Shown: positions 1-64,000 of the stretch, piece after piece
Numbering within the stretch: the first letter of the stretch is position 1
Layout of the letters: each line of letters opens with the position of its first letter
Sequence record: NC_061447.1
Length of the DNA stretch: 64,000 nucleotides
Reading direction: 5' to 3' (one strand)
Program-made: the position numbers and the translations under genes
Notes under the pieces: model-generated
Seen by the model: only the letters and a program-made list of their open reading frames with translations
What the model was told of the DNA's origin: nothing
Databases searched by the model: none

Positions 1-3000
1 ATAACGTAATCAACACCGTTGATAGTCACTTCGGCAGGACCAGCAAAGTTGAAGTCATCGAACTCCAACGCACCATCCCATGAACCAGCAAAGCCCTGTA
101 CGGACTCAACGAAGTAACCATAGCCAAGAGACTTAGGCCACGCAACGTAGAAGAACACGTTGTTCGTTGATGTACTGGTATTCGCAGGACAGTTCAGGAG
201 CTGTTCACCGCTCGTAGTCAGCGCTGTTTGCAGACCTTGTACGAATGCCGCATCGTAGCCCGCTGTAGACTTGATCTTAGAGTGAGAGCCGAAGCGAGCA
301 CCCAAGTCAGAGGACTGTTGCGGTTTGAGCGTAACGTCTTTGGTCGCAGTAACCGTCTTACCGTTCTTAACGTAAGTAACGGTGATAGTCACTACAGCAT
401 CAGCAGTAACGGCGTCAGACTTCAACGAGCCACCAGTGATGCTCAGGCCGGTTGCAGTGCCAGATTTCACAGCTACTGCCCACGTTGTACCACTATCTGC
501 CGTAACATCAGGCGTGGTGCCGTCAGACAGAGTAGCAGTCGCAGTGTATGCAGTAGTCACGCCACCAATGATTGAAGCTGGACCAGTGATAGTCACAGAG
601 TCAGGAGTCGGTGGAGCTGGCGTGTTCGTTACAGTCAGTGTCGCGGTTTGCGCTTGGCTGTTATACGAAGCAGTACCAGTGATAACTGCGGTCTGAGTAG
701 TGCTCACAGTGTTACCTGTGATGGTGTTGTTGCCGTTGAACGTGAAGCCTGTAGTAGAACCAGAGCTACGCGTAACAACAGGTGTCAGGTCAACCGTCGT
801 GTTATCAGAGAACGTCAGACGGAGAATGTAGGTACCAGTCTCGCCTTTGTTCACAGCAGTAGGACCAATCAGCTCGCGCTTGGTGATCGTTGCTGCCTGA
901 TTGATAAGCTGAATCACTTTCTCTGGTGCATACGTCTGGCCATCGACCGTGACGTTAGCAGCACGAAGCGTAGCAGTCTGGTTCTGGCTAATCGAGTTAG
1001 CAGGTACGGTCAGCTTCACGCGAGTTGAAGTAGAACCGACAGACATAGTTGCATACGCAGCGCCCTGAGGCAGTGACCACGTTGGCAGTGACGGATATTC
1101 GTTCGTCGCACCAGACAGACGAGTAACACGAACGAGATAATCACCAGACACCGTACCCTCAGTGATAGAGTCATCACCGATGATTTCCACTTTGCTCACA
1201 TCGTCAGTTGGACCAACAACGGAGAACTGCACGTTACCAGTTTTGGTAACAGAACCAACAGTCGCAGCAACGTTAAGCTGGAAGGTCAGTGTGCCGTAGA
1301 AACCAGTGAGTGGTGCTTTGGTGCGAATACGCCAACCAGTAGTGCCGCCAGCAACGATCTCAAAGTAAGTCTGAGCCGCAGATGACAGCGTATAAGACAG
1401 TTCACCACTAGTACCCTCACGAGTAGTAGAGTCGGAGAATGTCAGGATGCTATGCAGGTCACGCGTCACACCAGATGCAGTGCCGAAGTCAAACACAGGC
1501 GATGGCGCTTGTGGCTGAACGGACAGCAGACTGATAACGATGACGTTCTTAACCAGCACGGATTTCTGTGCGTTGCGACCATCGTAAGTAGCGCGAATCA
1601 GAACAGTCGTGTCCTGAGTGACTTCACCAGCAGACAGCACACCAGTCTGTGCAATGCTTGCGATAGCGCTTCCCTGAATCACAGACCACGTTGGGTTAGT
1701 TACCTGACGCTCTGTACTGTCGGAGAGAATTTCCCACGCGGTGTATTGCGAAGTGGTGTTCTCGTTCATCGAGTCATTACCACGAACTTCCAGAGATACC
1801 ACAGTCGGCGGGTTACCAACAATAGTTACCTGAAGGGTGGTGTTCTTCGAGATACCGTTTTCAGTATACGCAGCGTAGATGGTAACGCTGGTATTAGCGA
1901 TAGGTACTGCGCCAGCAATCAGTTCAGAGTTGCTGAATGTTGCGTACTGCGAAGCCGTCTGCAAACGGAACTCGTTAGGAGTAATCGTCGCAGTGTGGCC
2001 GTCAGAGTAAGTAGCCAGCACCGTGTATGGGGTAGTGGTCTTCTCTTGAACAGACGACGGACCGATGATTTGAATCTTCGTCAGGTCAACAACAGGCACA
2101 ACGTTCACGATAGTGATATCGAGAGTTGCAGACTTCGTGATACCGCCTTCGGTGTACGTTGCAGACAGCTTCACAGGAATGTCAGAAGACACGGTACCTG
2201 CGTTAACAGTCTTGTTCACGATGGTTACGATATCCAGACGGTCTGCGGTAAACGTCGCTGGGTCAATCAGCTTAGTAGTGCCGTCAGAGTACGTAGCAAG
2301 GAACGTGTAGTTGGCGCTTTCGCCGCTGCGAATTGTGTTCGCGCCCTGAATAGCCAGAGAAGACAGTGTTACCACAGCAGTCTCTTTCAGGATAGTAACG
2401 TTCTTGTTGCCAGTAACAGTCTGGTCTGCGGTGATGTACGTCGCGGTCAGAACGATGTTGCGGTCCTGAGTTGTCTCTTTACGAGCAGTCACCACGTTAC
2501 CACTGATAGTGGTATACGTTGTTGGTGCAGCAACGAAAGAATTCGGCGTAATCATTTCAGTGTCGCCATTCGACCACGTAATCTTAAACGTGTAGGCTTC
2601 ACTTTGCTGCGATGCAATGGTAGAAGCACCAAGCACTTCCAGCAGCGTAATCAACTGAGCCTTAACCGTGACGTTCTTCGTCGCAGTAAAGGTCAGGCCG
2701 TTGTACACGTAGGTAGCGGTCAGTTTGGCCACAGTGTCAACAGGCAGTTTCTTCGCAGTAGCTTGCAGACCAACAAGAGACAGCGCGTTCGCATTATCAA
2801 CCGTAAAGTTAGTCGGCATGATAGTGGCAACGTTACCTGACTTGTAGCGAGCAGTCACAGCATAGGTTTCTTTCTGCTTGTAGAACAGAGTGTCAGCACC
2901 AACAATAGCGATAGACACCAGCTCGTCATCAGGAATGAAAGCATTCTTGATCAGCAGATCGTAGGTAGCAGTCACCCAGTTACCGTAAACTGGATCGCGC

Positions 3001-3923
3001 TTACGTGCAGTCACTTTCAGCACAACGTCCGCAGCGAGGTCAGGTGCAGTCACCGTACCGTCCTGAGTGATAGTCACACCGATAACGTTTTCTTCGATGG
3101 ACCACTCAACGCCAGTAGGGTTGTGCTCGATGCTGTTTGACCACTCAGCGTCGATGTTCAGTTTGACGCTACTGTTATCCGACATGTAGCTTGCATTACC
3201 AGGCAGGCTGATACGCAAGTTCATCAGGTGAGGAGATTCCCACTCGACGTTATCAGCAGTAGGTTTAACCCACTTACCAATATACTTGTTCGGGTTAACA
3301 GGGTCCTGATCGACAATCGACAGAACATACCCAGGCTCAGGCTGGTTAGAGCTTGCAACTTCAACGAACGCCAGAGAGTTCAGGCGAATCATTGTACGAG
3401 CATAATCAGGGTGATCATGGTTCGTAGGATAACGCGCATCGCTCATACGTGGGTCAGAGCTTGACACAGCAATAGGCAGGTCAGGGTTCGCAGGCTCCGT
3501 CTTAGTGACGATGCTACCCAGACGGCTTGGAGTTGCGTGTGGGATTTCCAGATCGCCAACTTCGATGCCCAGATCAGCAGCGTTCTCTACGACGCGACGG
3601 AAGAACTGTTTCTGGCTGAACAACTGCGAGTAGTCAGTAACGGTCACCCAAGAGCCACGGTGATTGCCGTCAGACACAGCAGATGTACGACGCAGCACAT
3701 ACTGGTACTGCGGGCTACCTGTGTTGGCATCAATCCAAATCAGGTTGTACGGCTTTTCAGAAAACGATGGCTCGGTCATTGACACAACAACCTGATGCAC
3801 TTCCGTTTGATCGTTCGCGTTAGGACGGAACAGGAAAGTGATTGGGTTACGTGGCGTCAGACCGCGAGTACGAGCCAATGCGATATACTGTTTAGCAAAG
3901 CCGTCGATCGTGGTTACGCTCAT
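1..3923 (-). CDS. Large virion fibre/baseplate-type protein with tandem Ig-like repeats (>=1307 aa, 3' end runs off window)
   Basis: Hand-translated. ATG at 3923 overlaps the TGA of the upstream gene (ATGA) and reads MSVTTIDGFAKQYIALARTRGLTPRNPITFLFRP...; the frame appears open to the window edge (...FDDFNFAGPAEVTINGVDYV). It has repeated Thr/Val-rich ~90-100 aa units such as TIRSGESANYTFLATYSDG, SVQEKTTTPYTVLATYSDG and SIIGGVTTAYTATATLSDG, typical of Ig-like beta-sandwich repeats. Absent from the ORF track because it is truncated. Confidence 0.8.
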   Translation of the reverse strand, partial: MSVTTIDGFAKQYIALARTRGLTPRNPITFLFRPNANDQTEVHQVVVSMTEPSFSEKPYNLIWIDANTGSPQYQYVLRRTSAVSDGNHRGSWVTVTDYSQLFSQKQFFRRVVENAADLGIEVGDLEIPHATPSRLGSIVTKTEPANPDLPIAVSSSDPRMSDARYPTNHDHPDYARTMIRLNSLAFVEVASSNQPEPGYVLSIVDQDPVNPNKYIGKWVKPTADNVEWESPHLMNLRISLPGNASYMSDNSSVKLNIDAEWSNSIEHNPTGVEWSIEENVIGVTITQDGTVTAPDLAADVVLKVTARKRDPVYGNWVTATYDLLIKNAFIPDDELVSIAIVGADTLFYKQKETYAVTARYKSGNVATIMPTNFTVDNANALSLVGLQATAKKLPVDTVAKLTATYVYNGLTFTATKNVTVKAQLITLLEVLGASTIASQQSEAYTFKITWSNGDTEMITPNSFVAAPTTYTTISGNVVTARKETTQDRNIVLTATYITADQTVTGNKNVTILKETAVVTLSSLAIQGANTIRSGESANYTFLATYSDGTTKLIDPATFTADRLDIVTIVNKTVNAGTVSSDIPVKLSATYTEGGITKSATLDITIVNVVPVVDLTKIQIIGPSSVQEKTTTPYTVLATYSDGHTATITPNEFRLQTASQYATFSNSELIAGAVPIANTSVTIYAAYTENGISKNTTLQVTIVGNPPTVVSLEVRGNDSMNENTTSQYTAWEILSDSTERQVTNPTWSVIQGSAIASIAQTGVLSAGEVTQDTTVLIRATYDGRNAQKSVLVKNVIVISLLSVQPQAPSPVFDFGTASGVTRDLHSILTFSDSTTREGTSGELSYTLSSAAQTYFEIVAGGTTGWRIRTKAPLTGFYGTLTFQLNVAATVGSVTKTGNVQFSVVGPTDDVSKVEIIGDDSITEGTVSGDYLVRVTRLSGATNEYPSLPTWSLPQGAAYATMSVGSTSTRVKLTVPANSISQNQTATLRAANVTVDGQTYAPEKVIQLINQAATITKRELIGPTAVNKGETGTYILRLTFSDNTTVDLTPVVTRSSGSTTGFTFNGNNTITGNTVSTTQTAVITGTASYNSQAQTATLTVTNTPAPPTPDSVTITGPASIIGGVTTAYTATATLSDGTTPDVTADSGTTWAVAVKSGTATGLSITGGSLKSDAVTADAVVTITVTYVKNGKTVTATKDVTLKPQQSSDLGARFGSHSKIKSTAGYDAAFVQGLQTALTTSGEQLLNCPANTSTSTNNVFFYVAWPKSLGYGYFVESVQGFAGSWDGALEFDDFNFAGPAEVTINGVDYV

Positions 3924-4552
3924 TCATTATCTCCCAGAATGTCGGTCGCAATCAGATGGCCGTAAGACGCTTTCACGTTTGAATCAGCGATGAAGGTAGA
4001 ACCGTTATCGCCTACGTTAGCATCCATATTCACTTTGTCCTGCACAGTCTTCACATCGACCAAAGGCTTCTCGGCGTGCATTTCATCGTGAGGCAGCGGT
4101 GTACGCTTGTCGGTGTTACGTGGGTCAGAGACAGACACAAACGTAGGACGACCAACCGTAGCTGGCTCAGTTGTCAGACGCGCAATACCGTAGGTGTCAA
4201 CAGACGCATTTGGAATCTCGTCTCCACCACTGATATCAGACGGGTCATAATACTGAGGTGCCCAGAGTGAGTTGAAGTTCTTCACTTCTTCCCAGGTATT
4301 CTGGAAGCCACCAGCAGGAGTTTTGGACTTACGTGCGAGGAACTTGCGATAGAACGCACTGTTCACATCCATGCACAACCAAACTACGTTCATCGGTAAC
4401 ACAACGCCGACAGGTTCTGCCGAGGCTGCAATGAACGTACAACTGATGTTGAGTGTTGGGTTAATCTGGCGAGTGATTTTGTCTTTCGACGTATCATCCA
4501 TGAAACCCGTAACAGCCAACAGAGCAGCAGCGATATCATTAAGTGTAGTCAT
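3920..4552 (-). CDS. Virion-associated protein, paralog of the N-terminal domain of the large fibre protein (210 aa)
   Basis: Start moved to MTTLNDIAA (ATG 4552, GGAG RBS upstream). Shares VVWLCMD / SDPRNTDKRTPLPHDEMHAEKP with IWID / SDPRMSDARYPTNHDH in the neighbouring genes. Confidence 0.7.
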   Translation of the reverse strand: MTTLNDIAAALLAVTGFMDDTSKDKITRQINPTLNISCTFIAASAEPVGVVLPMNVVWLCMDVNSAFYRKFLARKSKTPAGGFQNTWEEVKNFNSLWAPQYYDPSDISGGDEIPNASVDTYGIARLTTEPATVGRPTFVSVSDPRNTDKRTPLPHDEMHAEKPLVDVKTVQDKVNMDANVGDNGSTFIADSNVKASYGHLIATDILGDNE

Positions 4553-4562
4553 AACCGCTCCG

Positions 4563-5201
4563 TTAGTCAGTAGGTTGGCCGAGTTCAGATTCACGCACCT
4601 TACGCCATTGAAGCGTATTGTCTTCAAGTACCATGACCTGATTCACAGCAGGAACCAGCTGGTCTTTAATAGGAACGTGTTCTTCACCGAAGCTACCATT
4701 GATACTGATCATGGTCGCAGGCTTCTCGGCATGGGTGTGATCTTTTGGATCACGGTTGTTCGTCAGCGTTTCATCGCCTTCCAGAATAGCACGAGACTCG
4801 GCTTCTGGATAAGACAAATAACCAACACCGCGAGTGATCGCAGTTGCCAGAGGTGGCAGTGCGTGGTTGATGATTTGCAGATCGTTCGGGTCATACGTCT
4901 GGTCTTCCATGGCATCGTCATAGAAGTACAGCGCAGTCCAAACATCTTTGTACGGGTCGGCGTTATCTTTCACAGTGCGCTTGAACGCAGTGCGGAAGGT
5001 AGGCGACTCAGGGTCGTAGTCAATCCAAATCGCATTGATTGGAAGGACCACGAAACGCGGAACTGCATACGAGCAGTAGAACAACAGGCCTAACTGCGAA
5101 CCATCTTTTGGAAGACGGAACGTGATTGGGTTTTTGTTCTGCTGGTGGATATTCGTAAGCAACTCAACGTTACTGATGAACTGTTCAAGTTTCAGTTCCA
5201 T
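4563..5201 (-). CDS. Virion-associated protein, paralog of the fibre N-terminal domain (212 aa)
   Basis: NPITFRLP, AIWIDYDPESP and LTNNRDPKDHTHAEKPATMISIN match NPITFLFRP, LIWIDANTGSP and MSDARYPTNHDHPDYARTMIRLN of the <1..3923 protein. GGAG RBS present. Confidence 0.75.
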   Translation of the reverse strand: MELKLEQFISNVELLTNIHQQNKNPITFRLPKDGSQLGLLFYCSYAVPRFVVLPINAIWIDYDPESPTFRTAFKRTVKDNADPYKDVWTALYFYDDAMEDQTYDPNDLQIINHALPPLATAITRGVGYLSYPEAESRAILEGDETLTNNRDPKDHTHAEKPATMISINGSFGEEHVPIKDQLVPAVNQVMVLEDNTLQWRKVRESELGQPTD

Positions 5202-5235
5202 TGTGTTCTCCGTTTACCAGAAGCGGTGATTAAAA

Positions 5236-5931
5236 TTATACAGGGTCGCCTGACTTAGGACTGGTCGAACCGTATTTAATACGGAACACGTAGTCCAGGC
5301 TATCGAACGGGAAGTCATTGCGATAGACAACATAATCAAAGCCACCGAGACTAACTTCCGCTGCGCCTTCAAAGTTGAAGTCATTGAACTCCATGGCGCC
5401 ATCCCACGAGCCTGAGAAGCCTTGAGCAGTCTCTTGGAAATATCCATAGAGCAAGCGCTTAGGCCACGCAACGTAGAAGAAGCGGTTGTTGTCTGACGTA
5501 GATTCGTTCGGAGGGCAAGTGATTAGCTGAGGACTCGACTCACCGAGAACAGTAGTCAGAGAACGGAAGAAGGTATCGTTGTAGTCTTGAAGCGACAACA
5601 CTTTATCGTGTATGCCGAATCGAGGACCGTATTCACCACTGAATGGCACAGACACACGAACCGTATTCGATGTGGCGTTAAGAGTGGTGCTGACGTTATA
5701 CGCCTTAGCCACAATATCATGCTCACCTGTATCGAACGGCAGAGTGAAGTCGAAGTATGCGCTGGTGCCAGTGGTAGGTAAATCAAGTTGCTTGAGCACC
5801 GTACCCGCTGCGTTCTGAATCTGGAGTGTACCACGTAAAGGTGGATTGTCCATACTGACCAGGAAACGCAGTTCTTTGTTACGCAGCGAGAAGCAGTATT
5901 CCAAGTTACCTTGAATGGCCAAAGTAAGCAT
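5236..5931 (-). CDS. Virion protein: one Ig-like domain plus a C-terminal domain shared with the large fibre protein (231 aa)
   Basis: C-terminal FFYVAWPKRLLYGYFQETAQGFSGSWDGAMEFNDFNFEGAAEV is near-identical to FFYVAWPKSLGYGYFVESVQGFAGSWDGALEFDDFNFAGPAEV at the end of the <1..3923 ORF. GAGG RBS present. Confidence 0.75.
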   Translation of the reverse strand: MLTLAIQGNLEYCFSLRNKELRFLVSMDNPPLRGTLQIQNAAGTVLKQLDLPTTGTSAYFDFTLPFDTGEHDIVAKAYNVSTTLNATSNTVRVSVPFSGEYGPRFGIHDKVLSLQDYNDTFFRSLTTVLGESSPQLITCPPNESTSDNNRFFYVAWPKRLLYGYFQETAQGFSGSWDGAMEFNDFNFEGAAEVSLGGFDYVVYRNDFPFDSLDYVFRIKYGSTSPKSGDPV

Positions 5932-5947
5932 AGAACCTCACAATACG

Positions 5948-5971
5948 AAAAAAGGAGGACCGAAGCCCTCC
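5948..5971 (-). terminator. Intrinsic terminator after the tail sheath gene
   Basis: Minus strand GGAGGGC-TTCG-GTCCTCC-TTTTTT, immediately after the sheath stop codon. Confidence 0.85.
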
Positions 5972-5978
5972 TCATTGA

Positions 5979-7655
5979 TTACTGACTCAGAGTTGTGGAG
6001 GTACTGCCTGTCGGGTTGATGTTGAAACGGTAGATCAGACGCTTAGTAGTGCGCGTCGGGTCCAACACGATATCCAGAATCAGATCGCCGTTAGCGATAG
6101 TCTGGTTGGTGTTGTTGTTTTCATCACAGACAACCTGATAGCCCTGAGAGCCAGAGCTACCGCTACGCAGACCACGAGCCAGTTTGATTTCTTCGAGGAA
6201 CTTCTCGACGATACCTTTCAGATAGCCACGAAGAATGGCATCGTTCGGGTCAAACAGGCCAACGCGGCAAGTGCGCTGACAGACTTCAAGCACGTAGCCG
6301 ACCATACGCTGAATCTGAATCTGCTGGAAGGCAGAGTTCTGGTTGTACTGAGTGCTCGCTTCCCACACCGCATAACCACCACCCATGATAGCAGGCAGTT
6401 TACGAATGTAGTTCACTTGCTCACGCGTCATCGCATCGCGGTCATCCTGATCGTATTTCTGAGCGATTTCCAGAATATCGAGAGGTGCAGAGGCGGTGAT
6501 ACCAGCAGGTGCGAACCAGCTACCACGGTTGTTATCCGTGTAAGCAAACACAGCACAGATCTGGCCGACACACGCAGTCCACAGATAGCGACCAGTGTCT
6601 TCGTCGAAGATCTTGATATCAGGCGTATACAGAGCCATGTTGGTGTCGTTGACGTTCAACGTCTGACGACGGTAGCGAATCGCTTTAGACACGGACTGCT
6701 CTGCGGACGGAACACCACAGATAACGAAGCAGTTGATGTGCGCAGCGGCCGCAGCTTTCATACCACGGTGGATGATGTAATCCTGAGTAGGACTAATCAG
6801 CAGCGTCACACGAACTTCTTCTGGATCACCAAAGTATTCCTGATACGCTTTCGCAAAGTCATCAGAACTACAGGTGTCACCATCAGCACCACCCTGGAAG
6901 AAGATGAAGTCTGTGGTGAAGAAGTCGATATCGGTGGTGAAGTATGGGTTACGGATGAAACGGAAGTTAGAGCTTTCGTTCTCCATAACGTGGTCGATAC
7001 GATACTGACGATCAAATTCATCAGCATAATCATACAGGCTGCACTGGTATGAGTTTACCGGATTGCTGCCGTTCTGATAGTTTTCGTATTCGTCGATATA
7101 AAACAGTTTCGTGTTATACGACTTACGGTCATCGAATGGGTCAAGACCCTTAGGCGTGGCCGGACGAATCTGCAACGCCATCTGGTTGTTCCAGTCGCCT
7201 GGGTTTTCCAGAATAACGTAGCCGATGATGTTGTCGTTCAACGGGTCAGTAGGCAGGAAGCCCAGCTGATCAGGAGAATCAACACCAACAATGTTGCCGT
7301 CTGCGTCAGTGTATGGCGTAATGCGCAACACAGGTTGAACAGCGGTTGGGTCATCGACAGTCAGCACACCAACAGCGTATTTCGCGTTCTTGGTGATACG
7401 GACAAATTTAAGCTGGTTAGTCTGTTTTGCAACAGGCAGCGCCAGATACAGGCCGAGGCCATATTTGGGATCTTTTGCACCGAAGATGTTTTTCAAATCA
7501 TCTTTATTACGCACATCAACACGCTGGTTTACAGGACCACGACGAGCCTGACCAACAATGCCTACTACTGCCGTAGATAAAGACGTTGCACCAACGGAGA
7601 GATCCCGTACACCAGTATAAACACCAGCAGAGGAATGCGTTGAGTTAACGGGCAT
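5979..7655 (-). CDS. Contractile tail sheath protein (558 aa)
   Basis: Start moved to MPVNSTHSSAGVYTGVRDLS (AAGGAG RBS). N-terminal GVY..VRDLS...VGIVGQARRGP and C-terminal IQIQRMVGYV...LFDPND...FLEEIKLARGL...YQVVCDENNNT...LDIVLDP match sheath family motifs. Confidence 0.9.
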   Translation of the reverse strand: MPVNSTHSSAGVYTGVRDLSVGATSLSTAVVGIVGQARRGPVNQRVDVRNKDDLKNIFGAKDPKYGLGLYLALPVAKQTNQLKFVRITKNAKYAVGVLTVDDPTAVQPVLRITPYTDADGNIVGVDSPDQLGFLPTDPLNDNIIGYVILENPGDWNNQMALQIRPATPKGLDPFDDRKSYNTKLFYIDEYENYQNGSNPVNSYQCSLYDYADEFDRQYRIDHVMENESSNFRFIRNPYFTTDIDFFTTDFIFFQGGADGDTCSSDDFAKAYQEYFGDPEEVRVTLLISPTQDYIIHRGMKAAAAAHINCFVICGVPSAEQSVSKAIRYRRQTLNVNDTNMALYTPDIKIFDEDTGRYLWTACVGQICAVFAYTDNNRGSWFAPAGITASAPLDILEIAQKYDQDDRDAMTREQVNYIRKLPAIMGGGYAVWEASTQYNQNSAFQQIQIQRMVGYVLEVCQRTCRVGLFDPNDAILRGYLKGIVEKFLEEIKLARGLRSGSSGSQGYQVVCDENNNTNQTIANGDLILDIVLDPTRTTKRLIYRFNINPTGSTSTTLSQ

Positions 7656-7709
7656 GATTTGTCTCCTTATATGACTGTCTGAAATTATCGTATAAGCGAC
7701 AAGAAATGC

Positions 7710-7737
7710 AAAAGGGGCAGCCGAAGCCACCCCTTTG
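7710..7737 (-). terminator. Intrinsic terminator
   Basis: Minus strand GGGGTGGC-TTCG-GCTGCCCC-TTTT, at the end of the 7740 gene. Confidence 0.85.
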
Positions 7738-7739
7738 TT

Positions 7740-8825
7740 TTAACAATCACAACCCACTGAATCGAAGTCGAGTTTCAGGCCAGGATAGAGTTCGTTAAAC
7801 TCAGTTAATGCCACATTGAATCCTGCGGCACTAACATGACCGTCACCGCCTTGTGCGCGAGCAATAGCACGAGCACTACCTTCATGGCCTTCTGGATAAC
7901 CCTGCGAACGGCAGCTTACGTAGACACGCTCTGGGTCGCGGTGGCCTTTACGCACCAGCAGCACTGTTTTGAAGTGCGGAAAGTTTTCGTAGATGAATGC
8001 ACCGGTTTCAGAAGCGATTCCCTTGTCGCAAGGAACCACCGCATGTTTAACTGGCACAAGGCCGTTACCATCCGAGAAGAAGCTGTTATCTTCAATCATC
8101 TGGAGAATCTTTTCGTCACGGATTTCAATGTTCTTGAATCCCTGTTCGATGATTTCTTCGATGTTGCCAGACAGAATGATTTTGTACGCAGCACGGACGG
8201 TAGGCGGCATGTCAGTGTAGACGAGACCACACTTCTCTACCTCTTTGAATACCGCATCAACATAACCTTCGTAGAAGGCGAACGCACGTTTGTTTGTGCG
8301 AATCCACAGGTCACGGTCCGATACCAGTTGCGCACAACGAATGATGTTATCGGTGCAGGCATACTGGTGCTGTTGGAACTCGGACACATGCGCCATGTAG
8401 GCAAGCAGTGCACCACTACCACCAGCAGCAAAGGTAAGCTGTAACGGACTTACCTGTTTACGCACACCTTTATCGTCGTATACTTCGAGTGCTGCACACT
8501 CTTCGGCGTACTTCTCGTGGCTGCGGCAGTCGTGGTGATCGAGCACCTTGAAGTTACCGCCATAGCGATGCGTGAAGATGGCCATCTGCTTTTCAGTGAA
8601 AGAGAAGTCAACTACGACAACGCGCTTGTACAACGCATCCTTACCACCCTCAAGGCCAGGCAGGTCTTGAAGCAGAACACCATTGGCGTCAACAATATCG
8701 CCTTGGTCTTGTGCGTAGACAGCAGGGAAGAAGTGAAGCGTATCATTGGGATACGCAAGTGCTGTAATGGCAGCAGCGAAACTGCCATCAGCACATCCTT
8801 GATGATAGACAACAAGTGTAGTCAT
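7740..8825 (-). CDS. DHH/DHHA1-family phosphoesterase (361 aa)
   Basis: YHQGCADG (motif I), VVVDFS, VLDHHD (DHH), SDRDLW, VSCRS and C-terminal GGDGHVSAAGF (DHHA1 GGGHxxAAG). Confidence 0.85.
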   Translation of the reverse strand: MTTLVVYHQGCADGSFAAAITALAYPNDTLHFFPAVYAQDQGDIVDANGVLLQDLPGLEGGKDALYKRVVVVDFSFTEKQMAIFTHRYGGNFKVLDHHDCRSHEKYAEECAALEVYDDKGVRKQVSPLQLTFAAGGSGALLAYMAHVSEFQQHQYACTDNIIRCAQLVSDRDLWIRTNKRAFAFYEGYVDAVFKEVEKCGLVYTDMPPTVRAAYKIILSGNIEEIIEQGFKNIEIRDEKILQMIEDNSFFSDGNGLVPVKHAVVPCDKGIASETGAFIYENFPHFKTVLLVRKGHRDPERVYVSCRSQGYPEGHEGSARAIARAQGGDGHVSAAGFNVALTEFNELYPGLKLDFDSVGCDC

Positions 8826-8827
8826 GA

Positions 8828-9694
8828 CTAAACCCAGTGGTTGTTAGAATCGTTTCCTGATTGAGCCATGCGAGCATGTTTAACCATTTGGCGCAGGCCC
8901 TCCAGCGTTTGTAGCAGGTGATTGCTATACTGCTCGTTTGCCGCGTTGAAACCCATATGGAATGCTATGGTGAATAGCTGCCATTCGTTAGATTGGCGCA
9001 ATGCTTCCATTTTGCGATAGAGTTCTTGGCGACGTTCACGAGCACGTAACAGACGCTGAATCAAATTAAGTGGATCATGTGATTTCGAAGCAAGTTCAAT
9101 GTGAATTGCGTCCAAACCTTCATAGTCCAAACGGGCTAAAGCAAGTTTAGCATTCAGGAACAGTTCACGGCGACGCAACTGCTCTTCGGTCGACATGTGA
9201 CGGCATTTATCTGGATGTGTCATGCGGGCGATTGCTTTGTAGATCGCCTTGCACTTCTTAGCGAGAACGACACGGGACCACGCTTCGTGCCCAGCCTGCT
9301 GATCAGCATCTTGTTCATTGTCTCGCGTTTCGTGGTCGGTATCTTCTTCGAAGTTGTCGTCCATCAGCTTTTGCAGATCTTCTGCATTCGCCTTGTCTTC
9401 CAGGTCGTCAGACTCGGACATGTTGATGATGATCGATTGCAGCTCTGCGTTCAGCCGTTCGATTTCCATAATCGTCGGCTTGTTGCTTTGGTTGAGTTTA
9501 TCGACCACTTTGGTTACACGCTCACAGTCTGCCGTATATCGCAGTTCAAGCGCAGCCACTTCTTCAAGGACTTCTTCGAGAGTCTCACCGCCCTCTTCTT
9601 CGTACTTGTTCAGTTCTTCCGCGTCTACCAGGTCAGTAGACTTAGGAATAACAGCAGGGAGTTGAGGGATTACCATCAACTGAGTATTTGTCAT
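8828..9694 (-). CDS. J-domain (DnaJ-like HPD motif) coiled-coil protein (288 aa)
   Basis: KCKAIYKAIARMTHPDKCRH followed by helical RRRELFLNAKLA matches J-domain helix II-HPD-helix III. The rest is acidic coiled coil. Confidence 0.65.
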   Translation of the reverse strand: MTNTQLMVIPQLPAVIPKSTDLVDAEELNKYEEEGGETLEEVLEEVAALELRYTADCERVTKVVDKLNQSNKPTIMEIERLNAELQSIIINMSESDDLEDKANAEDLQKLMDDNFEEDTDHETRDNEQDADQQAGHEAWSRVVLAKKCKAIYKAIARMTHPDKCRHMSTEEQLRRRELFLNAKLALARLDYEGLDAIHIELASKSHDPLNLIQRLLRARERRQELYRKMEALRQSNEWQLFTIAFHMGFNAANEQYSNHLLQTLEGLRQMVKHARMAQSGNDSNNHWV

Positions 9695-9885
9695 GGGCGA
9701 GTAAGCTCCGAGATTGGTTTAGCCACCAGCTCTGTAATGCGCGGAGGACACTGAGGGTTGCGTTTCAGGTTCTTGTGCAACCACTGCAAGTTATTACCAG
9801 ACGAAGACACCTCAGCACGGAAGCTAGGCAGTTTAAGCTCGTCACGGTGTTTGGCCAACAGCGCATTCAGTTCGTTCAGCAACAT
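9691..9885 (-). CDS. Hypothetical protein (64 aa)
   Basis: AAGG RBS, fills the gap, stop overlaps the next start (ATGA). Confidence 0.6.
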   Translation of the reverse strand: MLLNELNALLAKHRDELKLPSFRAEVSSSGNNLQWLHKNLKRNPQCPPRITELVAKPISELTRP

Positions 9886-9894
9886 TGTTTTTCC

Positions 9895-10515
9895 TTAAAG
9901 AGATGCAGTCATTAGTTCGAGTACATTCGACACTACATGCGCAGGACCGATTGAGATACCAGTATGTGCCTGTAAGTGGATTCGTTTGGTAAACAGTTCG
10001 AGTGGGTCAGGCCCACCGCCTGTTACTACGATACGTGGTATCTTTGGAAACATCTCAAGGATATCGCGCAGTCGTTCAATCTTATAGCTGGTGCTGTCCA
10101 TCGTTACGTTGGTCAACACTAACAAAGATGGTCGCTTGCTTTTGAGTTGTTCATAGTCGAAGCGATCACCATACAGCGTTACCCAGCGAGGCTTGAGGGC
10201 AGTTGCTTCACTATCCTCTACGGCAGCATTGAAGATATTCAGCGCAGCCATCTTCGCTCGATAATCATTTGGGAAACTGCTAATCACCGTAATGCGAGGG
10301 TCAGACTCAAAAGGATTCTGAATCATCTTCGCGAGGTGAGTAAGCTGTTTGGTCTTGGACACAACACGGCCTTTGAAGTAAGGCGACAATGGCTTATAGT
10401 CCTGCGCGGCTTCGACCACATCGAATTGCTCACGCTTACCAAACAGAAGCTGAGGGTCTACGCCCAGCGTTTGCATTTGCTTTGCTACATCAGGTTCAAA
10501 GTCGAAAGTTAACAC
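9895..10515 (-). CDS. Hypothetical protein, possibly a degenerate AAA+/DnaC-like fold (206 aa)
   Basis: GTG start with GGAGG RBS. RPSLLVLTNV resembles a Walker B strand with the acidic residues lost; no Walker A seen. Function uncertain. Confidence 0.55.
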   Translation of the reverse strand: MLTFDFEPDVAKQMQTLGVDPQLLFGKREQFDVVEAAQDYKPLSPYFKGRVVSKTKQLTHLAKMIQNPFESDPRITVISSFPNDYRAKMAALNIFNAAVEDSEATALKPRWVTLYGDRFDYEQLKSKRPSLLVLTNVTMDSTSYKIERLRDILEMFPKIPRIVVTGGGPDPLELFTKRIHLQAHTGISIGPAHVVSNVLELMTASL

Positions 10516-10535
10516 AATACCCTCCGTTGTTCATG

Positions 10536-10898
10536 TCAGGTATTTACAGATTCTGCCGCGCGCTGCCACACAACGAATCTAACGTTTAAGGCATTTTCCT
10601 CAATCTCAGCAGTAAGCCTAGGCTCGTACTTAGCAGCGTACTGGCGTATATGCTCAGGCCTGATTGCAAGTTGCGCGTTAATCTTGTGGATAGGGTTCGG
10701 GACAGATTCGTATGAGTAGTCTTCAATAGCGACAAGATTATCAATACGGAGAACACCAGGAACATCAAACACTTTTGGCAATACGCCAGGCTTGAATGCT
10801 GACCCCATAACTGTCTCGTGATATTCAACAAGCGCTTTAACCAACAAGCGGCCAGCGGCAGTAGACAGCGTAAGGTTATATTCAGTTCTAAATTCCAT
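10536..10898 (-). CDS. Hypothetical protein (120 aa)
   Basis: AGGAG RBS, co-oriented, tiles the operon. Confidence 0.7.
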   Translation of the reverse strand: MEFRTEYNLTLSTAAGRLLVKALVEYHETVMGSAFKPGVLPKVFDVPGVLRIDNLVAIEDYSYESVPNPIHKINAQLAIRPEHIRQYAAKYEPRLTAEIEENALNVRFVVWQRAAESVNT

Positions 10899-10913
10899 GG
10901 TGTTCTCCTATTA

Positions 10914-11285
10914 TTACATCAATGGCATTTCTGGATCGACGTAGGTGTATTGGAACACAACACGCCAACCAGATGCTACAGTTTTGTCTTCGTGGAAGCG
11001 GAAGCCGTAGAACATGATGATGCCTGTGGCTTCTGGCTGTAGTGTTGGCTCGTAGATCGTAAATGCTTCTTCGAGCTTGAGCGCATCAGCAATGCTGATT
11101 GCCCAGTTATCGAGGTCAAACACACCCTCTGGAACTTCCCAGGATATAGTATGCTTCTGCCAGTGTTCGGCTTGCATGTCAGTATCTTTGGAAATCCAGT
11201 CGAGGTGCTTGAGGCCCATGCGCAGAGCAACAGCATGTGGGATGCCGTGCTCAGACATATAGCGTTGCAGTTGATCAAGACGCAT
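10914..11285 (-). CDS. Hypothetical protein (123 aa)
   Basis: AAGGA RBS, tiles the operon. Confidence 0.7.
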   Translation of the reverse strand: MRLDQLQRYMSEHGIPHAVALRMGLKHLDWISKDTDMQAEHWQKHTISWEVPEGVFDLDNWAISIADALKLEEAFTIYEPTLQPEATGIIMFYGFRFHEDKTVASGWRVVFQYTYVDPEMPLM

Positions 11286-11598
11286 TGCATGATTCCTTAA
11301 TGGTGCGTGGGAAGACTGTCACGTTAATGCGCGTGTGATCTTTGTGTTCAGGATGCGGTAAGCATTCATGAGACACAAGCCAAACATTCGTACACTCCAG
11401 TTTGTCACGTATCACCATTAACAGGTTGGACATGACAGACACAGAATGCACAAAGTTAGAGAAGTCGAGAGTAATGGTCATGACCTCACTCGTCGGCTCC
11501 TCGTCACCGTTACGCCACTGACTAACGTTCATTGACAGGCGAGATGCTTCACTCTTAATCATATCCATATCGAGAGTGTGCGGTAAACGCTCTTTCAT
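11275..11598 (-). CDS. Hypothetical protein (107 aa)
   Basis: AAGGAG RBS, tiles the operon. Confidence 0.7.
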   Translation of the reverse strand: MKERLPHTLDMDMIKSEASRLSMNVSQWRNGDEEPTSEVMTITLDFSNFVHSVSVMSNLLMVIRDKLECTNVWLVSHECLPHPEHKDHTRINVTVFPRTIKESCNAS

Positions 11599-11635
11599 TT
11601 AAACTCCTTATAGCTTCAAAGAGACAGTCTATAAA

Positions 11636-12127
11636 TTAGAGAGCGAGACCTTTCAGGAGCAGACGGGCAGCAGCCGTGAACTGTTTCTTTTTGAGTTCAG
11701 GCAGCTTGCTGTAGCGGTCAAGGATATCCGACAGGCCAAGATCGTTTTCATCATCAACAACGTTTTCGTCATCGACATAATGACCTTCTTGACCTGCAAC
11801 ACCGTCGTCGCCTTTCTGCCAGTTAGCTTTAGTGACAGTCAGGCGGAAGGTACCACGAAATTCTTCTTTGATACGGCCAGGCACGGCCGTAGGGATACGC
11901 ACGGCAGTGTGGTTGAGGTCTGCAATACGCTGCACGGCAAAACCATCAGGGAACGCATCGAAAACAGCGGTCAGATCAATATCAGCCTGATTGTTTGGTG
12001 CAGGCGATTTTGCAACAAACGAAACAATAAACGTTTCACCGCCATCTACATCATACTGTCCATCCATAATGATTTTTGGATTGGCGCGTAACGTGTTGAC
12101 GATAAGAGTATGCAATGGATCGAACAT
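11636..12127 (-). CDS. Hypothetical protein (163 aa)
   Basis: GAGG RBS, tiles the operon. Confidence 0.7.
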   Translation of the reverse strand: MFDPLHTLIVNTLRANPKIIMDGQYDVDGGETFIVSFVAKSPAPNNQADIDLTAVFDAFPDGFAVQRIADLNHTAVRIPTAVPGRIKEEFRGTFRLTVTKANWQKGDDGVAGQEGHYVDDENVVDDENDLGLSDILDRYSKLPELKKKQFTAAARLLLKGLAL

Positions 12128-12129
12128 GA

Positions 12130-12612
12130 TTACTTCCTCAGGTAGTCTGCCAGCATAGCAATGTGATTGCTGATCATCTTCTTCTGGTCAGAGGTGAGTT
12201 TGCTGAAAGGCGGCAGGTCTGGATAGATGCCCTGCATCGCCAAGTAGGTTGTCTGCATGTCTGTTTCAGGACGCTTGCCGACACAGAACACACAGTCTTT
12301 GAATATGTATGAAGGCGGGCAGCCGAACGGCGCTTCGATAACTTCGACCTTATCGCAAGACAAGAACATCAAGCAGTCACCGAAAGTTTTACGCACGTCC
12401 TTCATACCAACGACAGTCAGCTTCTCGTAAGTAGCATCGACCAAGCTGGTAGCTGCGCCCTCGATAGAGACATTAACAGTCACATCAAGTGTGGCTGTAG
12501 CAGCACCAAGTGCCGACTGGTTGACGAGAGTAATGCCCTCCTCCTTGAGGGCACGGCGCAGGATAGTTTCGAATCCACTCTGCGGCTTAGGTTCTACTTC
12601 ATGAAGTTGCAT
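12130..12612 (-). CDS. Hypothetical protein (160 aa)
   Basis: Start overlaps the helicase stop (TAATG). Confidence 0.7.
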   Translation of the reverse strand: MQLHEVEPKPQSGFETILRRALKEEGITLVNQSALGAATATLDVTVNVSIEGAATSLVDATYEKLTVVGMKDVRKTFGDCLMFLSCDKVEVIEAPFGCPPSYIFKDCVFCVGKRPETDMQTTYLAMQGIYPDLPPFSKLTSDQKKMISNHIAMLADYLRK

Positions 12613-14213
12613 TAGAATCGCCTCATGCCTAGGTTCGATGGCTGGCCTTTCACTTTCGCTTCTGGTTCGAAGTAGTCAGGCAGTTCGCTATCAAGCGCCT
12701 CAGCCCGTGAAACAACTCCCATCCAGTCACGCAGTTTCTTCGGTGTACGCTTCGCTTTCGCGTAACCAAACTTCCAGCACATCTTGAGAACGGAACGAGC
12801 ACACTGCATCGAACGATCCATCTTCGGATCAATGAACATACGAATAACAGGTGTGCGTTTGTTTTCCATCGGCGTCAGAATACGACACGATTCCTGTTTC
12901 CAGTTCGGCTCGTTGTTCATCGGCATGATGTAGTAAAGCGTGTCCCACTTCGGAACGTTCAGGCCGCGCTGCATCAGCTTGCGCATACCGACAACGCAAC
13001 GTATCTTACCTTCACGCGCTGCATCAATAATCGGCTTACGCTTCTTCGCTTCTTTCGCACCGCCAAGGAACACCGCAGCAATTTCTTCGCAGTAGTGTTC
13101 ATTGATACGACGCACAAGCGCTCGCGCCTGATCGGTAAACATGATTGGGATTGCGATACTTCGACCAGCATCGAGGTCTTTGATAATCCACTCAAAGATC
13201 TTATCGTTGCGGTCTGGATGATTCGCAAGGAACTTACAGAATCGCACCCAACCACTTTTGTTGTTGTAGTTCGCTTTCGACTGCACCTTAGTCGAGGTCT
13301 TATGCAACGTGACCTTCGGTACCATTTCTTCAACGAACGCTTCGGCAATCACTGGACCAAAGATTGATTCAATCAGGTAGTGACGACCGTCTTTGCGCTT
13401 CGGCGTTGCAGTAAGACCAAAACGATACTTCATCTTGAGAGAGGCCAGTACGCGGCTGTAGCAGCTTGCGTTACCAGCATGACATTCATCGACGAACAAC
13501 GTACCGTAGTTCTCATTCAGCAACTTGAGTCGCTTCTTCGAGTTCTTACTGTCAGAGATCAGAGACTGGTAGGTCACGAGGATAATCTGGAAGTTTTTAT
13601 AATCGTCCAGAGTCTTCGGGAAGCCATACAGCTTCTTACCATACTTCTCTTCCAGCTGCGGAAGATTCGTCATCGCTTCGATAGTCTCCAAGAAACCATC
13701 GAGGAAGTCTTTCTGGTCAGCCATAATGACTGTACGGAATCCAGAGTGACATGCACCAGCAGTACCGATAACCGTCTTACCAGAACGAGGCGGTGCTTTA
13801 AACACACCACACAGTTCACCGAACATCTTCTCGAACGGTTCTTCCTGATACTCACGCAGCTTGCCTGTGAACTTCACTTTATAATCAAACGGCACACGGC
13901 TCGTACCGTTAACGAACTTCACTTCTTTCAGGCTTAACCCTGCTGTCTTTTCAAAGCGGTGCATCTCACCGTATGGGATCGATACATAACGCTTACCCTT
14001 AATCTCAGAGTATTTGGCCAGCACAGTTATATCAAGCAGACCGCCCTTAGAACATTGACGACATTCTTCGGACGGACGTATCGAACGATACTCACAGTTC
14101 TTGCACACGGCATTTTCGAACTCATAGTGAGTCATCTTCTTGATGATGTTGTCAGCGTCCACGACCTTAACAGGAATGTGCAGACGGCTATCGACCAATA
14201 CTTTGGCAGTCAC
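12612..14213 (-). CDS. uvsW: Superfamily 2 DNA helicase, UvsW/XPB-like, with an N-terminal Cys4 zinc motif (533 aa)
   Basis: LREYQ (Q motif), APPRSGKT (Walker A), FVDECH (DExH), GLTATPKRKDG (motif III), QRGLNVPKWD (motif V); N-terminal CKNC-x10-CRQC. Confidence 0.85.
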   Translation of the reverse strand: MTAKVLVDSRLHIPVKVVDADNIIKKMTHYEFENAVCKNCEYRSIRPSEECRQCSKGGLLDITVLAKYSEIKGKRYVSIPYGEMHRFEKTAGLSLKEVKFVNGTSRVPFDYKVKFTGKLREYQEEPFEKMFGELCGVFKAPPRSGKTVIGTAGACHSGFRTVIMADQKDFLDGFLETIEAMTNLPQLEEKYGKKLYGFPKTLDDYKNFQIILVTYQSLISDSKNSKKRLKLLNENYGTLFVDECHAGNASCYSRVLASLKMKYRFGLTATPKRKDGRHYLIESIFGPVIAEAFVEEMVPKVTLHKTSTKVQSKANYNNKSGWVRFCKFLANHPDRNDKIFEWIIKDLDAGRSIAIPIMFTDQARALVRRINEHYCEEIAAVFLGGAKEAKKRKPIIDAAREGKIRCVVGMRKLMQRGLNVPKWDTLYYIMPMNNEPNWKQESCRILTPMENKRTPVIRMFIDPKMDRSMQCARSVLKMCWKFGYAKAKRTPKKLRDWMGVVSRAEALDSELPDYFEPEAKVKGQPSNLGMRRF

Positions 14214-14215
14214 AT

Positions 14216-14761
14216 CTATTTCCTTACGTTCGGCAGACCGTACTCGCGCTGGTTGATAATGTTCATCGTATCGACGAGTGCTTTAAAGGCAAAGCCACAC
14301 TTGTCAATGTCCTTGATGTACAGGTCAAGCTCTTCCTTGAGCAGGTCAAGCGAATCAGCGTAGCGGTAGTATTCGGCCATAATATTTCTGATACAACGCT
14401 CGCGTTCTTTCGCAGCGCCGACGGCTTTCAGATCTTTTGCATACGTGACCGTGGCGTAATCCTGAAATCGCTCCAGCATATCATTTAACAGTTTTGAGGC
14501 TGTGTGAATGTGCGTGAGGATCTCAGTCATACGGCTACGGTACGATTGATCTTGAATTATCGACTCGGCCAATTTGTTCAGAGCAGTAGGGTCAGAGATG
14601 TTGAGCGTTCTGACCTTACGCATCTTAAACAGCTTACGTGCTTCGTCTTGCAGTTCGGCGAGAGGCTGCTGGAAGATATCGTTGGTCTTATAGATATCCC
14701 GCAGCTTCTTGTAGCGCTTGTCGTTCTTGACCTTTAATCGGATGCGCTTTAGGTCGTCCAT
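14216..14761 (-). CDS. Helical protein, possibly a UvsY-like recombination mediator (181 aa)
   Basis: All-helical and directly upstream of the UvsW-like helicase, as uvsY is near uvsW in T4. C-terminal IKDIDKCGFAFKALVD resembles the UvsY C-terminal RGF-x-IK pattern as recalled. Confidence 0.45.
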   Translation of the reverse strand: MDDLKRIRLKVKNDKRYKKLRDIYKTNDIFQQPLAELQDEARKLFKMRKVRTLNISDPTALNKLAESIIQDQSYRSRMTEILTHIHTASKLLNDMLERFQDYATVTYAKDLKAVGAAKERERCIRNIMAEYYRYADSLDLLKEELDLYIKDIDKCGFAFKALVDTMNIINQREYGLPNVRK

Positions 14762-15207
14762 TAATCACCTTTATCAGTTACGAGAATCGGACTCTCAGGA
14801 GTCTTGTTCGGCATCGCAAAGAAACTGCCATGCTCGTCTCGGTAAATTAGCAGACCCCCAGAAGGACCTTCAATAGGGCAGGTGAAGTTGTATAGTTTTT
14901 CGAGTGGTGGCATATAGCCTACAGTCACAGCGTTAAACGTACACCACTTCGCGGACACTTCAAGCAATGAGCCGACAACTGTATCGGCCAAACGTAGATA
15001 CGATTGTTTGAAGTGGTAGCTGTGTTCGATTGGCGCAACGCTATCAATGTCCAGCGTATCACCATACACAGCTTTATAAATCAGGCAGAAACGACGACGC
15101 CCACGCGGGGCATTAGGTATTTCATACAGCACATCGTGTATGAGTGAAGAAACGTCCCCAACGAGGACGTTTTTCTTGACCACCAGCTGGGCCATTTTAT
15201 TTGTCAT
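14761..15207 (-). CDS. Hypothetical protein (148 aa)
   Basis: Overlaps both neighbours by start/stop coupling. Confidence 0.65.
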   Translation of the reverse strand: MTNKMAQLVVKKNVLVGDVSSLIHDVLYEIPNAPRGRRRFCLIYKAVYGDTLDIDSVAPIEHSYHFKQSYLRLADTVVGSLLEVSAKWCTFNAVTVGYMPPLEKLYNFTCPIEGPSGGLLIYRDEHGSFFAMPNKTPESPILVTDKGD

Positions 15208-16382
15208 GCTGGCAGGTAACCGAAGTACAACAGAGTGTGCGTGTCGAACTTGTAATTCAGGCTGAACGCGTTCAGGCTATTGATGTTCGCGCCATGGAAG
15301 CCCATGTTGTGTCGTTCTTCACGGCCGATGTTACGCAACAGTTCACGAATGATGCGCATGTCCAGAGAAGTCGTGAACTCTTTCTCAATCGGCTTCGCCA
15401 GTTTCAGGCTGTCCTGTACGCTACCGCTATCGTTACCAAACTTGAGTTTGAACTCTTGCTTCTTAACGTGGAGCTTCGCGTTCGTGTTGCCTTTCTTCTC
15501 GATCAGCGTCGAGATGTTTGCGAACGGCGCAGACAGGTCACCTTTAATCACACAACCCAGCAATGGTTTACCGAGCTGTGCAATCATGTTGTCCATGTAG
15601 CGATAGTCTTCATCGCTTGCCTGAATTGGAGGCAACGTCAGAACAAACGATTCTGCTTCGGCAGCGAATGAACTGCTGTCCACATGGAACGTTACCTTTT
15701 CTTCACCGCAGAAGCGATAGACCAGATCGAACATCTCGCCAGTCATGCTGAAACGGAACGGCTTCACTTTCTTTTTCAGCGCAGCACGGTAACGAGAAGA
15801 CGTCCAGTGTCCAGGACTGACGAGACTAAGGCTCTCACCGTCACAGATAACACGACACATCACGGTCTGGCCTGTGATTGTATCTTTCAGTCGAGTCAGC
15901 TTAACGCCCTGAGTCATCGCGTCGATTACTTCACGCGTCATCTCATGGCCACCCTCAATATGATGATGCAGACCCTGTTCAACCATCGGGATTTGTTCGG
16001 CAGATACTGGACGCAGTTTCACTTCTGCCTTGTACTTGCCTTTCTGCTCACTGATGTTCAGCGTCTTACCATCGAACTCAACGTTCAATTCTTTGCGCTT
16101 ACTGATCAGGCCGGTCAACTGAATAGGGTCGATGTTCATGACCGTATCAGCATCGGCAGTTGCGCCTGGGATTTGATACGCAACAAACGTATCAGGTGTG
16201 CGGCCTAATACGAATACGTCGGACTTATAAGTGACCAGCAAGTGAATGTGGGTCAACTTGTCGTCCGACTCAGAGAAACGCGTTACGCTATCAACACGTT
16301 TAAGAATATCTGACAGGAAGGTACCGTTCAGCACAAGGCTGCATTTCTTAGCGGGGTTCTTCGGCAATCGACAAGTCTTCAT
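15204..16382 (-). CDS. dnaN: DNA sliding clamp, DNA polymerase III beta-subunit-like (392 aa)
   Basis: Size about that of the three-domain beta clamp; N-terminal LSDILKRVDSV...LTHIHLLV and repeated beta-alpha-beta periodicity; next to the DNA polymerase; GAGG RBS. Confidence 0.7.
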   Translation of the reverse strand: MKTCRLPKNPAKKCSLVLNGTFLSDILKRVDSVTRFSESDDKLTHIHLLVTYKSDVFVLGRTPDTFVAYQIPGATADADTVMNIDPIQLTGLISKRKELNVEFDGKTLNISEQKGKYKAEVKLRPVSAEQIPMVEQGLHHHIEGGHEMTREVIDAMTQGVKLTRLKDTITGQTVMCRVICDGESLSLVSPGHWTSSRYRAALKKKVKPFRFSMTGEMFDLVYRFCGEEKVTFHVDSSSFAAEAESFVLTLPPIQASDEDYRYMDNMIAQLGKPLLGCVIKGDLSAPFANISTLIEKKGNTNAKLHVKKQEFKLKFGNDSGSVQDSLKLAKPIEKEFTTSLDMRIIRELLRNIGREERHNMGFHGANINSLNAFSLNYKFDTHTLLYFGYLPA

Positions 16383-16641
16383 CTCTATCCTCTAAAACAA
16401 ATTGTAGTGTGCCCTGGATATTTACAGCATTCAGGCGTTTACCTGTAGATGCAATCAGGCCATTCAGAACGCCGATAAAGTCAGCGCTGTAACAGTCAGG
16501 AGCGATCTGGTGAACATAGATATCATCAGGCACGTCACCTGGGTTAAGCTGCCAAGCAGTACGCAAGGCAGCACCCATGAATGCCGGACGTTCTACCAGA
16601 TGCCTGTTCAGAAACGAACATACATCTTCGGCCGTTATCAT
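16348..16641 (-). CDS. Hypothetical protein (97 aa)
   Basis: Start overlaps the polymerase stop (ATGA). Confidence 0.6.
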   Translation of the reverse strand: MITAEDVCSFLNRHLVERPAFMGAALRTAWQLNPGDVPDDIYVHQIAPDCYSADFIGVLNGLIASTGKRLNAVNIQGTLQFVLEDRDEDLSIAEEPR

Positions 16642-19600
16642 TTCTTCGCAATCCCCTTAAGTGCGGACTTGAGCATAGACTTACTGATTTTGATTTTCTT
16701 CGGAGCACCACCGGCAGCAGCGGCTTTCTTAGCTTCCTCTTCTGCCTTGTACTTCTCAAACGTTTTGATGTTCTTCGGAAGTTCAGCACGCCATTCTTCG
16801 ATGTTCTTCTTGTCCTTGTTGGTGAGAGGATTAACTTTGTCCATGCTACGAATTTTGATATCGTTAGCCCAAAGCTGTTTCTTCATCCAATCGGACATGA
16901 GATGATACTGGTCTTCCATAATGCTGTCCAGTGTCTTCTCAACATCGAGGTCGGTCTCACCCAGCTCGTCACGTTTAATCTCAAGGCCGTCTTTAATGAG
17001 TTTCTTGAGTTGCGTGTAAGAGAAGTTCCAACCCTGCACGTCTTTCTCTGACGCACCGATTTCAAAGTCGATTTCAGGTACGGACGTGAACTCAAATCCT
17101 TCGTGACGCTTCTGCACTTTCTCGACCACTGCGCTGGTCATCGCACGTTCGATCATATCGAGCGCAAGGAAGATCCATTTGTAATCGCAGTCAACGGTCA
17201 AGGAGTCGTGTACCGATACGTTCATATCGAAGTCAGGGTATTCGCCATTCGCTTTCCAGTAGTCATACTTCATGCGGTCAAGAATACGAATCGCGGACAT
17301 CATCAAGTCAGAACCGAAGCCCTGTACTGGACTGTTTACCGCACGACGGTCACATGCTGCATGAACCATGTTCGCTTCTTTATGCGACTCTGGAAGCATC
17401 AGGCCCCAGAGATGACGACGACGACCAACTGGTGATTCAACAAAGAAGTTCTCGTGTGCAAACTTCTTAATCTTGTCGAACCATTTTAAGCCAACAGGGA
17501 ATCGTTTAAGGAACTTGCCTTTGATCTCAGCAATCTCCTCAACTTCACGTCCAGTTGACTTCGCAAGACCCTTATCACCCTGCTGATAGATCAGGCCGAA
17601 GATTACGGTCTTAACCGCGTTACGTACGGACTTGGTTACGTCCATTACGTTTGGAATACCGAAGAAGTACGCGGCGTTGATTTTGTGAACGTCACCTTCT
17701 GCTTCGACGCGGTGTTCGATCCACGGGTCAGGTACTGTACGGAAACGATGACGCAGCTTACGGCCTTGCTCGAATACGTCTGCAACGCCTTGGTCACCAG
17801 AGATGATTGACCAACCACGAACTTCGTGTGCCGAGTAGTCGACCTTGATAAGCAATCTGTTCTTTCGCGCAATCAGAATACGCTTGATCAGTTTACCCAT
17901 CTCGCTTCGACTTGGTACCTGTTGCAAGTTCGGGTCAGACGCTGAGGTACGTCCCGTTACAACTCCGAGATAGCCATAAGTTGGTCGGATTGAACGGTCA
18001 TGTTTGAAGTCCTCTGACTCTCCCCACAATTTAAGCAGGCTGTTAACGTAGGCGTTCTTGAGCTTGTACGCTTTGCCGAGCTTTGTGTAGAGCGACACCA
18101 ACGGAATATCTGCATACGCCGCTTGGAAGTCTTTGTCGAGCTTACCCGTCTTCTTGCCGTTCTCACGGAGCTGTTCCCCTTCTTTCAAAGGTTTGAGTTT
18201 CATCACATCGAAGAACAGGATTTGCTTATGCTCCGACTTCGACATATCGAACTTGGTGACTTCGACTTTGCCCATAAGACCCATCTTAGGAACGTTGTCG
18301 TCTTTGCAGATCACTTTGTTCGCAGCCTTAACCTCAGGGCTGTTCATGAACTCACGCTCTACGTTTCGAATCTCCTCGTTGATAGGAGAGTTCGGCAGGT
18401 TGAGCTTAAACAGGTAGTCGATATCGGCACCAGCACCTGTTGTTTCCAGAATGGAGAACGCATGAATCTGGTCGGAGATTTGCTCACTGACCATAGACTC
18501 ATACTTGCCGTACTTGATATCGTTCGCTCGCAACATCTGCTTCGCTGCAATACGGAATGGAACGATAACGTCAAGCCCTGCGTATTCCTGAACACTCTCG
18601 TCCAAGTCAACGTCGGCAATAGTCGCTCGCATCTCTTTACCGAACGACACTTCATGATACACCTTACAACCAAACTGCATTGTCAGGTTAGCCAAGTTGT
18701 AGTAACCGTTACCAGTTACGTTCAACAACAACTTGGCGTTTTCATCGAAGGCGAACTCGCCTGCTTGAATATCCCAAACGTTAGCAGCATAACTACGAAT
18801 GCCGAAGTTAGAGCGCATTACGTTCAGGTCGAACTTCGCGTTGGTATAGATTTGGTACTTGTTGTCGTTCTCCTCGAAGAAGTCCTTAAACAGTTCCTTA
18901 ACCTTACGCAGTTCTTTTGGACTGAATGGGCTGTCTCGGTGATAGACAGGTATGACATACGCTTTCTTACCGTCGTCCGATAACTGCACCGTCAGAATCT
19001 TGTTCTTGATACGGTTCAGGTTCTCGGTTTCGGTATCGACTGCAACCTTCTTGGCGCGCTTCATACGCTTCAAGATTTTTTCAAGTTGCTTGACCTTCGT
19101 TACATACACGAGGTCCCAGTTACGATTCTTACCGCACGTAACTTCGTCGATCTTATAACGCATCCCTTTGTTCAACCACGGCAACATCCAACGTGCCATG
19201 TAACCGAGAGTATACGATGAACCGCTGATGTGCATTGGGTTCAATACGGTGTGATAGCTGACATTCGGCAGATGGATAAAGCTGTGCTTCTTACCATCGT
19301 GTTTGAGCTTCGTCGGAATCTCCACACCGTACCAGTGCTCGTAGTGATCTTTCGAGAACTGAATCTTATCGGCGTTAAGCGCTTTGAACGGCGCCTTACC
19401 AAATGTTAGAACATAGTCTGGCTTGTACTCAACAATCAAATCACGAATACGATCCGCAAACGCTTGGTCTGCGTCTTCTTTGAACTGCTCGCCCTTGTCA
19501 TACGTCTTGAACATGTTGTACGAGACAACAAGGAAGTTCCAGTCGTCGAGAGTTGTCTTGGTCGGAAACGTATCTTCGAGATACTGAATCTGATTCAGGA

Positions 19601-19799
19601 ACAACTCACCTTCTGTGCTACTGAATATCTTGCCGTTACGCAAGTCTTCGGTTGGCATGTGATCGAGGACGAGTAGTGCTTTACCACCTTTAGCGCTTTT
19701 ACTTACGCCTTTTAGTATTCGAACACCGTCGTATGTCTGCTGGTCGGCAAACTGCTCAGGTGGCTCGAAGTCAAAAGCTATATGCTTGATTTTCACCAT
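16638..19799 (-). CDS. polA: Family A DNA polymerase with an N-terminal uracil-DNA-glycosylase-like domain and a 3'-5' exonuclease (1053 aa)
   Basis: Exo I VAVDTETE, Exo II NAKFDL, TGRTSASDPNLQQVP, motif A KVDYSAHEVR, motif B RNAVKTVIFGLIY, NSPVQG, motif C VHDSL. N-terminal LDHMPTEDLRNGKIFSSTEGELF and YKPDYVLTFGKAP resemble family 4 UDG. Confidence 0.95.
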   Translation of the reverse strand: MVKIKHIAFDFEPPEQFADQQTYDGVRILKGVSKSAKGGKALLVLDHMPTEDLRNGKIFSSTEGELFLNQIQYLEDTFPTKTTLDDWNFLVVSYNMFKTYDKGEQFKEDADQAFADRIRDLIVEYKPDYVLTFGKAPFKALNADKIQFSKDHYEHWYGVEIPTKLKHDGKKHSFIHLPNVSYHTVLNPMHISGSSYTLGYMARWMLPWLNKGMRYKIDEVTCGKNRNWDLVYVTKVKQLEKILKRMKRAKKVAVDTETENLNRIKNKILTVQLSDDGKKAYVIPVYHRDSPFSPKELRKVKELFKDFFEENDNKYQIYTNAKFDLNVMRSNFGIRSYAANVWDIQAGEFAFDENAKLLLNVTGNGYYNLANLTMQFGCKVYHEVSFGKEMRATIADVDLDESVQEYAGLDVIVPFRIAAKQMLRANDIKYGKYESMVSEQISDQIHAFSILETTGAGADIDYLFKLNLPNSPINEEIRNVEREFMNSPEVKAANKVICKDDNVPKMGLMGKVEVTKFDMSKSEHKQILFFDVMKLKPLKEGEQLRENGKKTGKLDKDFQAAYADIPLVSLYTKLGKAYKLKNAYVNSLLKLWGESEDFKHDRSIRPTYGYLGVVTGRTSASDPNLQQVPSRSEMGKLIKRILIARKNRLLIKVDYSAHEVRGWSIISGDQGVADVFEQGRKLRHRFRTVPDPWIEHRVEAEGDVHKINAAYFFGIPNVMDVTKSVRNAVKTVIFGLIYQQGDKGLAKSTGREVEEIAEIKGKFLKRFPVGLKWFDKIKKFAHENFFVESPVGRRRHLWGLMLPESHKEANMVHAACDRRAVNSPVQGFGSDLMMSAIRILDRMKYDYWKANGEYPDFDMNVSVHDSLTVDCDYKWIFLALDMIERAMTSAVVEKVQKRHEGFEFTSVPEIDFEIGASEKDVQGWNFSYTQLKKLIKDGLEIKRDELGETDLDVEKTLDSIMEDQYHLMSDWMKKQLWANDIKIRSMDKVNPLTNKDKKNIEEWRAELPKNIKTFEKYKAEEEAKKAAAAGGAPKKIKISKSMLKSALKGIAKK

Positions 19800-19838
19800 C
19801 TAGTCCTATCAGAGTGTATAACACAAATTGATGGCTGT

Positions 19839-19847
19839 TATTTACAG
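19839..19847 (-). promoter_or_regulatory. CTGTAAATA motif (representative; exact copies also at 10541, 16419, 28995, 38273, 39556, 48410, 51286 on minus and 60663 on plus)
   Basis: Nine exact copies, each 6-39 nt upstream of a start codon in the coding orientation. Confidence 0.7.
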
Positions 19848-19859
19848 ATTTAGAAACGA

Positions 19860-19885
19860 GAAAGGGCGGCCGAAGCCACCCTTTT
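19860..19885 (-). terminator. Intrinsic terminator
   Basis: Minus strand AAAGGGTGGC-TTCG-GCCGCCCTTT. Confidence 0.8.
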
Positions 19886-19888
19886 GGA

Positions 19889-20875
19889 TTAAAGTTTACG
19901 CAGACCTTTCTTGATTGCAGCATTAACTTGCGCGGCTGACGGGTCTTTCGTTGCGAACAGATCGATGACGTTCGTGATTGAGTCCAGTTCGCCGAGATGA
20001 ATCTGGACGTTCTGCACTTTCTTCAAGTGGTCAGCGATGAATGTCAGCACCCAGCCTTTCTGTTTCATAACGACAGATACTTCCAGATCCTTGTATGAGA
20101 AGGAGAACTGATTACCTGCAGCACGAAGCAATTTGGCCGCACCAGGAATCGGCTCAACAGCGCGAATAAACTCAGGCGCATATTGGCGGGCAGTCTTGTT
20201 GCGTAAGACAGAATAGGCAGGGTCAAACGTCCGCAGCTTGGTTTTAGCTTTAGGCTTAGACCCAGGAGTACCACCAGTCTGTTTCTGATCTGGGTTCTGT
20301 GTCCACGTCAGACCTTCATCCAGACAGTTCTGGCCGGTAATCGCTTCCTGAATGATGACACGCTTGTTCTTGCCTGTCTCCACGTTGGCTTCGGCTTCAT
20401 CTTCGGTCTTGAACGGACCTTTGATGATAATGTCGTTCGCGTGACGTGTGTGGTCGATGACGTACCACTTGTTGCGTTCGATCTTACCGTTAGCGTCAAC
20501 AGTGTTCGAGCGCACAGGGCGAGTCGTCTTAGCAGGAGCGTTCTGCTGGATAGCGACAGGCTTCATCTTGATTGCGCGAAGACCATTGATGGTAGCCACC
20601 AGCGTTTTGGCCTTATACAGGTTCTTCATCGCGGTGACCAGAGACTTACCAGCAGCTTTCTTGGCGAAGGCCGTAGTAGCATCTGCATCGTTCAGCAGGT
20701 CGAGCACAGCAGACAGCTTTGCAGTGTCCAGCTCTTTAATCTTCACCAGCTCGTCAATCTTCTTGACGATCAGTTTCGCGTTCTTGCCAAAGAGAATCTC
20801 GGCGTTAGCGATCTGCTTTTTATTTGCAGCAGAGACTGACACCACAGCGCCAGATGGGAGAGTGATTTCGTGCAT
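19889..20875 (-). CDS. Basic Lys/Ala-rich protein, probable virion or DNA-binding protein (328 aa)
   Basis: AAGG RBS; K/A-rich; N-terminus MHEITLPSGAVVSVSAA carries the S-x-S-A leader motif. Confidence 0.75.
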   Translation of the reverse strand: MHEITLPSGAVVSVSAANKKQIANAEILFGKNAKLIVKKIDELVKIKELDTAKLSAVLDLLNDADATTAFAKKAAGKSLVTAMKNLYKAKTLVATINGLRAIKMKPVAIQQNAPAKTTRPVRSNTVDANGKIERNKWYVIDHTRHANDIIIKGPFKTEDEAEANVETGKNKRVIIQEAITGQNCLDEGLTWTQNPDQKQTGGTPGSKPKAKTKLRTFDPAYSVLRNKTARQYAPEFIRAVEPIPGAAKLLRAAGNQFSFSYKDLEVSVVMKQKGWVLTFIADHLKKVQNVQIHLGELDSITNVIDLFATKDPSAAQVNAAIKKGLRKL

Positions 20876-20884
20876 TGCTGTTCC

Positions 20885-21436
20885 TTATCGTTTCTTAGTC
20901 CAGTTGTTCTGCTTAACTGGAGTTGGTGAAGTATTCTCTTCCGTGATGCCGTCTGCGTCGTCTTCTTCCTCTTCCTCGACGTCATCCACTTCTGGCTCAG
21001 GCTGTGCTTCCTGGACAGGTGTGGTGTTGAGTACAGACGCAGCGATTGGTGCCTGTGACACTGTGTTTACAGTAGCAACAGGCTCGGCTTCGGCAGCTTT
21101 ACGAGCTTCTGCCACTTCACCTACAGCGTGTGCATGAACGAGATCAGTAGTCAGCAGCGCACCCTTCTCTTTCAGGATTGCATCTGCTTTCTCTTGATCC
21201 CACTGATCCCAGATAATGTCCAGAGACTTAAAGCCCCAGTTCATGCCTTTCGGCAGCTTACCGCGACCGTTGAACGGCAGACCGTTTGAAGGAGTAGCTG
21301 GCTCGAACTCGTCCATCATCTCCCACTTACGTTTTGCCTCGATACACTTAGGTCCCCAGACGCCATCACACGCACCGTCATAGAGACCGAGCATGGTCAT
21401 GATGACCTGGAGCTTCTGATAGAACTTGTTCAGCAT
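20885..21436 (-). CDS. Protein with an N-terminal peptidoglycan-binding (PG_binding_1-like) domain and an acidic tail (183 aa)
   Basis: KLQVIMTMLGLYDGACDGVWGPKCIEAKRKWE fits LQ..L..LG.Y.G..DG.FG..T..A...FQ. No catalytic domain recognised. Confidence 0.65.
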   Translation of the reverse strand: MLNKFYQKLQVIMTMLGLYDGACDGVWGPKCIEAKRKWEMMDEFEPATPSNGLPFNGRGKLPKGMNWGFKSLDIIWDQWDQEKADAILKEKGALLTTDLVHAHAVGEVAEARKAAEAEPVATVNTVSQAPIAASVLNTTPVQEAQPEPEVDDVEEEEEDDADGITEENTSPTPVKQNNWTKKR

Positions 21437-21452
21437 GGTGAGTCCTCACATG

Positions 21453-21481
21453 AAAGGAGGGGCCGAAGCCCCTTACCTTTT
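21453..21481 (-). terminator. Intrinsic terminator after the SNF2 gene
   Basis: Minus strand AGGGGC-TTCG-GCCCCT within a longer AAAGG...CCTTT stem. Confidence 0.75.
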
Positions 21482-24400
21482 AGACTGATTTGTTTTTCGA
21501 CATGGTCAGTTTCAACTTGTCGAGCGCAGTAGTGACCTTCTTAATGTTCGTGATGTTGTAGCCTGCTTTCACGATCTTATTGATACGTGCTTTCGCAGTA
21601 GCCACATTCTTCACGAAGCCAATCCACATGCCAGGCGACAGGTCGAACGTACCGAACTTACGAGTGTTCGGGATTTTCGTACCGACGAAGCGTTTCATCT
21701 GCGGGTTGGTTTTCAGGTCGAACATAATACGCAGTCGGTCTTCCATGATCATCGGGTATGCCTTGACGTGTTTCTTATCAGAGGCAGACTTGTGTTTCAC
21801 GAGGAAGAACTTCGGCAGTTGCTCCTGACCTTTCGTAGCCAGTTTGACGTTGAAGCCCATACGCGGCGTAGACTCGTCGAAGAAGTCCAGTACGAACTCC
21901 AGACGTTTCTCGGATGGTTTGTCGAATGCCAGTTTCTTCTTAACCTCGATGAAGTCAAGCATGGCCTCGAAGTCCGAGTAGTACACGCAGTCGTAATAAA
22001 CGTAATCGCCGAACTCAACGAAGTCGAATGCCTTGAGTGCTTCTGCATCAGGGTCAGTCGCGTTCGCATACAGCGCAACGAATCCGTTATACACGGTAGG
22101 AGTCAGGTCCATCGCCATATCAGCACCAGTAGCTTCGGCCACAGCTTTAGCACCAGGCTTCATGCGAGTCGTGGTGTTAGCCAGAGGAGGCAGGTCTGCA
22201 ACCTTACGACGGCGAACTTTCTTGGCAGCTTCTTCAACACCTTCGTTGATTGGCTTACCAGTCTTTTTGTTCTCCACACGCTTGGCCACGCGAGCAGCTT
22301 TACGCTCTTGCGCTTCGACTTTCTTCTCTGTCTGCTTGGTGTCAGCCGTCTGCGTTTCATCAGCAACAGTGTCTTCGACTTCAACACGGTTAGCTTCGGC
22401 ATTAGCACGTTTGCGATCTTTCTCGTTCGCCCATGCCTTACGCGCCTCGAAGAAACGTTTCAGATCGTTCTTGTCTACCTTCGTAGCAATGTGAACTTTC
22501 GTCGCAGGAACTGCAACGGTTTCACCAGAGCCAGCCAGACGAACACGAACGGTACTGATAGGACTGTCACCACGCAGCTTACCATCGACCATACGAACAG
22601 TCACAGACACGACAACGCCGTTACCGAACTCAGTCACGACAGGTGCACGATTCAGAGAATCTTTCAGCCCTTCGCCGCTGGTGAAGTTACGGTTACGCGC
22701 CCAATCCAGAAGACGCTCAGTGCCCCAGCCGTTACGGTCTGGAATCTTCTGGTTCGCAACAAGCGGCGTCTGCTCCATCACACGGAAGTCAGTCAGAGCT
22801 GGCGTTGACGGCAGTGCTTGCATTGCAGCAATAGTCGTCTTACGCATCTCCTGGAACTCCTGCGATTCGATATCGTTAAGATCACGTTTCGCGAGGAAGT
22901 ATGGAGCAAAGTCTTCCATTGTGTTGTTGTCGATCAGCAGCTTCGCACTCATTTTGATTGGGTCCAGTTTATACTGGTCGAGTGCTTCGTAACGCTGGTT
23001 GCCTTTCTCGTCGAAGCGAGTCTTCTCCAGGGTCTTCCACATCAGACGTGCAACCTTACCAACTTCTAAGGTCTTGTTCGTCATAACCCAGTCGATGAAC
23101 ACAACTTCACGAGCCATGTCACCTGGCTTACCATTCTCGTCCAGCTTCGCCGCAGCAACGTCAGGACGGAAGATACGCGCAGTAGACTGGTCGTAGGTAC
23201 CAGGTGACCACGGAGTATCGCAGCGGATGATACGGCTACCCATCTGCATGTTGTGGCCTTCGGAGATCGCTTGTTCGTTCGCAATCAGAATCTGAACGTT
23301 CGGGTCAGTTTTGAAAGCGTCGAGGTTAGCGTCTTTGTTCTGGCCGAGCTTACCAACTTCACCGTGATACACTACAGCAACTTTCTTATAGTTGGCTGGC
23401 AGTGCATTGTAGATGGCGTTAGCAGCGCGAACATAACGAGTGAAGACAATCAGCTTGCCTTGCACCTCAGGCTTCCAGTAGTCTGGATCGTCTGGAGGTG
23501 GAACCATTGAAGGCGGCAGCGCTTGACGCTTGAACTCTTCGGACTGCTTACGTGCCAGATACTTCTGACCGTTGTAGACAGCAATGTCCAGTTCACGCGG
23601 CTCTACGCCAGGCTTCCATTCGAAGATCTGCTGTTCGCCGATCAGATGGTCACGCTCAGGCTGCACTTCGAAGTGCTTGCGAATACGGTCGATGATGGTC
23701 AACACTTTCGCAGAAACGAAGTTGGTAACGCCTGCGGCTTCAAACGTCAGACGAGCAACGTCATCACCCATAGGGTCAGTCAGCATCATTTCCATACGCT
23801 GGAAGTACATGTTCAGGTCAGCGTTACTCGCTAACAATGCACCCAGGTCATCGCCTTCTTCGATTTCGTCTTCGTCGATATCCGATGTGGAATCACCATC
23901 ACCACCAGCTTCGTCGTCATCGTCGTCGCCACCGCCACTTTTCTTCTTGGCGTTCTTGGCCGCTTCGTCCAGCTTCTCCAGAACTTCCGCGTACATTGCG
24001 TTGTACACTTCCTGGTGAAGCGCAGAGTTAGGCACTGACGGATCATCGATCTCAACCTGGATGAAGGTATCAATCGGGTTCGGCAGCATGAACGCCCAGT
24101 GCTTACGCTTGAACGAGATGAACGCCGTATGGTTAGCCATACGTGAGTGCGCACGACGAATCATTTCGATATCATCTTTCGCGCCATCATACGCAACGTC
24201 CAGTGAATCACCGAACATAGCAGGCGTCATCAGTGCAGCCTGACCAACGATATCACGCACACGGTCAGTTACCAGTGTACCAGTAGCGATACGTGCATAG
24301 CGAACGGACGGAGCAGTGAAGACCGCTTTGGTGTTGAAGTGAACCTGAGAGCCAGCCTGACCGCCAGAGAAGTTCTTCACTTTGTGGGACTCGTCGAGCA

Positions 24401-27326
24401 ACACATAGCTGAACTTGAAGCGGTTAACGAACTCAACAGCACCACGCACACGAACACGCACACCGCCGATATCAACGTTGAACGTACCAGTTTGCAGATA
24501 GCTCAGGCCGACGATGAAGATTGTGTTACGAGGTGACTGAGAGATCACATCGTACATGCGTTCTTCGCCCCACGTGTTCACGGTGTCAGCAGTAATTGGT
24601 ACTGCGTTCCAGCCATCAACGATTTTGTGGAGGTCGTCACACCAGTTCGCTACGAGGTTAGACGGACAGATGATCAGAGGACGAATGCCTTCTTCACCCA
24701 AGTCGTCCAGCTCTTTGATAGTAGCCGCGATATCAGTCAGGCCGATAATCGTTTTACCACCGCCAGGCGCGATAAAGATTGTTGCAAAGCGTGGACGACG
24801 ACGCAGAGTTTTGTGCGCTTCGACCTGATGCGGCAGTAATGCTGCACCATCTTTCAGACCAGGGATACGGATATCATCAATGGTGATACCGCTGTCTGGT
24901 TTCAGACGTTCAATCTCAGTCTCAGCCGATTCGAAAATCTCAAGAGACTTAGGAATCACATCGCTGTACATGGTAGCGAATGGCAGAATGATTTGTTGCA
25001 GACGGCCAGAGCCTGGAGCTTGATCAGATTCGATCAGAGAGCTAAACAGTTTCTTACGGTCAGCGCGAACCAGAGACTGTGCCATTTCACGATACAACGC
25101 ACCACCGAAGTAGTTGTTGAGGCGTGCCATGTCAGAAAGTTTGGACTTCTCACCCATTACGAAGTAGTGAGTGTGCGACGGCAGAGATTCGGTCGCGGCC
25201 ATGATGCTGCCCATCTCATTGAGAGAGGTTGCAATCAGGTTAGAACCACGCAGACCAGCAGCGTCGTTCATCACACGAATCATAATGCGCAGCATAGTCA
25301 GAGCAGGACGCTCGTTTGACATATCAGGCACTGAGAAGTCGTTGGCGATCAGGTTTTCGTACAGGCCGTTATCCATCGGGCTTTCGGACAGCGCAGCGTT
25401 CTCTGCATCCATACCGATAGCTTTACGCGCATTCTCCACCAGCGTTTTCAGGTCAGGAACTTGTTTGTTCTTGAGCATGAACTCGTAGGTCTGGCAGGTC
25501 TGTGCGATGATGTTCAGCAACTCGGGCAGATTAGAACCATCGGTGGAGTTGTACTTGATAGTGGATTCACTCACACTCTCAATCAACTTGCCTGAACCAG
25601 ATTCAACCTTAGCGGCTTCAATCATCGTGTCATACGACGGACGATACAGAGCCATACCACCAGACGCCTGATTGTGATAGATGTTACCAATCACGTTCGA
25701 GGCAGAACGGAAGTTAGGTGCTTCACCCGGCTCTGCGAAGTCGTAGCCTAAAGCATCTGCAACATCCAGAGAGTTAGGAGACTTCATGCCGACAGTACGA
25801 GTTTCGTTAACGGCCAGGCCGCCACCGTTTGAGGTGTTTACGATCAGCGAGAAGTCAGGGTCGATACCGATACACACATCGCTGAAACGCGACAGAGATT
25901 TCGACTTAGCCTGCACTTCACGGTCAAAGTCCAGATTGTTGTTCTGGATTGCGAACATGTTGGTACGCAGGGTGTCGTGCTCAGTAGACAACGGAATACC
26001 TTTTTCGAACAGGTCTTCGAGGACGGTGTTCAAGGTTGTTTCGTATGTCTTCACCATTTCGATATCAATATCTTCACGGCGAGGCAGCACAGCCATTGTA
26101 CCATTCGGCATGATAGTCATACCGTGCTCGTCAGCCACAACGTCGTTCACCACGTAGCCGAACTTCTCACGCAGCTTTTTCAGTTCAGGCAGCGTGGTAG
26201 CAGAGGTCACGTAACGAGGAATACGTGCAGCACGAGTGATACCAGTACGAGTTGAGTTAGCAACACGGAAGTAGTAGCTCGCCCAGCCCTGGAACCAACG
26301 ATACAGACACATGGCCTGAGTATCAGCGCCCTGAGAGATGTACTCAACCATCTCTTTTTCGAAGTTAACAATCAGGCCACCTTCAACGCGAACGTCGGTT
26401 GCCAGTGCTACTTCGTTGAACTCGACTGGAGTGTCGTGACTGATCTTCATCGCCTGGATCTTACGATCAATCATCGCTTTACCTGGGATAGAGCGAATGC
26501 CGATAGTCATGAAGTCACCAAGACCATCAACCACAGCTTTATCCAGATTGCGGAACAGATCGATATCAATCGTGTTCATCAGAGGATGGATAGAACGCAG
26601 AGCAGCGTTATACACAGACCAGTCTTTATCCAGAGGGATACGGATCATCTTGGTGTCGAACGCATTGCTGTTACTGCGGTCAACGCCGAAGATATCTTTG
26701 TAGATGGTCTTCGCCACACGAATAGCAGACTGCGCTACTTCGGAGCTGTAGGTACGCAGGTTAGCGCTTTCGAAGTTCGCGTCTTTATCAACACGAGGAC
26801 GGTCGCTACCCTGATTGTTCAGGACGTTGAAGTTACCGTTCGATGCCAGCGGACTAGTCGGGCACGGAGTACCAGACATGATGATATCTTTACCGCCAGG
26901 GAAGCGCGTACTGTTTTCGATGATCGCACCAGATGACGCAGACAGGTGTTCGGCCAGAGCGGTCTTAATCTCACGGCTCAGCTTGTCACCGTTCAACATC
27001 ATATTGATTTTCAGCGAGGACGCTTCGATGTTGTTTTTGATACGCTTAACGAAGTCATCAGGAGAGACCTCGATCATATCTTCGAACTCTGCACCGTTGA
27101 TAACGATGTAGTTGATCAGGTCGAATGCCGCATAGATGCGAGCAACGGTAGACGCCGTGAACACTGCGAGAGTTTCGTAGTTACGGCGCGACTTCCCTGT
27201 GGCATACATCTTCGCCGTTTTGGCGTCGAACTCGGGCGGCAACGGACGAACAGAAAGTGCCTGATTGAACGTATCGGCAATTTGCTGTGTCGCGGTTGCT
27301 GACATACTAATAATCTGATTCATCAT
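21480..27326 (-). CDS. Giant SNF2/SWI2-family helicase-like protein (1948 aa)
   Basis: LLPHQ, IAPGGGKT, IICPSNLVANW, LLDESH, ATGT, KLIVFTRY, AISEGHNMQ, DTPWSPGTYDQSTARIFR (SNF2 motifs I-VI), with about 800 aa of unassigned N-terminal sequence. Confidence 0.9.
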   Translation of the reverse strand: MMNQIISMSATATQQIADTFNQALSVRPLPPEFDAKTAKMYATGKSRRNYETLAVFTASTVARIYAAFDLINYIVINGAEFEDMIEVSPDDFVKRIKNNIEASSLKINMMLNGDKLSREIKTALAEHLSASSGAIIENSTRFPGGKDIIMSGTPCPTSPLASNGNFNVLNNQGSDRPRVDKDANFESANLRTYSSEVAQSAIRVAKTIYKDIFGVDRSNSNAFDTKMIRIPLDKDWSVYNAALRSIHPLMNTIDIDLFRNLDKAVVDGLGDFMTIGIRSIPGKAMIDRKIQAMKISHDTPVEFNEVALATDVRVEGGLIVNFEKEMVEYISQGADTQAMCLYRWFQGWASYYFRVANSTRTGITRAARIPRYVTSATTLPELKKLREKFGYVVNDVVADEHGMTIMPNGTMAVLPRREDIDIEMVKTYETTLNTVLEDLFEKGIPLSTEHDTLRTNMFAIQNNNLDFDREVQAKSKSLSRFSDVCIGIDPDFSLIVNTSNGGGLAVNETRTVGMKSPNSLDVADALGYDFAEPGEAPNFRSASNVIGNIYHNQASGGMALYRPSYDTMIEAAKVESGSGKLIESVSESTIKYNSTDGSNLPELLNIIAQTCQTYEFMLKNKQVPDLKTLVENARKAIGMDAENAALSESPMDNGLYENLIANDFSVPDMSNERPALTMLRIMIRVMNDAAGLRGSNLIATSLNEMGSIMAATESLPSHTHYFVMGEKSKLSDMARLNNYFGGALYREMAQSLVRADRKKLFSSLIESDQAPGSGRLQQIILPFATMYSDVIPKSLEIFESAETEIERLKPDSGITIDDIRIPGLKDGAALLPHQVEAHKTLRRRPRFATIFIAPGGGKTIIGLTDIAATIKELDDLGEEGIRPLIICPSNLVANWCDDLHKIVDGWNAVPITADTVNTWGEERMYDVISQSPRNTIFIVGLSYLQTGTFNVDIGGVRVRVRGAVEFVNRFKFSYVLLDESHKVKNFSGGQAGSQVHFNTKAVFTAPSVRYARIATGTLVTDRVRDIVGQAALMTPAMFGDSLDVAYDGAKDDIEMIRRAHSRMANHTAFISFKRKHWAFMLPNPIDTFIQVEIDDPSVPNSALHQEVYNAMYAEVLEKLDEAAKNAKKKSGGGDDDDDEAGGDGDSTSDIDEDEIEEGDDLGALLASNADLNMYFQRMEMMLTDPMGDDVARLTFEAAGVTNFVSAKVLTIIDRIRKHFEVQPERDHLIGEQQIFEWKPGVEPRELDIAVYNGQKYLARKQSEEFKRQALPPSMVPPPDDPDYWKPEVQGKLIVFTRYVRAANAIYNALPANYKKVAVVYHGEVGKLGQNKDANLDAFKTDPNVQILIANEQAISEGHNMQMGSRIIRCDTPWSPGTYDQSTARIFRPDVAAAKLDENGKPGDMAREVVFIDWVMTNKTLEVGKVARLMWKTLEKTRFDEKGNQRYEALDQYKLDPIKMSAKLLIDNNTMEDFAPYFLAKRDLNDIESQEFQEMRKTTIAAMQALPSTPALTDFRVMEQTPLVANQKIPDRNGWGTERLLDWARNRNFTSGEGLKDSLNRAPVVTEFGNGVVVSVTVRMVDGKLRGDSPISTVRVRLAGSGETVAVPATKVHIATKVDKNDLKRFFEARKAWANEKDRKRANAEANRVEVEDTVADETQTADTKQTEKKVEAQERKAARVAKRVENKKTGKPINEGVEEAAKKVRRRKVADLPPLANTTTRMKPGAKAVAEATGADMAMDLTPTVYNGFVALYANATDPDAEALKAFDFVEFGDYVYYDCVYYSDFEAMLDFIEVKKKLAFDKPSEKRLEFVLDFFDESTPRMGFNVKLATKGQEQLPKFFLVKHKSASDKKHVKAYPMIMEDRLRIMFDLKTNPQMKRFVGTKIPNTRKFGTFDLSPGMWIGFVKNVATAKARINKIVKAGYNITNIKKVTTALDKLKLTMSKNKSV

Positions 27327-27817
27327 TCACCCAGTTTAGTATAGTTGTCAATCACAGACTGCCACACGCTTGGAACAGGCAAGCGACGGTCGGCGGCGAT
27401 ATCTGATAGCACTACGGCCAGAGCGTAGGCCCGAAGAGGATCAAGCCCTTCGAACTTATCGCGCGTAAACACAGACGTGAGTTGTTCATTGGTCAGTGTC
27501 TGGTATTGAATGCGATACTCTGCAACGTAAGCGCGATACTTACCGTCATCAACAGGTACGGTATCAGGCATATTCTGAATGAACAGCAATGCTTTTGCAA
27601 GAGCGTCCATAATCAGAAGCAGGTCTTCCTGATCGTACGGAGTGATATCAGGCACATTAGAACGGCCAAGCAGTTCGAGAACTGACTCAGGCAATTCAAT
27701 AGGCGTTCTCGCCTCAGAAATGGACTTCATGATTCCACCAGCAGCATTTGCGTATCGCTTATCGCTCTGCGCAATGCCAGCAAGCAGAGAATGAAGCCGC
27801 GAGTTTACGTCAATCAC
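27323..27817 (-). CDS. Hypothetical protein (164 aa)
   Basis: Start moved to GTG 27817 (MIDVNSRL) behind AGGAG. The longer track ORF overlaps the upstream gene. Confidence 0.7.
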   Translation of the reverse strand: MIDVNSRLHSLLAGIAQSDKRYANAAGGIMKSISEARTPIELPESVLELLGRSNVPDITPYDQEDLLLIMDALAKALLFIQNMPDTVPVDDGKYRAYVAEYRIQYQTLTNEQLTSVFTRDKFEGLDPLRAYALAVVLSDIAADRRLPVPSVWQSVIDNYTKLGE

Positions 27818-27827
27818 GGTTCTTCTC

Positions 27828-28610
27828 CTAAATAAAAATGCTCTTGACCAGAGTGTTGAGCCTCTTCTCCACAGCATGACGTTTGTACGAGGACAGGAAG
27901 CAACACAGTCTGCGTGATTGAAGATGCAGCGCAATCGCGTTACCCTTAACTCGCATACAGTCAACTCCCAAATCAATATTCCAAGGATGCCAAGCACGAG
28001 GCGAGAGCATCGCTTGTTGAATCGGAGGATAAGTGTCCGGCACAACAGGCAGGGGAGACTTTGCCAGTTTCATGGTCAAATTATCAGTTTTGAACAAAGC
28101 CTTTGGCTGTTTGCTCGAAAACCAGTACGGAACCTGCTTGTGGAGTATCTCTCCGACTTTCGGAATACCACCACGAGTTGTCTGCGGTACGTACACCAGA
28201 TAGATATCGATCGTGGTGTTGATGCAGTTTGCCACACGGTTATAGTCACTGTTGGTGCGACTATACACGTCAGCCAGACGAAACTTATTGCTGAACTCAA
28301 TACGTTGCAGCCACTGTTTCAGATCACGGTGCTGTAGCTTGAGCAGAGCTTTGGCCTGTTCGAGAGAATGCTTGGTGACAGGCGGCACTGGACGTAACAG
28401 GAACTGCGTACTGGTCTTAGCGAGAGAAGACAGGAAGCCTTCTACGACACGCTGCATACCAAGAGGTTGAGGCAGAGAGTGGAACAGGTCAACCGCTGTT
28501 TGCGTTGTGATATACGCACCCCAAGCCTCGATGTACTCAGGCTCAACGCAGTCAGGGAAGTTGCGTAGGTCCAAGCCAACATCTGAGCCATATGATTTCA
28601 AACGACTCAC
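27828..28610 (-). CDS. Hypothetical protein (260 aa)
   Basis: GAGG RBS, coupled to the HNH gene. Confidence 0.7.
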   Translation of the reverse strand: MSRLKSYGSDVGLDLRNFPDCVEPEYIEAWGAYITTQTAVDLFHSLPQPLGMQRVVEGFLSSLAKTSTQFLLRPVPPVTKHSLEQAKALLKLQHRDLKQWLQRIEFSNKFRLADVYSRTNSDYNRVANCINTTIDIYLVYVPQTTRGGIPKVGEILHKQVPYWFSSKQPKALFKTDNLTMKLAKSPLPVVPDTYPPIQQAMLSPRAWHPWNIDLGVDCMRVKGNAIALHLQSRRLCCFLSSYKRHAVEKRLNTLVKSIFI

Positions 28611-28972
28611 CGTCTACCTCCATGCAGCAGTCTCGAACCACGTCGGTTGTTACTGCCGATCTGATTATTGTCGCAGTCATAGCAAAGGAGTTCGAGGTTA
28701 TGCTTCATATTCGAACCGCCCTGAGCATGGCCAACTTTGTGGTTGAGAATGAGTTGACTGGTGGGCTTACCACAGCGTTCACACTGATTGCCACGTTCAT
28801 CAATGATGCTCATTTTGAGGCGAGTCCAATCACCTCGGTCCATACGAACGTGAGTACCAGCGCGAGCACGTTCGAATCCAGTAACACCAGCAAGGCGTTG
28901 AGAGGTTGACATGCTTCTGCCTCGGCCACCCATCGTTCTTGCTGCAATACCACCCTTCGGTCTGTATGCCAT
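28607..28972 (-). CDS. HNH-family endonuclease (121 aa)
   Basis: CERC...NHKVGHAQGGSNMKHNLELLCYDCDN: Cys4 zinc knuckle plus the H...GG.N...NL..LC..C pattern. AGGAG RBS. Confidence 0.85.
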   Translation of the reverse strand: MAYRPKGGIAARTMGGRGRSMSTSQRLAGVTGFERARAGTHVRMDRGDWTRLKMSIIDERGNQCERCGKPTSQLILNHKVGHAQGGSNMKHNLELLCYDCDNNQIGSNNRRGSRLLHGGRR

Positions 28973-29005
28973 ATTGATCTCCTAAATACAGTTCTATTTA
29001 CAGAC

Positions 29006-29824
29006 TTAGGCGCTCGCACTAAAGATCTGAACTGTCTTCGATAGGCCCGCCTGATAGGCTTGCTCGATATCTTTCGCAGCATTACGAATGATTGTCTCAG
29101 TCTGATTATTGGCACCAGCAATCATTTCGACAGGCAGGTTCTTTTTATTCCATGCGTTAATCTGGTGGAACACACCAACCAGAATAGTACCAGCAGATTC
29201 CGCGAAAGGCCCCATGACCTCTGCGTTGAGAATCTCTGCCAGTTGCGACACGTCACGCAGCGCACGTAGGTCAGCGATAATCTCACGCATCTGGTTATAC
29301 AGTTGCATGAGCGCATAAATATCACGGCTCTGTTTGGACTTCTTATATTGTCCCTCGCAGATACGGGCCATTGACTGACACTGCTTGAACATCGTCATGT
29401 ATTCGGCAATCTGATCGTTCTCCTGCCGAATAACATCAGGCACTTCTGCCATAGCCTCAAGGAATTGTCCCTCAAGCGCAGCCACGTCAGTGCTCAAACT
29501 CTTTTTCTCTTTCTTCTTCTTTTTCTTTTTGATTGCTTCGACTGCATTCTCTTTCTTCTTCACCTTTTTAGGCTTAGGTTCTTCAAGAGACTGCATTGCC
29601 TTTTGAGATGCTGCAATATCCGAATAGAAGTCATCGGGATCAATATGCTTAGGCAGCACGTCTTTCGATGGGTCGGACTTCTTTTTCTTTTTGACCTTTA
29701 CGCCTTTGCTAACTGTCTTAGCTTTCTTGACGGTGGTCTTAGCTTTAACTTTCGCTTTGCTCTTTTTGCCTGTCTTTGCAGGTTGTGCGAAAGAGCCAAT
29801 GTCATCCAAGCTTATGGCCGCCAT
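29006..29824 (-). CDS. Lys-rich protein with a helical C-terminal domain (272 aa)
   Basis: GAGG RBS; poly-Lys runs in the N-terminal half. Confidence 0.75.
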   Translation of the reverse strand: MAAISLDDIGSFAQPAKTGKKSKAKVKAKTTVKKAKTVSKGVKVKKKKKSDPSKDVLPKHIDPDDFYSDIAASQKAMQSLEEPKPKKVKKKENAVEAIKKKKKKKEKKSLSTDVAALEGQFLEAMAEVPDVIRQENDQIAEYMTMFKQCQSMARICEGQYKKSKQSRDIYALMQLYNQMREIIADLRALRDVSQLAEILNAEVMGPFAESAGTILVGVFHQINAWNKKNLPVEMIAGANNQTETIIRNAAKDIEQAYQAGLSKTVQIFSASA

Positions 29825-29846
29825 GTTGAAATCCTCAGTGGAAACG

Positions 29847-29874
29847 AAAAAGGGAACCCCGTGAGGCTCCCTTT
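29847..29874 (-). terminator. Intrinsic terminator
   Basis: Minus strand AAAGGGAGCC-TCACG-GGGTTCCC-TTTTT. Confidence 0.75.
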
Positions 29875-29883
29875 AGGGTTTGT

Positions 29884-30684
29884 TTAGAAGCTGTGACCTT
29901 TGATGATACCTTCGATCTTAGCGTAGTAGTCAGGGCTGTAACGGAACACCTGAGCATAGTAGCTCAACAGTTTCGGCACGTCAACGCCAGCGGCAGCAGA
30001 CACGCTATCAACCTGTGGGAAGTGTTTCTCGTCCAGCTCGTCGCCAGACAGCACAGCGACCATGCTCATGGAGCTGATCTGTTCTTCGTTGCCCTGAGTG
30101 TCAACAACGAGGAAGGTGTTGTCATCGGTAACGTTAGCAGCAACGAAACCAACTTTCAGATCGCCAGAGTTAGACACGAAGCTAACCATGTCACCACCGA
30201 CAGCGCCAGCCAGCACCAGGTTGTGACGAGCAATCGCCTGCGCCAGAGTAGGCATAGACGAAGCCAGGTTAATGTTAGCAGCACCAGACACAGAACGAAT
30301 CATATCGATCAGTTCAGAGTTGTCATTGGCATCGCTCTCGCGTACCAGCACGTCTTCACCGCTTTCGCTACGGCGTACTGCCCACATGCGCTCGGACTTG
30401 TCCATGTACATGTTTTTAGACAGTGCCTGGAACTCGTCGCCCATCTGAGACACAGGAATAACATCCTGCATACGGTTCAGAATGGTGCGGACGAAGCTGG
30501 TGGTTTTGCCTGGCTCAATCACAGTAGTTGCACCAGCGACCGGCATATATTCACGATTGCATGAAGCACTGACTACAGCACCGAAGTTGTCAGCAATGTT
30601 TTCGCCGACGTTGTGAGTCACTTGCACGATGGCCACGCTCTGGTTGTCGTTGAGCTGGTCAATCTGTTTGATGAAAGCCTTCAT
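29884..30684 (-). CDS. Probable virion protein (about 266 aa)
   Basis: AGGAG spacing favours the second ATG (30684); highly expressed-type codon usage; CTAATTTC motif upstream. Confidence 0.7.
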   Translation of the reverse strand: MKAFIKQIDQLNDNQSVAIVQVTHNVGENIADNFGAVVSASCNREYMPVAGATTVIEPGKTTSFVRTILNRMQDVIPVSQMGDEFQALSKNMYMDKSERMWAVRRSESGEDVLVRESDANDNSELIDMIRSVSGAANINLASSMPTLAQAIARHNLVLAGAVGGDMVSFVSNSGDLKVGFVAANVTDDNTFLVVDTQGNEEQISSMSMVAVLSGDELDEKHFPQVDSVSAAAGVDVPKLLSYYAQVFRYSPDYYAKIEGIIKGHSF

Positions 30685-30730
30685 TGTCATCTCCTGAATG
30701 TTTCGACAATTGAAATTAGTAAACTTAGGG

Positions 30731-31927
30731 TTAGCCTGTTACGCGATATCGCGCATTGACCCAGATACTGCGGTTACCAACAGTAGCCCATTTGGTGGTT
30801 GGGCTGTTTGTGATGCCGAGCTTGCCAAGTGCGCGAGCACCGTCAATCGCACCAGAACCCTGAGAACCATCACCGTCGTTGATTCCGGCCTTAGACAGTT
30901 TGTTCTTCAAGTTCGTAACAGGACCTTGAATCTGCGTTTCGAGTCTACCGAGAGCAGCCTCAATCGAAGGTGTGCGGTCCATGTTTAAGTTAACGACCTG
31001 CCCTGTGAAGTCGAAAGCCATTTGCCCTTCTGCCTGTAACTGAGCAGCGAGCGCATAGTAACAACTACAGGTAATCCAGCCGTCAAGGATTGTGCCTTGC
31101 ATGTTCGTACCGTTGAAGCCAGTAACACGCGGGCCAATCATGTTGAACAACGCCAGACCACGATACAGATAACCAATCAGGTCAGCTTGCGTATATTCCA
31201 GTTCAGGAATAACGTTGTACTGACGCGCTTTGTTGATGTGGTCTTCTACCATCGACGCTGCAATAAGAATCTGCGGCGTTACTGCCCACAGCTTATACGT
31301 CAGCATCTTGGTTGTCTTGCGTGAGGCAGAAGTGTACTGCGCGATTAAACTAATCGGCTCTAAGCGACGAGTAGCAACCCACACAGGCACCTGAAACACG
31401 CAGGTCTTGGCGCGGTTCACAATCATCTTCACACCTGCATCGCCGGAGTCGATATCAGATGCAACGATTTGGTTGTTTAACGCGAGCTGGAATTTCAGCT
31501 TATCGCCACGCGTATCGAAGTGAAACGGCAACGTCATCTCAAACGTTTCGTTATCACCAAAAAGCGTAACGATATCCGTAACACGGTTCTCAGTCAGCGG
31601 CTCAACAATGAGTTCCTGACTCGACTGCATGATCCCTTCTTCGGAATCATAGCGCCATTTGACTGTCAGACGTTTATCGTCCACCAGCCCCATGTTAGGA
31701 ATCGCAACATCAGCAGTCCAGTAGCCAGGCACTTCTCCCGGCGTTGCGACCACTTGAGCCAGCACCGATTTATCGTCAGGGTCAATGAGGCTTACTACAG
31801 GCCCCATATCATCTGACTGTGGATAAACAGGCTGGTCTAGATCGTCGAAGAAACTTTCCTCGAGGACCAGTACGTTACCTTCTGTTGTGCGCATATCAGT
31901 CTGCCTTAGTGAGTCCCAGGTACTCAA
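30731..31927 (-). CDS. Probable virion structural protein, possibly head-tail adaptor/neck (398 aa)
   Basis: Beta-rich N-terminus and helical C-terminus (YTQADLIGYLYRGLALFN...IEAALGRLE) in a structural-type operon. The neck assignment is a weak inference. Confidence 0.55.
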   Translation of the reverse strand: MSTWDSLRQTDMRTTEGNVLVLEESFFDDLDQPVYPQSDDMGPVVSLIDPDDKSVLAQVVATPGEVPGYWTADVAIPNMGLVDDKRLTVKWRYDSEEGIMQSSQELIVEPLTENRVTDIVTLFGDNETFEMTLPFHFDTRGDKLKFQLALNNQIVASDIDSGDAGVKMIVNRAKTCVFQVPVWVATRRLEPISLIAQYTSASRKTTKMLTYKLWAVTPQILIAASMVEDHINKARQYNVIPELEYTQADLIGYLYRGLALFNMIGPRVTGFNGTNMQGTILDGWITCSCYYALAAQLQAEGQMAFDFTGQVVNLNMDRTPSIEAALGRLETQIQGPVTNLKNKLSKAGINDGDGSQGSGAIDGARALGKLGITNSPTTKWATVGNRSIWVNARYRVTG

Positions 31928-33002
31928 TCAAATTGCGTAGCTGGTCATTATACCCACCTTCGATTAGCGCTCTCGCCATTGCAACGTGGTTGGAGTTCGC
32001 AGTACGCACTACCTTAGCCTGATACTCAGGAACGTTTTGCATGTTCTGACTCAGGTTGTAGAAGTAGCTGCGCACGAAGTTCGTTCGTTCCACGTTACTC
32101 GCTTCCATATCGCTCGTGTCCTGCGTAGGAGTCAGAAGGAGATAGAGTGCAGCAAGCAACTCAGGACTCTGATCAACAATCGGCGAAGCCAGAGAAGCAG
32201 CAATCTTCATCAGGCCTTTCGCAACAAAGTCAACCACAGTCTTCTCGATGAACTCCGTACCAGCTTTACCTACGTTAGGCAGATACAAGCCAGGCAGGAT
32301 GAAAATACAGAAGTAAAGCGGAAAGTCTTTACGCATCACGTCGGGGATAAGCATCTCCGAGTAGTCTTTCCAGATGTTGATGTTGAAGTGCCATTCATCG
32401 TAAGGCACTGTACGCATCAGGTTCGATACAGTCAGGTCTTTCACTTGGTTCGCCTGCGATGCAAGATCGCGAGCGCTCTGCGAAGGAGCAAGGTTCGAAC
32501 TCGATACCAGCTGGACGTAGTTGCGCGTGACAGCACCGATAGTGTTGTACACCACATTCAGCATCTCAACACCATTGCCGTTCAGACCAAAGATGACCGA
32601 ACGTGGAAGACCAATAGTGATGTATTCGTTGTTATTGTCAACGCCCCACAAGCGCCAGTAACGCCCGCGGCCAAGTTGAGTCATCGGCTGCGGGAGAATA
32701 CGGTTAGCGCGAGGTTTCAGGCAGAACGTGAAGCAGATACCGCTGTCAATCATGATCACTGAATCATCAGGACGATTCGAGTAACCCATCGACATATCGT
32801 TATCCGTCGAGTACACGTTCACCAGAGTGAAGTTCAGCGACTTGGTGAAAGGCATCTGAGCTTCAATCAAATAGGCGAGGACTTGACGAATGATAGTATC
32901 AAGCACGTAAGGAGTTGCGCTACGCATTTGTTGCGGACGATACTGCCCGCTATACGTATTCTCCTTGAACGTGCGATCTACCTTGAAATGCGTTAACGCC
33001 AT
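31896..33002 (-). CDS. Hypothetical protein, probably virion-associated (368 aa)
   Basis: Long ORF coupled to the upstream stop (TAATG). Confidence 0.75.
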   Translation of the reverse strand: MALTHFKVDRTFKENTYSGQYRPQQMRSATPYVLDTIIRQVLAYLIEAQMPFTKSLNFTLVNVYSTDNDMSMGYSNRPDDSVIMIDSGICFTFCLKPRANRILPQPMTQLGRGRYWRLWGVDNNNEYITIGLPRSVIFGLNGNGVEMLNVVYNTIGAVTRNYVQLVSSSNLAPSQSARDLASQANQVKDLTVSNLMRTVPYDEWHFNINIWKDYSEMLIPDVMRKDFPLYFCIFILPGLYLPNVGKAGTEFIEKTVVDFVAKGLMKIAASLASPIVDQSPELLAALYLLLTPTQDTSDMEASNVERTNFVRSYFYNLSQNMQNVPEYQAKVVRTANSNHVAMARALIEGGYNDQLRNLIEYLGLTKAD

Positions 33003-34285
33003 TACTTGACCGATTGTTTCAGCAGACGTTTCTGTTGTGGGTTCAGACCCATAACGTCGGCGATTTCATCAATCTTACGCAGGGTCAGAACGCCTTTCGC
33101 AGTACCGCCAGAACCAGTCAGAGAGATCTTAACGAACTCACGGCCGTTACGGCCATTGACCATCTGGTGAACGATGCTGTTCTTACCACCACGTCCCGCA
33201 CGAAGCGCAGTAGACGCCATGCCCAGAATCTCTGTGATAGCTTCTTTCTTCTCGGTCGGACTAAGACCAGGAACCAGACGCACATACAGGCTATCGTTCT
33301 GCACACGAACGTTGTCGAAGATTTCTTTCTTACGACCACGAATGGTGTGCTGCTGATTACCCAGCATGGTGGTGTCACGCAGGTTCTGCGTAGAACGGTT
33401 GATAGGCTTACGCTCGCTGTAGTTCAAGAATCCGTCGAGAGCCATCAGATGGTTGATAGTACGCTTCATCTCAGGAGCGGTAGCGATCTGACGTCCCATA
33501 GGGAACGAGCCAGGAACTTTCTCGTCAACGAGTGACGTCAGGAAGTTTTCGCTGATACCGCTTGCTACTGCGATTGTGGTAGACAGTACCAGAGCATAGT
33601 TCGGGTAGTGCATACCATCGGAGTTCACGAAGTTATCAATGAACACGTAGGTCTGGAAACAGATTGGGTCAGTACCAGACGCGATGAAAGTACGAGTACG
33701 AATCTTCGAATAGTCTTCTTTATTCAGAATCTTCGACAGGTAGTTGGCGATGGTTGCAGCCAGCTTGGTATGCTCTTTAGGCGCGCCGTTTTTAACGTCG
33801 ATGCTCATGAGCTTAACCAGTTTTTGCTGCTGGTCTTTCGCCTGAGTGATAACGTTCAGCAGAGACTTAGCGGCTGCGTTCTGATCTTTGAATGCGCTGA
33901 AAGTCTTACTGTTCAGAATCTGGTACGCGACCGACAGTTCACCAATCGCCTGAGACAGTTGGCTTACCTGTTGGTTGTATTGAGCTTTGCTCTTAACATC
34001 AGAGATATCAATCTTGGTCAGATCGATAACTTGGTTAAGGTCGATAGCCTTGGCCTGTTTGCCTTTGATTGAGCCTTCGATATCAGACAGTTCGATGGCT
34101 TTAGCGCTGACGGACAGGAGTTTCTGTGGGATGACTACTGAGGTGGCGTTAGCGATAACTTTATCGAGTACGTTACGGAACTCTTTCGCTGTACGCGCAC
34201 CACGTAATGCAGTCATATTCCCAGAGCTATAGTCAACAGATGCGCTGATACTGCTAACTTCATTGTTTTTGGCAGTCTTAGCCAT
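33002..34285 (-). CDS. Probable virion/internal head protein (about 427 aa)
   Basis: GAGG RBS favours MAKTAK; N-terminal EVSSISAS (S-x-S-A); CTAATTTT motif upstream. Confidence 0.75.
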   Translation of the reverse strand: MAKTAKNNEVSSISASVDYSSGNMTALRGARTAKEFRNVLDKVIANATSVVIPQKLLSVSAKAIELSDIEGSIKGKQAKAIDLNQVIDLTKIDISDVKSKAQYNQQVSQLSQAIGELSVAYQILNSKTFSAFKDQNAAAKSLLNVITQAKDQQQKLVKLMSIDVKNGAPKEHTKLAATIANYLSKILNKEDYSKIRTRTFIASGTDPICFQTYVFIDNFVNSDGMHYPNYALVLSTTIAVASGISENFLTSLVDEKVPGSFPMGRQIATAPEMKRTINHLMALDGFLNYSERKPINRSTQNLRDTTMLGNQQHTIRGRKKEIFDNVRVQNDSLYVRLVPGLSPTEKKEAITEILGMASTALRAGRGGKNSIVHQMVNGRNGREFVKISLTGSGGTAKGVLTLRKIDEIADVMGLNPQQKRLLKQSVK

Positions 34286-34369
34286 GATCATCCTCTACTG
34301 GGTCTAGTAATCATATCGAGTAAAAATTAGCGACTAAGGCCTGTTTTACCCTACATGATTGCTTTACAT

Positions 34370-36277
34370 TTAATTGGTTGCGTGATCGAGATAGTTGAGA
34401 ACAATAGCTTTCTCAATAGCATTAATTGCCGCGGAATATGCCTCTGCGTCAAGCTGGTCTTTGACGTAAAACGCAACGAAACCAGACGAGTCAGCGATCT
34501 TGTCCACAAACGTCAAGCCTACATCAGCAATAACGTTGGAGTTAATTACATCCGAGGCAGTGATGCCTTTCTCCATTTGGAATCTGTTAGCATTCACTTT
34601 TCTGAATGTCTTCTTGTCGAAGCCATGAGTATCAGCCACTATTCTGTTTGTCAGGCGCATGCCTAGATGAATCTTAATAGGAGTCAGGCCGTCAAATATA
34701 GGCAGTGCATATTCAGTGTAATCAGGGCGAACAACATCATCACAGGCCTTTAACGATTTGGCTGTCAATGCTTCAATTTTATCTTTGTCTCGAACGGCGA
34801 AGTACAGAGACACAAGCGCGGCCACAAGATTTTCTTTGCTGTAGCGGCTATTCATGTCCTCAAGTACCGACTCTACGGTACCGCCATTGAAACCTACATA
34901 CGAAGCCTGTCGCCAGAACACACCATCAGAATCTGAAAAATATTTTGCCTTATCCCAAATCTCACGCAGTGCGTCAGGATATCCACCCTCACTTCCATCC
35001 TTTTTAGAATACAGGGCAATCGTATCAAGGGATTGAGTAACGCGGTCAGTCATGCTCTCATCCTCACTCTCGACAAAACCAAGAAGAGGTATAGCTAGGC
35101 CTGGGTTGAAGCCCACCAGCTCGGCCTGCTCCAGCAACTGACTATCTGACAGATTGTTAGAGGCGTAGTCGAGATAGGCTTTCTTGATCTGAGAGTACAC
35201 ACTAGGGCTTTCAAAAGCCTCCATATGTGCAACTGCTTTGGTGACCTTAGACAGCAGGTCATCGCCGCCCCAACCAGAAGCGAGGACTTTACTCACAAAC
35301 GAGAAGAACTCTTTCGACATGTTAGCGATATTGTTGCCGAGTCGGTCCGTATATTCCGTAGCAGTAATCTTCGACAAATAGCCATCAGGATCATTACGCA
35401 CTTCTTGACGCATACGCAGTTCTGCGTAGGACGCCTCGTTGTTTTCAGCGGCAGTCTTAGATGCATCATACTTAAACATGCCACGCTGCATATCGTCATA
35501 CAACTTGTCAGGCAGCGCGAGACTTAACGTAGTTTTACCGGCAGCAAGGTCTTTATTGATATTCTGGTCAACCCAGTCCTGAACCTGCATTACAAACGTG
35601 GCGTTCTTATCTGGGTACGCACGGTCTGCAAGATATACGACAGTAACGCCTTTCTTGCCAACACTCGGTCTAACAGCATCGACGTCAAAGAAAGGTTTCA
35701 ACAGGCAGCGAGCAACAGGCTTGTTGATATTCTTGTCGTTAGCGTCAATAAGATATGCTATTAAAGTGCCTGTCTTCACTTCTGATTTGATGTAGTGTTT
35801 GTTCGTGCCGTTGACCAGGTTCATACAGCTCACCCAACCACGGTCAGTAGACATGCCTGCAATATCGTATGGGTGCATTGACAGACACACCATGCGACCA
35901 CTCTTACCTTCTTGCGCTACAACTTTACGATTAGGGTCAGAGTCGAACATCTTCTTGAGTTCGGCTTCTTTGGCAAGAGCTTTACCTAAACGCACAGTAC
36001 GCCCGTGAGAATCACGACCGATACCTGCAAAATAATCCAGTACAGTGATTTTCTTTTCGGCAAGAAAATCGTTGATAGGCTGCGGTGCAGTGGACAACAC
36101 ATCGGCGTTCTTAATGACGTTATGGCCGATATCGAAATAAATGCGCATTGCCTTGCGGCCGGTCTTACCGCTTATGCGCTCGAAGATTTTTAAGAGCGCT
36201 TTGTTTGGCTTCCAGTTCTTCAAGTACGGTCGATATTGTGAAGGAGCCAGGGCAGACAAGCTAACCTGTATTTCCAT
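34370..36277 (-). CDS. Large protein with an MEIQVSLS leader and an HPYDIAGMSTDRGWVSCM domain (635 aa)
   Basis: ORF is clear. The S-C-M-containing segment looks like a conserved enzymatic core, possibly PcfJ/GNAT-like (weak recollection). Confidence 0.75.
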   Translation of the reverse strand: MEIQVSLSALAPSQYRPYLKNWKPNKALLKIFERISGKTGRKAMRIYFDIGHNVIKNADVLSTAPQPINDFLAEKKITVLDYFAGIGRDSHGRTVRLGKALAKEAELKKMFDSDPNRKVVAQEGKSGRMVCLSMHPYDIAGMSTDRGWVSCMNLVNGTNKHYIKSEVKTGTLIAYLIDANDKNINKPVARCLLKPFFDVDAVRPSVGKKGVTVVYLADRAYPDKNATFVMQVQDWVDQNINKDLAAGKTTLSLALPDKLYDDMQRGMFKYDASKTAAENNEASYAELRMRQEVRNDPDGYLSKITATEYTDRLGNNIANMSKEFFSFVSKVLASGWGGDDLLSKVTKAVAHMEAFESPSVYSQIKKAYLDYASNNLSDSQLLEQAELVGFNPGLAIPLLGFVESEDESMTDRVTQSLDTIALYSKKDGSEGGYPDALREIWDKAKYFSDSDGVFWRQASYVGFNGGTVESVLEDMNSRYSKENLVAALVSLYFAVRDKDKIEALTAKSLKACDDVVRPDYTEYALPIFDGLTPIKIHLGMRLTNRIVADTHGFDKKTFRKVNANRFQMEKGITASDVINSNVIADVGLTFVDKIADSSGFVAFYVKDQLDAEAYSAAINAIEKAIVLNYLDHATN

Positions 36278-36305
36278 GATTTTCCCCAGTGTTCGGATAT
36301 TGAAG

Positions 36306-36314
36306 AAAAATTAG
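36306..36314 (-). promoter_or_regulatory. [C/A]TAATTT[T/C] motif (representative; also near 5232, 7681, 11633, 30712, 34322, 37116, 43011, 43914, 49888, 59663)
   Basis: Recurs 20-70 nt upstream of mostly virion-type genes, often just after a terminator. Confidence 0.6.
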
Positions 36315-36326
36315 TGACAGAAATAC

Positions 36327-36356
36327 AAAAAGGGGCAGCCGAAGCCACCCCTTTTT
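36327..36356 (-). terminator. Intrinsic terminator (near-copy of those at 7710 and 49203)
   Basis: Minus strand AAAAAGGGGTGGC-TTCG-GCTGCCCCTTTTT; bidirectional A/T tracts. Confidence 0.9.
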
Positions 36357-36386
36357 GTTTGTAGTAATGTCTATCGACCAGGCCGA

Positions 36387-37049
36387 TTAAACAGTTACTT
36401 TACCTTTTGCTTTGGTCTTTGCCGCTTTCTTAGCGCCAGCTTTCTGCGCTGCGGTACCAGTGTGCTTCACAGCTTTCTGGGTAGTCTCTTTACCTTTTTT
36501 CAGGCGCGGCAGTGGTTTCAGCTTAGGCTTAACCAGGGTAACCGCTTTCGGAGCTACTTTCGGAGTGACCAGCTTGCCGTCTTTGATCATCGGCTTGCGA
36601 GCTTTGCGCGCGGCCAGACGAGCTTTCTGCTTGGCGATCAGGTTACGATAACCAGCTTTCTGTTTCGCTTTCAGGTTACCCAGAGCGATGGTCTGACGTT
36701 TCAGCAGCAGCTTACGAACTTTGCCCTGAGAAACGGCAGTCGCTTTCAGGCCAGCCTGGTATTTAGCCAGACGCTCTTTCAGGCGTTGCTCGATGCTTTT
36801 ACCTTTTGCTTTCTTAGCCTGCTTACGCAGGTGAGTAGCACGTTCGTTGTCGAACTTTTTCTCAGAAGCGGTACGCGCCGGCTTTTTCGCTTTGGCAGCT
36901 TTTGGCTTAGCAGCTTTGGTAGCCTTTGGAGCTTTAGCCGCAGGTGCAGCTTTAGCTTTTTTCGCCTTAGGCTTAGCAGCCTTTGCAGCGCCAGCTTTTT
37001 TGGTCATCTTAGGATCTTTGGTGCTTTTCAGTTTGCGTTTTACGGCCAT
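36387..37049 (-). CDS. Histone H1-like Lys/Ala-rich DNA-binding protein (220 aa)
   Basis: KAAKPKAKKAKAAPAAKAPKATKAAKPKAAKAKKP low-complexity repeats, almost no acidic residues; GAGG RBS. Confidence 0.8.
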   Translation of the reverse strand: MAVKRKLKSTKDPKMTKKAGAAKAAKPKAKKAKAAPAAKAPKATKAAKPKAAKAKKPARTASEKKFDNERATHLRKQAKKAKGKSIEQRLKERLAKYQAGLKATAVSQGKVRKLLLKRQTIALGNLKAKQKAGYRNLIAKQKARLAARKARKPMIKDGKLVTPKVAPKAVTLVKPKLKPLPRLKKGKETTQKAVKHTGTAAQKAGAKKAAKTKAKGKVTV

Positions 37050-37167
37050 GGTTATTTCCTCAAGTTACAATTGAACTTTCGTCCTTAGGACATTAAGTTT
37101 TTGAAATCAGCATGTAAAAATTAGTATAATCCCTGAAACTTTTCTCAGGAATTTTCCTAAATCTTTT

Positions 37168-38256
37168 TTACATAGCAGCATACCCTATTTCAGATAACAC
37201 CGCGTCAAGTTCCTTGCGAGCACGAACCCGCAAAGACTTTTTAATTCCCGAAGCCTTCAGGTAATCCTTTAGGCCATCACGTGGGTCAATATCCGCAAGC
37301 GCCAGCTCGCTAACATCAACTGTATCTATATTATCGAGATCGACACGTTTATTCGTGGAATTTATTTGGGAAATATTTGGGACGCGTGTACGAATATCTG
37401 CTGGGATTGACACCGTATCTTTAACAATGAGTCGGTAGCGAATCGCAGGGTTTACCTCAAGGCGTGACCAGTCTTTCTGATTTTCAATTGCAACTGTTTC
37501 CAGTCTAAACCCAGGCTTGCTGTCGATAAACTTCTGCTGAACCACCAGCTCGCCTTTCTTGTACTTGGCACGAATGTGAATGAATCCCTTCGGTAATGCC
37601 TCGCCAAATGTTTTCTGATACGGTGACCCACAATAAGTGAATCGTTTCTTTTCCAGAACCTGATGCAGGTGAATGTGCCCGCTTATCGTGTAGTCACGTG
37701 GGTCAACTTTAATATCGTGCTTCGCTTTAAGCGGACGACCGTTATCACCAAGCGCACCTACAGCCTCGACGTGGCAGAAGTTAAGACACGGCTTCTTGTG
37801 CTTAATGCTTTCTTTCGCAGGGTGCGGCAGGAAGTTAACGACAACGCCGTCAATCTCAACCTGTTCTGGTCGGAGATAGATATGCAGTGACTGTAAGAAA
37901 TCCCATTCGCAGAACGTCTTGATCAAGTCCATGCTGGTGCTCGACATATCAGCCCAGTCATGGTTGCCGCCACTGTACCAAGTATCAATGATACCTTCGT
38001 ACTTCAAGAAGAACTGGAGCAGCTTGCGCTTAGTTTCGTCGTCCATCTTAAACTTATCGGTGATATCCCCTGGAACAAAGATGTGACGAATGCCGTGCTC
38101 GACTGCATACTGATAGATGCGGTCGATCGTTTCAAGTTGACGGTCAACGTGGTCAGTAGGGAAATGATTAGCCAGCCCTTCGAAATGCCAGTCAGATGTG
38201 ACGAGAGCTTCTAACATCTCAGATACTTTTTTCTTTTTCATCACTACAGAGTCCAT
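37168..38256 (-). CDS. sbcD: SbcD/Mre11 (T4 gp47-like) metallophosphoesterase nuclease (362 aa)
   Basis: TSDWH, PGDIT, GGNHD, FCHVE, SGHIH, YCGSPYQKTFGE (Mre11/SbcD motifs I-V). Confidence 0.9.
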   Translation of the reverse strand: MDSVVMKKKKVSEMLEALVTSDWHFEGLANHFPTDHVDRQLETIDRIYQYAVEHGIRHIFVPGDITDKFKMDDETKRKLLQFFLKYEGIIDTWYSGGNHDWADMSSTSMDLIKTFCEWDFLQSLHIYLRPEQVEIDGVVVNFLPHPAKESIKHKKPCLNFCHVEAVGALGDNGRPLKAKHDIKVDPRDYTISGHIHLHQVLEKKRFTYCGSPYQKTFGEALPKGFIHIRAKYKKGELVVQQKFIDSKPGFRLETVAIENQKDWSRLEVNPAIRYRLIVKDTVSIPADIRTRVPNISQINSTNKRVDLDNIDTVDVSELALADIDPRDGLKDYLKASGIKKSLRVRARKELDAVLSEIGYAAM

Positions 38257-38283
38257 AGGTTTCTTTGACTGCTATTTACAGAA

Positions 38284-39039
38284 TCAAAGGTCAAACTTGG
38301 CGGTCAGGAAGGTTTGAATCTTAGGTCGTGTACCAGGCACGAGTTGACCGAAGTTGAGTTCTTCGGGCTTAAAGCGGAACAGCTTGCCGTTCTGAATGCA
38401 CTCATACTTGTCCAGCGTCTTCACACCATCAGCCTCAGTCGTATCAGCGATCATGCGCATGTCAGACGAACCGTTGTTTATGGTGTACGAGTATGAGCTG
38501 GCGTTAATACTCAGGCTAGAACCACGCGCATATTTGAATTGCGCAGAGGTGACACTTAGGTAGGTGTTAAAGCTGACCTTACCTACATAAGTCAGACTGT
38601 ACCCTGTGTTGTTTTCATTACGCAGCACAATGGTTGCAGACAAAGAAGGAGACTGCGAACCTGTAGACACAGAACACTTGCCGTATGACCAAGCGCGGTT
38701 TCCTGAACTGTCGCAGATGAATAGAGTATTGTTAGCCGACCAGTTTAAATCGCTATTAGAGTTTCCTCTGGAGCAGCCTTCGCTCACGGTCGTTCCTATG
38801 TGGAACTGATCGTCAGTTGTAGGTATTGCGCTGTATGCCCACTTGAGATTTGAGGCATAGCGCTTACCAGACAGCACACCAGAGACTGTATTGGCTTGAC
38901 CATCAAGGCCGAGCGTAAACAATGATTTATACACGGCGTCTACTGCGGCGCTCGTCTGCAACGATGTGCTCTGATCGAATGCGTAGACCTGAGCACACAA
39001 TGGACTGAATACACCGTAGTTGGAAACATGGTATTGCAT
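38284..39039 (-). CDS. Ser/Thr/Gly-rich probable virion protein, paralog of 43021..43866 (251 aa)
   Basis: MQY.S..G N-terminus and C-terminal PGTRPK shared with 43021..43866. Confidence 0.65.
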   Translation of the reverse strand: MQYHVSNYGVFSPLCAQVYAFDQSTSLQTSAAVDAVYKSLFTLGLDGQANTVSGVLSGKRYASNLKWAYSAIPTTDDQFHIGTTVSEGCSRGNSNSDLNWSANNTLFICDSSGNRAWSYGKCSVSTGSQSPSLSATIVLRNENNTGYSLTYVGKVSFNTYLSVTSAQFKYARGSSLSINASSYSYTINNGSSDMRMIADTTEADGVKTLDKYECIQNGKLFRFKPEELNFGQLVPGTRPKIQTFLTAKFDL

Positions 39040-39042
39040 AGG

Positions 39043-39549
39043 CTACTTCCTATTGAATCGCAGCCAGTCCTTCCACCAGTATGTCACAGGCTTGTTCTGC
39101 CTGAGCGCATAGTCGATACAGTTCTGCGTACCTGATGGAGCACCGCAGCATAATGATATGAGTCGATCGGTTTCATCGACCATGTAGTGGTTGCGTTTGT
39201 TCAACGCAAAACCTGCCTGACCATCCATGTGCAGCCAATCTTCTTTTGATGTGACTATTCTTACTTCGTGACTTTTATTAAGAAGGCCGTCAAGTTCAAA
39301 CACACTGCTAACAGGCCAGCGTGAATTGAATCCAGGATAAGGTATGCAGGAAACAACTTTATGGCCCTGCTCGATTGCAGCCGTAGCAATGGCCATGTCA
39401 AAACCTAGAGCACAACCAACATAGATAATTGCATCATCGTCGATTGTGAGCATTTTACGGTGCGCGAATTTATACAGGCGGTATTTTGCCTTAGGGCTGA
39501 ATCCACCCAGCGATTGCGGGCGATGGCCAGTAAAGGATATCTTTTCCAT
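39043..39549 (-). CDS. SLOG superfamily YspA/DUF1273-like protein (168 aa)
   Basis: ISFTGHRP, VGCALGFDMAIA, IPYPG, KRNHYMVD, SGTQNCIDYA. Confidence 0.8.
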   Translation of the reverse strand: MEKISFTGHRPQSLGGFSPKAKYRLYKFAHRKMLTIDDDAIIYVGCALGFDMAIATAAIEQGHKVVSCIPYPGFNSRWPVSSVFELDGLLNKSHEVRIVTSKEDWLHMDGQAGFALNKRNHYMVDETDRLISLCCGAPSGTQNCIDYALRQNKPVTYWWKDWLRFNRK

Positions 39550-39588
39550 GTTAAATATTTACAGAAGCACGTCCTTGTGCCACAACAG

Positions 39589-39954
39589 TTAGACTGTTAC
39601 TTCAAGCTGGTGGTCGCCTGAGTTCCATACGAGTTCACGAATGTTGCGTGGCATGATGATACAACCACTGGATGCAGTACCTGGTGCTTTGATGCTATCG
39701 CCGTGCATCTGGAAAGCAGAGCGGCCGAACATCACGTTCTCTTTTGCAGGAGTCAGGTCCATTGCGTAAGGTCCTGTCTTCGCACTGGTGCGCGGCGCAT
39801 TCAGCGTGTAGTGACCAACAGGCAGAGGACCCATACCCACTACGTTCTGAGACTCATGTTTGTTTTTGTGCTCGCCTTTACCAGCATAGCCAGTGGCGAC
39901 AAGTTTACCGGCGGAGTTATACAGACGGCCAGTTGTTTGTTCATATTTCCACAT
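39589..39954 (-). CDS. Tlde1/DUF2778-like L,D-transpeptidase-fold protein (121 aa)
   Basis: WKYEQTTGRL, GYAG, GPLPVGHY, FGRSAFQMHGDS...ASSGCI (His...Ser-x-Gly-Cys catalytic pattern); AAGGAG RBS. Confidence 0.8.
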   Translation of the reverse strand: MWKYEQTTGRLYNSAGKLVATGYAGKGEHKNKHESQNVVGMGPLPVGHYTLNAPRTSAKTGPYAMDLTPAKENVMFGRSAFQMHGDSIKAPGTASSGCIIMPRNIRELVWNSGDHQLEVTV

Positions 39955-39993
39955 AGATGCTCCTTACATTGTGATGTGGTTTTCGACAAAAGT

Positions 39994-40026
39994 AAAAATG
40001 GGCCTACACCTTTCGATGCAAGCCCA
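39994..40026 (-). terminator. Intrinsic terminator
   Basis: Minus strand TGGGCTTGCATC-GAAA-GGTGTAGGCCCA-TTTTT with G-U pairs. Confidence 0.75.
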
Positions 40027-40029
40027 AGA

Positions 40030-40539
40030 TCATTCCTTAATCATTTTGACACGCGTGTGATCAAAGATGCCGAAGGTAGGAACATCGTGGTGCTCACCTT
40101 CATTGCCTTTGATTGAGTCGTACCCAGCTAGTTTGAGTATCTTGCTGATCTCGGTATACTCGTCCCACCACATATAGACTCGCTTGTACTGCGAGGCAGG
40201 TATGAGGTTATTCAGCGCGTCTAACCTTTTAACGAGAGTCATCGCCTCATCTTTGCCAACCAGATGCAACTGGAAGGCTTCCATGATAAGTTGCTTCACT
40301 CGTCTATGAATCTCAGCGAACTTTACTTCCGTCCACAGAGAACGGAACTTCAAGGTAGCATAGCGACCAGGGTCCGCATGAAATTTGTAGAGGCGCCCAC
40401 CCTCCGCATACAGTTCAGCATACGCACGATCTGGAGTTACCCAAGTCATGTGCTGCTTCTTCGCATGATCATCAGACCAGTCTTCTGCAAGACCGCGATA
40501 GTAGATGGTGGGCGCACTCAGACTAACAAAGATCTGCAT
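40030..40539 (-). CDS. ADP-ribosyltransferase-like protein with an MQIFVSLS leader (169 aa)
   Basis: YYRG...TWVTPDRAYAELYA..GGRLYKF...AGYDSI...TFGIFDHTRVK follows the ART-fold pattern seen in phage/polyvalent-protein ART domains. Confidence 0.55.
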   Translation of the reverse strand: MQIFVSLSAPTIYYRGLAEDWSDDHAKKQHMTWVTPDRAYAELYAEGGRLYKFHADPGRYATLKFRSLWTEVKFAEIHRRVKQLIMEAFQLHLVGKDEAMTLVKRLDALNNLIPASQYKRVYMWWDEYTEISKILKLAGYDSIKGNEGEHHDVPTFGIFDHTRVKMIKE

Positions 40540-41459
40540 TAGCCTTTACGACGCTTTATTTCATCCATCACGCGCTGGTAAGTATCACCGTTGTATAACG
40601 TACCGGCTTTCTTCCCGTGACCCATATTGGCGCGAGATTGACGTTTGTTAAGTAAAGAACTTTGTGCAAATTTCAGTTCTTCGTTGGTGAGACGGGATAA
40701 GTCGGAATCCGCCTTCTTAACAAAGCGAGTGATGGCTGATTTCACTTTTGGATCAGTGTAGTCGTCAATACGCTTTCCTGGCGCCGCTCCACTAATCCCT
40801 TCAGGCTTTTTTCCAGTAATCGCCTCAGCGCGTTGTTTTTTCACAGCGCGAGCTTTAGCCGGAGTGTGCGCACCAGTGATAGCGCCTTTCATTTTCTTGA
40901 TCGGAGCTTTGGTAGGGGCCTTGCTTCCGAGAGCTTCAAACTTCGAGGCCGCCAGGAATTTAGGTTTGCTGTAGCCCTTCTTCCCTTTGATTACCAGAGA
41001 GTCGGTTTGCGCCGCTTTAACGGTACGTGCAGAGCGGCCAGGCTCGCTAGTCAATGAAATGTCGCTTGCTTTCAGAGGAGAAGACAATGCACTCAGGCCA
41101 GCAGCTTTCATAGCGGCGGTACCTTCACGCAATAGCTGTTTGGCTGTCTTCACGTCAGCGGAGGCTTTAGTTTTCATGGCCTTGACACGCTGGCGCAGTT
41201 TAGCTTTACGCGCAGGGTTTTCCTCACGCGGAACACGCACAGCCGCAATAGTATTTGCTTCAATACGGTTCTTCAACGCAGACAATGCCAGCTTCTGAGC
41301 TTTACGCGCATTGGAGATGCACTTCGATACAGCAGGTTTATGTTCGCTGCTAATAACAAGAGCAGACGCGCCACCGACTTTAGCCATTTTGTAGCCTGGC
41401 TTCTTAGCTGCCGACTCAGACAGCAGAGAATCCGCAATATTGATTTTGATAAGTGCCAT
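40539..41459 (-). CDS. Basic Lys/Ala-rich probable internal head/DNA-binding protein (306 aa)
   Basis: Strong K/A/R bias; N-terminus MALIKINIADSLLSESAA resembles that of 42074..42409. Confidence 0.75.
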   Translation of the reverse strand: MALIKINIADSLLSESAAKKPGYKMAKVGGASALVISSEHKPAVSKCISNARKAQKLALSALKNRIEANTIAAVRVPREENPARKAKLRQRVKAMKTKASADVKTAKQLLREGTAAMKAAGLSALSSPLKASDISLTSEPGRSARTVKAAQTDSLVIKGKKGYSKPKFLAASKFEALGSKAPTKAPIKKMKGAITGAHTPAKARAVKKQRAEAITGKKPEGISGAAPGKRIDDYTDPKVKSAITRFVKKADSDLSRLTNEELKFAQSSLLNKRQSRANMGHGKKAGTLYNGDTYQRVMDEIKRRKG

Positions 41460-41474
41460 TTTGTTTCCTTATGC

Positions 41475-42074
41475 CTAGGGTCGCCCAGGCACATCGAAGT
41501 TCTTACCTGCCGAGTAATCACCCAGCGCCTGGTACAAAGAGTCACGCAGCATACGCTGAATGATATCCGAGTTGTGTGCTGAGGCATCTTTGAATGCAAC
41601 CTCAATCGCTTCTGTTCTTGGATTCAATACAGCGTAACGCAGTGGGCAGATAACCTGCGCATTGCACCATGCGTCGATCTTGATTTGAAGATCTGGCGTG
41701 ATTGGAATGCGGAAGTCAGCGAGCTGGAACACAACGCTCTGAATAGGAGGTGGCGACGAGAGCGACATGAATTTGCCGTTCTTGTTCAAACGCTCCATAG
41801 CGTTGGCTGCTTCATAGATCGTCTGATAACCCTCACTGACTGTCGTGATGTTAGTCAACTTGAAGCTATGCGTTGTCAAGCCTTTGCGAATTAGCTTGGC
41901 GATCTTGAGTTCATAATCACCAGAATCATCGCGCATGAAAGTGACAAACGCGTAGAAGGCGAAACCATCTTCTTCGCGTAAAAGTTTGTGATCTAATACG
42001 CGAAAGCCCACGACACTTTGCAGTGCCTGGGCTGTGATTTGCGTCGCCTGTGATAGGGAGACGTAGATTTCCAT
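41475..42074 (-). CDS. Hypothetical protein with an MEIYVSLS leader (199 aa)
   Basis: Coupled start (TAATG). Confidence 0.75.
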   Translation of the reverse strand: MEIYVSLSQATQITAQALQSVVGFRVLDHKLLREEDGFAFYAFVTFMRDDSGDYELKIAKLIRKGLTTHSFKLTNITTVSEGYQTIYEAANAMERLNKNGKFMSLSSPPPIQSVVFQLADFRIPITPDLQIKIDAWCNAQVICPLRYAVLNPRTEAIEVAFKDASAHNSDIIQRMLRDSLYQALGDYSAGKNFDVPGRP

Positions 42075-42409
42075 TAACGCAGACGGGCCAGTGCCTTTTT
42101 AGCAGCGGCCAGAGTTGGCTGAATGTCGCCTTCATCGTCGAACTCGCCTTCGAAGCGAATGTCGATACCAGATACGTTGAAGCCTTCATCTTCGTCTTTG
42201 GTGATGATGCCGAAACGAGCAGTGTCACCAGTAGCGCTGATGAATCGCAGGTCGAGGATATCGTTAGGACCAGACAGGTCAGACGGCATGCCGTCGTCGA
42301 TAATCTCGAACAGCGCTTTCTTGTCCAGGCCTTTGAAGAACGCAGACAGAGCAGCGGCAGCAGATTCGGACTTAACAGCTTCTTTCAGATTCAGTTTAAT
42401 CAGGGACAT
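42074..42409 (-). CDS. Acidic hypothetical protein with an MSLIKLNL...KSESAA leader (111 aa)
   Basis: GGAG RBS; tiles the operon. Confidence 0.75.
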   Translation of the reverse strand: MSLIKLNLKEAVKSESAAAALSAFFKGLDKKALFEIIDDGMPSDLSGPNDILDLRFISATGDTARFGIITKDEDEGFNVSGIDIRFEGEFDDEGDIQPTLAAAKKALARLR

Positions 42410-42411
42410 GG

Positions 42412-42984
42412 TTAGTTTACTCCAACTTGTTTAGTGATTGTGATAACACGCTGGTACCAACCATAAATGTTATCTTCCTGGGTTTCATCTGCCTTAGCGA
42501 TGTTTTTCAACTTCGCAATACGGCAGCCGTTGTAGGCATAAGCCAATACTTTGATATCGCGCACTTTGCAGTACGCGTCCAGCGCAGCGATAGTCTTAGG
42601 ACCAATATTCGCAGCAGGTGCAAAGTCTGGATAGAGCTTGCCTCGCTGATTCAGAATATTTAACTGGTCCTGTAACTCCGCAATTGCGGCTGGTGGGCCT
42701 GAGTTAACTGCGTAGTCAAATACCCACAGCGCCAGTTCCTGACTGTACTTCGCAAGCTGATCGCATTTGCAGAAGTCCCAGAAGTTAGCACTGTAGATCG
42801 CATACGCAATCTCATACGGCAGATCTTGCATAGCGCCTTTGTAACCATAAGCGCGAGCATTCTTTTCCGTGACACCCCAACGTGTAGGACCGCCACGGTC
42901 AGCAGAACGGTTAGTGTATTTCTCGCCACCTTCACGATCAATAACTTCCGCTATTGCTTTCTTTCGAAACGTCAAAGCGTCCAT
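42412..42984 (-). CDS. Glycoside hydrolase family 108 lysozyme (endolysin) with a C-terminal PG-binding domain (190 aa)
   Basis: VIDREGG.KYTNRSADRGGPTRWGVT (GH108 EGG...DxGGxTxxGxT), FDYAVNSG, GWYQRV. Confidence 0.9.
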   Translation of the reverse strand: MDALTFRKKAIAEVIDREGGEKYTNRSADRGGPTRWGVTEKNARAYGYKGAMQDLPYEIAYAIYSANFWDFCKCDQLAKYSQELALWVFDYAVNSGPPAAIAELQDQLNILNQRGKLYPDFAPAANIGPKTIAALDAYCKVRDIKVLAYAYNGCRIAKLKNIAKADETQEDNIYGWYQRVITITKQVGVN

Positions 42985-43020
42985 AGATATAGCCCTCTTT
43001 TAGACAGGTTAAAATTATCG

Positions 43021-43866
43021 TTAGATGGCTAAGTTCGATTGTTTGAACCGCATCTTAGGACGAGTGCCTGGATCTGACGTGACAGCATCAAAGTCATTCA
43101 CATCGAGCTTGCAGAATGCACGAAGCACAGAGCTATAGAAGAATGCTTTATTCAGGATAGGCGCTTCATCTTCACCTGTCTGATTCTGAGCGAAGACGCC
43201 TGTATATGACGCACCCGCAGAAACACCTGGTGTACCGTTAGCACCAGTAGCATAGAAAGATGTGGGCAAACCCATCATCGTACATGCGTAGGCAGGAGTT
43301 TCATTTGCCGTGACAGTTGTATACGTACAAACACCCGTTGCACCACCAGCGCTACATGTACCAGTTGCAGTTACGCCTGTGTCTCTGACATATCGACTGA
43401 CAATGAATCCTGTGGCAAATTGACCGTACGGACAGTTACCATCATGCAGATTCATCGGAGGCATCTGTATGGGCTGACCAGCAATCATCCCTGTGGTCAG
43501 AAATACTGTCGTGTTGCCTGATGTGTTCAGAAACGAATAGGACTGCGAGGCCGCAATACTACAGTTACCACTAAGACCTTTTGAAGGGTCCTGTTGAACA
43601 ATGTCGTAGGAGTTATCAAGCGCGATTGAACTTGGCTGCTGGTACTTCAAGCAGGTGAAGTGATATTTATTGGACTTACGCCCTCTGATTGGATTGAGAT
43701 ATCCATTGAAGCCTAAAACAGCACGGGCTTTTCGAGCAAGGACGTTTGCCTTGGTCATATCCGTCAGCGTGGAGAAGTCAGAGTCTTCTCGGCTGTCGTA
43801 TAGGAATACGTTCGGGTTCGTGGGTGATGGACCACCCAACCCGAAAAAAGATGATATGTACTGCAT
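43021..43866 (-). CDS. Gly/Thr-rich probable virion protein, paralog of 38284..39039 (281 aa)
   Basis: Start at ATG 43866 (MQYISS) behind GAGGTGG; C-terminal DPGTRPKM; CTAATTTT upstream. Confidence 0.7.
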   Translation of the reverse strand: MQYISSFFGLGGPSPTNPNVFLYDSREDSDFSTLTDMTKANVLARKARAVLGFNGYLNPIRGRKSNKYHFTCLKYQQPSSIALDNSYDIVQQDPSKGLSGNCSIAASQSYSFLNTSGNTTVFLTTGMIAGQPIQMPPMNLHDGNCPYGQFATGFIVSRYVRDTGVTATGTCSAGGATGVCTYTTVTANETPAYACTMMGLPTSFYATGANGTPGVSAGASYTGVFAQNQTGEDEAPILNKAFFYSSVLRAFCKLDVNDFDAVTSDPGTRPKMRFKQSNLAI

Positions 43867-43934
43867 GGTTTCCACCTCAGGTAGATTAAGGATAATGTGC
43901 TACGCCTTAGTCTAAAATTAGCTGCGGAAATGAC

Positions 43935-43954
43935 AAAAGGGGCCGAAGCCCCTT
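43935..43954 (-). terminator. Intrinsic terminator
   Basis: Minus strand AGGGGC-TTCG-GCCCCT-TTTG. Confidence 0.85.
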
Positions 43955-44294
43955 AGAATGTCCAACGTGTCGCCCAAGCGATTAAGCCTGAGATAATGCC
44001 GATGTGTGCCAGATAACCGAACTGCAATACATAACCTTTGACATAGTGTTTCAGGCCACCAGCATACGCACCATCATACATGGCCGCGATTATCATGAAG
44101 GACATGACGTAGGTGAACACATGCCACTTAGTCATCTCCATAGCTTCGTTGCAGAACACTATCAGGAATAGTGCAACGGCCATGATGTACACAGTGCGTT
44201 TCATCTCAGCCATGTTAATGCCTAACACAACAGGACGCATAACGAACGCCGCGAGTATCGACACCAACATTAACGCCTGATAGTCGGCTGACAT
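43953..44294 (-). CDS. Small integral membrane protein with about 4 hydrophobic segments (113 aa)
   Basis: Hydrophobic runs ALMLVSILAAFVMRPVVLGI, VYIMAVALFLIVFC, VFTYVMSFMIIAAMY, LAHIGIISGLIAW. Confidence 0.7.
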   Translation of the reverse strand: MSADYQALMLVSILAAFVMRPVVLGINMAEMKRTVYIMAVALFLIVFCNEAMEMTKWHVFTYVMSFMIIAAMYDGAYAGGLKHYVKGYVLQFGYLAHIGIISGLIAWATRWTF

Positions 44295-44587
44295 GCTTCT
44301 TCCACCTCTTCCGTGCTTATTGGTTTCTTGCGACGCATATCAAGTGCGAGTTGTGCCTTGCGCCCTATGCGAGCCATAGACTCCAGATCTTCATCCGAGT
44401 AAGCACTCATGCTGTCTTTAACAACTGAGAGTTCTCGGATGTGGCTTGGTGTTAGTTCATAATCACCAGCGGAGCCAAACACCGCAGCAGACAGGCCTGG
44501 GATATTTACGTTAGCGATGCTGGGTACGTCATCTCGAACTTGCACCAACAGCGTACCGCTTTTACTTACATCATGAGGGATTGCCAT
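44270..44587 (-). CDS. Hypothetical protein (105 aa)
   Basis: Start moved to MAIPHDVS (44587), immediately after the upstream stop. Confidence 0.65.
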   Translation of the reverse strand: MAIPHDVSKSGTLLVQVRDDVPSIANVNIPGLSAAVFGSAGDYELTPSHIRELSVVKDSMSAYSDEDLESMARIGRKAQLALDMRRKKPISTEEVEEACQPTIRR

Positions 44588-44588
44588 A

Positions 44589-45302
44589 TCACACACCCTG
44601 ATTAGCGAGGTAGGTATCGGTGATGTTTGAGGTCTTCTCCACGTTACCGCGAATGTAACCAATCTCAAACACCTGCACGTTATGTTTGACAACTGCTTCA
44701 CCAACTGTCTCACATGCACCGCTATTCAGATCGAGGAAAGCCTGACACAGACGTTCAGCAACAGGCTTAGCCAGAATCTTCATCAGCGTGTGTTTCTGCA
44801 TAGCAGTCAGTTTGATTGGCAGCGCGTCGATCTCACGCTCGATGTTCTTACGACCACCGTGATAAATCCAACGACAGATGGTTGCAGTCAAAGGCTTCTG
44901 GTGAGTCTTCGAAGGCAACGTATAGATGTAGGTCATCAGTCGATAGAACAGGCTGCCGTCGATTGCGCGTTTCTTCAAATCGTCAAGGTACTTACCGACA
45001 GGACTGAGTTTGCCTTTCTGCGGCTGCATCTCGTCGAGTTTGAGATCGACGTCAAGGCCGTATCGACGTAACGTTTCTGGATGACCGAACACAAACACAA
45101 TGTGGTCAGGCATATCACGAATAGCAACCGCGTTACGGCTATATTCTTTCTCGCCGATAACGAACAGGTACTTACGATATTTCTTGGTAGGGTCTAAGAC
45201 ACCTCCAAGTGGAACGAAGGTCACACGTTCTGCCTGACCTTTCTTTCGCAGCCAGCCCAGCACTTGCTCTGGGCTTTGGCGTGTTACCGCAATTACAGGC
45301 AT
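44589..45302 (-). CDS. Hypothetical protein (237 aa)
   Basis: GGAG RBS; in the SbcC operon. Confidence 0.75.
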   Translation of the reverse strand: MPVIAVTRQSPEQVLGWLRKKGQAERVTFVPLGGVLDPTKKYRKYLFVIGEKEYSRNAVAIRDMPDHIVFVFGHPETLRRYGLDVDLKLDEMQPQKGKLSPVGKYLDDLKKRAIDGSLFYRLMTYIYTLPSKTHQKPLTATICRWIYHGGRKNIEREIDALPIKLTAMQKHTLMKILAKPVAERLCQAFLDLNSGACETVGEAVVKHNVQVFEIGYIRGNVEKTSNITDTYLANQGV

Positions 45303-45304
45303 CG

Positions 45305-45628
45305 TTACTCCACTGTATCTAACGCTTGCGCCGTGTACTCACGCAGAGTACGCTCGATATTCTTGGCCAGAGTAGGGTGACAGATAAGCTGGTGGTCTTT
45401 CATGTACACACGCAGCGATGGTCGCATCACCTTACGCACTTGAGGATAGAGGCCAAACATTTTATGCAGGGGAGTCTTGTAGTAGAACTCCTCCTGCTCG
45501 TCTACGCAATTGATACTGGACACAACCTCATACTTAGCAAAGATATGAGGGTTGCGATTAATATACGCAGGGTCAATAGGCACACTACCTTTTTCATGAT
45601 CGCGATTGACTTGACCGAAGATCATCAC
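45305..45628 (-). CDS. Hypothetical protein (107 aa)
   Basis: Start overlaps the SbcC stop. Confidence 0.65.
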   Translation of the reverse strand: MMIFGQVNRDHEKGSVPIDPAYINRNPHIFAKYEVVSSINCVDEQEEFYYKTPLHKMFGLYPQVRKVMRPSLRVYMKDHQLICHPTLAKNIERTLREYTAQALDTVE

Positions 45629-47961
45629 ATTACCTTACGTGTAAGTGCAGACGTACCTTGCTTCTTGGTTACCGTCCACTGATTATGAGAGAAGTGCTCA
45701 ACATCATTCGGAGTTATCCAGTAAATGTTCGGGATAATCTGTTTGAGTATCGGCAGGAAGTTGTTGATGATGTGCTCACTCACCGCAGGGCTGCAACTGT
45801 TATCAGGCTCGTCGAGAATGATAAAGTTCGTGCGACGGTTAGCAGGGATGAATGGCATGATCGCTACGGCAAACAACAGGCGGAAGCAGTTTGTCTCTGC
45901 ACCACTCATGATTGCAATATCGGTTGTCTTTTTAGAAGACACACGCGTAACGGTTGCACCAACACCCTGCTTGGTAGTGAACAAATCGAAGTGCATCGGC
46001 TCAGGGAACACCAGACCGCTGTATTCGTTCAGCTTCTTCTCAATCTGTTTGATACGGCCTTCAACCGCTTTCAGCTTGAGAGCATTGTTGCTGTAAGCCT
46101 TGTACAGGACTTCGAATACTTTGCGCTTATCAATCAGCGGTTGCAGGTCTGCGAGTTTACTACGGAGTTCACGCAACGTTTCTTCGTAGTGCTCATGCTC
46201 CTGAATACGCATCTGGATGTTCTGCGCTTTACGCTCCTTCTTCTCGATATCGGTGATCAGCTTTTCAACTTCGGCGCTAATCTTCTTATATCGACCATCG
46301 AGTATATAGAACGGATCTTCTGGTTCGCCAACAGCTTTGAGTGCAGCACGAAGGTCTTTCAGAATCTCAAGGTCCTTGATTTGGTTCTTGATCGTCTTAC
46401 GAGCTTTCTTAGGCTGCTTCACTGCTTTAGGTTTCTTGAGCGCATCACGCTTGGCCACCAGCTTCTCGTACTTCTTAGCCGCTTCGAATTGTTCTTCGAT
46501 AGCGTCCAGTGCTGTGCTGATTGCCTTGAGTTTCTTCTCAAGGTCCTTGCGCTTGTGCTTAGGCTTCTTCACCTTCTCTGCTTTCAGTTCTGTAAGCTGA
46601 TCGTTGAGCTTGTGATAATCCAAAGCCTCGATGCACTCGTCAATGATTGCCTGAGCTTTCGTTGCAGCGCGAGCCATAGCTTTCAGGTCAACATCCTGAC
46701 CGCAGGTAGGGCAAGAGTTACCATCGTGGTCATGTTCTTCGAAAGCACGATACGCCTGAACTATCGCTTTGGCTTCTGCTCTGGAATCTTGTGCCTCTTC
46801 CTGAGTTCGCTTAGGAGCCTTGAGCTTAGACAGCTTTTTACTGAGCTTGTCCACGGCTTCTCGCCACTCGTCGTATTCTTCTTGTTGTTCATCGACTTTC
46901 TCCAGCAACGCTTCGAGGCTCTCTTCCTCTTTGACTAAGCGTCCATGTTCTTTGCGCAGCTTTTTGTTATCGAGGTCAGCAACATCACCGAGCGCTTTCA
47001 TTTTCTTTTTAACGTCAGCGAGTTCCTGTTGGTACTCCTCCAGTGCTTCAACGTAATCGTCGTAGCGGTCGTGCTCGATCAGTTCACCACGCAGCGCATT
47101 CAATTCGCCTTTCAGGTCAGAGCATTCGATGCCTAACGTGTCGAGTTGATGCTTGAGCTTCTCATACTTCCGCGCGTTCGAGCGCTGAGTACCGAGTTCA
47201 ATCAACTGCTCCGACAGATCGTTACGTCTGGCCTTCATTTTATCAGAGTGCTTGATGATTGAGGCGAGCGTATTCTTTTCTTCGGCGTGAATCGACAACG
47301 CGTTCTGCTTACGTTGAGTAACGTCCAGCATATCAGCCAGACCTTTAGATTCTGTCTCAGCGTCTTTCGCCAAGTCCAGTTTCTTCTTCAACGCCATGCG
47401 AATGTTATCGAACACATCCAGGTTAAACAACGAGGTCAGGTAAGACAGGCGTTCAGCAGGAGTAGCGCGTTGGAATGGATGCTGAATCTGTGACTGGATA
47501 TATGCGTAGCTATAGAACTCGTCACGCGTTAATGGCCAGTGCTTCGTCACCCAAGAGCGAGCAACATCCTGACGATCTACTTTCTGGTTCTCACCATTGT
47601 AGAACACCTGATACTTCGATTTGGTTTGAACGATACGGACTTCACCCCCGAGAGGTGATTCCCACGCCAGCTCAATCGAACTGTCTTTGCCGAGCATGTT
47701 CCCCTTGTCTTTCTTTTTCATTGCAAGAGGGTCAGCTTCATACAGCAGCGTAGGGATTGCACCGAACAACAGGCTTTTGCCTACACCGTTCGTGTTGTCT
47801 TTAACGTTCGGACTGTCGAGGTTCTTACCACAAATGGTTGCGAAGCCTTCACTGTCCAGTGTGTCGATATCAAGCTCTTTGTACACGCCAACATCGCGCA
47901 GATGAATTTCTTTCAGGCCGATGCCGTGGTTCTGTTTTTGCTTCTGCTTCGCTTTGCCCAT
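45625..47961 (-). CDS. sbcC: SbcC/Rad50 (T4 gp46-like) SMC-type ATPase (778 aa)
   Basis: Walker A TNGVGKS with an insertion, Q-loop YIQSQ, long coiled coil with zinc hook CPTCGQ, signature MSGAE, Walker B ILDEPD. Confidence 0.92.
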   Translation of the reverse strand: MGKAKQKQKQNHGIGLKEIHLRDVGVYKELDIDTLDSEGFATICGKNLDSPNVKDNTNGVGKSLLFGAIPTLLYEADPLAMKKKDKGNMLGKDSSIELAWESPLGGEVRIVQTKSKYQVFYNGENQKVDRQDVARSWVTKHWPLTRDEFYSYAYIQSQIQHPFQRATPAERLSYLTSLFNLDVFDNIRMALKKKLDLAKDAETESKGLADMLDVTQRKQNALSIHAEEKNTLASIIKHSDKMKARRNDLSEQLIELGTQRSNARKYEKLKHQLDTLGIECSDLKGELNALRGELIEHDRYDDYVEALEEYQQELADVKKKMKALGDVADLDNKKLRKEHGRLVKEEESLEALLEKVDEQQEEYDEWREAVDKLSKKLSKLKAPKRTQEEAQDSRAEAKAIVQAYRAFEEHDHDGNSCPTCGQDVDLKAMARAATKAQAIIDECIEALDYHKLNDQLTELKAEKVKKPKHKRKDLEKKLKAISTALDAIEEQFEAAKKYEKLVAKRDALKKPKAVKQPKKARKTIKNQIKDLEILKDLRAALKAVGEPEDPFYILDGRYKKISAEVEKLITDIEKKERKAQNIQMRIQEHEHYEETLRELRSKLADLQPLIDKRKVFEVLYKAYSNNALKLKAVEGRIKQIEKKLNEYSGLVFPEPMHFDLFTTKQGVGATVTRVSSKKTTDIAIMSGAETNCFRLLFAVAIMPFIPANRRTNFIILDEPDNSCSPAVSEHIINNFLPILKQIIPNIYWITPNDVEHFSHNQWTVTKKQGTSALTRKVM

Positions 47962-48161
47962 TAGACGTACTCGATTGTTTCTTCCTGGATAAGACCTTTA
48001 CCGTGAATCTGTTCGAATACTTCGATTTCATCAGCAGTGTACGGCTCGGCAGATTCTGCGATCACATCATACGCATATGACTCGTCGCGGGTATCGCTTG
48101 CTATGGGTTTTAAAACACGCCACAGAGGCAGAGCGATCGGTTCACGTTGGATAGCAGGCAT
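47961..48161 (-). CDS. Hypothetical protein (66 aa)
   Basis: Coupled on both sides (TAATG). Confidence 0.6.
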   Translation of the reverse strand: MPAIQREPIALPLWRVLKPIASDTRDESYAYDVIAESAEPYTADEIEVFEQIHGKGLIQEETIEYV

Positions 48162-48373
48162 TAGTGGAATACTCCCTGACGCTCAACCCAAAGGTCAGCA
48201 GCACGATACACCTGGCGCAGCTCATTCAGTTTTTCTTCTGGTACAGGAGTAGCAGACGAGAAGATGCACTGCGGTGTCTTCTCCTCTTTGCCTGTTACTG
48301 GATTGATATCGGTGTCGTGACGCATTACGTTCCAGCGGCTATTCGAGCCACGGATATTGATAGTCTGGTTCAT
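48161..48373 (-). CDS. Hypothetical protein (70 aa)
   Basis: First gene after the CTGTAAATA motif at 48410. Confidence 0.6.
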   Translation of the reverse strand: MNQTINIRGSNSRWNVMRHDTDINPVTGKEEKTPQCIFSSATPVPEEKLNELRQVYRAADLWVERQGVFH

Positions 48374-48435
48374 GGTTAAAGCCCAAGTATTGGTGTTAAT
48401 GATACTCGTTATTTACAGTTTTGATCGGTATAGAC

Positions 48436-48463
48436 AAAAAGAAGGGCCACCGTTAGGCAGCCC
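48436..48463 (-). terminator. Intrinsic terminator
   Basis: Minus strand GGGCTGCC-TAAC-GGTGGCCC-TTCTTTTT. Confidence 0.75.
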
Positions 48464-48737
48464 CTGCGAACACTTTGCGCACACCATTATCCAGGTAGTG
48501 GTCTCCATAGAACGGACCATCAACATTTTCAAGACCAATACGCCGACGTAGCTGTCTGTGCAAGCGCTTAGGCCATACCAGTTCATCATCTATCAGATGA
48601 ATAACAGCAGGCATTGCTTCACGTTGGTCCATCATCAGGCCACGAATCTTCGCGTCAATCTTACAAAGTTCGGCGTAGTCCTGTTCTGGAGTTGGTACGT
48701 TGCACACAGGCTTAGAAAGATCTACGGTGAGTTCCAT
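48453..48737 (-). CDS. Hypothetical protein (94 aa)
   Basis: GAGG RBS, coupled start. Confidence 0.6.
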   Translation of the reverse strand: MELTVDLSKPVCNVPTPEQDYAELCKIDAKIRGLMMDQREAMPAVIHLIDDELVWPKRLHRQLRRRIGLENVDGPFYGDHYLDNGVRKVFAGAA

Positions 48738-49186
48738 CAGTACCTCCGTGGTTTCTTAGGCTTCTTAGGCCTTGTGGATTTAGGACGCTTGATACGCTGT
48801 AACGCTTTACGCGCTTCGGCGATCTGACCAGACAATGCTGCGCGTTGTTTCTTCGTCGCGTCAGTATCTTGGTCTGTGCCTTTCAGTTTCTCAAGACGGT
48901 TCCATTCTTTCACCAAACGATCAACGACAGCAGCACGGCTCACACGTTGTTGGTTGGTGCGAACGATATCCTGCTGGGTCTTTACCGAACGTTGAGTGTC
49001 CTGCACTTTCTTACGTGCGGCCTCAACACCTCGTGTATCTCCCTCGGATTGTTTGTCGTTCAGTTCTTTACGCGCCGCATTACTTCTGCGTTGCGCACCT
49101 TTGAGATCGTCACGCGAGTTTTCTAAACTCACTTTGGTATCTTCGAGTGGGCTAGAGCGCACACTCAAACTGACCATGATTTCCAT
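48737..49186 (-). CDS. Basic coiled-coil protein with an MEIMVSLS leader (149 aa)
   Basis: Start moved to ATG 49186 behind GGAG; the longer track ORF runs through a terminator. Confidence 0.75.
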   Translation of the reverse strand: MEIMVSLSVRSSPLEDTKVSLENSRDDLKGAQRRSNAARKELNDKQSEGDTRGVEAARKKVQDTQRSVKTQQDIVRTNQQRVSRAAVVDRLVKEWNRLEKLKGTDQDTDATKKQRAALSGQIAEARKALQRIKRPKSTRPKKPKKPRRY

Positions 49187-49202
49187 AACGGCTCCAGAAA
49201 TG

Positions 49203-49229
49203 AAAAAGGGCAGCCGAAGCCACCCTTTT
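49203..49229 (-). terminator. Intrinsic terminator (near-copy of those at 7710 and 36327)
   Basis: Minus strand AAAAGGGTGGC-TTCG-GCTGCCC-TTTTT. Confidence 0.85.
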
Positions 49230-49316
49230 GTAGATGGCGCGCTATGCACCCGACTGTTAAGTCTACTACGATTATTTTACCTCGCAGTAGTCAGCGAGGA
49301 GATTGGGATCACCTCC

Positions 49317-49853
49317 TCATGCTGATTGAAGGTCGAGAATTTCCTCGTCTTCGATATCAGCGGCAGACCACGAACGAATCACGGACGCATTACCGCGGTT
49401 GCCTGTCAGCATCATCTTAACAGATGGCTTGGCATCGCGCTCTGCGTAGTGGTCGATAAGAGCTTTCTCTGAACCGAACCACATAATGGAGTGACCACCT
49501 TTAGGGCAGATCAAGAATTGAGCAGGACGCTGCGGTACGTTGAGCGTCATGTACAGATCACCGACGCCGTTAGGACCTAACATAGGCATCGGCTTCATGA
49601 TTTGGGCAAAGTCAGTAGCATCTTTAAGACGCTTATCGCCTAACAACCAGAGAGCACCTTCTTCGCCTTCACGCACGGCAGACAGTGTGCCCTTGCGAGT
49701 AGTGATTGAACCAAAGGTGTCTTGATCGAAGCGGGCCAGACCAAAGATAAGCGATGCGAGCTTCTTCAGGTCAGGGGTCGTGCATGGGCTATCAATTTGT
49801 GCCATGCCCTCAGACCCAAGTGTAATCTTCGAGAGTGATACAAAGATTTCCAT
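49317..49853 (-). CDS. Hypothetical protein with an MEIFVSLS leader (178 aa)
   Basis: CTAATTTT motif about 35 nt upstream. Confidence 0.75.
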   Translation of the reverse strand: MEIFVSLSKITLGSEGMAQIDSPCTTPDLKKLASLIFGLARFDQDTFGSITTRKGTLSAVREGEEGALWLLGDKRLKDATDFAQIMKPMPMLGPNGVGDLYMTLNVPQRPAQFLICPKGGHSIMWFGSEKALIDHYAERDAKPSVKMMLTGNRGNASVIRSWSAADIEDEEILDLQSA

Positions 49854-49918
49854 TATTGTCTTCCAGCGCTATTGTGAATTGTGGATTAAAATTAGCGTTG
49901 AGTCAGACATTTCTGAAA

Positions 49919-49951
49919 TAAAAATGGGCAGCACTTTGGCCACCCATTTTT
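49919..49951 (-). terminator. Intrinsic terminator after the clamp loader gene
   Basis: Minus strand AAAAATGGGTGGC-CAAAGT-GCTGCCCATTTTT. Confidence 0.8.
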
Positions 49952-49958
49952 CACTTAT

Positions 49959-51248
49959 TTACTTCTTCTTTTTCTTTTTAGCTTTCTTCTCTTTGGGTTC
50001 GTCGTCTTCGTCGTCGTTACCCAAATCAACCACCAGCTTGCCGCTATAGATATCAGACATGGTTCTGGTGGTCACAGTTTCCAGCATGATATCTGCTGGC
50101 ACCGATGTAGAGTTGAATGCTACTTCGGCTTCTGCTAATGCGGATTGCAGATACACCAAACTGACCAGATTGACTTTGATGTTGTCTTTCTTGACCATGT
50201 TCATGAACATCTTGAGGCCAGCCGACTGCCACTTATTCGTTTCGGCATAATGCCCCAACACACCGTGAATAATCCAACGAGCTTTCGCTACGATTGCACG
50301 AGGGTTGTTCGCTTCACGCAGGAACTGAATAACACCGATCAGGTCCATCGCAAGATACGCACCGATCATCTGGACAGCTTTCGCTTCCATATCGATCTCT
50401 GGATCTGCTGCTGCGAGTTCGGCAACGAGGTTCTTATCGAAGTCCTCACCACCTTTCACCGAAGCGTAGATGTTCTGCAACATGGTGATTGCACCACGCA
50501 TCTGGCCACCAGCATATTCAGCAACCTGATGCAATGCTGCGTCTGCTTTATCACGCGCCTTATCTTTCTTCGGCATGATATCAAGCTGGTCACTGATCTC
50601 CAACAGACGCTTATGAATCACGTCAGTAGGAATCGGCCTGATAGGTAGTTGCGTCATGCGGCTGATCATCGTGTTCTTCATCTTCTCTGGGTTCGTTGTT
50701 ACGAAGATGAATACAACGTGCGCTGGTGGCTGCTCGGTGATCTTAAGGAACTTCGATTCGGCTGCGCTGGACATGAGGTGCGATTCGTCGAAGATGAATA
50801 CGCGACGTTTGAACATCGGACTCAATGGTGCGCTGTCCACAATCTTCTGCGAGCCGTCAACTTTACCAGCTTCACCGCCCATATCGAACTCTTGCTCGTC
50901 AGGGTGTGCGCCGCGGTCGTGCATCTCACACGAACGACATTTGCCACAGGCCGAGAACGATTCACAGTTGATGTACTTCGCTACCAGACGTGCAAACGTT
51001 GTTTTACCAGAACCGAGATGACCAGTAATGATCATCGTTGATGGAATCGTTTTCGACTTCTGCCAACCTTTCATGATCTTAACGATGTGGTCTTGACCAA
51101 CATAGTCTTCAATCTTCTTCGGTCGGAATTGATCTGCAAAGTTAATCGTGGTCAACTCTACAGACTCGGAAGAACCGCCTTTCTTTTTCGATGGCTTATC
51201 GTCACCGAACGAACGCGACTTCTTCTTTTTCTTTTCTTCTTTCGCCAT
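49959..51248 (-). CDS. dnaX: Clamp loader ATPase, DNA polymerase III gamma/tau-like (429 aa)
   Basis: FRPKKIEDYVGQ, TGHLGSGKTT (Walker A), zinc module INCE...CGKCRSC, IFDESHLMS (Walker B), EQPPAHVVFIFVTT, TMISR. Confidence 0.92.
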   Translation of the reverse strand: MAKEEKKKKKSRSFGDDKPSKKKGGSSESVELTTINFADQFRPKKIEDYVGQDHIVKIMKGWQKSKTIPSTMIITGHLGSGKTTFARLVAKYINCESFSACGKCRSCEMHDRGAHPDEQEFDMGGEAGKVDGSQKIVDSAPLSPMFKRRVFIFDESHLMSSAAESKFLKITEQPPAHVVFIFVTTNPEKMKNTMISRMTQLPIRPIPTDVIHKRLLEISDQLDIMPKKDKARDKADAALHQVAEYAGGQMRGAITMLQNIYASVKGGEDFDKNLVAELAAADPEIDMEAKAVQMIGAYLAMDLIGVIQFLREANNPRAIVAKARWIIHGVLGHYAETNKWQSAGLKMFMNMVKKDNIKVNLVSLVYLQSALAEAEVAFNSTSVPADIMLETVTTRTMSDIYSGKLVVDLGNDDEDDEPKEKKAKKKKKK

Positions 51249-51303
51249 TTTACTTCGCCCTATAGTTTTGATGCGTTACACCTGATATTTACAGATTTTA
51301 GAC

Positions 51304-51339
51304 AAAAAGAAAGGACCACATCCAAAATGGAGGGTCCTT
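51304..51339 (-). terminator. Intrinsic terminator
   Basis: Minus strand AAGGACC...GGTCCTT-TCTTTTT. Confidence 0.7.
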
Positions 51340-51390
51340 ATGGTATTACAAAGTTTGGGATGATAACACATCGGCAGTGGGCGCTGACGA

Positions 51391-51588
51391 TTAGGCAAAG
51401 CTCATTTCCCAGCGTGGTACCACGCGGAAGAATTGCTTAAAGTGGGACGGCGGGTTCTGCTTGATGGACTCAAGTTTCTTTTCCACAACGTCGTAATCTT
51501 TTATGCCACTCTCAACAGTGTGAGTGGTGAATGTACCGTCAGCCTGAATCAAGTCGGCGACAACACGGTAGCTTGGTCTACGAAGCAT
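51391..51588 (-). CDS. Hypothetical protein (65 aa)
   Basis: AGGAG RBS; CTGTAAACA variant motif upstream at 51629. Confidence 0.6.
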   Translation of the reverse strand: MLRRPSYRVVADLIQADGTFTTHTVESGIKDYDVVEKKLESIKQNPPSHFKQFFRVVPRWEMSFA

Positions 51589-51682
51589 CTATTCTCCTGT
51601 GCTAAAAATTTCTCGTTCTTCTGAATTATGTTTACAGTTTACTGCGAGTAGTCACACAAGAATAAAGTCAGAAAAGTCTTAA

Positions 51683-52012
51683 ACTCCAATAGGCTCTCCG
51701 TGAAAAAACCTATTGGAGTCCACCCTCGCCAGATGACGGTCTAGCCAGGGCTTTCTCCCCGTGTCTTTCGAATGCACCGACACGGTAGCGCTTGCGGTCT
51801 TACGCCCTTTGCGGCTTGCGAACTTATCGGCAGGTAGCAGCGTTCGCAGCCTAGAGCAGCCGCTTTCGGCCATTAGCGATAACGCGGTGTTACGCTATTT
51901 GGCCTAGGGTGACTCTGGGCCGAGTCTGTACAAAAAAGAGTTCGGCCTATCCCCAAATTCGGCAAAAGAAACAGGCCGAACTAAACAGTCAGCACACACT
52001 CCGTATGCGCTG
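51683..52012 (-). ncRNA. Candidate structured non-coding RNA (multi-branched, unassigned)
   Basis: Lies in a 470-nt intergenic gap. A long-range helix GAGTCACCCT/AGGGT(G)GACTC closes about 190 nt containing several hairpins. GNRA-type loops and G-U pairs mostly fit the minus strand. Flanked by 10-bp perfect hairpins. Confidence 0.55.
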
Positions 52013-52060
52013 TTTTGTACTGTTACAAATTAGAAACATTGTGAAATATTCAGACAATTC

Positions 52061-52648
52061 TTAACCCAACATCGGGAGAAGATTTTGCAAGAAATGTTTC
52101 TTGTCGAATGACGTAATTCGGTGAGGATGATCAATGTGCGTGTTCCATCCTTTGGTAAACAGCATCACATTGTTAGGCAGCTTCAACTGATCGCCGACGC
52201 GTGTGAACTTGTCGCGCACCGCAGTAACAGGATTGTCGTCAACCAGAATCCAAGTACCTTCACCGAACTTCTCATTCAGGTAGGCAATCTTATCAGGATG
52301 CTGGCGACTGTCCAGAACTTCGATATGGTCGAACAACGACAGGTGTTTCTCCAGAGCCTTACGCGTGTTGCGTTCACCTTTAGCGTGATAGCCACGATGC
52401 GTACAAATGCCGACGCTGAAACCGTCACGCACCAACATCGCAACAGTCTGGATGAAGTAGTCACGCATGTTGGCTTCAAACATGAAGCGGCCATCTTCCA
52501 ACATTTCGACGAAAGGCTCATGTCCATTCTCTGGCGTGATGTACGTGTCAGTGCCTGGGTAGATTCCCCAGTTCATCAGATAGCACAACATGAAGTTATG
52601 CGTATCAAACGCCGTGTCGTCCATGTCGAAGAAAATATATTTGATCAT
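52061..52648 (-). CDS. HAD-superfamily hydrolase, 5'(3')-deoxyribonucleotidase-like (195 aa)
   Basis: Motif I YIFFDMDDT, motif II ICTHR, motif III K (PDK), motif IV LVDDNP. Confidence 0.8.
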   Translation of the reverse strand: MIKYIFFDMDDTAFDTHNFMLCYLMNWGIYPGTDTYITPENGHEPFVEMLEDGRFMFEANMRDYFIQTVAMLVRDGFSVGICTHRGYHAKGERNTRKALEKHLSLFDHIEVLDSRQHPDKIAYLNEKFGEGTWILVDDNPVTAVRDKFTRVGDQLKLPNNVMLFTKGWNTHIDHPHRITSFDKKHFLQNLLPMLG

Positions 52649-52992
52649 TAATGCCTCGTGCTTTTAACTACCAGAGGAATATCATTAATGAATGCCATTG
52701 TCAGCAACTCACCATTGTGGCGCAATCGCATTTCATCGGCATTCATAACGATAGCAATATCGGCGAGAGGATCTACCTTGAAGATTGGGACTTCGAAAAG
52801 CTGTGCTTCCAATTCGCTTTCTTCGTCATCAACAACGTAGTAGCCTCCGTACATTAACACAGTGTCACCTGAATCTACGAGGTGACCAATGATGCGCTCG
52901 TCACCATCCACGATCATGTGGAGTGGTTGGTCGATGTAGTAACCACTATCATCGTCCGCACCAAATTCAAAGTCGAAATCCTCGTCGCCCAT
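52648..52992 (-). CDS. Acidic hypothetical protein (114 aa)
   Basis: Coupled to the next gene (TAATG). Confidence 0.65.
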   Translation of the reverse strand: MGDEDFDFEFGADDDSGYYIDQPLHMIVDGDERIIGHLVDSGDTVLMYGGYYVVDDEESELEAQLFEVPIFKVDPLADIAIVMNADEMRLRHNGELLTMAFINDIPLVVKSTRH

Positions 52993-52994
52993 AA

Positions 52995-53570
52995 CTATGC
53001 CCTTAAATCAACCAAGATAGACGCAGACAAATCTCGGAGCATCTCACGCCCGAGAGGTGTGTACATTACTTGCGATACAACGATGCGTTCGAGGAAGAGG
53101 CGAGAACTGATAACGTCCTGACCTGTCTTCTGCCGAACGAACTCAATGATGGCTGATGGTGGTTGGATGAGGAACGTTAAGATCTCCGCGTCGTGCAGGA
53201 CGCTGCCCATCTCGGTAACAGGTTTCATTTCTGTTTCCTGATCGAGAATGTAAGAGATCACACGGTCTTCATTACCTATGTTGCGGTGCAGTTTAAAAAA
53301 CTTACGAGCAGCACTCACGGTGTGCATAAAGTCGTAGTCCGAAGAAGTCGGCATACGGAGAAAGAGTGAAGCGAGCAGCAGGTTTATTTCTAACTGCGGG
53401 CCTTGCTCGATGTTCAACATGGCGTGTGAGGTCAGTACCACGTTCAACGAGAAGTCACGAGTGTAGAGCGGGTGAGAGTTAGCTGTCTGGTCAAAGTAGT
53501 CAAGGGCCTGACGTAACCCTTGACGTCTTAACAGGTGCTCTGCCTTAATACGCGTAAGGCGTTGCATCAC
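52995..53570 (-). CDS. Hypothetical helical protein, possibly a degenerate HD-domain fold (191 aa)
   Basis: Spacing of LYTRDFSLNV / LLLASLFLRM / LHDAEIL mirrors the HD-domain H...HD...D motifs with the metal ligands replaced. Confidence 0.6.
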   Translation of the reverse strand: MMQRLTRIKAEHLLRRQGLRQALDYFDQTANSHPLYTRDFSLNVVLTSHAMLNIEQGPQLEINLLLASLFLRMPTSSDYDFMHTVSAARKFFKLHRNIGNEDRVISYILDQETEMKPVTEMGSVLHDAEILTFLIQPPSAIIEFVRQKTGQDVISSRLFLERIVVSQVMYTPLGREMLRDLSASILVDLRA

Positions 53571-54541
53571 TCAGCGCCACGAATCTCTTTAAGCGAGTTC
53601 TTAATCGCTTTACGCAACGTCTTGCCTGTGTCGATGCCGTCGAGATGACGAGCGAACACGTTAGCAAACAACGTTGTTGGATTCTTCATGATCGCTTTAT
53701 CGAGGTCAGGTCGACCCTCAGCGATTTGAATCTCACCAGGCCAGAGTTCAGCAACTGCCTGACTATCGTTGGCAGCAATCAGCTCCAGCTCACGGACCGA
53801 GATAGAGTTCTGACGAGCAATCGTGCGGAAGATCATGTCAACGAAAGGCAACAGGTCTTCGGACACAACGTTCTTCACATCTTTCGCATCACCAGCTCGC
53901 TGGAAATCTTCCAGCAGACCTTCGAGGTGAGTTTGCGTGATCTTCTGGACGTTACGCAGTTTCTTAAACAGCATCATCCATTTGACCTTGCGCTTAGAAC
54001 TCAGCAGGTGCGTCCACACCGATTCACCGAGTGCGATGATCAGTTTGTTGTAGACGTCAACACTAACGCAATCGCGGTCAACGAAGATCGTAATCTCGTC
54101 ATGCCACTCGTCCTTCTTAAACTTAGAACGGAACGAGTGAGTCTTCGAACCAGACTGCTGGACGAAATTGATTTGCTTGCAGCGACGAACGGCTTCGTTC
54201 AGGCCGTACTTCTCAATGACCTTAGGAAGTTTCTTCACTGCCATGCGACAGGCTTTGGCTACTTCGGCCTCACGCCCGTAGAGAGCAAGACGAGGCAGAC
54301 CACCATAGACAGGCATTGAAGCGTATGGTCGAACAGTCACACCACAGACTGACATACCAGGCTCAGGGTCTGGCCCAAGCACTGCAAGTACATCGCCAGC
54401 CTTAGGACTGAACTTGATTGTTTCTGGATCAGGCGAACCGAGCGTATTAGCCAGAATGCCAACAGTTTTGCCGGTTGCCAGAACAAGATGATTTTTATTA
54501 CCCTGTCTTACGACAACGTAATCTCTTTCACTATGTTTCAT
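53567..54541 (-). CDS. Hypothetical protein (324 aa)
   Basis: Long ORF tiling the operon. Confidence 0.75.
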   Translation of the reverse strand: MKHSERDYVVVRQGNKNHLVLATGKTVGILANTLGSPDPETIKFSPKAGDVLAVLGPDPEPGMSVCGVTVRPYASMPVYGGLPRLALYGREAEVAKACRMAVKKLPKVIEKYGLNEAVRRCKQINFVQQSGSKTHSFRSKFKKDEWHDEITIFVDRDCVSVDVYNKLIIALGESVWTHLLSSKRKVKWMMLFKKLRNVQKITQTHLEGLLEDFQRAGDAKDVKNVVSEDLLPFVDMIFRTIARQNSISVRELELIAANDSQAVAELWPGEIQIAEGRPDLDKAIMKNPTTLFANVFARHLDGIDTGKTLRKAIKNSLKEIRGAE

Positions 54542-54552
54542 AACGGCCTTTA

Positions 54553-55071
54553 TTAATAGAGTGAGTCAACGGTATGGTTGACGTGAACCTGCGCTGTGTG
54601 ACCGCGACAGATACGTCCTTCGGTTTGTTCGAACGTTGCTGGCTGCCAGTGTTCTGAGGCTTCGACGGAGATGATCAGTTGTTCTTCCCACATGTCGGCA
54701 TCAGTCAAGGCATCTGCAATCATACGCAGAGCAGCAGGACGATCTTGACCCAGGTGCAACAGCTCCGCAATGACGATGCGAGGCTTCGGCCGTGAATCAA
54801 TTTCGTCGAGTGCCCAACCGAGTTCAGACAGAGAGCAGATCTGGTGCGCATCAACTGACGCGTTACCGTGATACTCGTCTGGTCCGAAATAAACAATTTC
54901 AAAATCGTTGACGTCGGTTTGGCTAACAAAAAAGTGAGGCGCGTCCACCAGAATAGAAGGTGCGGCGCGCATCTGGAGCAAGCCCATGTATGGATTAGGT
55001 TCTGCACGGGCTTCTACCGAACAAGACTTCCCAGCAAGACTTTCGATAATGCTGTGTGCGAGATTATTCAT
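54553..55071 (-). CDS. Hypothetical protein (172 aa)
   Basis: Start moved to MNNLAHS (55071) behind GAGG. Confidence 0.7.
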   Translation of the reverse strand: MNNLAHSIIESLAGKSCSVEARAEPNPYMGLLQMRAAPSILVDAPHFFVSQTDVNDFEIVYFGPDEYHGNASVDAHQICSLSELGWALDEIDSRPKPRIVIAELLHLGQDRPAALRMIADALTDADMWEEQLIISVEASEHWQPATFEQTEGRICRGHTAQVHVNHTVDSLY

Positions 55072-55078
55072 TGTAACC

Positions 55079-55273
55079 TCATTTCTCAGGAGTTGGTGAG
55101 AGGTGAGAGGACGAGTAGTGATAGCCAAACGCTACCTGTTTGTAGGACTGACGTCCCTGATTCTGTTTGCGTTTGGCTTCGGCCTCACGTTTGTCCAGCT
55201 CGTCAAAGATACCTACGCGACGGGCATAACGAAACTTCGGGTGTACGGAGATATGTTTGACGATAGCTGTCAT
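55079..55273 (-). CDS. Small basic hypothetical protein (64 aa)
   Basis: GAGG RBS; CTGTAAACT variant motif upstream. Confidence 0.55.
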   Translation of the reverse strand: MTAIVKHISVHPKFRYARRVGIFDELDKREAEAKRKQNQGRQSYKQVAFGYHYSSSHLSPTPEK

Positions 55274-55312
55274 ATATTAATCCTCTATGTTGATTGCTGT
55301 TAGTTTACAGTA

Positions 55313-55837
55313 TCAATCACTCTTGCCTAATTGACGCTCAAGCTCGTAGGCGAAGTAATCGTCCCACGTGGCGAAACCGTCTTTAGCCAACATACGATCA
55401 AACTCACGGTCGGATTTAGATCCCTTAGGAAAGCGAATCTTGTTGGACAGACGTTGGAGTCGGTCGTACATGAACCGTGCCTGCTTGACGATCGGATTCT
55501 TTTCAGGCAGATGATTCTGCAACAACTTGTAGCTGAACACCAAAGGAAAATCTTTGTTCGGCACCGTATCACCCAACAAACGATGAACGGTATTCAGGTA
55601 CTGCTCGATTTGGGCATGAGATTCAGGGTGAGCATAGTACCAGTCATCCAGTGAAGCCAGACCTTGAGTTTCCTCATAGACCAGGGCATCATACATGACC
55701 ATGAGAATTGGCTTCTCTTCCTTCTTTTCTTTGTACGCCTGAAACAGCTTGGCACAAGTGCCGTACTTGTTTTGCAGAATCGTTTCCAAGATTGCTGCGT
55801 AGCGTACAACCTCATATTCGGTAAGTACCTTACTCAT
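55313..55837 (-). CDS. Hypothetical protein (174 aa)
   Basis: GGAG RBS; follows the polymerase-like gene. Confidence 0.7.
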   Translation of the reverse strand: MSKVLTEYEVVRYAAILETILQNKYGTCAKLFQAYKEKKEEKPILMVMYDALVYEETQGLASLDDWYYAHPESHAQIEQYLNTVHRLLGDTVPNKDFPLVFSYKLLQNHLPEKNPIVKQARFMYDRLQRLSNKIRFPKGSKSDREFDRMLAKDGFATWDDYFAYELERQLGKSD

Positions 55838-55840
55838 ACT

Positions 55841-57457
55841 TTACTCCGAGAATATCTTTTTATCAGAAAACTTCTTGAGTACAAACTCGGCGTGGTTGCT
55901 CGTTACGGTGTCTCCTTCAACGCAGAGCAATGCGCCATCGTGCTCAAGAGAATACACACCCTTGACGTTAGGGCAGTTAAGAATCGCATCGAAAAGAAAA
56001 TAACTCTCCCACCCAGAAAGCATGTGGTTGAGAACGCGCTTCTTAATCTTCTTGTCCGTATCGTCAGGATCAGGATCATAGTTCGATCCCGTTGCACACT
56101 GGAGAACGCCGTATTCTGGCCTCCGTGCATTTTTATTTTTTCGGAACTTGGAACGATACACACCAAGCAGATCAGTGATGGCGAAATACAGAGGCGTCAT
56201 CCTCGTATTCCAATCCAATATCTCCTCTTTCACTTTCGAGACAGGCATGAAGCGAGCAAGTTCCTTAAAGACGTTGCTGTACTTCGTTGTTTCAAGTTGA
56301 CCTGCTGAGAAGATTGTACCGTATAAACAAACTTTTGCTGCACGTCTGTCCAATTTCATTATGCGACTGATATCATCAACGGAGCTTACCGTATCAAACA
56401 TCGCACACTCAATTCCGTAAGCGCCAAACTCTTTACGCAACACGTTGAACTGGCTGGACTTCATATCCCAGTTAGTGCCAATCGTGTAACATTGCTCTTT
56501 CAGGTCTGACGGTAAGTTCTGGAACCCACCACCAACTTCGAACAGTCGTCCGCCAATTTGCGACAGCCTATATTTAGGCCAATAACGAATGACAAGAGGT
56601 TTCTCGCTAACGATCTGAACAGGCCCCGACACAATAGTATCGAGCAACGTCTTAACCTGCAGGTACTGCTTCTTCGCCTTGTGATTAGCAATCAAGGACC
56701 TGTCTTCTAAATAAGCGAGGATAGGTTCGATGTTCACCTCATTCGGCATCAGCTTGTCAAGTACCTTACGATAAAGAGCACGGCCTTTAAGTTCCTTACC
56801 GTTACCCCTGTCACGATTTCGATCAAGCGAGCTAAGATCGTGCGTAGGGCGTTTGAACGGCAGCTTAGAATTTTTCTGAATCTGCGACCACACCGTTACC
56901 CCGTAATCCTCTCTCAAAATTTTAAGAGGGCTATAGAATCGAATGCGGTACAAAATATCGTAATGAGACTGCGGCTTAAAATGCCCGTACATCCCGTCTA
57001 AGATTTCAGGACGCATCCTAAACTCTCGACTAAGGCCCTTTTTCTTATCGTACGGTTTCGTTTCAAACACGTTAGCCATCAGCCAATCAAGGGATCTACT
57101 AAACGTGCCTTTCTTCGACTTGGCATATCGCCCTACAGCCACATTATCACCGCCCCTTTGATGACCGAACACCATAGGTAGCTTTTCTTTGCCCAATGAG
57201 CTTGGAAACGGCACCCAGACCCGTCCAAACTTCTTCTTTTTGTGTTTACGTGCAGGATAAAGGCTGCATTGAAGAATGTGCCAGAAGAATAAGTTCAATT
57301 GAGCACGGAACTCACGTTGTTCAGCATCAGGCCCCTCGTACGGGCAAGCGTTTATAACGTTGTCTCGCACCCAAATAACGACTTCCTTCTCCTGGTACGA
57401 GGGATTCGTGACGAGCACGGGCCCCTGACCGGAAACGATTCGTTTTTTCATGTTCAC
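55841..57457 (-). CDS. Divergent family A polymerase-like protein (TV-Pol-like; candidate primase/initiator) (538 aa)
   Basis: GRLFEVGGGFQNLP, motif A-like WDMKSSQF, motif B-like RRAAKVCLYG, NHMLSGWES and motif C-like LEHDGALL, in the order of the family A palm/fingers. No exonuclease domain. Confidence 0.65.
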   Translation of the reverse strand: MNMKKRIVSGQGPVLVTNPSYQEKEVVIWVRDNVINACPYEGPDAEQREFRAQLNLFFWHILQCSLYPARKHKKKKFGRVWVPFPSSLGKEKLPMVFGHQRGGDNVAVGRYAKSKKGTFSRSLDWLMANVFETKPYDKKKGLSREFRMRPEILDGMYGHFKPQSHYDILYRIRFYSPLKILREDYGVTVWSQIQKNSKLPFKRPTHDLSSLDRNRDRGNGKELKGRALYRKVLDKLMPNEVNIEPILAYLEDRSLIANHKAKKQYLQVKTLLDTIVSGPVQIVSEKPLVIRYWPKYRLSQIGGRLFEVGGGFQNLPSDLKEQCYTIGTNWDMKSSQFNVLRKEFGAYGIECAMFDTVSSVDDISRIMKLDRRAAKVCLYGTIFSAGQLETTKYSNVFKELARFMPVSKVKEEILDWNTRMTPLYFAITDLLGVYRSKFRKNKNARRPEYGVLQCATGSNYDPDPDDTDKKIKKRVLNHMLSGWESYFLFDAILNCPNVKGVYSLEHDGALLCVEGDTVTSNHAEFVLKKFSDKKIFSE

Positions 57458-57517
57458 ATCATGATTACCTGATTTTTCTATCGTTTCTTTACAGAATCAG
57501 ACAACTCTTAACTCCGA

Positions 57518-57620
57518 ATGCTACAGCTGGAAGCTACAACAGCTAGGCATGGAAGGCATGGGCTACAGCGGGCTAGCTACAACGCTCGTGGTACGCTTGA
57601 ACATTACAACTACAGGTACA
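57518..57620. repeat. Cluster of short imperfect direct repeats (GCTACA x4, GGCATGG x2, TACA)
   Basis: GCTACA at 57520, 57533, 57562 and 57576; GGCATGG at 57546 and 57555. Confidence 0.6.
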
Positions 57621-57677
57621 TCTTTAGGCGGCACGTTTCGGAGACATAGAAAATAAAGAAACCATGCTCCGAGCAGC

Positions 57678-57860
57678 CTAGATTGCACCCTCTACGCACC
57701 CTGGGTAGCGATCTAGCGGAAAACCCTAGGTCGTCTAAACCGTGTAAATTTTTCCAAAAAAGTAGTGCATTTTTTGACCAAATGCCCCTTTTCAGACTAA
57801 AAATGAGGAAAATCCGAGAAAAATCAAGGACTTTCCCCCAATTTTGAAACGAAAAATCAG
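57678..57860. other. Inverted repeat plus phased A/T tracts (origin- or packaging-site-like)
   Basis: CTAGATTGC-ACCC...GGGT-A-GCGATCTAG at 57678-57716, followed by A4-6/T4-6 runs spaced about 9-11 nt apart from 57749 to 57870. Confidence 0.4.
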
Positions 57861-57861
57861 A

Positions 57862-58521
57862 TCATTTTTTCTGTGAAACGCGTTTTCCGAGCTTAACACC
57901 GATTTGCGTCAGTATTCGCTTGACCGTTTCGCCGTCATGTTCAGCCATAGCAGCAGCTAAACGCTCGCCCTGTTCACGCGATAGCTCAGGCATGACCATT
58001 TTAAGCATCTGCGAGCGCATTTTTGCAGACTTTGATTTGCCTTTCGACACCGATACGCCTTCGTTAGCTGTGAGCGCACTGCTAATCGCTTTCTGCACAC
58101 GACGATCACCGAAGATATCGCCGAATACGTCACCGAACAGGTCTTTGAACGATAGACCACCGCTCATAATGTCGTTTTTCGTGAAACGAACAGGCTGTCC
58201 GAGCGCATTCACTTTATTGCAATGCACAGATTCAACCTGATTCGTGGTACGGCCACCAGCACGGAAGTTCTCGTCAGGGCGTGACGCTTTACCCTCTGCG
58301 CCTGGCTTAGTGTTGCCGTTGCGTAAATCAGGGTTACCTTCGACAGCTTTATCAGGGTCGAACATGTCGTCGGCTGTTTCGCTTTGATTCGCGTCAAACG
58401 GAATCTTACCCGTCAGCTTGTTGGGATCTGGCCAGCTATCTGGAATGTCAGAAGCAGGCTGTGGCTTATTGGTCATATCCCCATTTGCTTCACTGCTCAA
58501 GCTGATCTTAATACGAGTCAT
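57862..58521 (-). CDS. Probable virion/head protein with an MTRIKISLS leader (219 aa)
   Basis: AGGAG RBS; low-complexity acidic N-half, helical C-half. Confidence 0.75.
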   Translation of the reverse strand: MTRIKISLSSEANGDMTNKPQPASDIPDSWPDPNKLTGKIPFDANQSETADDMFDPDKAVEGNPDLRNGNTKPGAEGKASRPDENFRAGGRTTNQVESVHCNKVNALGQPVRFTKNDIMSGGLSFKDLFGDVFGDIFGDRRVQKAISSALTANEGVSVSKGKSKSAKMRSQMLKMVMPELSREQGERLAAAMAEHDGETVKRILTQIGVKLGKRVSQKK

Positions 58522-58530
58522 GTTAATCTC

Positions 58531-59640
58531 CTATCGGATTTTGAAGCCTTTGAAAATGTTATACGCAATCTCTTTGCGCTGAATAGGACGAGTGGTACAC
58601 ACCCATTCCCACTGATCGTTCTTCGCTGTGCGTTTCTTTGGTGCTTCCATAACTTTCAGCACGTAGTTTTTGAAAGGCAGAACGAGAATATCTTCTGGTT
58701 CAATCGCACCGCTACGCGCAGGCAGAACTACCGTGATGTTACCGACAGTCAGCTCCTGATCGTAGTTCAGCACGTTTGCTTCTTCGCTGATGTTGCCTTT
58801 GACAGGCGGCACACCCAAATCGAAGATCATCGTGACGTGTGAGAACGCCTCAACTCCTCGAACACGAATCGTCACATGTTTACCGCGCCAGCGTTCCAGA
58901 TTCGCTGCTGTCAGTTCGACTTCAACACCGTTAACCAACAGCATAGGGCGTGGGAAAGCAGGTAACATGGTTTCATTCAGACGCACCGAATAAGTCGCCT
59001 GCGTAAAGTATTTTGGGATAAGCTGATCGAAATCCGCGTAACCGTCTTTACGTACCTGCCTGAATGTTGCTGGGCTGGTGGACTGATCGAGCGTATAGCC
59101 CGTCAGCTCCTTAACGTGATAGTGCGTGGCGATGTTGTAGATGAAGCCTGTACTGATAAATCCAGGCACAACACCTTGACGAAAGCAGATGCCGCAGTTC
59201 GCAACGTTACCGCCATCCCATTTGACGTCGAACTCCTCACCTGTGTCGATGCCCATCAGGTCGGCGGCGTCCATAACAGCGTTCATGCCGTCGTCGATAT
59301 CATCAAGGCTTACTGCTTGGCGCCCACCGCCGAACATACCCTTGGAGACAGTATCGATCTTAACGCCAGCAGACATTGCATCGGATTCACGGCCTAAACT
59401 TTTCAGGCCACCAGCAATGTTATCCAGTACATCGTTTTCGGTTTTGTTGCAGCTACAGGTGAGGCCCATCTTCGCTTTCTTGAAGATGACGATATCGGTG
59501 GCGTCTACCTGCAATGCCTGTTCGACTTTGGACTGCACAACCTTTTGCACACTGTCCAATCGGCGTTGTACGCGTTCCGTTTCGTAGGTCTTGTGCCGGT
59601 CATATGTGTTGCGGGGTTTCCCGCGCTCAATCCAGCTCAT
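58531..59640 (-). CDS. Probable virion structural protein with Cys motifs, possibly neck/head-closure (369 aa)
   Basis: CSC and CGIC..QG..PGF motifs with a beta-rich C-terminus (PEDILV...YVLKV); AGGAG RBS; CTAATTTC upstream. The neck assignment is an inference. Confidence 0.55.
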   Translation of the reverse strand: MSWIERGKPRNTYDRHKTYETERVQRRLDSVQKVVQSKVEQALQVDATDIVIFKKAKMGLTCSCNKTENDVLDNIAGGLKSLGRESDAMSAGVKIDTVSKGMFGGGRQAVSLDDIDDGMNAVMDAADLMGIDTGEEFDVKWDGGNVANCGICFRQGVVPGFISTGFIYNIATHYHVKELTGYTLDQSTSPATFRQVRKDGYADFDQLIPKYFTQATYSVRLNETMLPAFPRPMLLVNGVEVELTAANLERWRGKHVTIRVRGVEAFSHVTMIFDLGVPPVKGNISEEANVLNYDQELTVGNITVVLPARSGAIEPEDILVLPFKNYVLKVMEAPKKRTAKNDQWEWVCTTRPIQRKEIAYNIFKGFKIR

Positions 59641-59739
59641 AAAAGTTCTCCTCTGTGTGCTTGAAATTAGTGACTAAGAATTTTGGACCTTTGCCCTGAC
59701 AAATACTTATTTAGTGTATGTTAAAACGAGGAGCCTAAC

Positions 59740-60288
59740 ATGCGTATTCTTTCAGGCGACCCGGGAAAGGTTAACTTCGCGTTGTCTGTCACTGAATTTA
59801 AGGACAAGCGCATAGAGATTCTCGGGACGAGGATGTTTCAACATCCAATTCAAAACCTACATCACGACATGCGCCAACCAGTCAAAGAGTTCATGAAAGA
59901 GCTTGATGACATATGGAAGCGCTATGGACCGTTTGATGCAATGTGCTTCGAGCGATTCCAGTCTCGTGGTCTTGGTGGTAACACTATCGAGGCGATCAGT
60001 TTGATGCTCGGTGTTGTCTCCTTGTTCGCATTGAAAAAGAACTGCCCGATCGATTTGATCACGGCGAGTCAGTGGAAGAACGCGTTCAACCGCACTATGG
60101 ACCTTAAAGGTTATTACGCGCATTATAATCTGACTTCCAAAAAGAGTCGCAAAGCGATTCACGAATTTGACGCAAGCCTTATTGGCATGTATACCTTCTA
60201 CCGACATACGAACCGGAAACCATTCGCAGGCTTCGACCGCATCGTTGACGTCTACGTTCCGAAGTTCTTGTCAGCACCTGTACTGTGA
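59740..60288 (+). CDS. ruvC: RuvC-like Holliday junction resolvase (182 aa)
   Basis: ILSGDPG (catalytic D), CFERF (E), ASQWK, HEFDASLIG (D); GAGGAG RBS. Confidence 0.85.
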   Translation: MRILSGDPGKVNFALSVTEFKDKRIEILGTRMFQHPIQNLHHDMRQPVKEFMKELDDIWKRYGPFDAMCFERFQSRGLGGNTIEAISLMLGVVSLFALKKNCPIDLITASQWKNAFNRTMDLKGYYAHYNLTSKKSRKAIHEFDASLIGMYTFYRHTNRKPFAGFDRIVDVYVPKFLSAPVL

Positions 60289-60295
60289 GGCAAAC

Positions 60296-60661
60296 ATGGA
60301 ACATGAACAACTGCTTTCTCTCGTTAAAGATGTAGTGTCTGAGTTTGGCACACCTGTCTACCTCGATCGTGGTCAGGTCGGTGAGAACAGCATCACGTAT
60401 TCCACAATGGAAACACTGATCAGTGTTCGTTCGGATGAACAAGGCACTACGCTGCTGCAAGATCTGAAAGCCAAGATTGCGGACTATCTCGAACTGCTGC
60501 GTACCGATGGCGCAACGCGCACTTACGATGGTGCTATCCAACTGCTGGCTCCTGTTACTCAGGCTCCGAAGTTTACCTATCGTGACCCATCAGTGAACGA
60601 AATTCCTAACGGTGTACTGTACTCGGTCTCCATTGGTTTTCCCATGTTTGTGGCCGATTAA
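60296..60661 (+). CDS. Hypothetical protein (121 aa)
   Basis: Start moved to MEHEQLL (60296) behind GAGG. Confidence 0.7.
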   Translation: MEHEQLLSLVKDVVSEFGTPVYLDRGQVGENSITYSTMETLISVRSDEQGTTLLQDLKAKIADYLELLRTDGATRTYDGAIQLLAPVTQAPKFTYRDPSVNEIPNGVLYSVSIGFPMFVAD

Positions 60662-60707
60662 TCTGTAAATATCCTTACTTGGTTAACACGGCTTGTGGGA
60701 TATAGAA

Positions 60708-61400
60708 ATGGCGAAGTTAAAGAAAGAACAAAAGGCAGTTGCGGCAAAGAAACCTGTTAAGGTGAAGAAGTCAGTAGCTACCAAAACAAATAAAGGAAAA
60801 GCAGTTCCGATTCGTGTTGTGCAGGACAATCGTCCAATCATTGTCTGCCCTGAAATGGAAGACAAGCCGCAACAGTTTCGTTTTCGTGGTCAGTGTCCGA
60901 TCACAACGTGCCAGTATTGCACACGCGAAACGCCTACAGGCTGTATGGCGTTAGACCGCAAAGAAGCTGCCGACCGTTCAATCTCTAACAAGGAGATCGC
61001 TTATTACAAACGTGGCCTCTTCCCAGAACTCAAAGAGATGGATCAAAAGCAGTTGGACAATACGATTCGACGCGCACAAAATCGTACCCGTACTGCTATC
61101 TGTCTTACTATGTTTATTGCCGGGATTGATGATTCTGATTGCGATCGGTCTTTTGAATACGTAGAAGGCCGAAGCCGCATTGTCGATCAGGTTCATAACT
61201 ATCTGGTTCAAACGTTCAACGACTATCGCCCATGGATGCTTGCCTACCTGGACGATGAAGAACGATTTACTCAGATGGTTGGCAAGATAACCAATTCTGA
61301 ATTTAATTTAGGCACAGCGCTGCGGTTAACGCCTCGTAAGTATCAGACGTTCTGCCAGTCGCTACAGAACCTTAAACAATCTGGAGACTCCAATGAGTAA
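60708..61400 (+). CDS. Hypothetical protein with a Lys-rich N-terminus and a CPITTCQYC metal-binding motif (230 aa)
   Basis: Start MAKLKK at 60708; exact CTGTAAATA 36 nt upstream on the plus strand. Confidence 0.7.
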   Translation: MAKLKKEQKAVAAKKPVKVKKSVATKTNKGKAVPIRVVQDNRPIIVCPEMEDKPQQFRFRGQCPITTCQYCTRETPTGCMALDRKEAADRSISNKEIAYYKRGLFPELKEMDQKQLDNTIRRAQNRTRTAICLTMFIAGIDDSDCDRSFEYVEGRSRIVDQVHNYLVQTFNDYRPWMLAYLDDEERFTQMVGKITNSEFNLGTALRLTPRKYQTFCQSLQNLKQSGDSNE

Positions 61401-63162
61401 CTTTATTTCTCTCGATCAGTATCGCGCTTTTATTCAGCGCAACATTCTGAGCGAGCCTCAGATGCTGGTCAGCAACCAGACTCAGCCGCTGGGTCAAATC
61501 TCTTTCCAGTGCCCAGGTGACAACTTCCAGATGAAGGACGTTATCATTCCTGCGACGCGCAATGCTGTTGACCTGACGCAGCAAGCGCCTCTGGAAAACC
61601 TGCTGGCGTGTAGCCAACTGAAATCTCTGATCCAGTTGCAGCGTGTCGCTCTGCTGAACCCTGACGATATGCCTCAGCCTGGTGAAGGTATTCCACAACC
61701 TTCTCTGTCACAAACTCCAGTCGCTGGTGCAGTGTCAGTTGACGGTACCACAATCCCTAACGCCGTTGTGATCGTTGAGCAGAACGGTAACGTGTGGACT
61801 GGTACTTCGAACGGTAGTGGCGTGTTCACTGTTGACGTGTCTGGTCTGGAAGAAGGTCCGTTCTCGATCACTGTAACTGCAAACGGTTATACGCCAGCGC
61901 GTTACGACTTCGAAGCAGGCCCACAGCCGCTGCAACCAATGCCTGAGCCTGTTGTTCACGCAGTCTTCAAAGAAACTACGGTTTCGGGAACGACTGTTGC
62001 GAATGCTAATATCGTGGTATCGGTACAAAGCAAACAGTTCACTGGTCAGGCTGATAACGCTGGTGCGTTCTCTATCAACGTTGACCCACTGCCGTTTGGC
62101 GATATCAACCTGACGTTCACTGCTGACGGCTATCTGGATAAAACGGTAACTGTCGTAACTGACTCAGTGCCTGGTCTGGCGCAGATTGACAGCGCATCGT
62201 TCCTGACTACTTCTCTGTCTGGTAAAGCAACGCCAGAAGCAGAAGTCGAAATCCTGATCGACGGCCAGTCTAATCAGTTCGCTACTGCCAATGCGCAGGG
62301 TGACTGGGCTGCTACTGTCGGTGCCGTTAAAGGCGCTGTGTCTATTCGTGTGCTGGAGAAAGACGGCTACGATGAAGCAACCGCGACAATGCAGCCGACT
62401 AAACTCCAGTTCGGTGCAATCGCAGTTGATGACGCTGATGCGTTCGGCGAAACTCGCACTGTGGTATCTGGTACCATTGCAGGTCTGAATGCCGAAGCGA
62501 ACGATATCGCTGTTACCGTAACAGTTCAGGCTGGCGTGTACGAAGGTACTGTCAATCTGGCTGCTGGTACGTTCAACATTACTGGTGTTGATGCGAAAGC
62601 TGGTGTGGGTTCTACTGGTGTGGTCAACGTTACCTCTGCGTTCTACGAAGATGGTTCAACGTCGTTCACTATTCTGGAAGAGTTCGCTGCGCCTACGCTG
62701 CAACAAGCACAGGACGGTCAGACTGCTGTAGTCGGTGACACTGTTGCGAGCGCCACCGTTAAGATCACCATGAACGGCGAAACCAAAACTGCGTCTTCAA
62801 ATCCGCAGGGTGCGTTCAGTGTTAACGGCTTCACGAACGTTGTGCCTGGTCCGATCACTATCGAACTGTCACGCGCTCAATATCTGCCAGCTTCCTTCCA
62901 GGTTACTCTGGTCGTTGAAGCACTCGGTCAGCTTGATGCTGATCTGAAAGCTGGCGAAGACACCGTTGCAGGACAAGCAACGCCTGGCTCTACTGTCACT
63001 TTGACGCAGGGTAGCGTTACAGGTGATGCTGTAGCTGATGCGTCCACTGGTGAGTTCATTATTACGCTGTCCGGCCCTCTGGTTGAAGGTCAGGCTCAGC
63101 TTGTGGTGCAACATGCTGGCTATGTTGACTTCACCGACACTTTAGCTGTCGCGGCAGCTTAA
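61393..63162 (+). CDS. Virion surface protein with tandem Ig-like domains (Hoc-like decoration candidate) (589 aa)
   Basis: GGAG RBS; repeated TVSG.T..NA.V.V/I...G...A...G.F units; N-terminal domain shared with 63216..63866. Confidence 0.75.
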   Translation: MSNFISLDQYRAFIQRNILSEPQMLVSNQTQPLGQISFQCPGDNFQMKDVIIPATRNAVDLTQQAPLENLLACSQLKSLIQLQRVALLNPDDMPQPGEGIPQPSLSQTPVAGAVSVDGTTIPNAVVIVEQNGNVWTGTSNGSGVFTVDVSGLEEGPFSITVTANGYTPARYDFEAGPQPLQPMPEPVVHAVFKETTVSGTTVANANIVVSVQSKQFTGQADNAGAFSINVDPLPFGDINLTFTADGYLDKTVTVVTDSVPGLAQIDSASFLTTSLSGKATPEAEVEILIDGQSNQFATANAQGDWAATVGAVKGAVSIRVLEKDGYDEATATMQPTKLQFGAIAVDDADAFGETRTVVSGTIAGLNAEANDIAVTVTVQAGVYEGTVNLAAGTFNITGVDAKAGVGSTGVVNVTSAFYEDGSTSFTILEEFAAPTLQQAQDGQTAVVGDTVASATVKITMNGETKTASSNPQGAFSVNGFTNVVPGPITIELSRAQYLPASFQVTLVVEALGQLDADLKAGEDTVAGQATPGSTVTLTQGSVTGDAVADASTGEFIITLSGPLVEGQAQLVVQHAGYVDFTDTLAVAAA

Positions 63163-63170
63163 TCCTTTAC

Positions 63171-63186
63171 AGGGGCTTCGGCCCCT
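63171..63186 (+). terminator. Hairpin after the Ig-repeat gene (terminator or RNA-stability element)
   Basis: AGGGGC-TTCG-GCCCCT, but no U-tract follows on the plus strand. Confidence 0.55.
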
Positions 63187-63215
63187 AATAGAACTGAAAA
63201 TTCGGAGATTTACCC

Positions 63216-63866
63216 ATGAGCAATAAAGTCCTTGTACAACCGATTACCCTGACTACCTATAACGAGCGCTACGGTAAAGACACCGTTGCACCTATGTACG
63301 TTGCTAACCGTACTGAGCCTCGCGGCAACGTAATGTTCAGCGCGAAAGATGACATGGGACAGCCAGTTCCTGTTCTGGTTCCTGCTACCTTCATCCCAAT
63401 CGATCTGACGCAGCAAGCTACCAAAGATAGCCTGATGCAGTCTACTCACCTTCGCCGCGCCCTGCGTATGGGCCACTTGGTTATCATTGATACCAAGAGC
63501 GCCGAAGAGTACATGCGTAGCAGCAAGCTGGCGCAGAAAGAAATGCGTAACCTGAACAAGATGAACGCGGCTATCGCGGCTGAACTGGGTGAAGAAACTG
63601 GCGAACTGCAAGCTATCGATCTGGGCGGTGGTGCTCGTAAGAAAGAAATCATCTTCGAAGGCGGCGAGCAGCTCTCCAGCAACCAGTTCGTTAACGCATT
63701 CATCATGCGAGCGCAAGAAGACAGCGAAGAATCTGACGACAACCTGGAACGTGAATTCCTGTCTCGTGGTCTCGGTCTGCCTGTGTCTGAACTCAACATT
63801 CTGCGCGAGCACATCACTCGTCCAGCAATCGTTGAACTGATCGTTCAGGCTCTTGACGACGCGTAA
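63216..63866 (+). CDS. Probable capsid-associated protein, paralog of the 61393 N-terminal domain (216 aa)
   Basis: VPATFIPIDLTQQA matches IPATRNAVDLTQQA; GGAG RBS. Confidence 0.75.
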   Translation: MSNKVLVQPITLTTYNERYGKDTVAPMYVANRTEPRGNVMFSAKDDMGQPVPVLVPATFIPIDLTQQATKDSLMQSTHLRRALRMGHLVIIDTKSAEEYMRSSKLAQKEMRNLNKMNAAIAAELGEETGELQAIDLGGGARKKEIIFEGGEQLSSNQFVNAFIMRAQEDSEESDDNLEREFLSRGLGLPVSELNILREHITRPAIVELIVQALDDA

Positions 63867-63882
63867 TCGACAAGCCATAGAC

Positions 63883-63920
63883 AAAAAAATGGGAGGCCCC
63901 GAAAGGAGTCTCCCATTTTT
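63883..63920. terminator. Bidirectional terminator between convergent genes
   Basis: AAAAAAATGGGAGGC-CCCGAAAGGA-GTCTCCCATTTTT. Confidence 0.85.
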
Positions 63921-63921
63921 A

Positions 63922-64000
63922 TTACTGCTGCTGTTCTGTTTGCTTGCGTAAGCGATCAAGAAACGCTGATGATTCACCAGGCTTAATCAATCGCGGTTCA
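63922..64000 (-). CDS. C-terminal end of a gene entering from the right edge (...EPRLIKPGESSAFLDRLRKQTEQQQ*)
   Basis: Open frame ending in TAA at 63922-63924, directly before the bidirectional terminator. Confidence 0.55.
   Translation of the reverse strand, partial: EPRLIKPGESSAFLDRLRKQTEQQQ

Follow-up and report, generated by a model that had tools for sequence, protein, structure and literature searches.

Five genes in the window analysed here (64,000 nucleotides of record NC_061447.1, from the Erwinia jumbo phage pEa_SNUABM_33, hereafter SNU33, an Alexandravirus) encode proteins that begin with the same octapeptide, M-[EQ]-I-x-V-S-L-S, which we define as the core tag. We find that the tag is non-random, selected as a peptide, modular and lineage-wide, and that it changes in parallel with motifs in the head proteins. 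In its general form, M-[EQK]-hydrophobic-x-hydrophobic-small-x-small, the octapeptide is probably a detachable N-terminal leader that targets proteins to the phage head. The comparison of sequences suggests that it is a real, previously undescribed variation on the T4-type leader principle with a different cleavage code. A sequence-only reading of this window had proposed a T4-like head-targeting or maturation leader with a code unlike those of T4 and phiKZ, and all the comparative tests that we ran favoured this idea.

Scanned in all six frames with the tight pattern, the 263-kb genome yielded seven annotated gene starts, the five in the window plus gp231 and gp240 outside it, and no match inside a real gene. 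A loose pattern adds three gene starts genome-wide: gp122 (Nudix), gp206 and gp219. The last is considered a weaker member because its orthologue in phage JA29 has an unlike N-terminus; the gp206 tag, at 48737, had not been listed in the sequence-only reading. We compared the first 20 residues of the 340 annotated proteins with the internal frequency of each motif, and found VSLS eight times against 0.27 expected (p = 5e-10) and hydrophobic-S-x-S 32 times against 9.9 expected (p = 2e-8), with the trivial MSxS accounting for 5 of these 32. The control motifs T-x-T, A-x-A and S-x-E showed no enrichment in the first 20 residues of the same 340 proteins. S-x-S itself is low in information, with 393 internal occurrences in the SNU33 proteome.

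All 11 N-termini collected in the sequence-only reading translate as given there, on the minus strand and from the same positions (Table 1). They had been taken for a single shared leader; five do carry one octapeptide, but the other six are looser variants that have S-x-S in common, and at least three leader types had been pooled. The absence of similarity downstream of the leader is borne out: tag bearers are unrelated past the tag and comprise a Nudix hydrolase, an acidic disordered protein, a basic coiled-coil protein and others, with intrinsically disordered proteins among them. Within the tag, serine is encoded by AGC, AGT, TCA, TCC, TCT and TCG and leucine by TTG, CTG, CTA, CTC and CTT, and the valine codons likewise vary widely from gene to gene. 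Because these codons vary, selection must act on the peptide. The residue directly after S-L-S is not conserved (A, Q, K, V or H), and the earlier suggestion of a cut before a small residue does not hold.

Table 1. Tags, leaders and TAATTT elements in the window (positions count from its first letter; an arrow precedes the residues that follow the putative cut)
Feature	Sequence	Gene	Position	Strand	Gene coordinates	Remarks
Core tag	MEIQVSLS	gp187	36254..36277	-	34370-36277	635 aa
Core tag	MQIFVSLS	gp193	40516..40539	-	40030-40539	169 aa; possibly ADP-ribosyltransferase-like
Core tag	MEIYVSLS	gp195	42051..42074	-	41475-42074	199 aa
Core tag	MEIMVSLS	gp207	49163..49186	-	48737-49186	149 aa; basic, coiled-coil-like
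Core tag	MEIFVSLS	gp208	49830..49853	-	49317-49853	178 aa
Variant tag	MELTVDLS (MELTVDLSK)	gp206	48714..48737	-	48453-48737	94 aa
Variant tag	MTRIKISLS (MTRIKISLSS)	gp219	58495..58521	-	57862-58521	219 aa
Long leader	MHEITLPSGAVVSVS↓AA	gp176	20831..20875	-	19889-20875	
N-terminus	MMNQIISMS↓A	gp178	27300..27326	-	21480-27326	1948-aa SNF2-type helicase
Leader	MAKTAKNNEVSSISAS↓VDY	gp186	34238..34285	-	33002-34285	adjoins head-tail connector gene
Long-variant leader	MALIKINIADSLLSES↓AA	gp194	41412..41459	-	40539-41459	basic, Ala/Lys-rich
Long-variant leader	MSLIKLNLKEAVKSES↓AA	gp196	42362..42409	-	42074-42409	111 aa; acidic
Late-promoter-like element	TAATTT	gp187	36308..36313	-		36 nt upstream
Late-promoter-like element	TAATTT	gp186	34324-34329	-		44 nt upstream
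Late-promoter-like element	TAATTT	gp208	49889-49894	-		41 nt upstream
Late-promoter-like element	TAATTT	gp197	43012-43017	-		endolysin
Late-promoter-like element	TAATTT	gp198	43915-43920	-		
Late-promoter-like element	TAATTT	gp183	30713-30718	-		
Late-promoter-like element	TAATTT	gp220	59664-59669	-		

Salmondvirus JA29 carries the same tag on 9-10 genes; its orthologues of gp195, gp207 and gp208 begin MEILVSISA, MQVLISLSK and MQIVFSLSK, respectively. In phage Lu11 the tag reads M-K-I-Q-L-A-V-A and stands on at least 12 genes in 49 kb, again with varying alanine codons. Since Lu11 uses A-V-A, the code is small-x-small and not S-x-S specifically. Two metagenomic contigs add seven tagged genes in a row (L063) and four tagged genes (L064). 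The peptide is kept across genera whose capsid proteins are 45-72% identical; the exact core tag is absent from phage PaBG. The tag is an add-on to otherwise complete domains. The SNU33 Nudix protein gp122 has a 14-residue tag-bearing extension where its PaBG homologues begin at the domain, and the ADP-ribosyltransferase (ART)-like proteins 0200, 0202 and 0206 of Lu11 have about 10 extra, tagged residues compared to their JA29 homologues. AlphaFold models gp187 with a mean pLDDT of 86 and leaves residues 1-6 disordered (<50).

In gp176, gp178 and gp186 (20875, 27323 and 34285) an S-x-S(-A) near the N-terminus is the sole shared element, and it is kept in the JA29 orthologues with a different middle residue. 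The JA29 orthologue of gp176 begins MTTISLKVDSVS↓AT, retaining S-V-S-A, and that of gp186 begins MKTSTNEAQLSAS↓VDY with S-A-S conserved; gp249, a paralogue of gp176, has the N-terminus MSLIKIEGVASTS↓A. For gp178 the RefSeq start (27326, MMNQIISMSA) lies one codon before the 27323 quoted earlier, and its counterparts begin MQIFSTS↓A in JA29 and MGSLFTLNSLS↓AA in PaBG. Its identification as an SNF2-family ATPase is confirmed by SNF2-rel_dom (PF00176, 27.9 bits, cut-off 24.9) and Helicase_C (PF00271, 30.6 bits, cut-off 23.5), both above the Pfam cut-offs. A long-variant leader, M-x-LIK-[IL]-N-[IL]...S-E-S-A-A, is common to gp194, whose relatives begin MSLIKINLAEFAVSES↓A (L029) and MKVTLDLSAEIQSTS↓AA (JA29), and gp196, with relatives that begin MTLIKLNLDESVASTS↓A (L025) and MIVEIDLSVEQQSTS↓A (JA29). 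Three annotated tail-fibre proteins, gp104, gp105 and gp110, also begin with the long-variant MSLIKIN.

The same motif occurs at conserved positions of the head proteins. The protease N-terminus reads S-[EAKTR]-S↓F in 8 of 9 relatives and A-L-G↓F in Lu11, and in the SNU33 protease, gp145, the S-E-S ends at residue 9. The capsid protein has LS[QES]S↓TGE in 6 of 6 cases and LSSA↓TGE in Lu11. Scaffold-like gp143 has a first site QS[QE]S↓S (VAVA↓S in Lu11) and a C-terminal site ES[QE]S↓S (EATA↓S in PaBG, VAVA↓S in Lu11). Conserved S-x-S in head proteins thus becomes A-x-A, A-x-G or S-x-A in Lu11, in parallel with the switch in the tag. Averaged over the head proteins, conservation is 51% for serines in S-x-S and 42% for the remaining serines, a slight difference, and the argument therefore rests on a few well-conserved sites. 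The protease gp145 matches PHROG 18299 'head maturation protease' at 1.8e-125, with no Pfam match even at E <= 10, no PDB sequence match and a poor AlphaFold model (pLDDT 46); jumbo-phage groups 1 and 2, Lu11 and PaBG included, are reported to use S77 peptidases. The head modules of SNU33, JA29, PaBG and Lu11 also contain a beta-1,4-glycosyltransferase gene.

A link to the T4 protease comes from gp187, the founder of a 116-member family in which the domain start AL(K)PSQYR directly follows the tag. This start is preceded by S-x-S in 63 of the 116 members and by hydrophobic-x-E in 32. The latter is the T4 protease site and stands on T4-tag-like leaders such as MRYKEFAIE↓ and, in Atu_ph07, MQYTDLIE↓. 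Members with x-x-E are found in T4-related jumbo phages with T4 gp13/gp15-like neighbours, and RsoM2USA encodes both a gp187-family homologue and, by annotation, a gp21-type protease. The split between S-x-S and x-x-E also tracks the phylogeny of the family itself.

Several leader genes had been said to follow TAATTT, as indeed they do (gp187, gp208 and gp186, for example), and every tagged gene lies downstream of some such element. Genome-wide, 27 of the 47 TAATTT copies precede a start by 29-59 nt on the coding strand, and the genes behind these 27 are mostly virion genes, plus the endolysin.

Tagged proteins in the relatives include ART-PolyVal, Acb1-like, SprT-like and Nudix proteins and topoisomerase I, and the putative cargo (ART-PolyVal, SprT-like, ATLF-like, Acb1-like, SNF2) matches known kinds of injected phage effectors. 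L063 encodes tagged ART-PolyVal proteins that have homologues in JA29 (gp192) and Lu11 (0205). Comparison of gp193 with ART-PolyVal gives an hhalign probability of 25% (E 7.7e-4) and a BLASTP E of 0.039 against an L063 member; a search for PF18760 in gp193 returned no Pfam match at E <= 1. The statement that no replication enzyme is tagged holds locally but not across the group, with topoisomerase I tagged in Lu11 and beginning MHTSLSA in PaBG.

Published mass spectrometry of PaBG virions, with 14 gel bands identified, includes gp202, the 221 kDa homologue of SNF2 protein gp178 (virion band 1), and gp83, which has the long-variant N-terminus MLIKINLLEAVA↓A; the core MEIxVSLS tag is on none of these 14 bands. 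PaBG head proteins are reported to be proteolytically processed, with no sites given. The capsid protein reportedly loses about 20% of its mass; a cut at the conserved residue-35 site would give about 10%.

Taken together, these observations can be accommodated in one scheme. Late in infection, the leader would bring proteins with nothing else in common to the prohead core as it assembles, and dock them there. The divergent prohead protease gp145, putatively of T4-gp21 type and encoded outside the window, would then cut after the second small residue. The capsid protein, the portal, the scaffold-like protein and the N-terminus of the protease itself would be cut at this small-x-small motif too. 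The mature cargo would remain in the head and enter the host together with the DNA. Here or in relatives this cargo may comprise SNF2 helicase, gp187-family, ADP-ribosyltransferase-like, Nudix and topoisomerase I proteins, basic and acidic small proteins, and Acb1-like and SprT-like enzymes. The longer leaders (MxLIKINL...SESAA, and those of gp176, gp178 and gp186) may be variant leaders with this cleavage element at their ends. We infer docking, cleavage at the small-x-small bond and injection from the comparisons above.

It is conceivable that the tag is instead an uncleaved docking peptide for head or tail, for example an amphipathic beta-strand that joins a scaffold, portal or chaperone sheet, the S-x-S of head proteins being unrelated. 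The alternation of hydrophobic and polar residues in I-x-V-S-L-S, I-K-I-N-I and V-T-L-D-L-S does resemble a beta-strand, and both the MSLIKIN start of the tail-fibre proteins and the variable residue following the tag would fit. We nevertheless consider uncleaved docking unlikely, as it leaves unexplained the switch from S-L-S to A-V-A alongside the capsid protein, protease and scaffold-like sites, and the genuine gp21-type site that T4-related homologues have at the corresponding boundary. Somewhat more doubtful again is a signal unconnected with the capsid: an N-terminal degron, a handle by which an AAA+ unfoldase or protease of host or phage origin times the destruction of effectors, or a handle for a phage chaperone or translocase. 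Short N-terminal peptides can serve as ClpX/ClpA signals, ClpA/ClpX or BCS1-like ATPases can be encoded by jumbo phages in this subgroup, and many of the tagged proteins are host-takeover-type enzymes that could work equally well from inside the cell. Such a signal does not account for the homologues of two variant-leader proteins in PaBG virions, for late-promoter-like elements ahead of tagged genes and structural genes alike, or for the same motif at conserved positions of the capsid protein and protease N-terminus.

The hydroxyl groups of S-x-S could also be modified, by phosphorylation or by O-glycosylation through the head-module glycosyltransferase present in all four phages. This is very improbable: alanine and glycine at the tag and head sites of Lu11 lose the hydroxyl acceptor while staying small, and the fixed location at residues 6-8 favours a leader. 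We give slightly less credence still to a feature of the nucleic acid or of translation, that is, a 5' element boosting initiation or a recombination remnant that copied one 5' end. M-E-I and M-K-I starts, with GAA or AAA as second codon, generally favour translation, and several tagged genes are clustered; against this stand the diverse serine and leucine codons of the tag, the diverse alanine codons of Lu11, and the retention of the peptide between genera with no DNA repeat involved.

If the targeting leader is real, the proteins injected by these jumbo phages could be listed from the genome alone, including the anti-defence enzymes that have to act ahead of all phage gene expression. The leader would be a second, independent case of the T4 targeting principle, showing how the cut site moves from Glu to Ser to Ala as the specificity of the protease and the cargo tags coevolve. 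The phages are under development against fire blight and soft rot, where knowledge of the injected set would be useful for their characterisation, and the eight-residue tag might serve to package foreign proteins into large capsids. We are evenly divided on a fuller proposal, that the PaBG/Lu11/Alexandra jumbo phages combine a portable eight-residue tag with a gp21-type protease shifted from Glu to a small-residue, herpesvirus-like specificity. Together these would fill the head with an exchangeable set of individual enzymes for takeover and anti-defence, to be injected along with the DNA (ADP-ribosyltransferases, Acb1-like phosphodiesterase, SNF2 helicase, topoisomerase I, Nudix and metallopeptidases), in effect unbundled polyvalent proteins.

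In T4, ten N-terminal residues target internal proteins (IPI, IPII, IPIII) to the head and are then removed by gp21; Alt loses seven, and gp21 itself has a site fitting the cleavage logo that ends at residue 9. The resemblance lies in a short N-terminal peptide that is common to unrelated, fast-evolving proteins and ends in a (here putative) protease site, in the recurrence of that site around residue 9 of the protease, and in cargo proposed to be similar to the injected host-takeover and anti-defence proteins of T4, an ADP-ribosyltransferase among them. Unlike in T4, the tag closes on Ser or Ala, two positions after another small residue, where T4 has Glu after Leu or Ile; the putative cargo includes very large enzymes such as the SNF2 protein, and the phages belong to the PaBG/Lu11/Alexandra jumbo group. 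The tag sequences are unrelated, and identity with the T4 capsid targeting sequence was rejected: the tag ends in S-L-S, with F-x-x-E or L-I-E only in distant gp187 homologues.

Other systems share single elements. phiKZ and SPN3US likewise process many internal or ejection head proteins with a gp21-type protease and a small P3, whereas their P1 is Glu (Ser/Ala/Gly here) and their propeptides are long and dissimilar; a phiKZ-type S/A/G-x-Glu propeptide was rejected, no core tag having Glu at its last position. A Sec signal peptide, with its positively charged n-region and a hydrophobic core of 7-15 residues ahead of the signal peptidase I site, was also rejected, the tag having eight residues, an acidic or neutral residue 2 and no hydrophobic core, with small-x-small alone in common. 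The phage S77 protease has been placed in the serine-protease superfamily of herpesvirus assemblin. Assemblin sites, V/L-x-A↓S, have a small P1 and a hydrophobic residue upstream, but lie in scaffold and protease proteins and not in a portable N-terminal cargo tag. The cysteine protease Prp of Firmicutes removes an N-terminal extension from the capsid and scaffold proteins of staphylococcal phage 80alpha and from ribosomal protein L27, and the long-variant M-x-L-I-K-[IL]-N-L recalls the ...L-K-L-N-L-Q-F-F-A of Prp/L27 as a short shared N-terminal peptide, a lead only. Finally, the repertoire of ART-PolyVal, SNF2 helicase and SprT-like or lethal-factor-like metallopeptidase is that of the polyvalent proteins of phages and conjugative elements, where these domains are fused in one polyprotein, whereas here each stands alone as a protein and carries a tag of its own.

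The window matches the Erwinia phage pEa_SNUABM_33 (SNU33; NC_061447.1, 263,237 bp, genus Alexandravirus) with 100 % identity. The phage belongs to a jumbo-phage clade with PaBG, Lu11, AD1, the JA phages, Y3 and Yoloswag. We compared the whole SNU33 genome with Dickeya phage JA29, Pseudomonas phage PaBG, parts of Lu11 and IMG/VR or metagenomic relatives. The SNU33 capsid protein is 72 % identical to that of JA29 and 46 % to that of Lu11.

The sequence-only reading had proposed that about eleven window proteins share an S-x-S leader. All 11 quoted N-termini translate as given, but they form one set only in part: five (gp187, gp193, gp195, gp207 and gp208) carry a single octapeptide, M-[EQ]-I-x-V-S-L-S, hereafter the core tag, while the other six have longer leaders. 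Scanned in all six frames, the whole genome has the tight pattern at exactly seven annotated starts, those of gp231 and gp240 lying outside the window, with close variants at three more: the Nudix protein gp122 (MMINVSLSA), gp219 and gp206 (MELTVDLSK), the last being inside the window yet absent from the original list. Within the first 20 residues of the 340 annotated proteins there are 8 instances of VSLS, where the internal frequency of the motif predicts 0.27, and 32 of hydrophobic-S-x-S, where 9.9 are expected, S-x-S alone being a motif of low information content; T-x-T, A-x-A and S-x-E, used as controls, are not in excess at the N-termini. As had been claimed, the tagged proteins are unrelated beyond the leader; among them are a Nudix hydrolase, a protein of 635 aa, a basic protein of coiled-coil type and two low-complexity proteins of high charge. 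Pfam and PHROGs assign no function to the tagged window proteins, returning group-specific PHROGs only; gp193 is a candidate ART-like protein. Our literature search found the tag strings in no paper and no description of the tag.

The codons used for the Val, Ser and Leu of the tag vary from one SNU33 gene to another, indicating that the peptide is conserved and not the DNA. Given the codon diversity in SNU33 and Lu11 we reject a DNA-level or translation-signal explanation, and given the length and charge of the tag, a Sec signal peptide. Bearing on a reading of the tag as an import signal for a phage nucleus, no nucleus-shell or tubulin gene is found among the SNU33 genome annotations; in a jumbo-phage review Lu11 and PaBG belong to subgroup 2.2, and the nucleus-like compartment is tied to group 1.

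Tagged starts recur in the relatives. JA29 has MEIEVSLSA, MEILVSISA, MQIFVSLSN, MQVLISLSK, MELLISLSK, MQIVFSLSK and MHVLISLSA, distributed over orthologues and further genes. The Lu11 form, M-[KR]-I-[QM]-L-A-[VTLI]-A, opens 12 or more genes in a 49-kb stretch, with varied codons; the topoisomerase I gene, three gp187 paralogues and ART-like genes are among them. Seven consecutive genes are tagged on L063, a metagenomic contig of 265 kb, and their products include a SprT-like peptidase, a weak lethal-factor-like peptidase match, a pair of ART-PolyVal proteins and a pair of gp187 paralogues. On L064, a contig of 172 kb, the tag occurs on an Acb1-like protein and three others. The exact tag is absent from PaBG, where topoisomerase I starts MHTSLSA and the SNF2 protein starts MGSLFTLNSLSAA. 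Judged from these N-termini, the tag is lineage-wide, with small-x-small as its last three residues. It is also an add-on to protein domains: in the SNU33 Nudix protein the tag is part of a 14-residue extension that the two PaBG Nudix homologues, starting at the domain, lack, and Lu11 ART-like proteins have about 10 additional tagged residues compared to untagged JA29 homologues.

L064 is contig JAEHJW030015009.1 of the deposited assembly GCA_016276955.3 and resembles a phage of the SNU33 lineage; besides the tagged Acb1-like protein it encodes a 1896-aa SNF2 protein, a family-A DNA polymerase and a tagged gp187 homologue. The phage-specific topoisomerase I is tagged MNVHIAVA in Lu11 (Lu11_0197), and its PaBG counterpart, gp84, adjoins the head module. 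On this basis a DNA topoisomerase may be packaged.

The 116 homologues of gp187 share a conserved domain start, AL(K)PSQYR, preceded in 63 of them by an 8-12-residue leader ending in S-x-S and in 32 by an 8-21-residue leader ending in hydrophobic-x-Glu, for example MRYKEFAIE/, MRAHEFLE/ and MKLQELFE/ (the slash marks the domain boundary or proposed cut point). The boundary reads MQYTDLIE/ALKPSEYR in Agrobacterium phage Atu_ph07 and MRIQLAVA/AVPLSIARPYVKGW in Lu11. Cultured phages with the family are Atu_ph07, RsoM2USA and relatives, the leader among these having been read in Atu_ph07 only; one x-x-E homologue adjoins T4 gp13-like and gp15-like neck genes. Hydrophobic-x-Glu is the site of T4 gp21. 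According to the T4 literature, the first 10 residues of IPIII are enough for head targeting and are later removed, Alt sheds 7 residues, and gp21 carries a logo-conforming site ending at its own residue 9. At this one boundary, then, a leader of the cleavable T4 type accompanies T4-type proteases, and S-x-S or A-x-A stands in its place in the SNU33 lineage. For the gp187 N-terminal domain, an AlphaFold model from 62 sequences has a mean pLDDT of 86, with residues 1-6 below 50 and the first helix starting at residue 12. In a fold search with this model no PDB entry reached significance (best E 0.09, with weak GNAT-like hints), and the BFVD matches were all uncharacterised phage proteins. The domain, about 260 residues, is widespread, phage-only and contains an invariant H135-P-Y-D...W148..C151; paralogues number three in Lu11, two in JA29 and two in L063, and the C-terminal parts vary.

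Similar sites are found in the head proteins themselves, and in Lu11 they change in parallel with the tag. The N-terminus of the prohead protease gp145 reads S-x-S/F in eight of nine relatives (x = E, A, K, T or R), ending at residue 9 in SNU33, and A-L-G/F in Lu11. In the capsid protein (gp141 in SNU33) the site is LS[QES]S/TGE in 6/6 relatives including PaBG, and LSSA/TGE in Lu11. Many S-x-S sites occur in the acidic, scaffold-like gp143; the first conserved one, QS[QE]S/S, becomes VAVA/S in Lu11, and the C-terminal ES[QE]S/S becomes EATA/S in PaBG and VAVA/S in Lu11, where A-V-A is the exact end of the Lu11 tag. Averaged over all head proteins, conservation is 51 % for serines inside S-x-S compared to 42 % for other serines; because this gap is small, the case rests on the specific sites. 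The putative S77 peptidase assignment of the protease is taken from the literature; gp145 has no Pfam match even at E ≤ 10 and no PDB sequence match, and its AlphaFold model (9 sequences; pLDDT 46) is too poor for structure search.

Directly downstream of the protease, gp144 has a KMPT-N domain (PF20294, 4e-27) and an HExxH metallopeptidase-like motif, and would be a predicted second peptidase of the head module. The gene two upstream of the protease apparently starts upstream of its annotation in PaBG; in extended form it has a tag-like N-terminus, MLLSLSLA in PaBG, MLVSLSLA in a relative and MFISIAWA in Lu11. A beta-1,4-glycosyltransferase gene lies within the head module of SNU33 (gp148), JA29 (gp137), PaBG (gp223) and Lu11 (0074), which hints that virion proteins of all four may be glycosylated.

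The six longer leaders end in S-x-S(-A), an element that the JA29 orthologues keep with a different middle residue: IISMS/A in SNU33 and IFSTS/A in JA29 for gp178, VVSVS/A and VDSVS/A for gp176, ISAS/VDY and LSAS/VDY for gp186, and SES/AA and STS/A for gp194 and gp196. The protein gp178 is indeed an SNF2-type helicase. RefSeq takes the first of its two adjacent ATG codons (MMNQ...) and the earlier reading the second; no clear ribosome-binding site favours either, and the overlap with the upstream gene is 4 nt. The annotated tail-fibre/virion proteins gp104, gp105 and gp110 start MPIIKIN, MSLTKIN and MSLIKVK, resembling the MSLIKLN leader of gp196 and gp194; such an N-terminus may act in incorporation into the tail as well as the head.

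Coordinates of features named in the text (window position = record position - 124,000)
Feature	Reference	Position	Strand
TAATTT	window	30713-30718	minus
TAATTT	window	34324-34329	minus
TAATTT	window	36308-36313	minus
TAATTT	window	43012-43017	minus
TAATTT	window	43915-43920	minus
TAATTT	window	49889-49894	minus
TAATTT	window	59664-59669	minus
gp178, adjacent ATG codons	window	27323-27326	minus
gp187	window	34370-36277	minus
gp144 (outside window)	SNU33 record; L005 (SNU33 DNA)	107559-108689; 9559-10689	
gp104, gp105, gp110 (outside window)	SNU33 record	65144-66443 and 72124-72756	
Lu11_0197, topoisomerase I	L062 (Lu11 DNA)	14605-16290	
PaBG gp84, topoisomerase I	PaBG record	56209-57897	
Gene two upstream of protease, longer form	PaBG record; L056; L065 (comparison DNA)	179714 onward; 7017 onward; 446 onward	

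TAATTT is rare, with 47 copies on both strands of the genome; the two positions before it are usually C/G and then C/G/A. For 27 of the copies a start codon follows on the coding strand at a distance of 29-59 nt, mainly that of a virion gene (sheath, scaffold-like, baseplate) or of the endolysin, gp186, gp187 or gp208 gene. Each tagged gene has such an element upstream in its same-strand gene string. The element is probably a late promoter element that the phage reads with its own sigma factor, gp241; the arrangement fits, and does not prove, late co-expression of the tagged genes with the head genes.

Among the 14 proteins identified by MALDI-TOF on gels of PaBG virions are the gp178 homologue gp202 (221 kDa) and gp83; the N-terminus of gp83, MLIKINLLEAVA..., resembles the long-variant leaders of gp194 and gp196. 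The PaBG authors report proteolytic processing, with a capsid protein mass loss of about 20 % and the sites unmapped. For Alexandravirus, Y3 and Lu11 our literature search turned up no openly available virion proteome, and the Matilda preprint makes no mention of processing.

Taken together, the gp187-family boundaries, the parallel head-protein sites and the PaBG virion proteins make the originally proposed head-targeting and cleavage signal the best-supported reading. The tag would load a variable enzyme set into the head for injection. By analogy, we propose that it is a cleavable N-terminal head-targeting leader comparable to the T4 capsid targeting sequence, from which it would differ in its cleavage code, small-x-small in the SNU33 lineage and x-x-Glu in T4.

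Follow-up and report, generated by a model that had tools for sequence, protein, structure and literature searches.

Introduction

H-type pseudoknots of the classical kind, in which the third loop is rich in A and U, are found in the autoregulatory leader of T4 gene 32 and in the SAM-II and preQ1-II aptamers. To our knowledge, the non-coding RNAs of jumbo phages are almost unknown, whereas their proteins have been studied intensively. Phages of the clade considered here are under development against fire blight and soft rot. ROOL and GOLLD RNAs form homo-oligomers, as found by cryo-EM (bioRxiv 10.1101/2024.12.08.627333).

The locus described here belongs to Erwinia phage pEa_SNUABM_33 (Alexandravirus, 263 kb). 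The window is the whole stretch of DNA that was analysed (64,000 nt of NC_061447.1); positions are those of the window. It contains a structured RNA of ~340 nt (about 52020 to 51683, minus strand; predicted ends). Judged from the sequences of the window and its relatives, this RNA represents a family of structured non-coding phage RNA that had not been described before. "New" refers to an RNA family to which no class can be assigned; it says nothing yet on mechanism.

Locus, neighbours and promoter motifs

The RNA lies in an intergenic gap of 472 nt (~470 nt in the earlier note, made from the letters of this DNA), flanked by two minus-strand CDSs: a HAD-phosphatase gene upstream of the RNA (52061-52648) and a gene encoding a 65-aa protein downstream (51391-51588). 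A clamp loader, a peptidase and SbcC are also encoded near the locus; the gene block is one of replication and nucleotide metabolism. The core of the RNA is GC-richer than its surroundings, as had been noticed (54-59% vs 35-42% for the flanks and 48% for the whole window). The HAD-phosphatase product also matches phrog_415 (PHROG annotation "polynucleotide kinase"), known members of which work on nucleic-acid ends. A link between the RNA and this gene was rejected: no RNA adjoins the HAD homologs of Vibrio, Yersinia YerA41 and Klebsiella phages, and these RNA-less homologs sit among DNA-metabolism genes. The 65-aa protein has no recognisable fold family, and its gene is not beside the RNA in JA29-type phages. 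The downstream neighbour varies by lineage (65-aa gene, extra ORF, or clamp-loader gene directly), which argues against the RNA being a gene-specific leader. Searches of PDB, NCBIfam and PADLOC with neighbouring proteins gave no clue to a partner (PADLOC: 0 matches for six proteins).

The predicted 5′ end of the RNA (GUAC at 52020) is preceded, at a distance of 6 nt, by a CTAATTT promoter-like motif (52027-52033, minus strand). The earlier note had pointed to a motif at this place; it proved to be one member of a recurrent motif, whose 10 copies in the window all lie on the coding strand, most of them 25-45 nt upstream of a start codon. Upstream of the RNA, CTAATTT-N6-GTAC is conserved with a variable N6 sequence, as is the spacing from CTAATTT to the first helix. 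JA29, UV63 and L335 also carry this motif; their RNA ends at a terminator of its own, after which a separate CTGTAAA promoter serves the next gene. The 65-aa gene of the window likewise has its own CTGTAAA promoter motif. Two candidate promoter motifs are thus obtained for this phage clade. Alexandra-type phages have no terminator after Pt (the last hairpin), and the RNA may therefore also serve as the 5′ region of a longer mRNA.

Distribution and known families

The same locus harbours homologs in Alexandra-, Sasquatch-, Snu-, Yoloswag-, Rivs- and Salmondviruses as well as in Yersinia phage fHe-Yen9-02; metagenomic relatives have them too (250-470 nt among relatives). The RNA is thus conserved, at one syntenic locus, in jumbo phages of Erwinia, Dickeya and Yersinia that form a small clade. 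The gap is altogether absent from PaBG, Lu11 and HRDY3, more distant members of the clade. Exact-pattern scans of IMG/VR returned the same clade and chance matches within coding regions, with the exceptions of UV63, UV82 and L335. Among the matches listed from exact-pattern scans of metagenome and genome contigs, none was new after nhmmer filtering. The covariance model built (121 positions) was searched against the sequences already retrieved.

The whole window gave no match to the 4227 curated families of Rfam 15 at gathering thresholds. With E up to 10, the RNA and four distant members gave noise of 14-20 bits, against thresholds of 38-88. The families covered include tRNA, tmRNA, RNase P, 6S, SRP, introns, riboswitches, ribozymes, GOLLD/ROOL, HEARO and ToxI, among others. 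ARAGORN found no tRNA or tmRNA gene, and no description of an RNA from this jumbo-phage locus was found in the literature. The earlier reading of an RNA that could not be matched to known families is thereby borne out.

Several known types were considered and rejected. Type III antitoxin RNA (ToxI-like): Tandem Repeats Finder gave no rows for 51500-52150, where 34-45-nt tandem repeats would be expected. Retron/DRT-type ncRNA and omega/bridge RNA: no reverse transcriptase, IscB/TnpB or IS110 was found among ten proteins scanned in ~6 kb around the locus. CsrB/RsmB-type sponge: six GGA were counted by eye in ~340 nt, with about 5 expected by chance, and the only conserved ones are those of the hp1 loop and of the junction GGAG. 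Replication origin: the GC skew does not turn at the locus, which also lacks repeats and iterons. Host mimicry: a presumed resemblance to 16S helix-27 was unsupported, and blastn found nothing similar in E. coli genomes or in plasmids.

A 64-aa ORF overlaps the RNA (51679-51873). It is broken by frameshifts or stops in 13/13 relatives compared, and 7 of the 13 homologous stretches have a length that is not a multiple of three. The region is therefore best regarded as non-coding, the ORF not being conserved among homologs. Small ORFs are annotated across the RNA region in three relatives, with a position and strand that differ between phages. These ORFs are probably spurious, and the three public genome records could be corrected accordingly.

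Folding energy and covariation

The pEa_SNUABM_33 sequence folds better than its dinucleotide shuffles, more so as the minus strand (z = -6.4) than as the plus strand (z = -3.8). The z-scores of four lineages are -6.4, -9.1, -4.0 and -3.8; a folding energy no better than that of shuffled controls had been named in advance as contrary evidence, and all four surpass these controls. For the whole RNA, compensatory double changes were found in 32/80 pairs and 93% of cells are canonical, counts that rest partly on alignments fitted to the model; the observed score was attained by 0/1000 shuffles. For the 3′ domain (26 sequences), 89.9% of cells are paired, double changes affect 18/28 pairs, and the score is 0.444, against 0.192 for shuffles (0/500) and 0.05-0.14 with a slid partner. 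The ratio of G.U to A.C in aligned pairs is 105:8, which indicates selection on one strand only.

The RNA of the minus strand thus folds into a multi-helix architecture under strong RNA-level selection. The earlier claim of an unassigned structured phage ncRNA on this strand is supported by folding, by strong covariation among homologs and by the family searches. A universal core can be deduced from the alignments: P5, a GUAAGA bulge closed by P6, an H-type pseudoknot, GGAG, Px, ACUCC and Pt. All elements below are on the minus strand.

5′ domain

The 5′ domain (51928-52020) consists of helix P0 (52013-52020 with 51928-51935) enclosing two hairpins, hp1 and hp2. hp1 (51990-52012) carries an invariant GGAGU in its loop; compensatory double changes were found in 3/7 pairs, with 0 broken cells. 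hp2 (51939-51982) is followed by a U-tract (51932-51937; 5 to 12 long among homologs) and is terminator-like; 5-6 of its 11-12 pairs show compensatory double changes. Both hairpins, as well as the T-run after the second, had been proposed earlier, and covariation now upholds the hairpins. P0 does not vary in the Alexandra/Y3/S7 group; in Yoloswag and S5 it reads CGUAA/UUACG. The hp1-loop GGAGU is complementary to the invariant ACUCC of the core. As hp2 and its U-tract lie ~85 nt past the predicted start in most lineages, transcription may largely stop before the core. No second promoter motif was seen between hp2 and the core. JA29-type RNAs are devoid of the 5′ module (hp1, hp2 and U-tract).

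Central core and pseudoknot

Hairpin P2 (GACUC/GAGUC, 51911-51926) is invariant and thus has no covariation evidence. Both its strands are found in 19/19 aligned gaps, including Lg339/N340, in which an alternative GGCC/GGCC pairing is lost. A previous model (P4, GGCCG/CGGCU; P2 as GGCC/GGCC) was superseded by P2b, P6 and GACUC/GAGUC after divergent sequences were added. P2b (51901-51904 with 51868-51871) encloses P3 and has 0/76 non-canonical cells, with changes from G-C to G.U on either side. P3 (51875-51896, TAGCGTAAC/GTTATCGCTA, loop ACACCGC) had been named in the earlier note and is present; 2/8 pairs are compensatory.

P6 (51860-51863 with 51794-51797) closes P5 and the near-invariant bulge GUAAGA (51798-51803). 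P6 covaries: it occurs as GCGG/CCGC, GUGG/CCAC, GCGAGG/CCUCGC, GCGCGG/CCGCGU, GGCGAG/CUCGCC and GAACGAG/CUCGUUC, and S25/S7 show matched 2-nt insertions in both strands. Hairpin P5 (51804-51857) has a loop GCUACCUG at 51831-51838. Its inner part, GGCTGCGAAC/GTTCGCAAGCC, was already recognised in the earlier note and has 7/10 compensatory pairs; its outer part has 3/5. UAAGAC is invariant in 25/26 sequences.

The H-type pseudoknot (51759-51791) joins strand a (51787-51791) to strand b (51774-51778), which is part of the loop closed by hairpin Ph (51779-51785 with 51759-51765); its third loop is rich in A and U. Ph corresponds to the CCGTGTC/GACACGG pairing seen earlier and has 5-6/7 compensatory pairs. 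The pseudoknot can be formed in 14/14 lineages examined (5-8 bp; loops of 0-6, 0-3 and 4-9 nt). Two of its five pairs show double compensatory changes between win33 and Y3; others are found between Yoloswag and S5 and between JA29 and L335. The shuffle p per lineage ranges from 0.002 to 0.27 and is modest for some lineages. As the pseudoknot strands are all GC-rich, their complementarity across lineages carries no control value. The pseudoknot, P6 and the alternative 3′ pairings described below had been missed in the earlier note.

Alternative pairings at the 3′ end

Three segments of the 3′ domain are involved in two alternative states. The state-I helix (51715-51758) comprises X (GGAG, 51755-51758) and Px (51722-51751, loop ACCGUCAU at 51733-51740), which together pair with the central strand ending in ACUCC (51715-51719). 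The state-II hairpin Pt (51679-51722) pairs the central strand ACUCCAAUAGG with X′ CCUAUUGGAGU and includes a 3-pair extension; it contains the 3′ hairpin proposed earlier, which is present (51683-51719). Pt and the GGAG/CUCC helix are mutually exclusive.

State I is supported by 8/10 compensatory pairs in Px (26 sequences), by 0/76 broken cells in GGAG/CUCC, and by an uninterrupted helix of 10-12 bp in Yen9, JA29, UV63 and L335. The GCTAG/CTGGC pairing of the earlier note forms the inner portion of Px. Among 26 sequences, Pt shows no change in its outer 7 pairs and covariation in its inner 4; in JA29, L335 and Yen9, changes in the extension covary with those in the central strand. State II is more stable than state I by 5-13 kcal/mol. 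From JA29 to L335, a U-to-C change in the central strand is offset by A-to-G changes in both X and X′; in Yen9, an identical 10-mer serves as X and X′. The ACUCC central strand can thus pair upstream (X) or downstream (X′), and compensatory evolution maintains both pairings. A switch was among the functions suggested earlier; this three-way covarying alternative pairing lends it direct support, whereas the ribozyme, sponge and packaging RNA of the same list are conjectures.

The U-tract after Pt is absent in 6/7 lineage types (Yoloswag, S5, Yen9, JA29, UV63, L335), and the tail after Pt in pEa_SNUABM_33 is UUUAAGAC. The X′ GGAG has no start codon within usable reach, and ribosome-binding-site control is therefore excluded. 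Two features of an attenuator were looked for. Mutually exclusive anti-terminator/terminator pairing was found (X:central and central:X′, both covarying); a U-tract directly after the terminator, with a downstream gene devoid of its own promoter, was not.

Taken as a whole, the earlier description is confirmed in part; two of its helices and its proposed loops are not supported. The long-range helix GAGTCACCCT/AGGGT-G-GACTC is present in the pEa_SNUABM_33 sequence but has 0 compensatory pairs and 32/140 non-canonical cells; SNUABM_30 has lost the ACCCT half to a deletion, and the covarying Px is a competing pairing. The AGGGC/GCCCT pairing has 19/70 non-canonical cells; the real partners are AGGGC with GCTCT (P5 outer, 3/5 compensatory) and GCCCT with AGGGT (Px). 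In the supported model, GAAA, GCAA and GTAA do not close hairpins as tetraloops.

Proposed function

The best explanation overall, to which a probability of about one half is given, is a new family of stand-alone structured RNA that has its own promoter and a two-state 3′ end and acts in trans. Its role is most likely that of a regulatory or sensor RNA during infection. The RNA would be transcribed as a stand-alone gene by the host RNA polymerase from its CTAATTT-type promoter, with a start near 52020, and would end at its own intrinsic terminator in JA29-type phages. The X:central helix would form first, co-transcriptionally, stacked beside the pseudoknot. Once X′ is synthesised, the more stable Pt may displace state I unless state I is held. 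A protein or small ligand may bind to the pseudoknot/GUAAGA/P6 core and thereby set the equilibrium between the states. The RNA would act as a regulatory RNA or ribonucleoprotein component, not as the leader of a particular gene. A bolder and rather unlikely version is a new sensor class: the core would bind a metabolite, a signal molecule or a host or phage protein, which would choose the 3′ conformation and provide the phage with a free-standing molecular switch. If so, the sensor might time the expression of replication genes, release or hide the GGAG strands, or titrate a host factor or defence signal, and it would be the first riboswitch-like device carried as its own gene, not as an mRNA leader.

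It is possible, with lower probability, that the locus consists of two units: the 5′ module would be an sRNA of ~90-110 nt and/or the terminator of the HAD-phosphatase operon, the core would be obtained by read-through or processing, and the hp1-loop GGAGU may pair with the core ACUCC. An sRNA gene usually has a hairpin and a terminator directly behind its promoter; the GC-rich stem of hp2 covaries and runs into 5-12 U, typical of an intrinsic terminator, with a U-tract longer than P0 requires, and the complementarity of the two invariant motifs and the missing 5′ module of JA29-type RNAs point the same way. However, P0 requires the GUAC located past the U-tract, and its outer part compensates in Yoloswag and S5 (CGUAA/UUACG), which suggests that read-through transcripts are under selection; moreover, no further promoter motif is seen from hp2 to the core. 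Somewhat less likely still is a cis-acting riboswitch or attenuator, in which the core would sense a ligand or protein and X/central/X′ would gate transcription into the 65-aa and clamp-loader genes. Mutually exclusive three-segment pairing with both partners compensated is a hallmark of expression platforms, Pt is flagged terminator-like in Alexandra-type phages, which have no other terminator before the 65-aa gene, and the locus lies within a replication and nucleotide-metabolism block. This reading is opposed by the six lineage types in which Pt is not followed by a U-tract and by the UUUAAGAC tail in the window, by the exclusion of ribosome-binding-site control, by the CTGTAAA promoter that the downstream gene owns, by the change of downstream gene between lineages, by the strong terminator before the next promoter in JA29-type phages, and by the failure of any riboswitch class to match.

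The other explanations are far less probable than the stand-alone trans-acting RNA. An RNA-only assembly like ROOL, GOLLD or OLE, in which X′ would pair with the central strand of another molecule to give dimers or larger complexes, is improbable: the RNA is large, ornate, GC-rich and phage-encoded, and the duplicate X and X′ strands would permit strand swapping, but it is far smaller than those RNAs and unmatched by their models, the intramolecular Pt is always possible and very stable, and no palindromic kissing loop is evident. About the same credit, if anything slightly less, is due to a ribozyme of a new class (self-cleaving or otherwise) whose active site would be formed by the pseudoknot and the invariant GUAAGA/GGAG. 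These invariant single-stranded nucleotides do adjoin the pseudoknot, and the upstream product has its polynucleotide-kinase match (phrog_415); yet no family matches even at E up to 10, HAD homologs elsewhere lie among DNA-metabolism genes with no such RNA, and no sequence feature marks a cleavage site. A DNA-level element (origin, packaging site or protein-binding palindrome) or a small protein-coding gene is highly improbable. Pt is a long inverted repeat with conserved arms that a dimeric DNA-binding protein could recognise, the surrounding genes are replication genes, and ORFs have been annotated over the region in three relatives. Against this stand the 105:8 ratio and its one-strand selection, the covariation of many helices including the pseudoknot, the lack of a GC-skew turn, repeats or iterons, the frameshifts or stops of the 64-aa ORF in 13/13 relatives, and the inconsistent position and strand of the annotated ORFs.

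Whichever role applies, a sizeable and well-supported RNA is found at a fixed locus of the replication module, with no relative among 4227 curated families. A pseudoknot combined with a switch, both states of which are protected by compensation, clearly qualifies it as a candidate new regulatory mechanism.

Comparison with known systems

Like riboswitch and attenuator platforms, the RNA has a pseudoknotted core followed by a strand with two alternative partners, both compensated; unlike them, it is mostly devoid of a U-tract, has no controlled ribosome-binding site or start codon, precedes variable genes that have their own promoter, and matches no aptamer. It shares with GOLLD and ROOL a phage origin, a length of several hundred nt, many helices and a GC content above that of the surroundings; it differs in its size (250-470 nt), in matching no covariance model, and in its restriction to one clade of enterobacterial jumbo phages and one locus. 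CsrB/RsmB and 6S RNAs are also stand-alone genes with their own promoter and, as in the JA29 type, their own terminator. The hp1 loop A(A/C)GGAGU resembles a CsrA/RsmA site, but only two or three GGA are conserved here, which is about chance level for the length. The long duplex and central bubble of 6S RNA are lacking, and its Rfam models are unmatched. The pseudoknot has the S1-L1-S2-L2-S1′-L3-S2′ order of classical H-type pseudoknots, with short L1 and L2 and an A/U-rich L3 of 4-9 nt fit for minor-groove contacts; unlike them, it shows no sequence similarity or Rfam match to described members and is embedded in a larger RNA, between P6 and the switch.

Locus and distribution

Over the queried stretch, the window is identical to Erwinia phage pEa_SNUABM_33 (MZ443779; a 263-kb Alexandravirus). 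The RNA locus is a 472-nt gap with a minus-strand gene on either side. The upstream gene (52061-52648, minus strand) encodes a 195-aa HAD-family phosphatase that matches phrog_16292 and phrog_415 and carries an invariant DxDDT motif. The downstream gene (51391-51588, minus strand) encodes a 65-aa protein for which no family, Pfam domain or PDB relative was found; it is followed by a clamp-loader gene (49959-51248) and, farther along, by SbcC. Since homologs of the phosphatase in other jumbo phages adjoin DNA ligase or topoisomerase genes, this enzyme is probably involved in nucleotide metabolism and unrelated to the RNA. No annotated feature lies within the gap in the 13 related records inspected (46 records have a match).

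The RNA belongs to no known RNA family. No Rfam 15 match was obtained at gathering thresholds across the whole window, and only noise was obtained at E up to 10 for this RNA and four distant members. ARAGORN found nothing, the locus contains no tandem repeats, blastn-type similarity of the RNA to E. coli genomes or plasmids is absent, and no published description was found in the literature.

The gap is found by blastn at 70-100% identity in Alexandravirus, Sasquatchvirus (Y3) and Snuvirus. Far more divergent yet recognisable copies, located by synteny of both flanking proteins, occur in Yoloswag, pEa_SNUABM_5 (Rivsvirus), Yersinia phage fHe-Yen9-02 and Dickeya phage JA29 (Salmondvirus). Three metagenomic lineages (UV63, UV82, L335) were added from pattern scans, HAD-protein alignment and a 3'-domain covariance model (R1), and five Logan or NCBI contigs by look-ups of 65-aa protein variants. 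In PaBG, Lu11 and HRDY3, more distant clade members, the genes at the locus are tightly packed and the RNA is absent; no RNA follows the HAD homologs of Vibrio, YerA41 and Klebsiella phages. As far as seen, and for the metagenome and genome scans among the matches listed, the family is limited to one Erwinia/Dickeya/Yersinia jumbo-phage clade. Compared with PaBG, Lu11 and HRDY3 (L323, L324, L325), the segment 51391-52992 (minus strand) looks inserted between peptidase-linked genes and the clamp loader; it comprises a 114-aa gene and the HAD gene, then the RNA and the 65-aa gene.

Secondary structure and covariation

All structure coordinates are those of the window, minus strand. Helix P0 (52013-52020 with 51928-51935), invariant in the close group, surrounds two hairpins: hp1 (51990-52012), with 3/7 compensatory pairs and an invariant GGAGU in its loop, and hp2 (51939-51982), followed by a U-tract, with 5 to 6 compensatory pairs out of 11 to 12. 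The invariant hairpin P2 (51911-51926, GACUC/GAGUC) comes next. P2b (51901-51904 with 51868-51871; 0/76 broken cells) encloses P3 (51875-51896; 2/8 compensatory pairs). P6 (51860-51863 with 51794-51797) covaries widely and closes both P5 (51804-51857; loop GCUACCUG; compensatory pairs 7/10 inner, 3/5 outer) and a near-invariant GUAAGA bulge (51798-51803). The variants of P6 are GCGG/CCGC, GUGG/CCAC, GCGAGG/CCUCGC (with matching insertions in both strands), GCGCGG/CCGCGU, GGCGAG/CUCGCC and GAACGAG/CUCGUUC. The pseudoknot with hairpin Ph (51759-51791), the GGAG strand X (51755-51758; paired to CUCC, 0/76 broken cells), Px (51722-51751; 8/10 compensatory pairs) and Pt (51683-51719; inner four pairs covarying, outer ones invariant) complete the model.

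Among 14 sequences, 32 of the 80 pairs show double compensatory changes and 93% of cells are canonical, many covariation counts reflecting a few independent events, given the narrow clade sampled. None of 1000 shuffles reached the whole-RNA score; slid partners gave 34-41% canonical cells and 5-10 compensatory pairs. For the 3' domain (26 sequences, alignments fitted to the model), 89.9% of cells are paired, 18/28 pairs change on both sides, and the covariation score is 0.444, versus 0.192 for shuffles (0/500) and 0.05-0.14 for slid partners. Counts for Ph are lowered by a one- or two-column misregistration of a few distant rows.

The earlier note had proposed a novel structured RNA here, and the Rfam searches, the covariation among homologs and the folding energy all bear this out. 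Most of its structural description stands as well. Its long-range helix and its AGGGC/GCCCT helix failed the comparative test, and its GAAA, GCAA and GTAA loops (GNRA type) do not fall in hairpin loops of the supported model.

Two sequence variations were also observed. pEp_SNUABM_52 (L012) has a 10-nt tandem duplication (GTAACACCGC) in the conserved P3 loop (alignment A1, columns ~185-194), absent in the near-identical phage Y3. The U-tract after hp2 (window 51932-51937; homologous sites in AD1, SNUABM_1 and SNUABM_2) differs in length between close relatives (5-12 residues); its presence is conserved and its length is not, as expected for homopolymer slippage.

Alternative pairing of the 3' domain

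The central strand, ending in ACUCC, can pair either with the upstream GGAG and the Px 5' strand (state I) or with the downstream GGAGU strand X' (state II, Pt); the two states are mutually exclusive. State I consists here of 4 bp, a 2-3-nt internal loop and 5-7 bp, and is an unbroken 10-12 bp helix in fHe-Yen9-02, JA29, UV63 and L335. Where the central strand of JA29 has U, that of L335 has C, and X and X' have each switched from A to G in compensation; in fHe-Yen9-02, one identical 10-mer serves as X and X'. State II is more stable by 5-13 kcal/mol in 9/9 lineages tested. Since X' is the last strand to be made, state I can form before it.

JA29-type RNAs contain a second three-segment alternative pairing (L063:805-870; L055:1375-1440, minus strand; L335:3092-3165). 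In UV63, the segments are GUUCGUU, GAACGAG and CUCGUUC, so that a 5' hairpin competes with P6.

Proposed transcription unit

The window contains 10 copies of CTAATTT, every one of them on the coding strand and most of them 25-45 nt 5' of a start codon (11633-11639, 14844-14850, 30713-30719, 34324-34330, 36308-36314, 37118-37124, 43915-43921, 49889-49895, 52027-52033 and 59664-59670, all minus strand). One copy lies 6 nt 5' of the GUAC that begins P0, and CTAATTT-N6-GTAC is kept with a variable N6, even in cases of overlap with the end of the HAD gene. The motif, which is annotated in none of the phage records inspected, is a candidate promoter class of this phage clade.

CTGTAAAYA occurs 11 times in the window (0.87 expected). 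Ten copies are on the coding strand, and most copies lie 5' of genes, including the 65-aa gene and the clamp loader (examples, minus strand: 51629-51637, 51286-51294, 48410-48418, 39556-39564, 38273-38281, 28995-29003). It is labelled 'putative middle/late promoter' in the record of Pseudomonas phage Lu11. For this clade, phage sigma factors and use of host RNA polymerase are reported in the PaBG paper (PMC7412058). In JA29, UV63 and L335, a strong intrinsic terminator comes after the RNA, then the CTGTAAA motif and finally the clamp-loader gene. Together, both motifs, the JA29-type terminator and the variability of the next gene point to a probable stand-alone RNA gene.

Function and alternative explanations

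At a probability of roughly 0.5, the RNA would be a stand-alone regulatory or sensor RNA. On this reading, the core made of the pseudoknot, the GUAAGA bulge and P6 would be a binding surface that governs the equilibrium of the two 3' conformations, with the RNA working in trans. What the analysis shows is the structure with its conservation, the alternative pairing and the motif setting; the functional steps are proposals. The main complication for a stand-alone gene is hp2, which is terminator-like and lies only ~85 nt past the predicted start. A short sRNA or terminator module, with the core obtained by read-through, is a minority possibility that overlaps the preferred one; P0 requires sequence 3' of the U-tract, and its outer part changes compensatorily in Yoloswag and pEa_SNUABM_5. 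A cis-acting attenuator of replication genes is rather unlikely; the gene after the RNA varies from lineage to lineage. A multimeric RNA assembly and a ribozyme are about equally improbable.

The least credible explanation is a DNA-level element or small gene in place of an RNA. Over supported helices there are 105 G.U cells against 8 A.C cells, consistent with selection acting solely on a minus-strand transcript, and the GC skew does not turn at the locus. The internal 64-aa ORF is broken by frameshifts or stops in 13/13 relatives compared, which speaks against a small protein-coding gene. The folding z-score is -6.4 on the minus strand versus -3.8 on the plus strand (relatives: Yoloswag -9.1, fHe-Yen9-02 -4.0, JA29 -3.8). 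Small hypothetical-protein ORFs overlap the RNA in three public records (YOLOSWAG_203, L052:1052-1216; fHeYen902_106c, L053:482-688; pEaSNUABM5_00214, L054:1064-1189). Their position and strand differ between phages, and they are probably spurious.

Pseudoknot

In every lineage, the 5-8 nt immediately 5' of Ph can pair with the 5' portion of its loop. Compensation was observed between alignable relatives: GCGCU/GGUGC in this RNA versus ACGUU/GACGU in Y3 (two double changes), GGCGCG/CGCGCC in Yoloswag versus GGCGCC/GGCGCC in pEa_SNUABM_5, and GUGCG/CGCAC in JA29 versus GUGCC/GGCAC in L335.

The hp2 loops of Yoloswag (L052:1285-1300), pEa_SNUABM_5 (L054:1283-1297) and fHe-Yen9-02 (L053:775-790; all minus strands) share a C-rich core, UCCCUCU, within a full AAUCCCUCU in the latter two. 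In Yoloswag and pEa_SNUABM_5, the string containing UCCCUCU recurs as loop 1 plus the 5' strand of Ph, which may correspond to a further alternative pairing or to a duplication.

Shuffles carried out lineage by lineage gave p values of 0.002 to 0.27, and complementarity between strands of different lineages did not discriminate, all pseudoknot strands being GC-rich, so that the case for the pseudoknot rests on its ubiquity, its geometry and the compensatory events. Its loops (L1, 0-6 nt; L2, 0-3 nt; L3, 4-9 nt, A/U-rich) have the same lengths as those of a classical H-type pseudoknot.

Follow-up and report, generated by a model that had tools for sequence, protein, structure and literature searches.

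Erwinia phage pEa_SNUABM_33 is a jumbo phage with a genome of 263 kb, and the stretch of 64,000 nucleotides analyzed here (the window, from NC_061447.1) contains a polymerase-like gene encoding a protein of 538 amino acids, together with a long non-coding region directly upstream of it (Table 1). The ORF is intact and open over all 538 aa; it starts with GTG at 57457, and an alternative ATG start is found at 57451. In its record the protein QZE58094 is 'hypothetical', and phrog_30690 is a family of unknown function, as are the other PHROG families into which its homologs fall. The label 'hypothetical' is also found in every listed phage record of a homolog except one, a distant homolog in pEa_SNUABM_5 being labeled 'putative helicase', and it is used throughout the cluster annotations of the relatives. 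As a single sequence (phmmer), the protein had no match in Pfam, NCBIfam or among PDB sequences. No Pfam domain was detected in any of 77 wider relatives (0/77), and the profile built from these 77 sequences returned from the PDB sequences weak winged helix-turn-helix matches and repeat noise, and no polymerase.

Table 1. Features of the polymerase-like gene, its upstream region and other genes of the phage (positions in the window).
Feature	Residues	Position	Strand	Remark
TV-Pol family polymerase gene, 538 aa		55841..57457	(-)	QZE58094, phrog_30690
N-terminal domain	1-200	56858..57457	(-)	basic, pI 10
Winged-helix-like signature	119-156	56990..57103	(-)	helix, then beta-wing in model
Minimal family-A polymerase core	201-538	55844..56857	(-)	structural match
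Hairpin motif GGRLFEVGGGFQNLP	302-316	56510..56554	(-)	R304 invariant, 77 relatives
Motif A NWDMKSSQ	329-336	56450..56473	(-)	D331 invariant
Motif B (fingers O-helix) DRRAAKVCLYGTIFS		56306..56350	(-)	K375 invariant, Y379 conserved
Motif 6-like NHMLSGWE		56006..56029	(-)	G482 nearly invariant, E484 invariant
Motif C EHDG	505-508	55934..55945	(-)	H506, D507, G508 nearly invariant
Non-coding region, 404 bp, directly upstream of the 538-aa gene		57458..57861	(-)	kept in clade
CTGTAAAGA box, about 36 nt before start codon		57486..57494	(-)	shared box
Four same-strand TGTAGC repeats, two units of about 43 bp		57520..57581	(-)	genome-unique cluster
Conserved block GCCGCCTAAAGATGTAC		57616..57632	(-)	kept in four phages
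Conserved block TTTACACGGTTTAGACGACCTAGG		57725..57748	(-)	near-identical in four phages, partly kept in others
PolA with 3'-5' exonuclease, 1053 aa		16641-19799	(-)	
SbcC		45625-47961		
PNK/HAD-like protein		52061-52648		
RuvC-like resolvase		59740-60288		

A sequence-only reading of the locus had proposed four polymerase motifs in a fixed order, all of which are present and conserved in the 538-aa protein. None of the motif residues varies among 17 orthologs (43-93% identity). Across the 77 more distant relatives R304, D331, K375 and E484 are invariant, and Q313, N329, G482, H506, D507 and G508 nearly so. Judged from the alignments, this conservation is far beyond chance, and D331 and D507 are the predicted catalytic Asp and second catalytic Asp, respectively. 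Pol I motifs 1-2, A, B, 6 and C all have recognizable equivalents; GGRLFEVGGGFQNLP, for example, we take to be the counterpart of TGRLSS..PNLQNIP of Pol I. In the fingers, where RRAAKVCLYG occupies residues 371-380, the protein was examined for the RxxxK pattern of TV-Pols: K375 is invariant, and the residue four positions before it is Arg. This position is basic (Lys or Arg) in 16 of the 17 clade members but in only 33/77 of the wider relatives, i.e., the Arg is not conserved family-wide. In the family, the motif 6-like segment follows the consensus R...AH.LQG.E; its Pol I counterpart reads R...N...QG.AAD. The Glu steric gate of Pol I is absent from the protein: at position 338 the clade has Asn, while the family varies. 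Motif C reads HDG in place of the HDE of Pol I. In T7 RNA polymerase, motif C is HDS.

The AlphaFold model of the protein (pLDDT 81) contains a thumb coiled coil, a beta-hairpin, a palm and fingers; helices 243-254 and 259-277 are followed by the hairpin and the palm, and the match to family-A polymerases extends over residues ~200-533. In a wide structural search, the best scores were obtained with Klenow (residues 202-530; Z 15.8, rmsd 3.8, 281 aligned residues), Pol theta (Z 14.2) and T7 DNA polymerase (Z 12.9), followed by mitochondrial RNA polymerase (Z 11.2) and T7 RNA polymerase (Z 10.2), while unrelated chains in the same search reached Z <= 4.8. The top 48 Foldseek matches in the PDB were all family-A DNA polymerases. 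The sequence-only reading had described a divergent family-A polymerase and named a missing palm-domain fold as one observation that would speak against it; the model contains the palm, and the Klenow match agrees with the assignment. How far the protein has diverged is apparent from the Pfam family PF00476 (DNA_pol_A), which in the whole genome detects only the 1053-aa PolA and one weak unrelated match and does not detect the 538-aa protein. The hhalign comparison with the phage's own PolA as a single sequence (probability 1%) was uninformative. The thumb-palm-fingers fold is held in common with Klenow/Taq, Pol theta and Pol nu (Z 13.8-15.8), at an identity of about 12-15% to Pol I, Pol theta and Pol nu; an exonuclease domain, or a remnant of one, is absent from the 538-aa protein. 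The same reading had noted the lack of an exonuclease, in line with the absence of a Pfam exonuclease match and with the model, the N-terminal part of which is helical with a small wing and has no nuclease-like fold. A fused or adjacent nuclease was not found either, neither as a Pfam or NCBIfam match in the protein nor as an adjoining gene.

Membership in the TV-Pol family, likewise proposed from the sequence, is borne out by profile comparison. The clade alignment matches the group of ORF030 of Microcystis phage Ma-LMM01 over residues 57-522 (hhalign, probability 100%, E 1.6e-47), and the 77-sequence profile matches ORF030 itself (BAF36121) at E 1e-37. A TV-Pol beside transposases has been described in Ma-LMM01 (Iyer et al., 2008; PMC2579912). 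Since ORF030 is the only match of the profile within Ma-LMM01 and adjoins two transposases, it is presumably the Ma-LMM01 protein of that published alignment. The protein P0106, encoded beside a phage-type integrase, bridges the ortholog of Dickeya phage JA11 (1e-9) and Ma-LMM01 (4e-9) in plain tblastn, and the Ma-LMM01 group includes both transposase-linked and integrase-linked members. The best viral structural matches outside the clade were TV-Pol-helicase proteins of virophages and giant viruses (Foldseek E 4e-8 to 2e-5), among them the 'DNA replication protein' of the Zamilon virophage and the TV-Pol-helicase of Pyramimonas orientalis virus. With the TV-Pol family the protein shares the thumb coiled coil, the Arg hairpin, the two-Asp palm and the conserved Lys of the fingers, which may form a helix-turn-helix (a weak homeodomain-like structural match, Z 4.5, covers residues 365-431), as well as the lack of a nuclease domain and the additional N-terminal domain, as in Ma-LMM01 ORF030. 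It adds a member to an established family rather than a new kind of enzyme, and is very probably an active, exonuclease-less TV-Pol polymerase of the subset with a TV-PolN-type, winged-helix-like domain at the N-terminus.

The sequence-only reading had also pointed to a basic N-terminal region of about 250 aa, and residues 1-250 indeed have a pI of 10.0, with 47 Lys and Arg against 25 Asp and Glu. Conservation of the N-terminal domain equals that of the polymerase core. According to the model, its 200 residues look like a winged helix: the winged-helix-like region resembled ArsR-type regulators in weak profile matches (E 0.4-0.6) and the winged helices of TFIIE, ORC2 and Z-beta in weak structural ones (Z about 4). 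A search of the ESM Atlas with residues 1-200 gave no usable match. The match to the Ma-LMM01 group found with hhalign begins at residue 57 and continues through the whole rest of the domain, which indicates homology to the N-terminal domain of recombinase-linked TV-Pols; the domain presumably corresponds to the published TV-PolN domain.

The genomic context differs from that of other TV-Pols. Synteny of the gene extends over five phage genera, among jumbo phages of Erwinia, Dickeya and Yersinia, and it is a fixed gene of lytic jumbo phages that already possess a PolA with exonuclease and a DnaG. In pEa_SNUABM_33 the presence of the 1053-aa PolA justifies the description of the 538-aa protein as a second polymerase, and a DnaG-type primase (Zn ribbon and Toprim domain) is encoded 6.6 kb from the 538-aa gene. 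A linked D5-like helicase, resolvase, integrase or transposase, as known for other TV-Pols, is missing: none is annotated within about 12 kb, where all genes are 'hypothetical', none was found in a scan of nine neighboring genes, and the relatives L002-L005 and phage GR11A lack the link as well. The missing helicase or recombinase link is a feature of the context and not of the protein. An RNA polymerase domain, whether T7-like or multisubunit, was not recognized in the phage genome; PF00940 matched nothing there, but this search is uninformative, since its control likewise matched nothing anywhere.

The non-coding gap upstream of the gene is a constant feature of the clade. Each of the eight clade phages compared has it at this position, with a length of 340-500 bp, and distant relatives too have long upstream gaps (265-1087 bp). 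The TGTAGC cluster is the only one in the 263-kb genome and may be a binding or initiation site. Copies of TGTAGC also recur at this position in pEa_SNUABM_2 and fHe-Yen9-02; phage Y3 has a degenerate array, and a search of JA11 and SNUABM_7 yielded no such cluster. Elsewhere in the family, upstream repeats are present at the L003 and L004 genes and absent at L002, JA11 and GR11A, so the evidence for iteron arrays as a family-wide property is mixed. The CTGTAAAGA box occurs in 8/8 clade phages compared, with CTGTAAA invariant. As a general phage promoter it was rejected, since three exact copies in 263 kb are roughly what chance would give and the contexts of the two others are unrelated. A structured RNA was rejected as the main reading of the gap: Rfam gave no match, the consensus fold of the gap RNA is weak and without covariation support, and the single-sequence z-score is -2.2.

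To our knowledge, CcPol is the only TV-Pol that has been assayed, and no TV-Pol with an N-terminal domain has been. CcPol of SCCmec is an exonuclease-less A-family polymerase that has been assigned to the TV-Pols (Bebel et al., 2020, PMC7581432; Rice, 2023, PMC10061031). On its own it only extends primers; together with the OB-fold protein MP, which is needed for priming, it primes DNA synthesis de novo with dNTPs (PMC7581432), at preferred sites near iterons (PMC7581432, PMC10061031). The 538-aa protein, compared here with CcPol by its description, is likewise an exonuclease-less A-family polymerase of TV-Pol type. CcPol, however, lacks TV-PolN and is accompanied by the MP subunit and then a helicase, whereas the 538-aa protein has an N-terminal domain, a helical downstream product and no helicase. 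The polymerase cores of the Sputnik V13-type, Zamilon and Pyramimonas orientalis virus proteins are alike in structure, but these TVpol-helicases of virophages and giant viruses have a helicase at the C-terminus and serve small viruses as their only replicase, unlike the stand-alone protein of a 263-kb phage.

The gene downstream of the 538-aa gene encodes a protein of 174 aa, the model of which is an all-helical bundle (pLDDT 77; best PDB match Z 4.7). A role as an OB-fold partner like CcPol-MP was rejected in view of the helical model and the absence of an informative match. The gene shows no sequence conservation in the clade, and unrelated-looking genes occupy this place in sister genera; no helicase was found after it among the scanned neighbors. 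A weak DMP19-like Pfam match of the 174-aa protein (E 0.009) lies below the cut-off.

The TV-Pol probably works alongside the main polymerase of the phage, either initiating DNA synthesis or patching it. We tentatively favor the reading that it is a self-contained, site-directed primase-polymerase or initiator, for which de novo priming, sugar specificity, binding of the upstream repeats and a role at an origin are putative properties. The N-terminal domain would bind DNA, the candidate site being the TGTAGC array and the CTGTAAAGA box in the gene's own upstream gap. The core would then start or extend a short strand without proofreading, the replicative PolA with its exonuclease would take over after this strand, and lagging-strand priming would be left to the separate DnaG-type primase. 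The conservation of the winged-helix-like N-terminal domain, equal to that of the core, and the genome-unique upstream cis-elements are consistent with such an initiator, and de novo priming by CcPol-MP (PMC7581432) would be a precedent by analogy. Against it stands the DnaG-type primase already encoded in the phage, so a second primase is not required. Moreover, the OB-fold partner that CcPol needs to prime is absent here, which may by analogy count against priming; in contrast to classical TV-Pol contexts, no helicase or recombinase is linked, and the TGTAGC array is not kept in all phages of the clade. A more specific proposal, that the TV-PolN-type TV-Pol is a self-contained origin initiator whose winged helix reads the TGTAGC/CTGTA array beside its own gene and whose core makes the first primer there without an SSB or helicase partner, we regard as rather unlikely at present.

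Some of these objections favor the main rival, a repair or gap-filling DNA polymerase. Here the protein would be a specialized primer-dependent enzyme that fills gaps, bypasses lesions or displaces strands in recombination-dependent replication without priming, its N-terminal domain targeting DNA structures or partner proteins; we consider this possible but doubtful. It agrees with the behavior of CcPol, which without MP only extends primers (PMC7581432), given that the OB-fold partner is missing, and with the phage having its own DnaG primase. The genes for the RuvC-like resolvase, SbcC and the PNK/HAD-like protein provide a neighborhood of recombination and repair, and Pol theta and Pol nu, exonuclease-less family-A enzymes that act in repair, rank high in the structural search. 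A repair polymerase does not, however, account for the conserved long upstream gap with its genome-unique repeats, nor for a winged-helix-type N-terminal domain common to the TV-Pols of mobile elements, the context of which argues for replication initiation (PMC2579912), and dedicated DNA polymerases typically have a Glu steric gate, which this family does not.

A small RNA polymerase, the alternative offered in the sequence-only reading, is improbable. Such an enzyme would be of the single-subunit type and would transcribe one portion of the phage genome or produce a single specific RNA. The superfamily fold is common to the T7, mitochondrial and N4 RNAPII RNA polymerases (Z 6.6-11.2), the mitochondrial and T7 enzymes matching at Z 10-11, but DNA polymerases match better, at about Z 13-16, and T7-like RNA polymerases exceed 880 aa, compared with 538 aa here. 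The missing Pol I Glu steric gate and a motif C (HDG) that resembles HDS, as in T7 RNA polymerase, more than HDE would suit such an enzyme, and so would the lack of any other recognized RNA polymerase domain in the genome; the GRL..QNLP, SQ and QG.E motifs, in contrast, are of the Pol I type. T7-like RNA polymerases have a nucleic-acid-binding module before the core, as does the 538-aa protein, and its DNA-binding-like N-terminal domain might be analogous to the promoter-binding domain of T7 RNA polymerase. The conserved upstream motifs, however, are not repeated genome-wide as promoters would be, occurring singly or at chance level; relatives are found within elements of transposon and integrase type, and the relative that has been assayed works with dNTPs (PMC7581432). 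Because of the lower Z scores and upstream motifs unlike a promoter set, this reading is disfavored. Even less probable, to a degree that we give it hardly any weight, is the reading that the gene is left over from a TV-Pol mobile element, decaying or purely selfish, and does nothing for the phage. Transposons and integrative elements are the usual home of TV-Pols, that of Ma-LMM01 included (PMC2579912), but the ORFs are intact and of full length, the catalytic residues are invariant in 17 orthologs down to 43% identity, and the gene keeps a fixed syntenic position in five genera with no recombinase nearby.

The jumbo phages of Erwinia, Dickeya and Yersinia in which the gene is conserved and syntenic can be cultured, which makes it a tractable system for asking whether PolA-derived enzymes prime replication and how start sites are chosen. 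It also raises the question why a phage with a full PolA and DnaG set keeps a second, proofreading-free polymerase. With the assignment, 337 representative clusters in metagenomes can be annotated at the level of function, and the locus points to a candidate replication origin in phages considered for the biocontrol of fire blight and soft rot. If the more specific origin-initiator proposal holds, a third, PolA-derived class of primase would stand beside DnaG and extend to this jumbo phage clade and to hundreds of uncultured large phages, and the 404-bp gap upstream of the gene would be the replication origin. The genome-wide minimum of the cumulative GC skew, 6.5 kb away, would suit an initiator, but GC skew in phages mostly tracks the direction of transcription.

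The polymerase gene of Erwinia phage pEa_SNUABM_33 (Alexandravirus, 263,237 bp; the window starts at record base 124001) is a single open frame without interruption, deposited as 'hypothetical protein' (QZE58094). Its product gave no matches in Pfam, NCBIfam or a PDB sequence search, and PHROGs assigns it to phrog_30690, 'unknown function'. All four motifs that the sequence-only reading had described were found in the ORF in the order it gave, the N-terminal region it called basic has a pI of 10.0 over residues 1-250, and 'second' polymerase is apt, since the window also encodes a canonical PolA.

Features of the polymerase gene and its surroundings (window positions unless marked otherwise)
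Feature	Position	Details
TV-Pol ORF	55841-57457(-)	538 codons
Hairpin motif	residues 302-316	GGRLFEVGGGFQNLP (translated ORF)
Motif A	residues 329-336	NWDMKSSQ (translated ORF)
Motif B	residues 371-380	RRAAKVCLYG (translated ORF)
Motif C	residues 505-508	EHDG (translated ORF)
Mini-ORF	57451-57462(-)	ATG ATG TGA, three codons
Alternative start	57451	ATG, residue 3
Inverted repeat	57470-57479/57817-57826	10 nt, perfect
Second inverted repeat	57464-57478/57851-57865	15 nt, 87%
Downstream gene	55313-55837(-)	174 aa
PolA	16641-19799(-)	with 3'-5' exonuclease
SNF2-type gene	21480-27326(-)	1948 aa, phrog_21391
Ig-domain gene	61393-63162(+)	589 aa
DnaG-type primase	record 188103-189161(-); retrieved locus L007:106-1161	352 aa, CHC2 zinc ribbon and Toprim
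JA11 orthologue	20001-21635 (L006, MH389777)	deposited as 405 aa
pEa_SNUABM_5 homologue	181163-182110 (MW366843)	25% identity over residues 32-383
GR11A stretch	5009-6094 (L021)	1.1 kb without annotated genes

An AlphaFold2 model (pLDDT 81) was built from an alignment of 17 orthologues with 43-93% identity. Family-A DNA polymerases were 48/48 of the best Foldseek matches in the PDB, and in an independent all-against-representatives search Klenow ranked first (Z 15.8, rmsd 3.8 Å over 281 residues, model residues 202-530), followed by Pol theta, apicoplast polymerase, Pol nu, Taq-type enzymes and T7 DNA polymerase (Z 12.9-14.2), then by mitochondrial and T7 RNA polymerases (Z 10-11), with the best unrelated chain at Z 4.8. 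On this ranking, the C-terminal 340 residues make up a Pol I/T7 superfamily module of thumb, palm and fingers. No exonuclease-like domain was found anywhere in the model, in agreement with the earlier description of a family A-like enzyme devoid of one.

Profile searching across 1.84 billion representative proteins turned up 337 relatives at E <= 1e-3. Among the 77 of these aligned for conservation, R304, D331, K375 and E484 are invariant, and Q313, N329, G482, H506, D507 and G508 nearly so. Going by the established Pol I motifs, R304 is the counterpart of the hairpin Arg (TGRLSS..PNLQNIP), D331 of the motif A Asp, K375 of the O-helix Lys, G482 and E484 of the QG motif, and H506 and D507 of the motif C His-Asp. 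Such conservation is the pattern of an active enzyme. The position expected to hold the Glu steric gate of Pol I is Asn in the clade and variable across the family, and motif C reads HDG whereas Pol I has HDE; sugar specificity is therefore not readable from the sequence.

The TV-Pol family was described in 2008 (Iyer et al., 2008; PMC2579912), and the pEa_SNUABM_33 protein adds one member. One of the founding hosts is Microcystis phage Ma-LMM01, where transposases lie beside the gene (PMC2579912). The 77-sequence profile matched a single Ma-LMM01 ORF (E 1e-37), BAF36121, which two transposases adjoin, in line with that report. When the 17-sequence clade alignment was compared by hhalign with BAF36121 and its 54 nearest relatives, the probability was 100% (E 1.6e-47, 411 aligned columns), the match spanning residues 57-522 and thus taking in N-domain and polymerase core alike. 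The metagenomic protein P0106, encoded next to a phage-type integrase on a bacterial contig, matches members on both sides by plain tblastn (Dickeya phage JA11 orthologue 1e-9, Ma-LMM01 4e-9). Outside the clade, the top matches in the viral structure library include a 1019-aa Pyramimonas orientalis virus 'Replication origin-binding protein domain-containing protein' and the Zamilon virophage 'DNA replication protein', both ranking above most ordinary phage PolA enzymes; from names and lengths we take them to be of the Sputnik V13 type, a TV-Pol fused to a helicase. The TV-Pol kinship first proposed from the sequence thus holds. It is real, if distant, because the clade alignment by itself reaches Ma-LMM01 only weakly, at E 0.006. 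Vibrio phage GR11A has a full-length relative (E 4e-99), and the Pseudomonas phages PaBG and Lu11 gave no match.

Across the clade the N-domain is as conserved as the core. Residues 119-156 show a helix-plus-wing pattern as in winged-helix DNA binders, with weak profile matches to ArsR-type regulators (E 0.4-0.6) and weak model matches to TFIIE, ORC2 and Z-beta winged helices (Z ~4). To our knowledge, no TV-Pol of the N-domain-bearing architectural subset has been studied so far. CcPol, the sole assayed TV-Pol, has no such domain (Rice, PMC10061031), unlike the present protein, and in SCCmec it requires the small OB-fold protein MP for priming (PMC7581432). The gene downstream, starting 3 nt past the polymerase stop, was considered as a similar partner and rejected: its product is modelled as an all-helical bundle (pLDDT 77), and the slot is filled in sister genera by unrelated-looking genes (165-362 aa). 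Therefore, we claim no partner. Structural matches to the protein were uninformative (best Z 4.7), PHROGs gave none, and Pfam gave a weak DMP19-like (DNA-mimic) match below threshold (E 0.009). Should the enzyme prime, the role of MP would more likely fall to its own N-domain.

In each of the eight clade phages compared, the gene lies behind a non-coding gap of 340-500 bp; in distant relatives the gap is 265-1087 bp long. In pEa_SNUABM_33 it holds four same-strand copies of TGTAGC within 62 nt, the sole such cluster in the 263-kb genome. At the equivalent place there are three tandem copies in pEa_SNUABM_2 and three in fHe-Yen9-02, whose genome has no other paired copies; Y3 has a degenerate form of the array, and JA11 and SNUABM_7 gave no such cluster. 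Common to 8/8 phages is a CTGTAAAGA box ~36 nt before the start codon, which a search of the pEa_SNUABM_33 genome ruled out as a genome-wide motif. The gap gave no Rfam match and no RNA structure with covariation support. Inverted repeats bracket it; their arms, one of which overlaps the ribosome-binding region, are kept in four phages without compensatory changes. The cumulative GC skew of the genome peaks at ~56 kb and reaches its minimum at ~188 kb, where the primase gene lies, 6.5 kb away from the polymerase gene; this is a weak hint, since phage skew largely tracks transcription.

Overall, the window forms a replication-recombination module that includes PolA, a processivity factor, helicases, SbcC, a RecJ-like DHH protein and a RuvC-like resolvase; the DnaG-type primase lies 103 bases beyond its end. 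Alexandravirus, Sasquatchvirus (Y3), Salmondvirus (JA11), Snuvirus and Yersinia phage fHe-Yen9-02 share one arrangement: resolvase, 369-aa gene, 219-aa gene, gap, TV-Pol. Searches of the genome for T7-like and beta-prime RNA polymerase domains found neither, the T7-like blank being weak because its control matched nothing. What is new is the context: the 263-kb phage is lytic and fully equipped with PolA and DnaG, and in none of the phage contexts examined is a helicase or recombinase linked to the TV-Pol gene. A literature search found no report of TV-Pol as a fixed jumbo-phage gene.

We lean, tentatively, towards a site-directed primase-polymerase or initiator, an activity that we infer from the precedent in the family, from the DNA-binding-like domain and from the repeats unique to this gap. 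The phage's own DnaG, the missing MP-like partner and the recombination genes nearby would instead suit a primer-dependent repair or gap-filling DNA polymerase, which we consider possible but rather unlikely. The small RNA polymerase suggested earlier is improbable, as DNA polymerases rank higher structurally and the genome has no repeated promoter-like motifs. Synteny and purifying conservation make a selfish remnant very hard to credit.

The listed Erwinia, Dickeya and Yersinia relatives are all deposited as hypothetical, except for a distant homologue in pEa_SNUABM_5 named 'putative helicase', probably a mis-annotation. The annotated GTG start is overlapped by a mini-ORF, and several orthologues start at the alternative ATG. 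The JA11 orthologue is deposited from an internal start; the protein match begins ~420 nt upstream, so this gene model is without most of the N-domain, and the JA11 and JA13 entries in BFVD, of 405 and 284 aa, appear shortened in the same way. The primase is likewise deposited as hypothetical in pEa_SNUABM_33 and as 'putative DNA primase' in JA11. In the unrelated 195-kb Vibrio phage vB_VcorM_GR11A, the stretch free of annotated genes precedes the TV-Pol homologue, with a Rep helicase upstream and RNase HI downstream. The protein with SNF2-type helicase domains is unusually large for a phage helicase, and the 589-aa protein, which carries three CarboxypepD_reg-like and two Big_6 Ig domains, is probably structural or adhesin-like.
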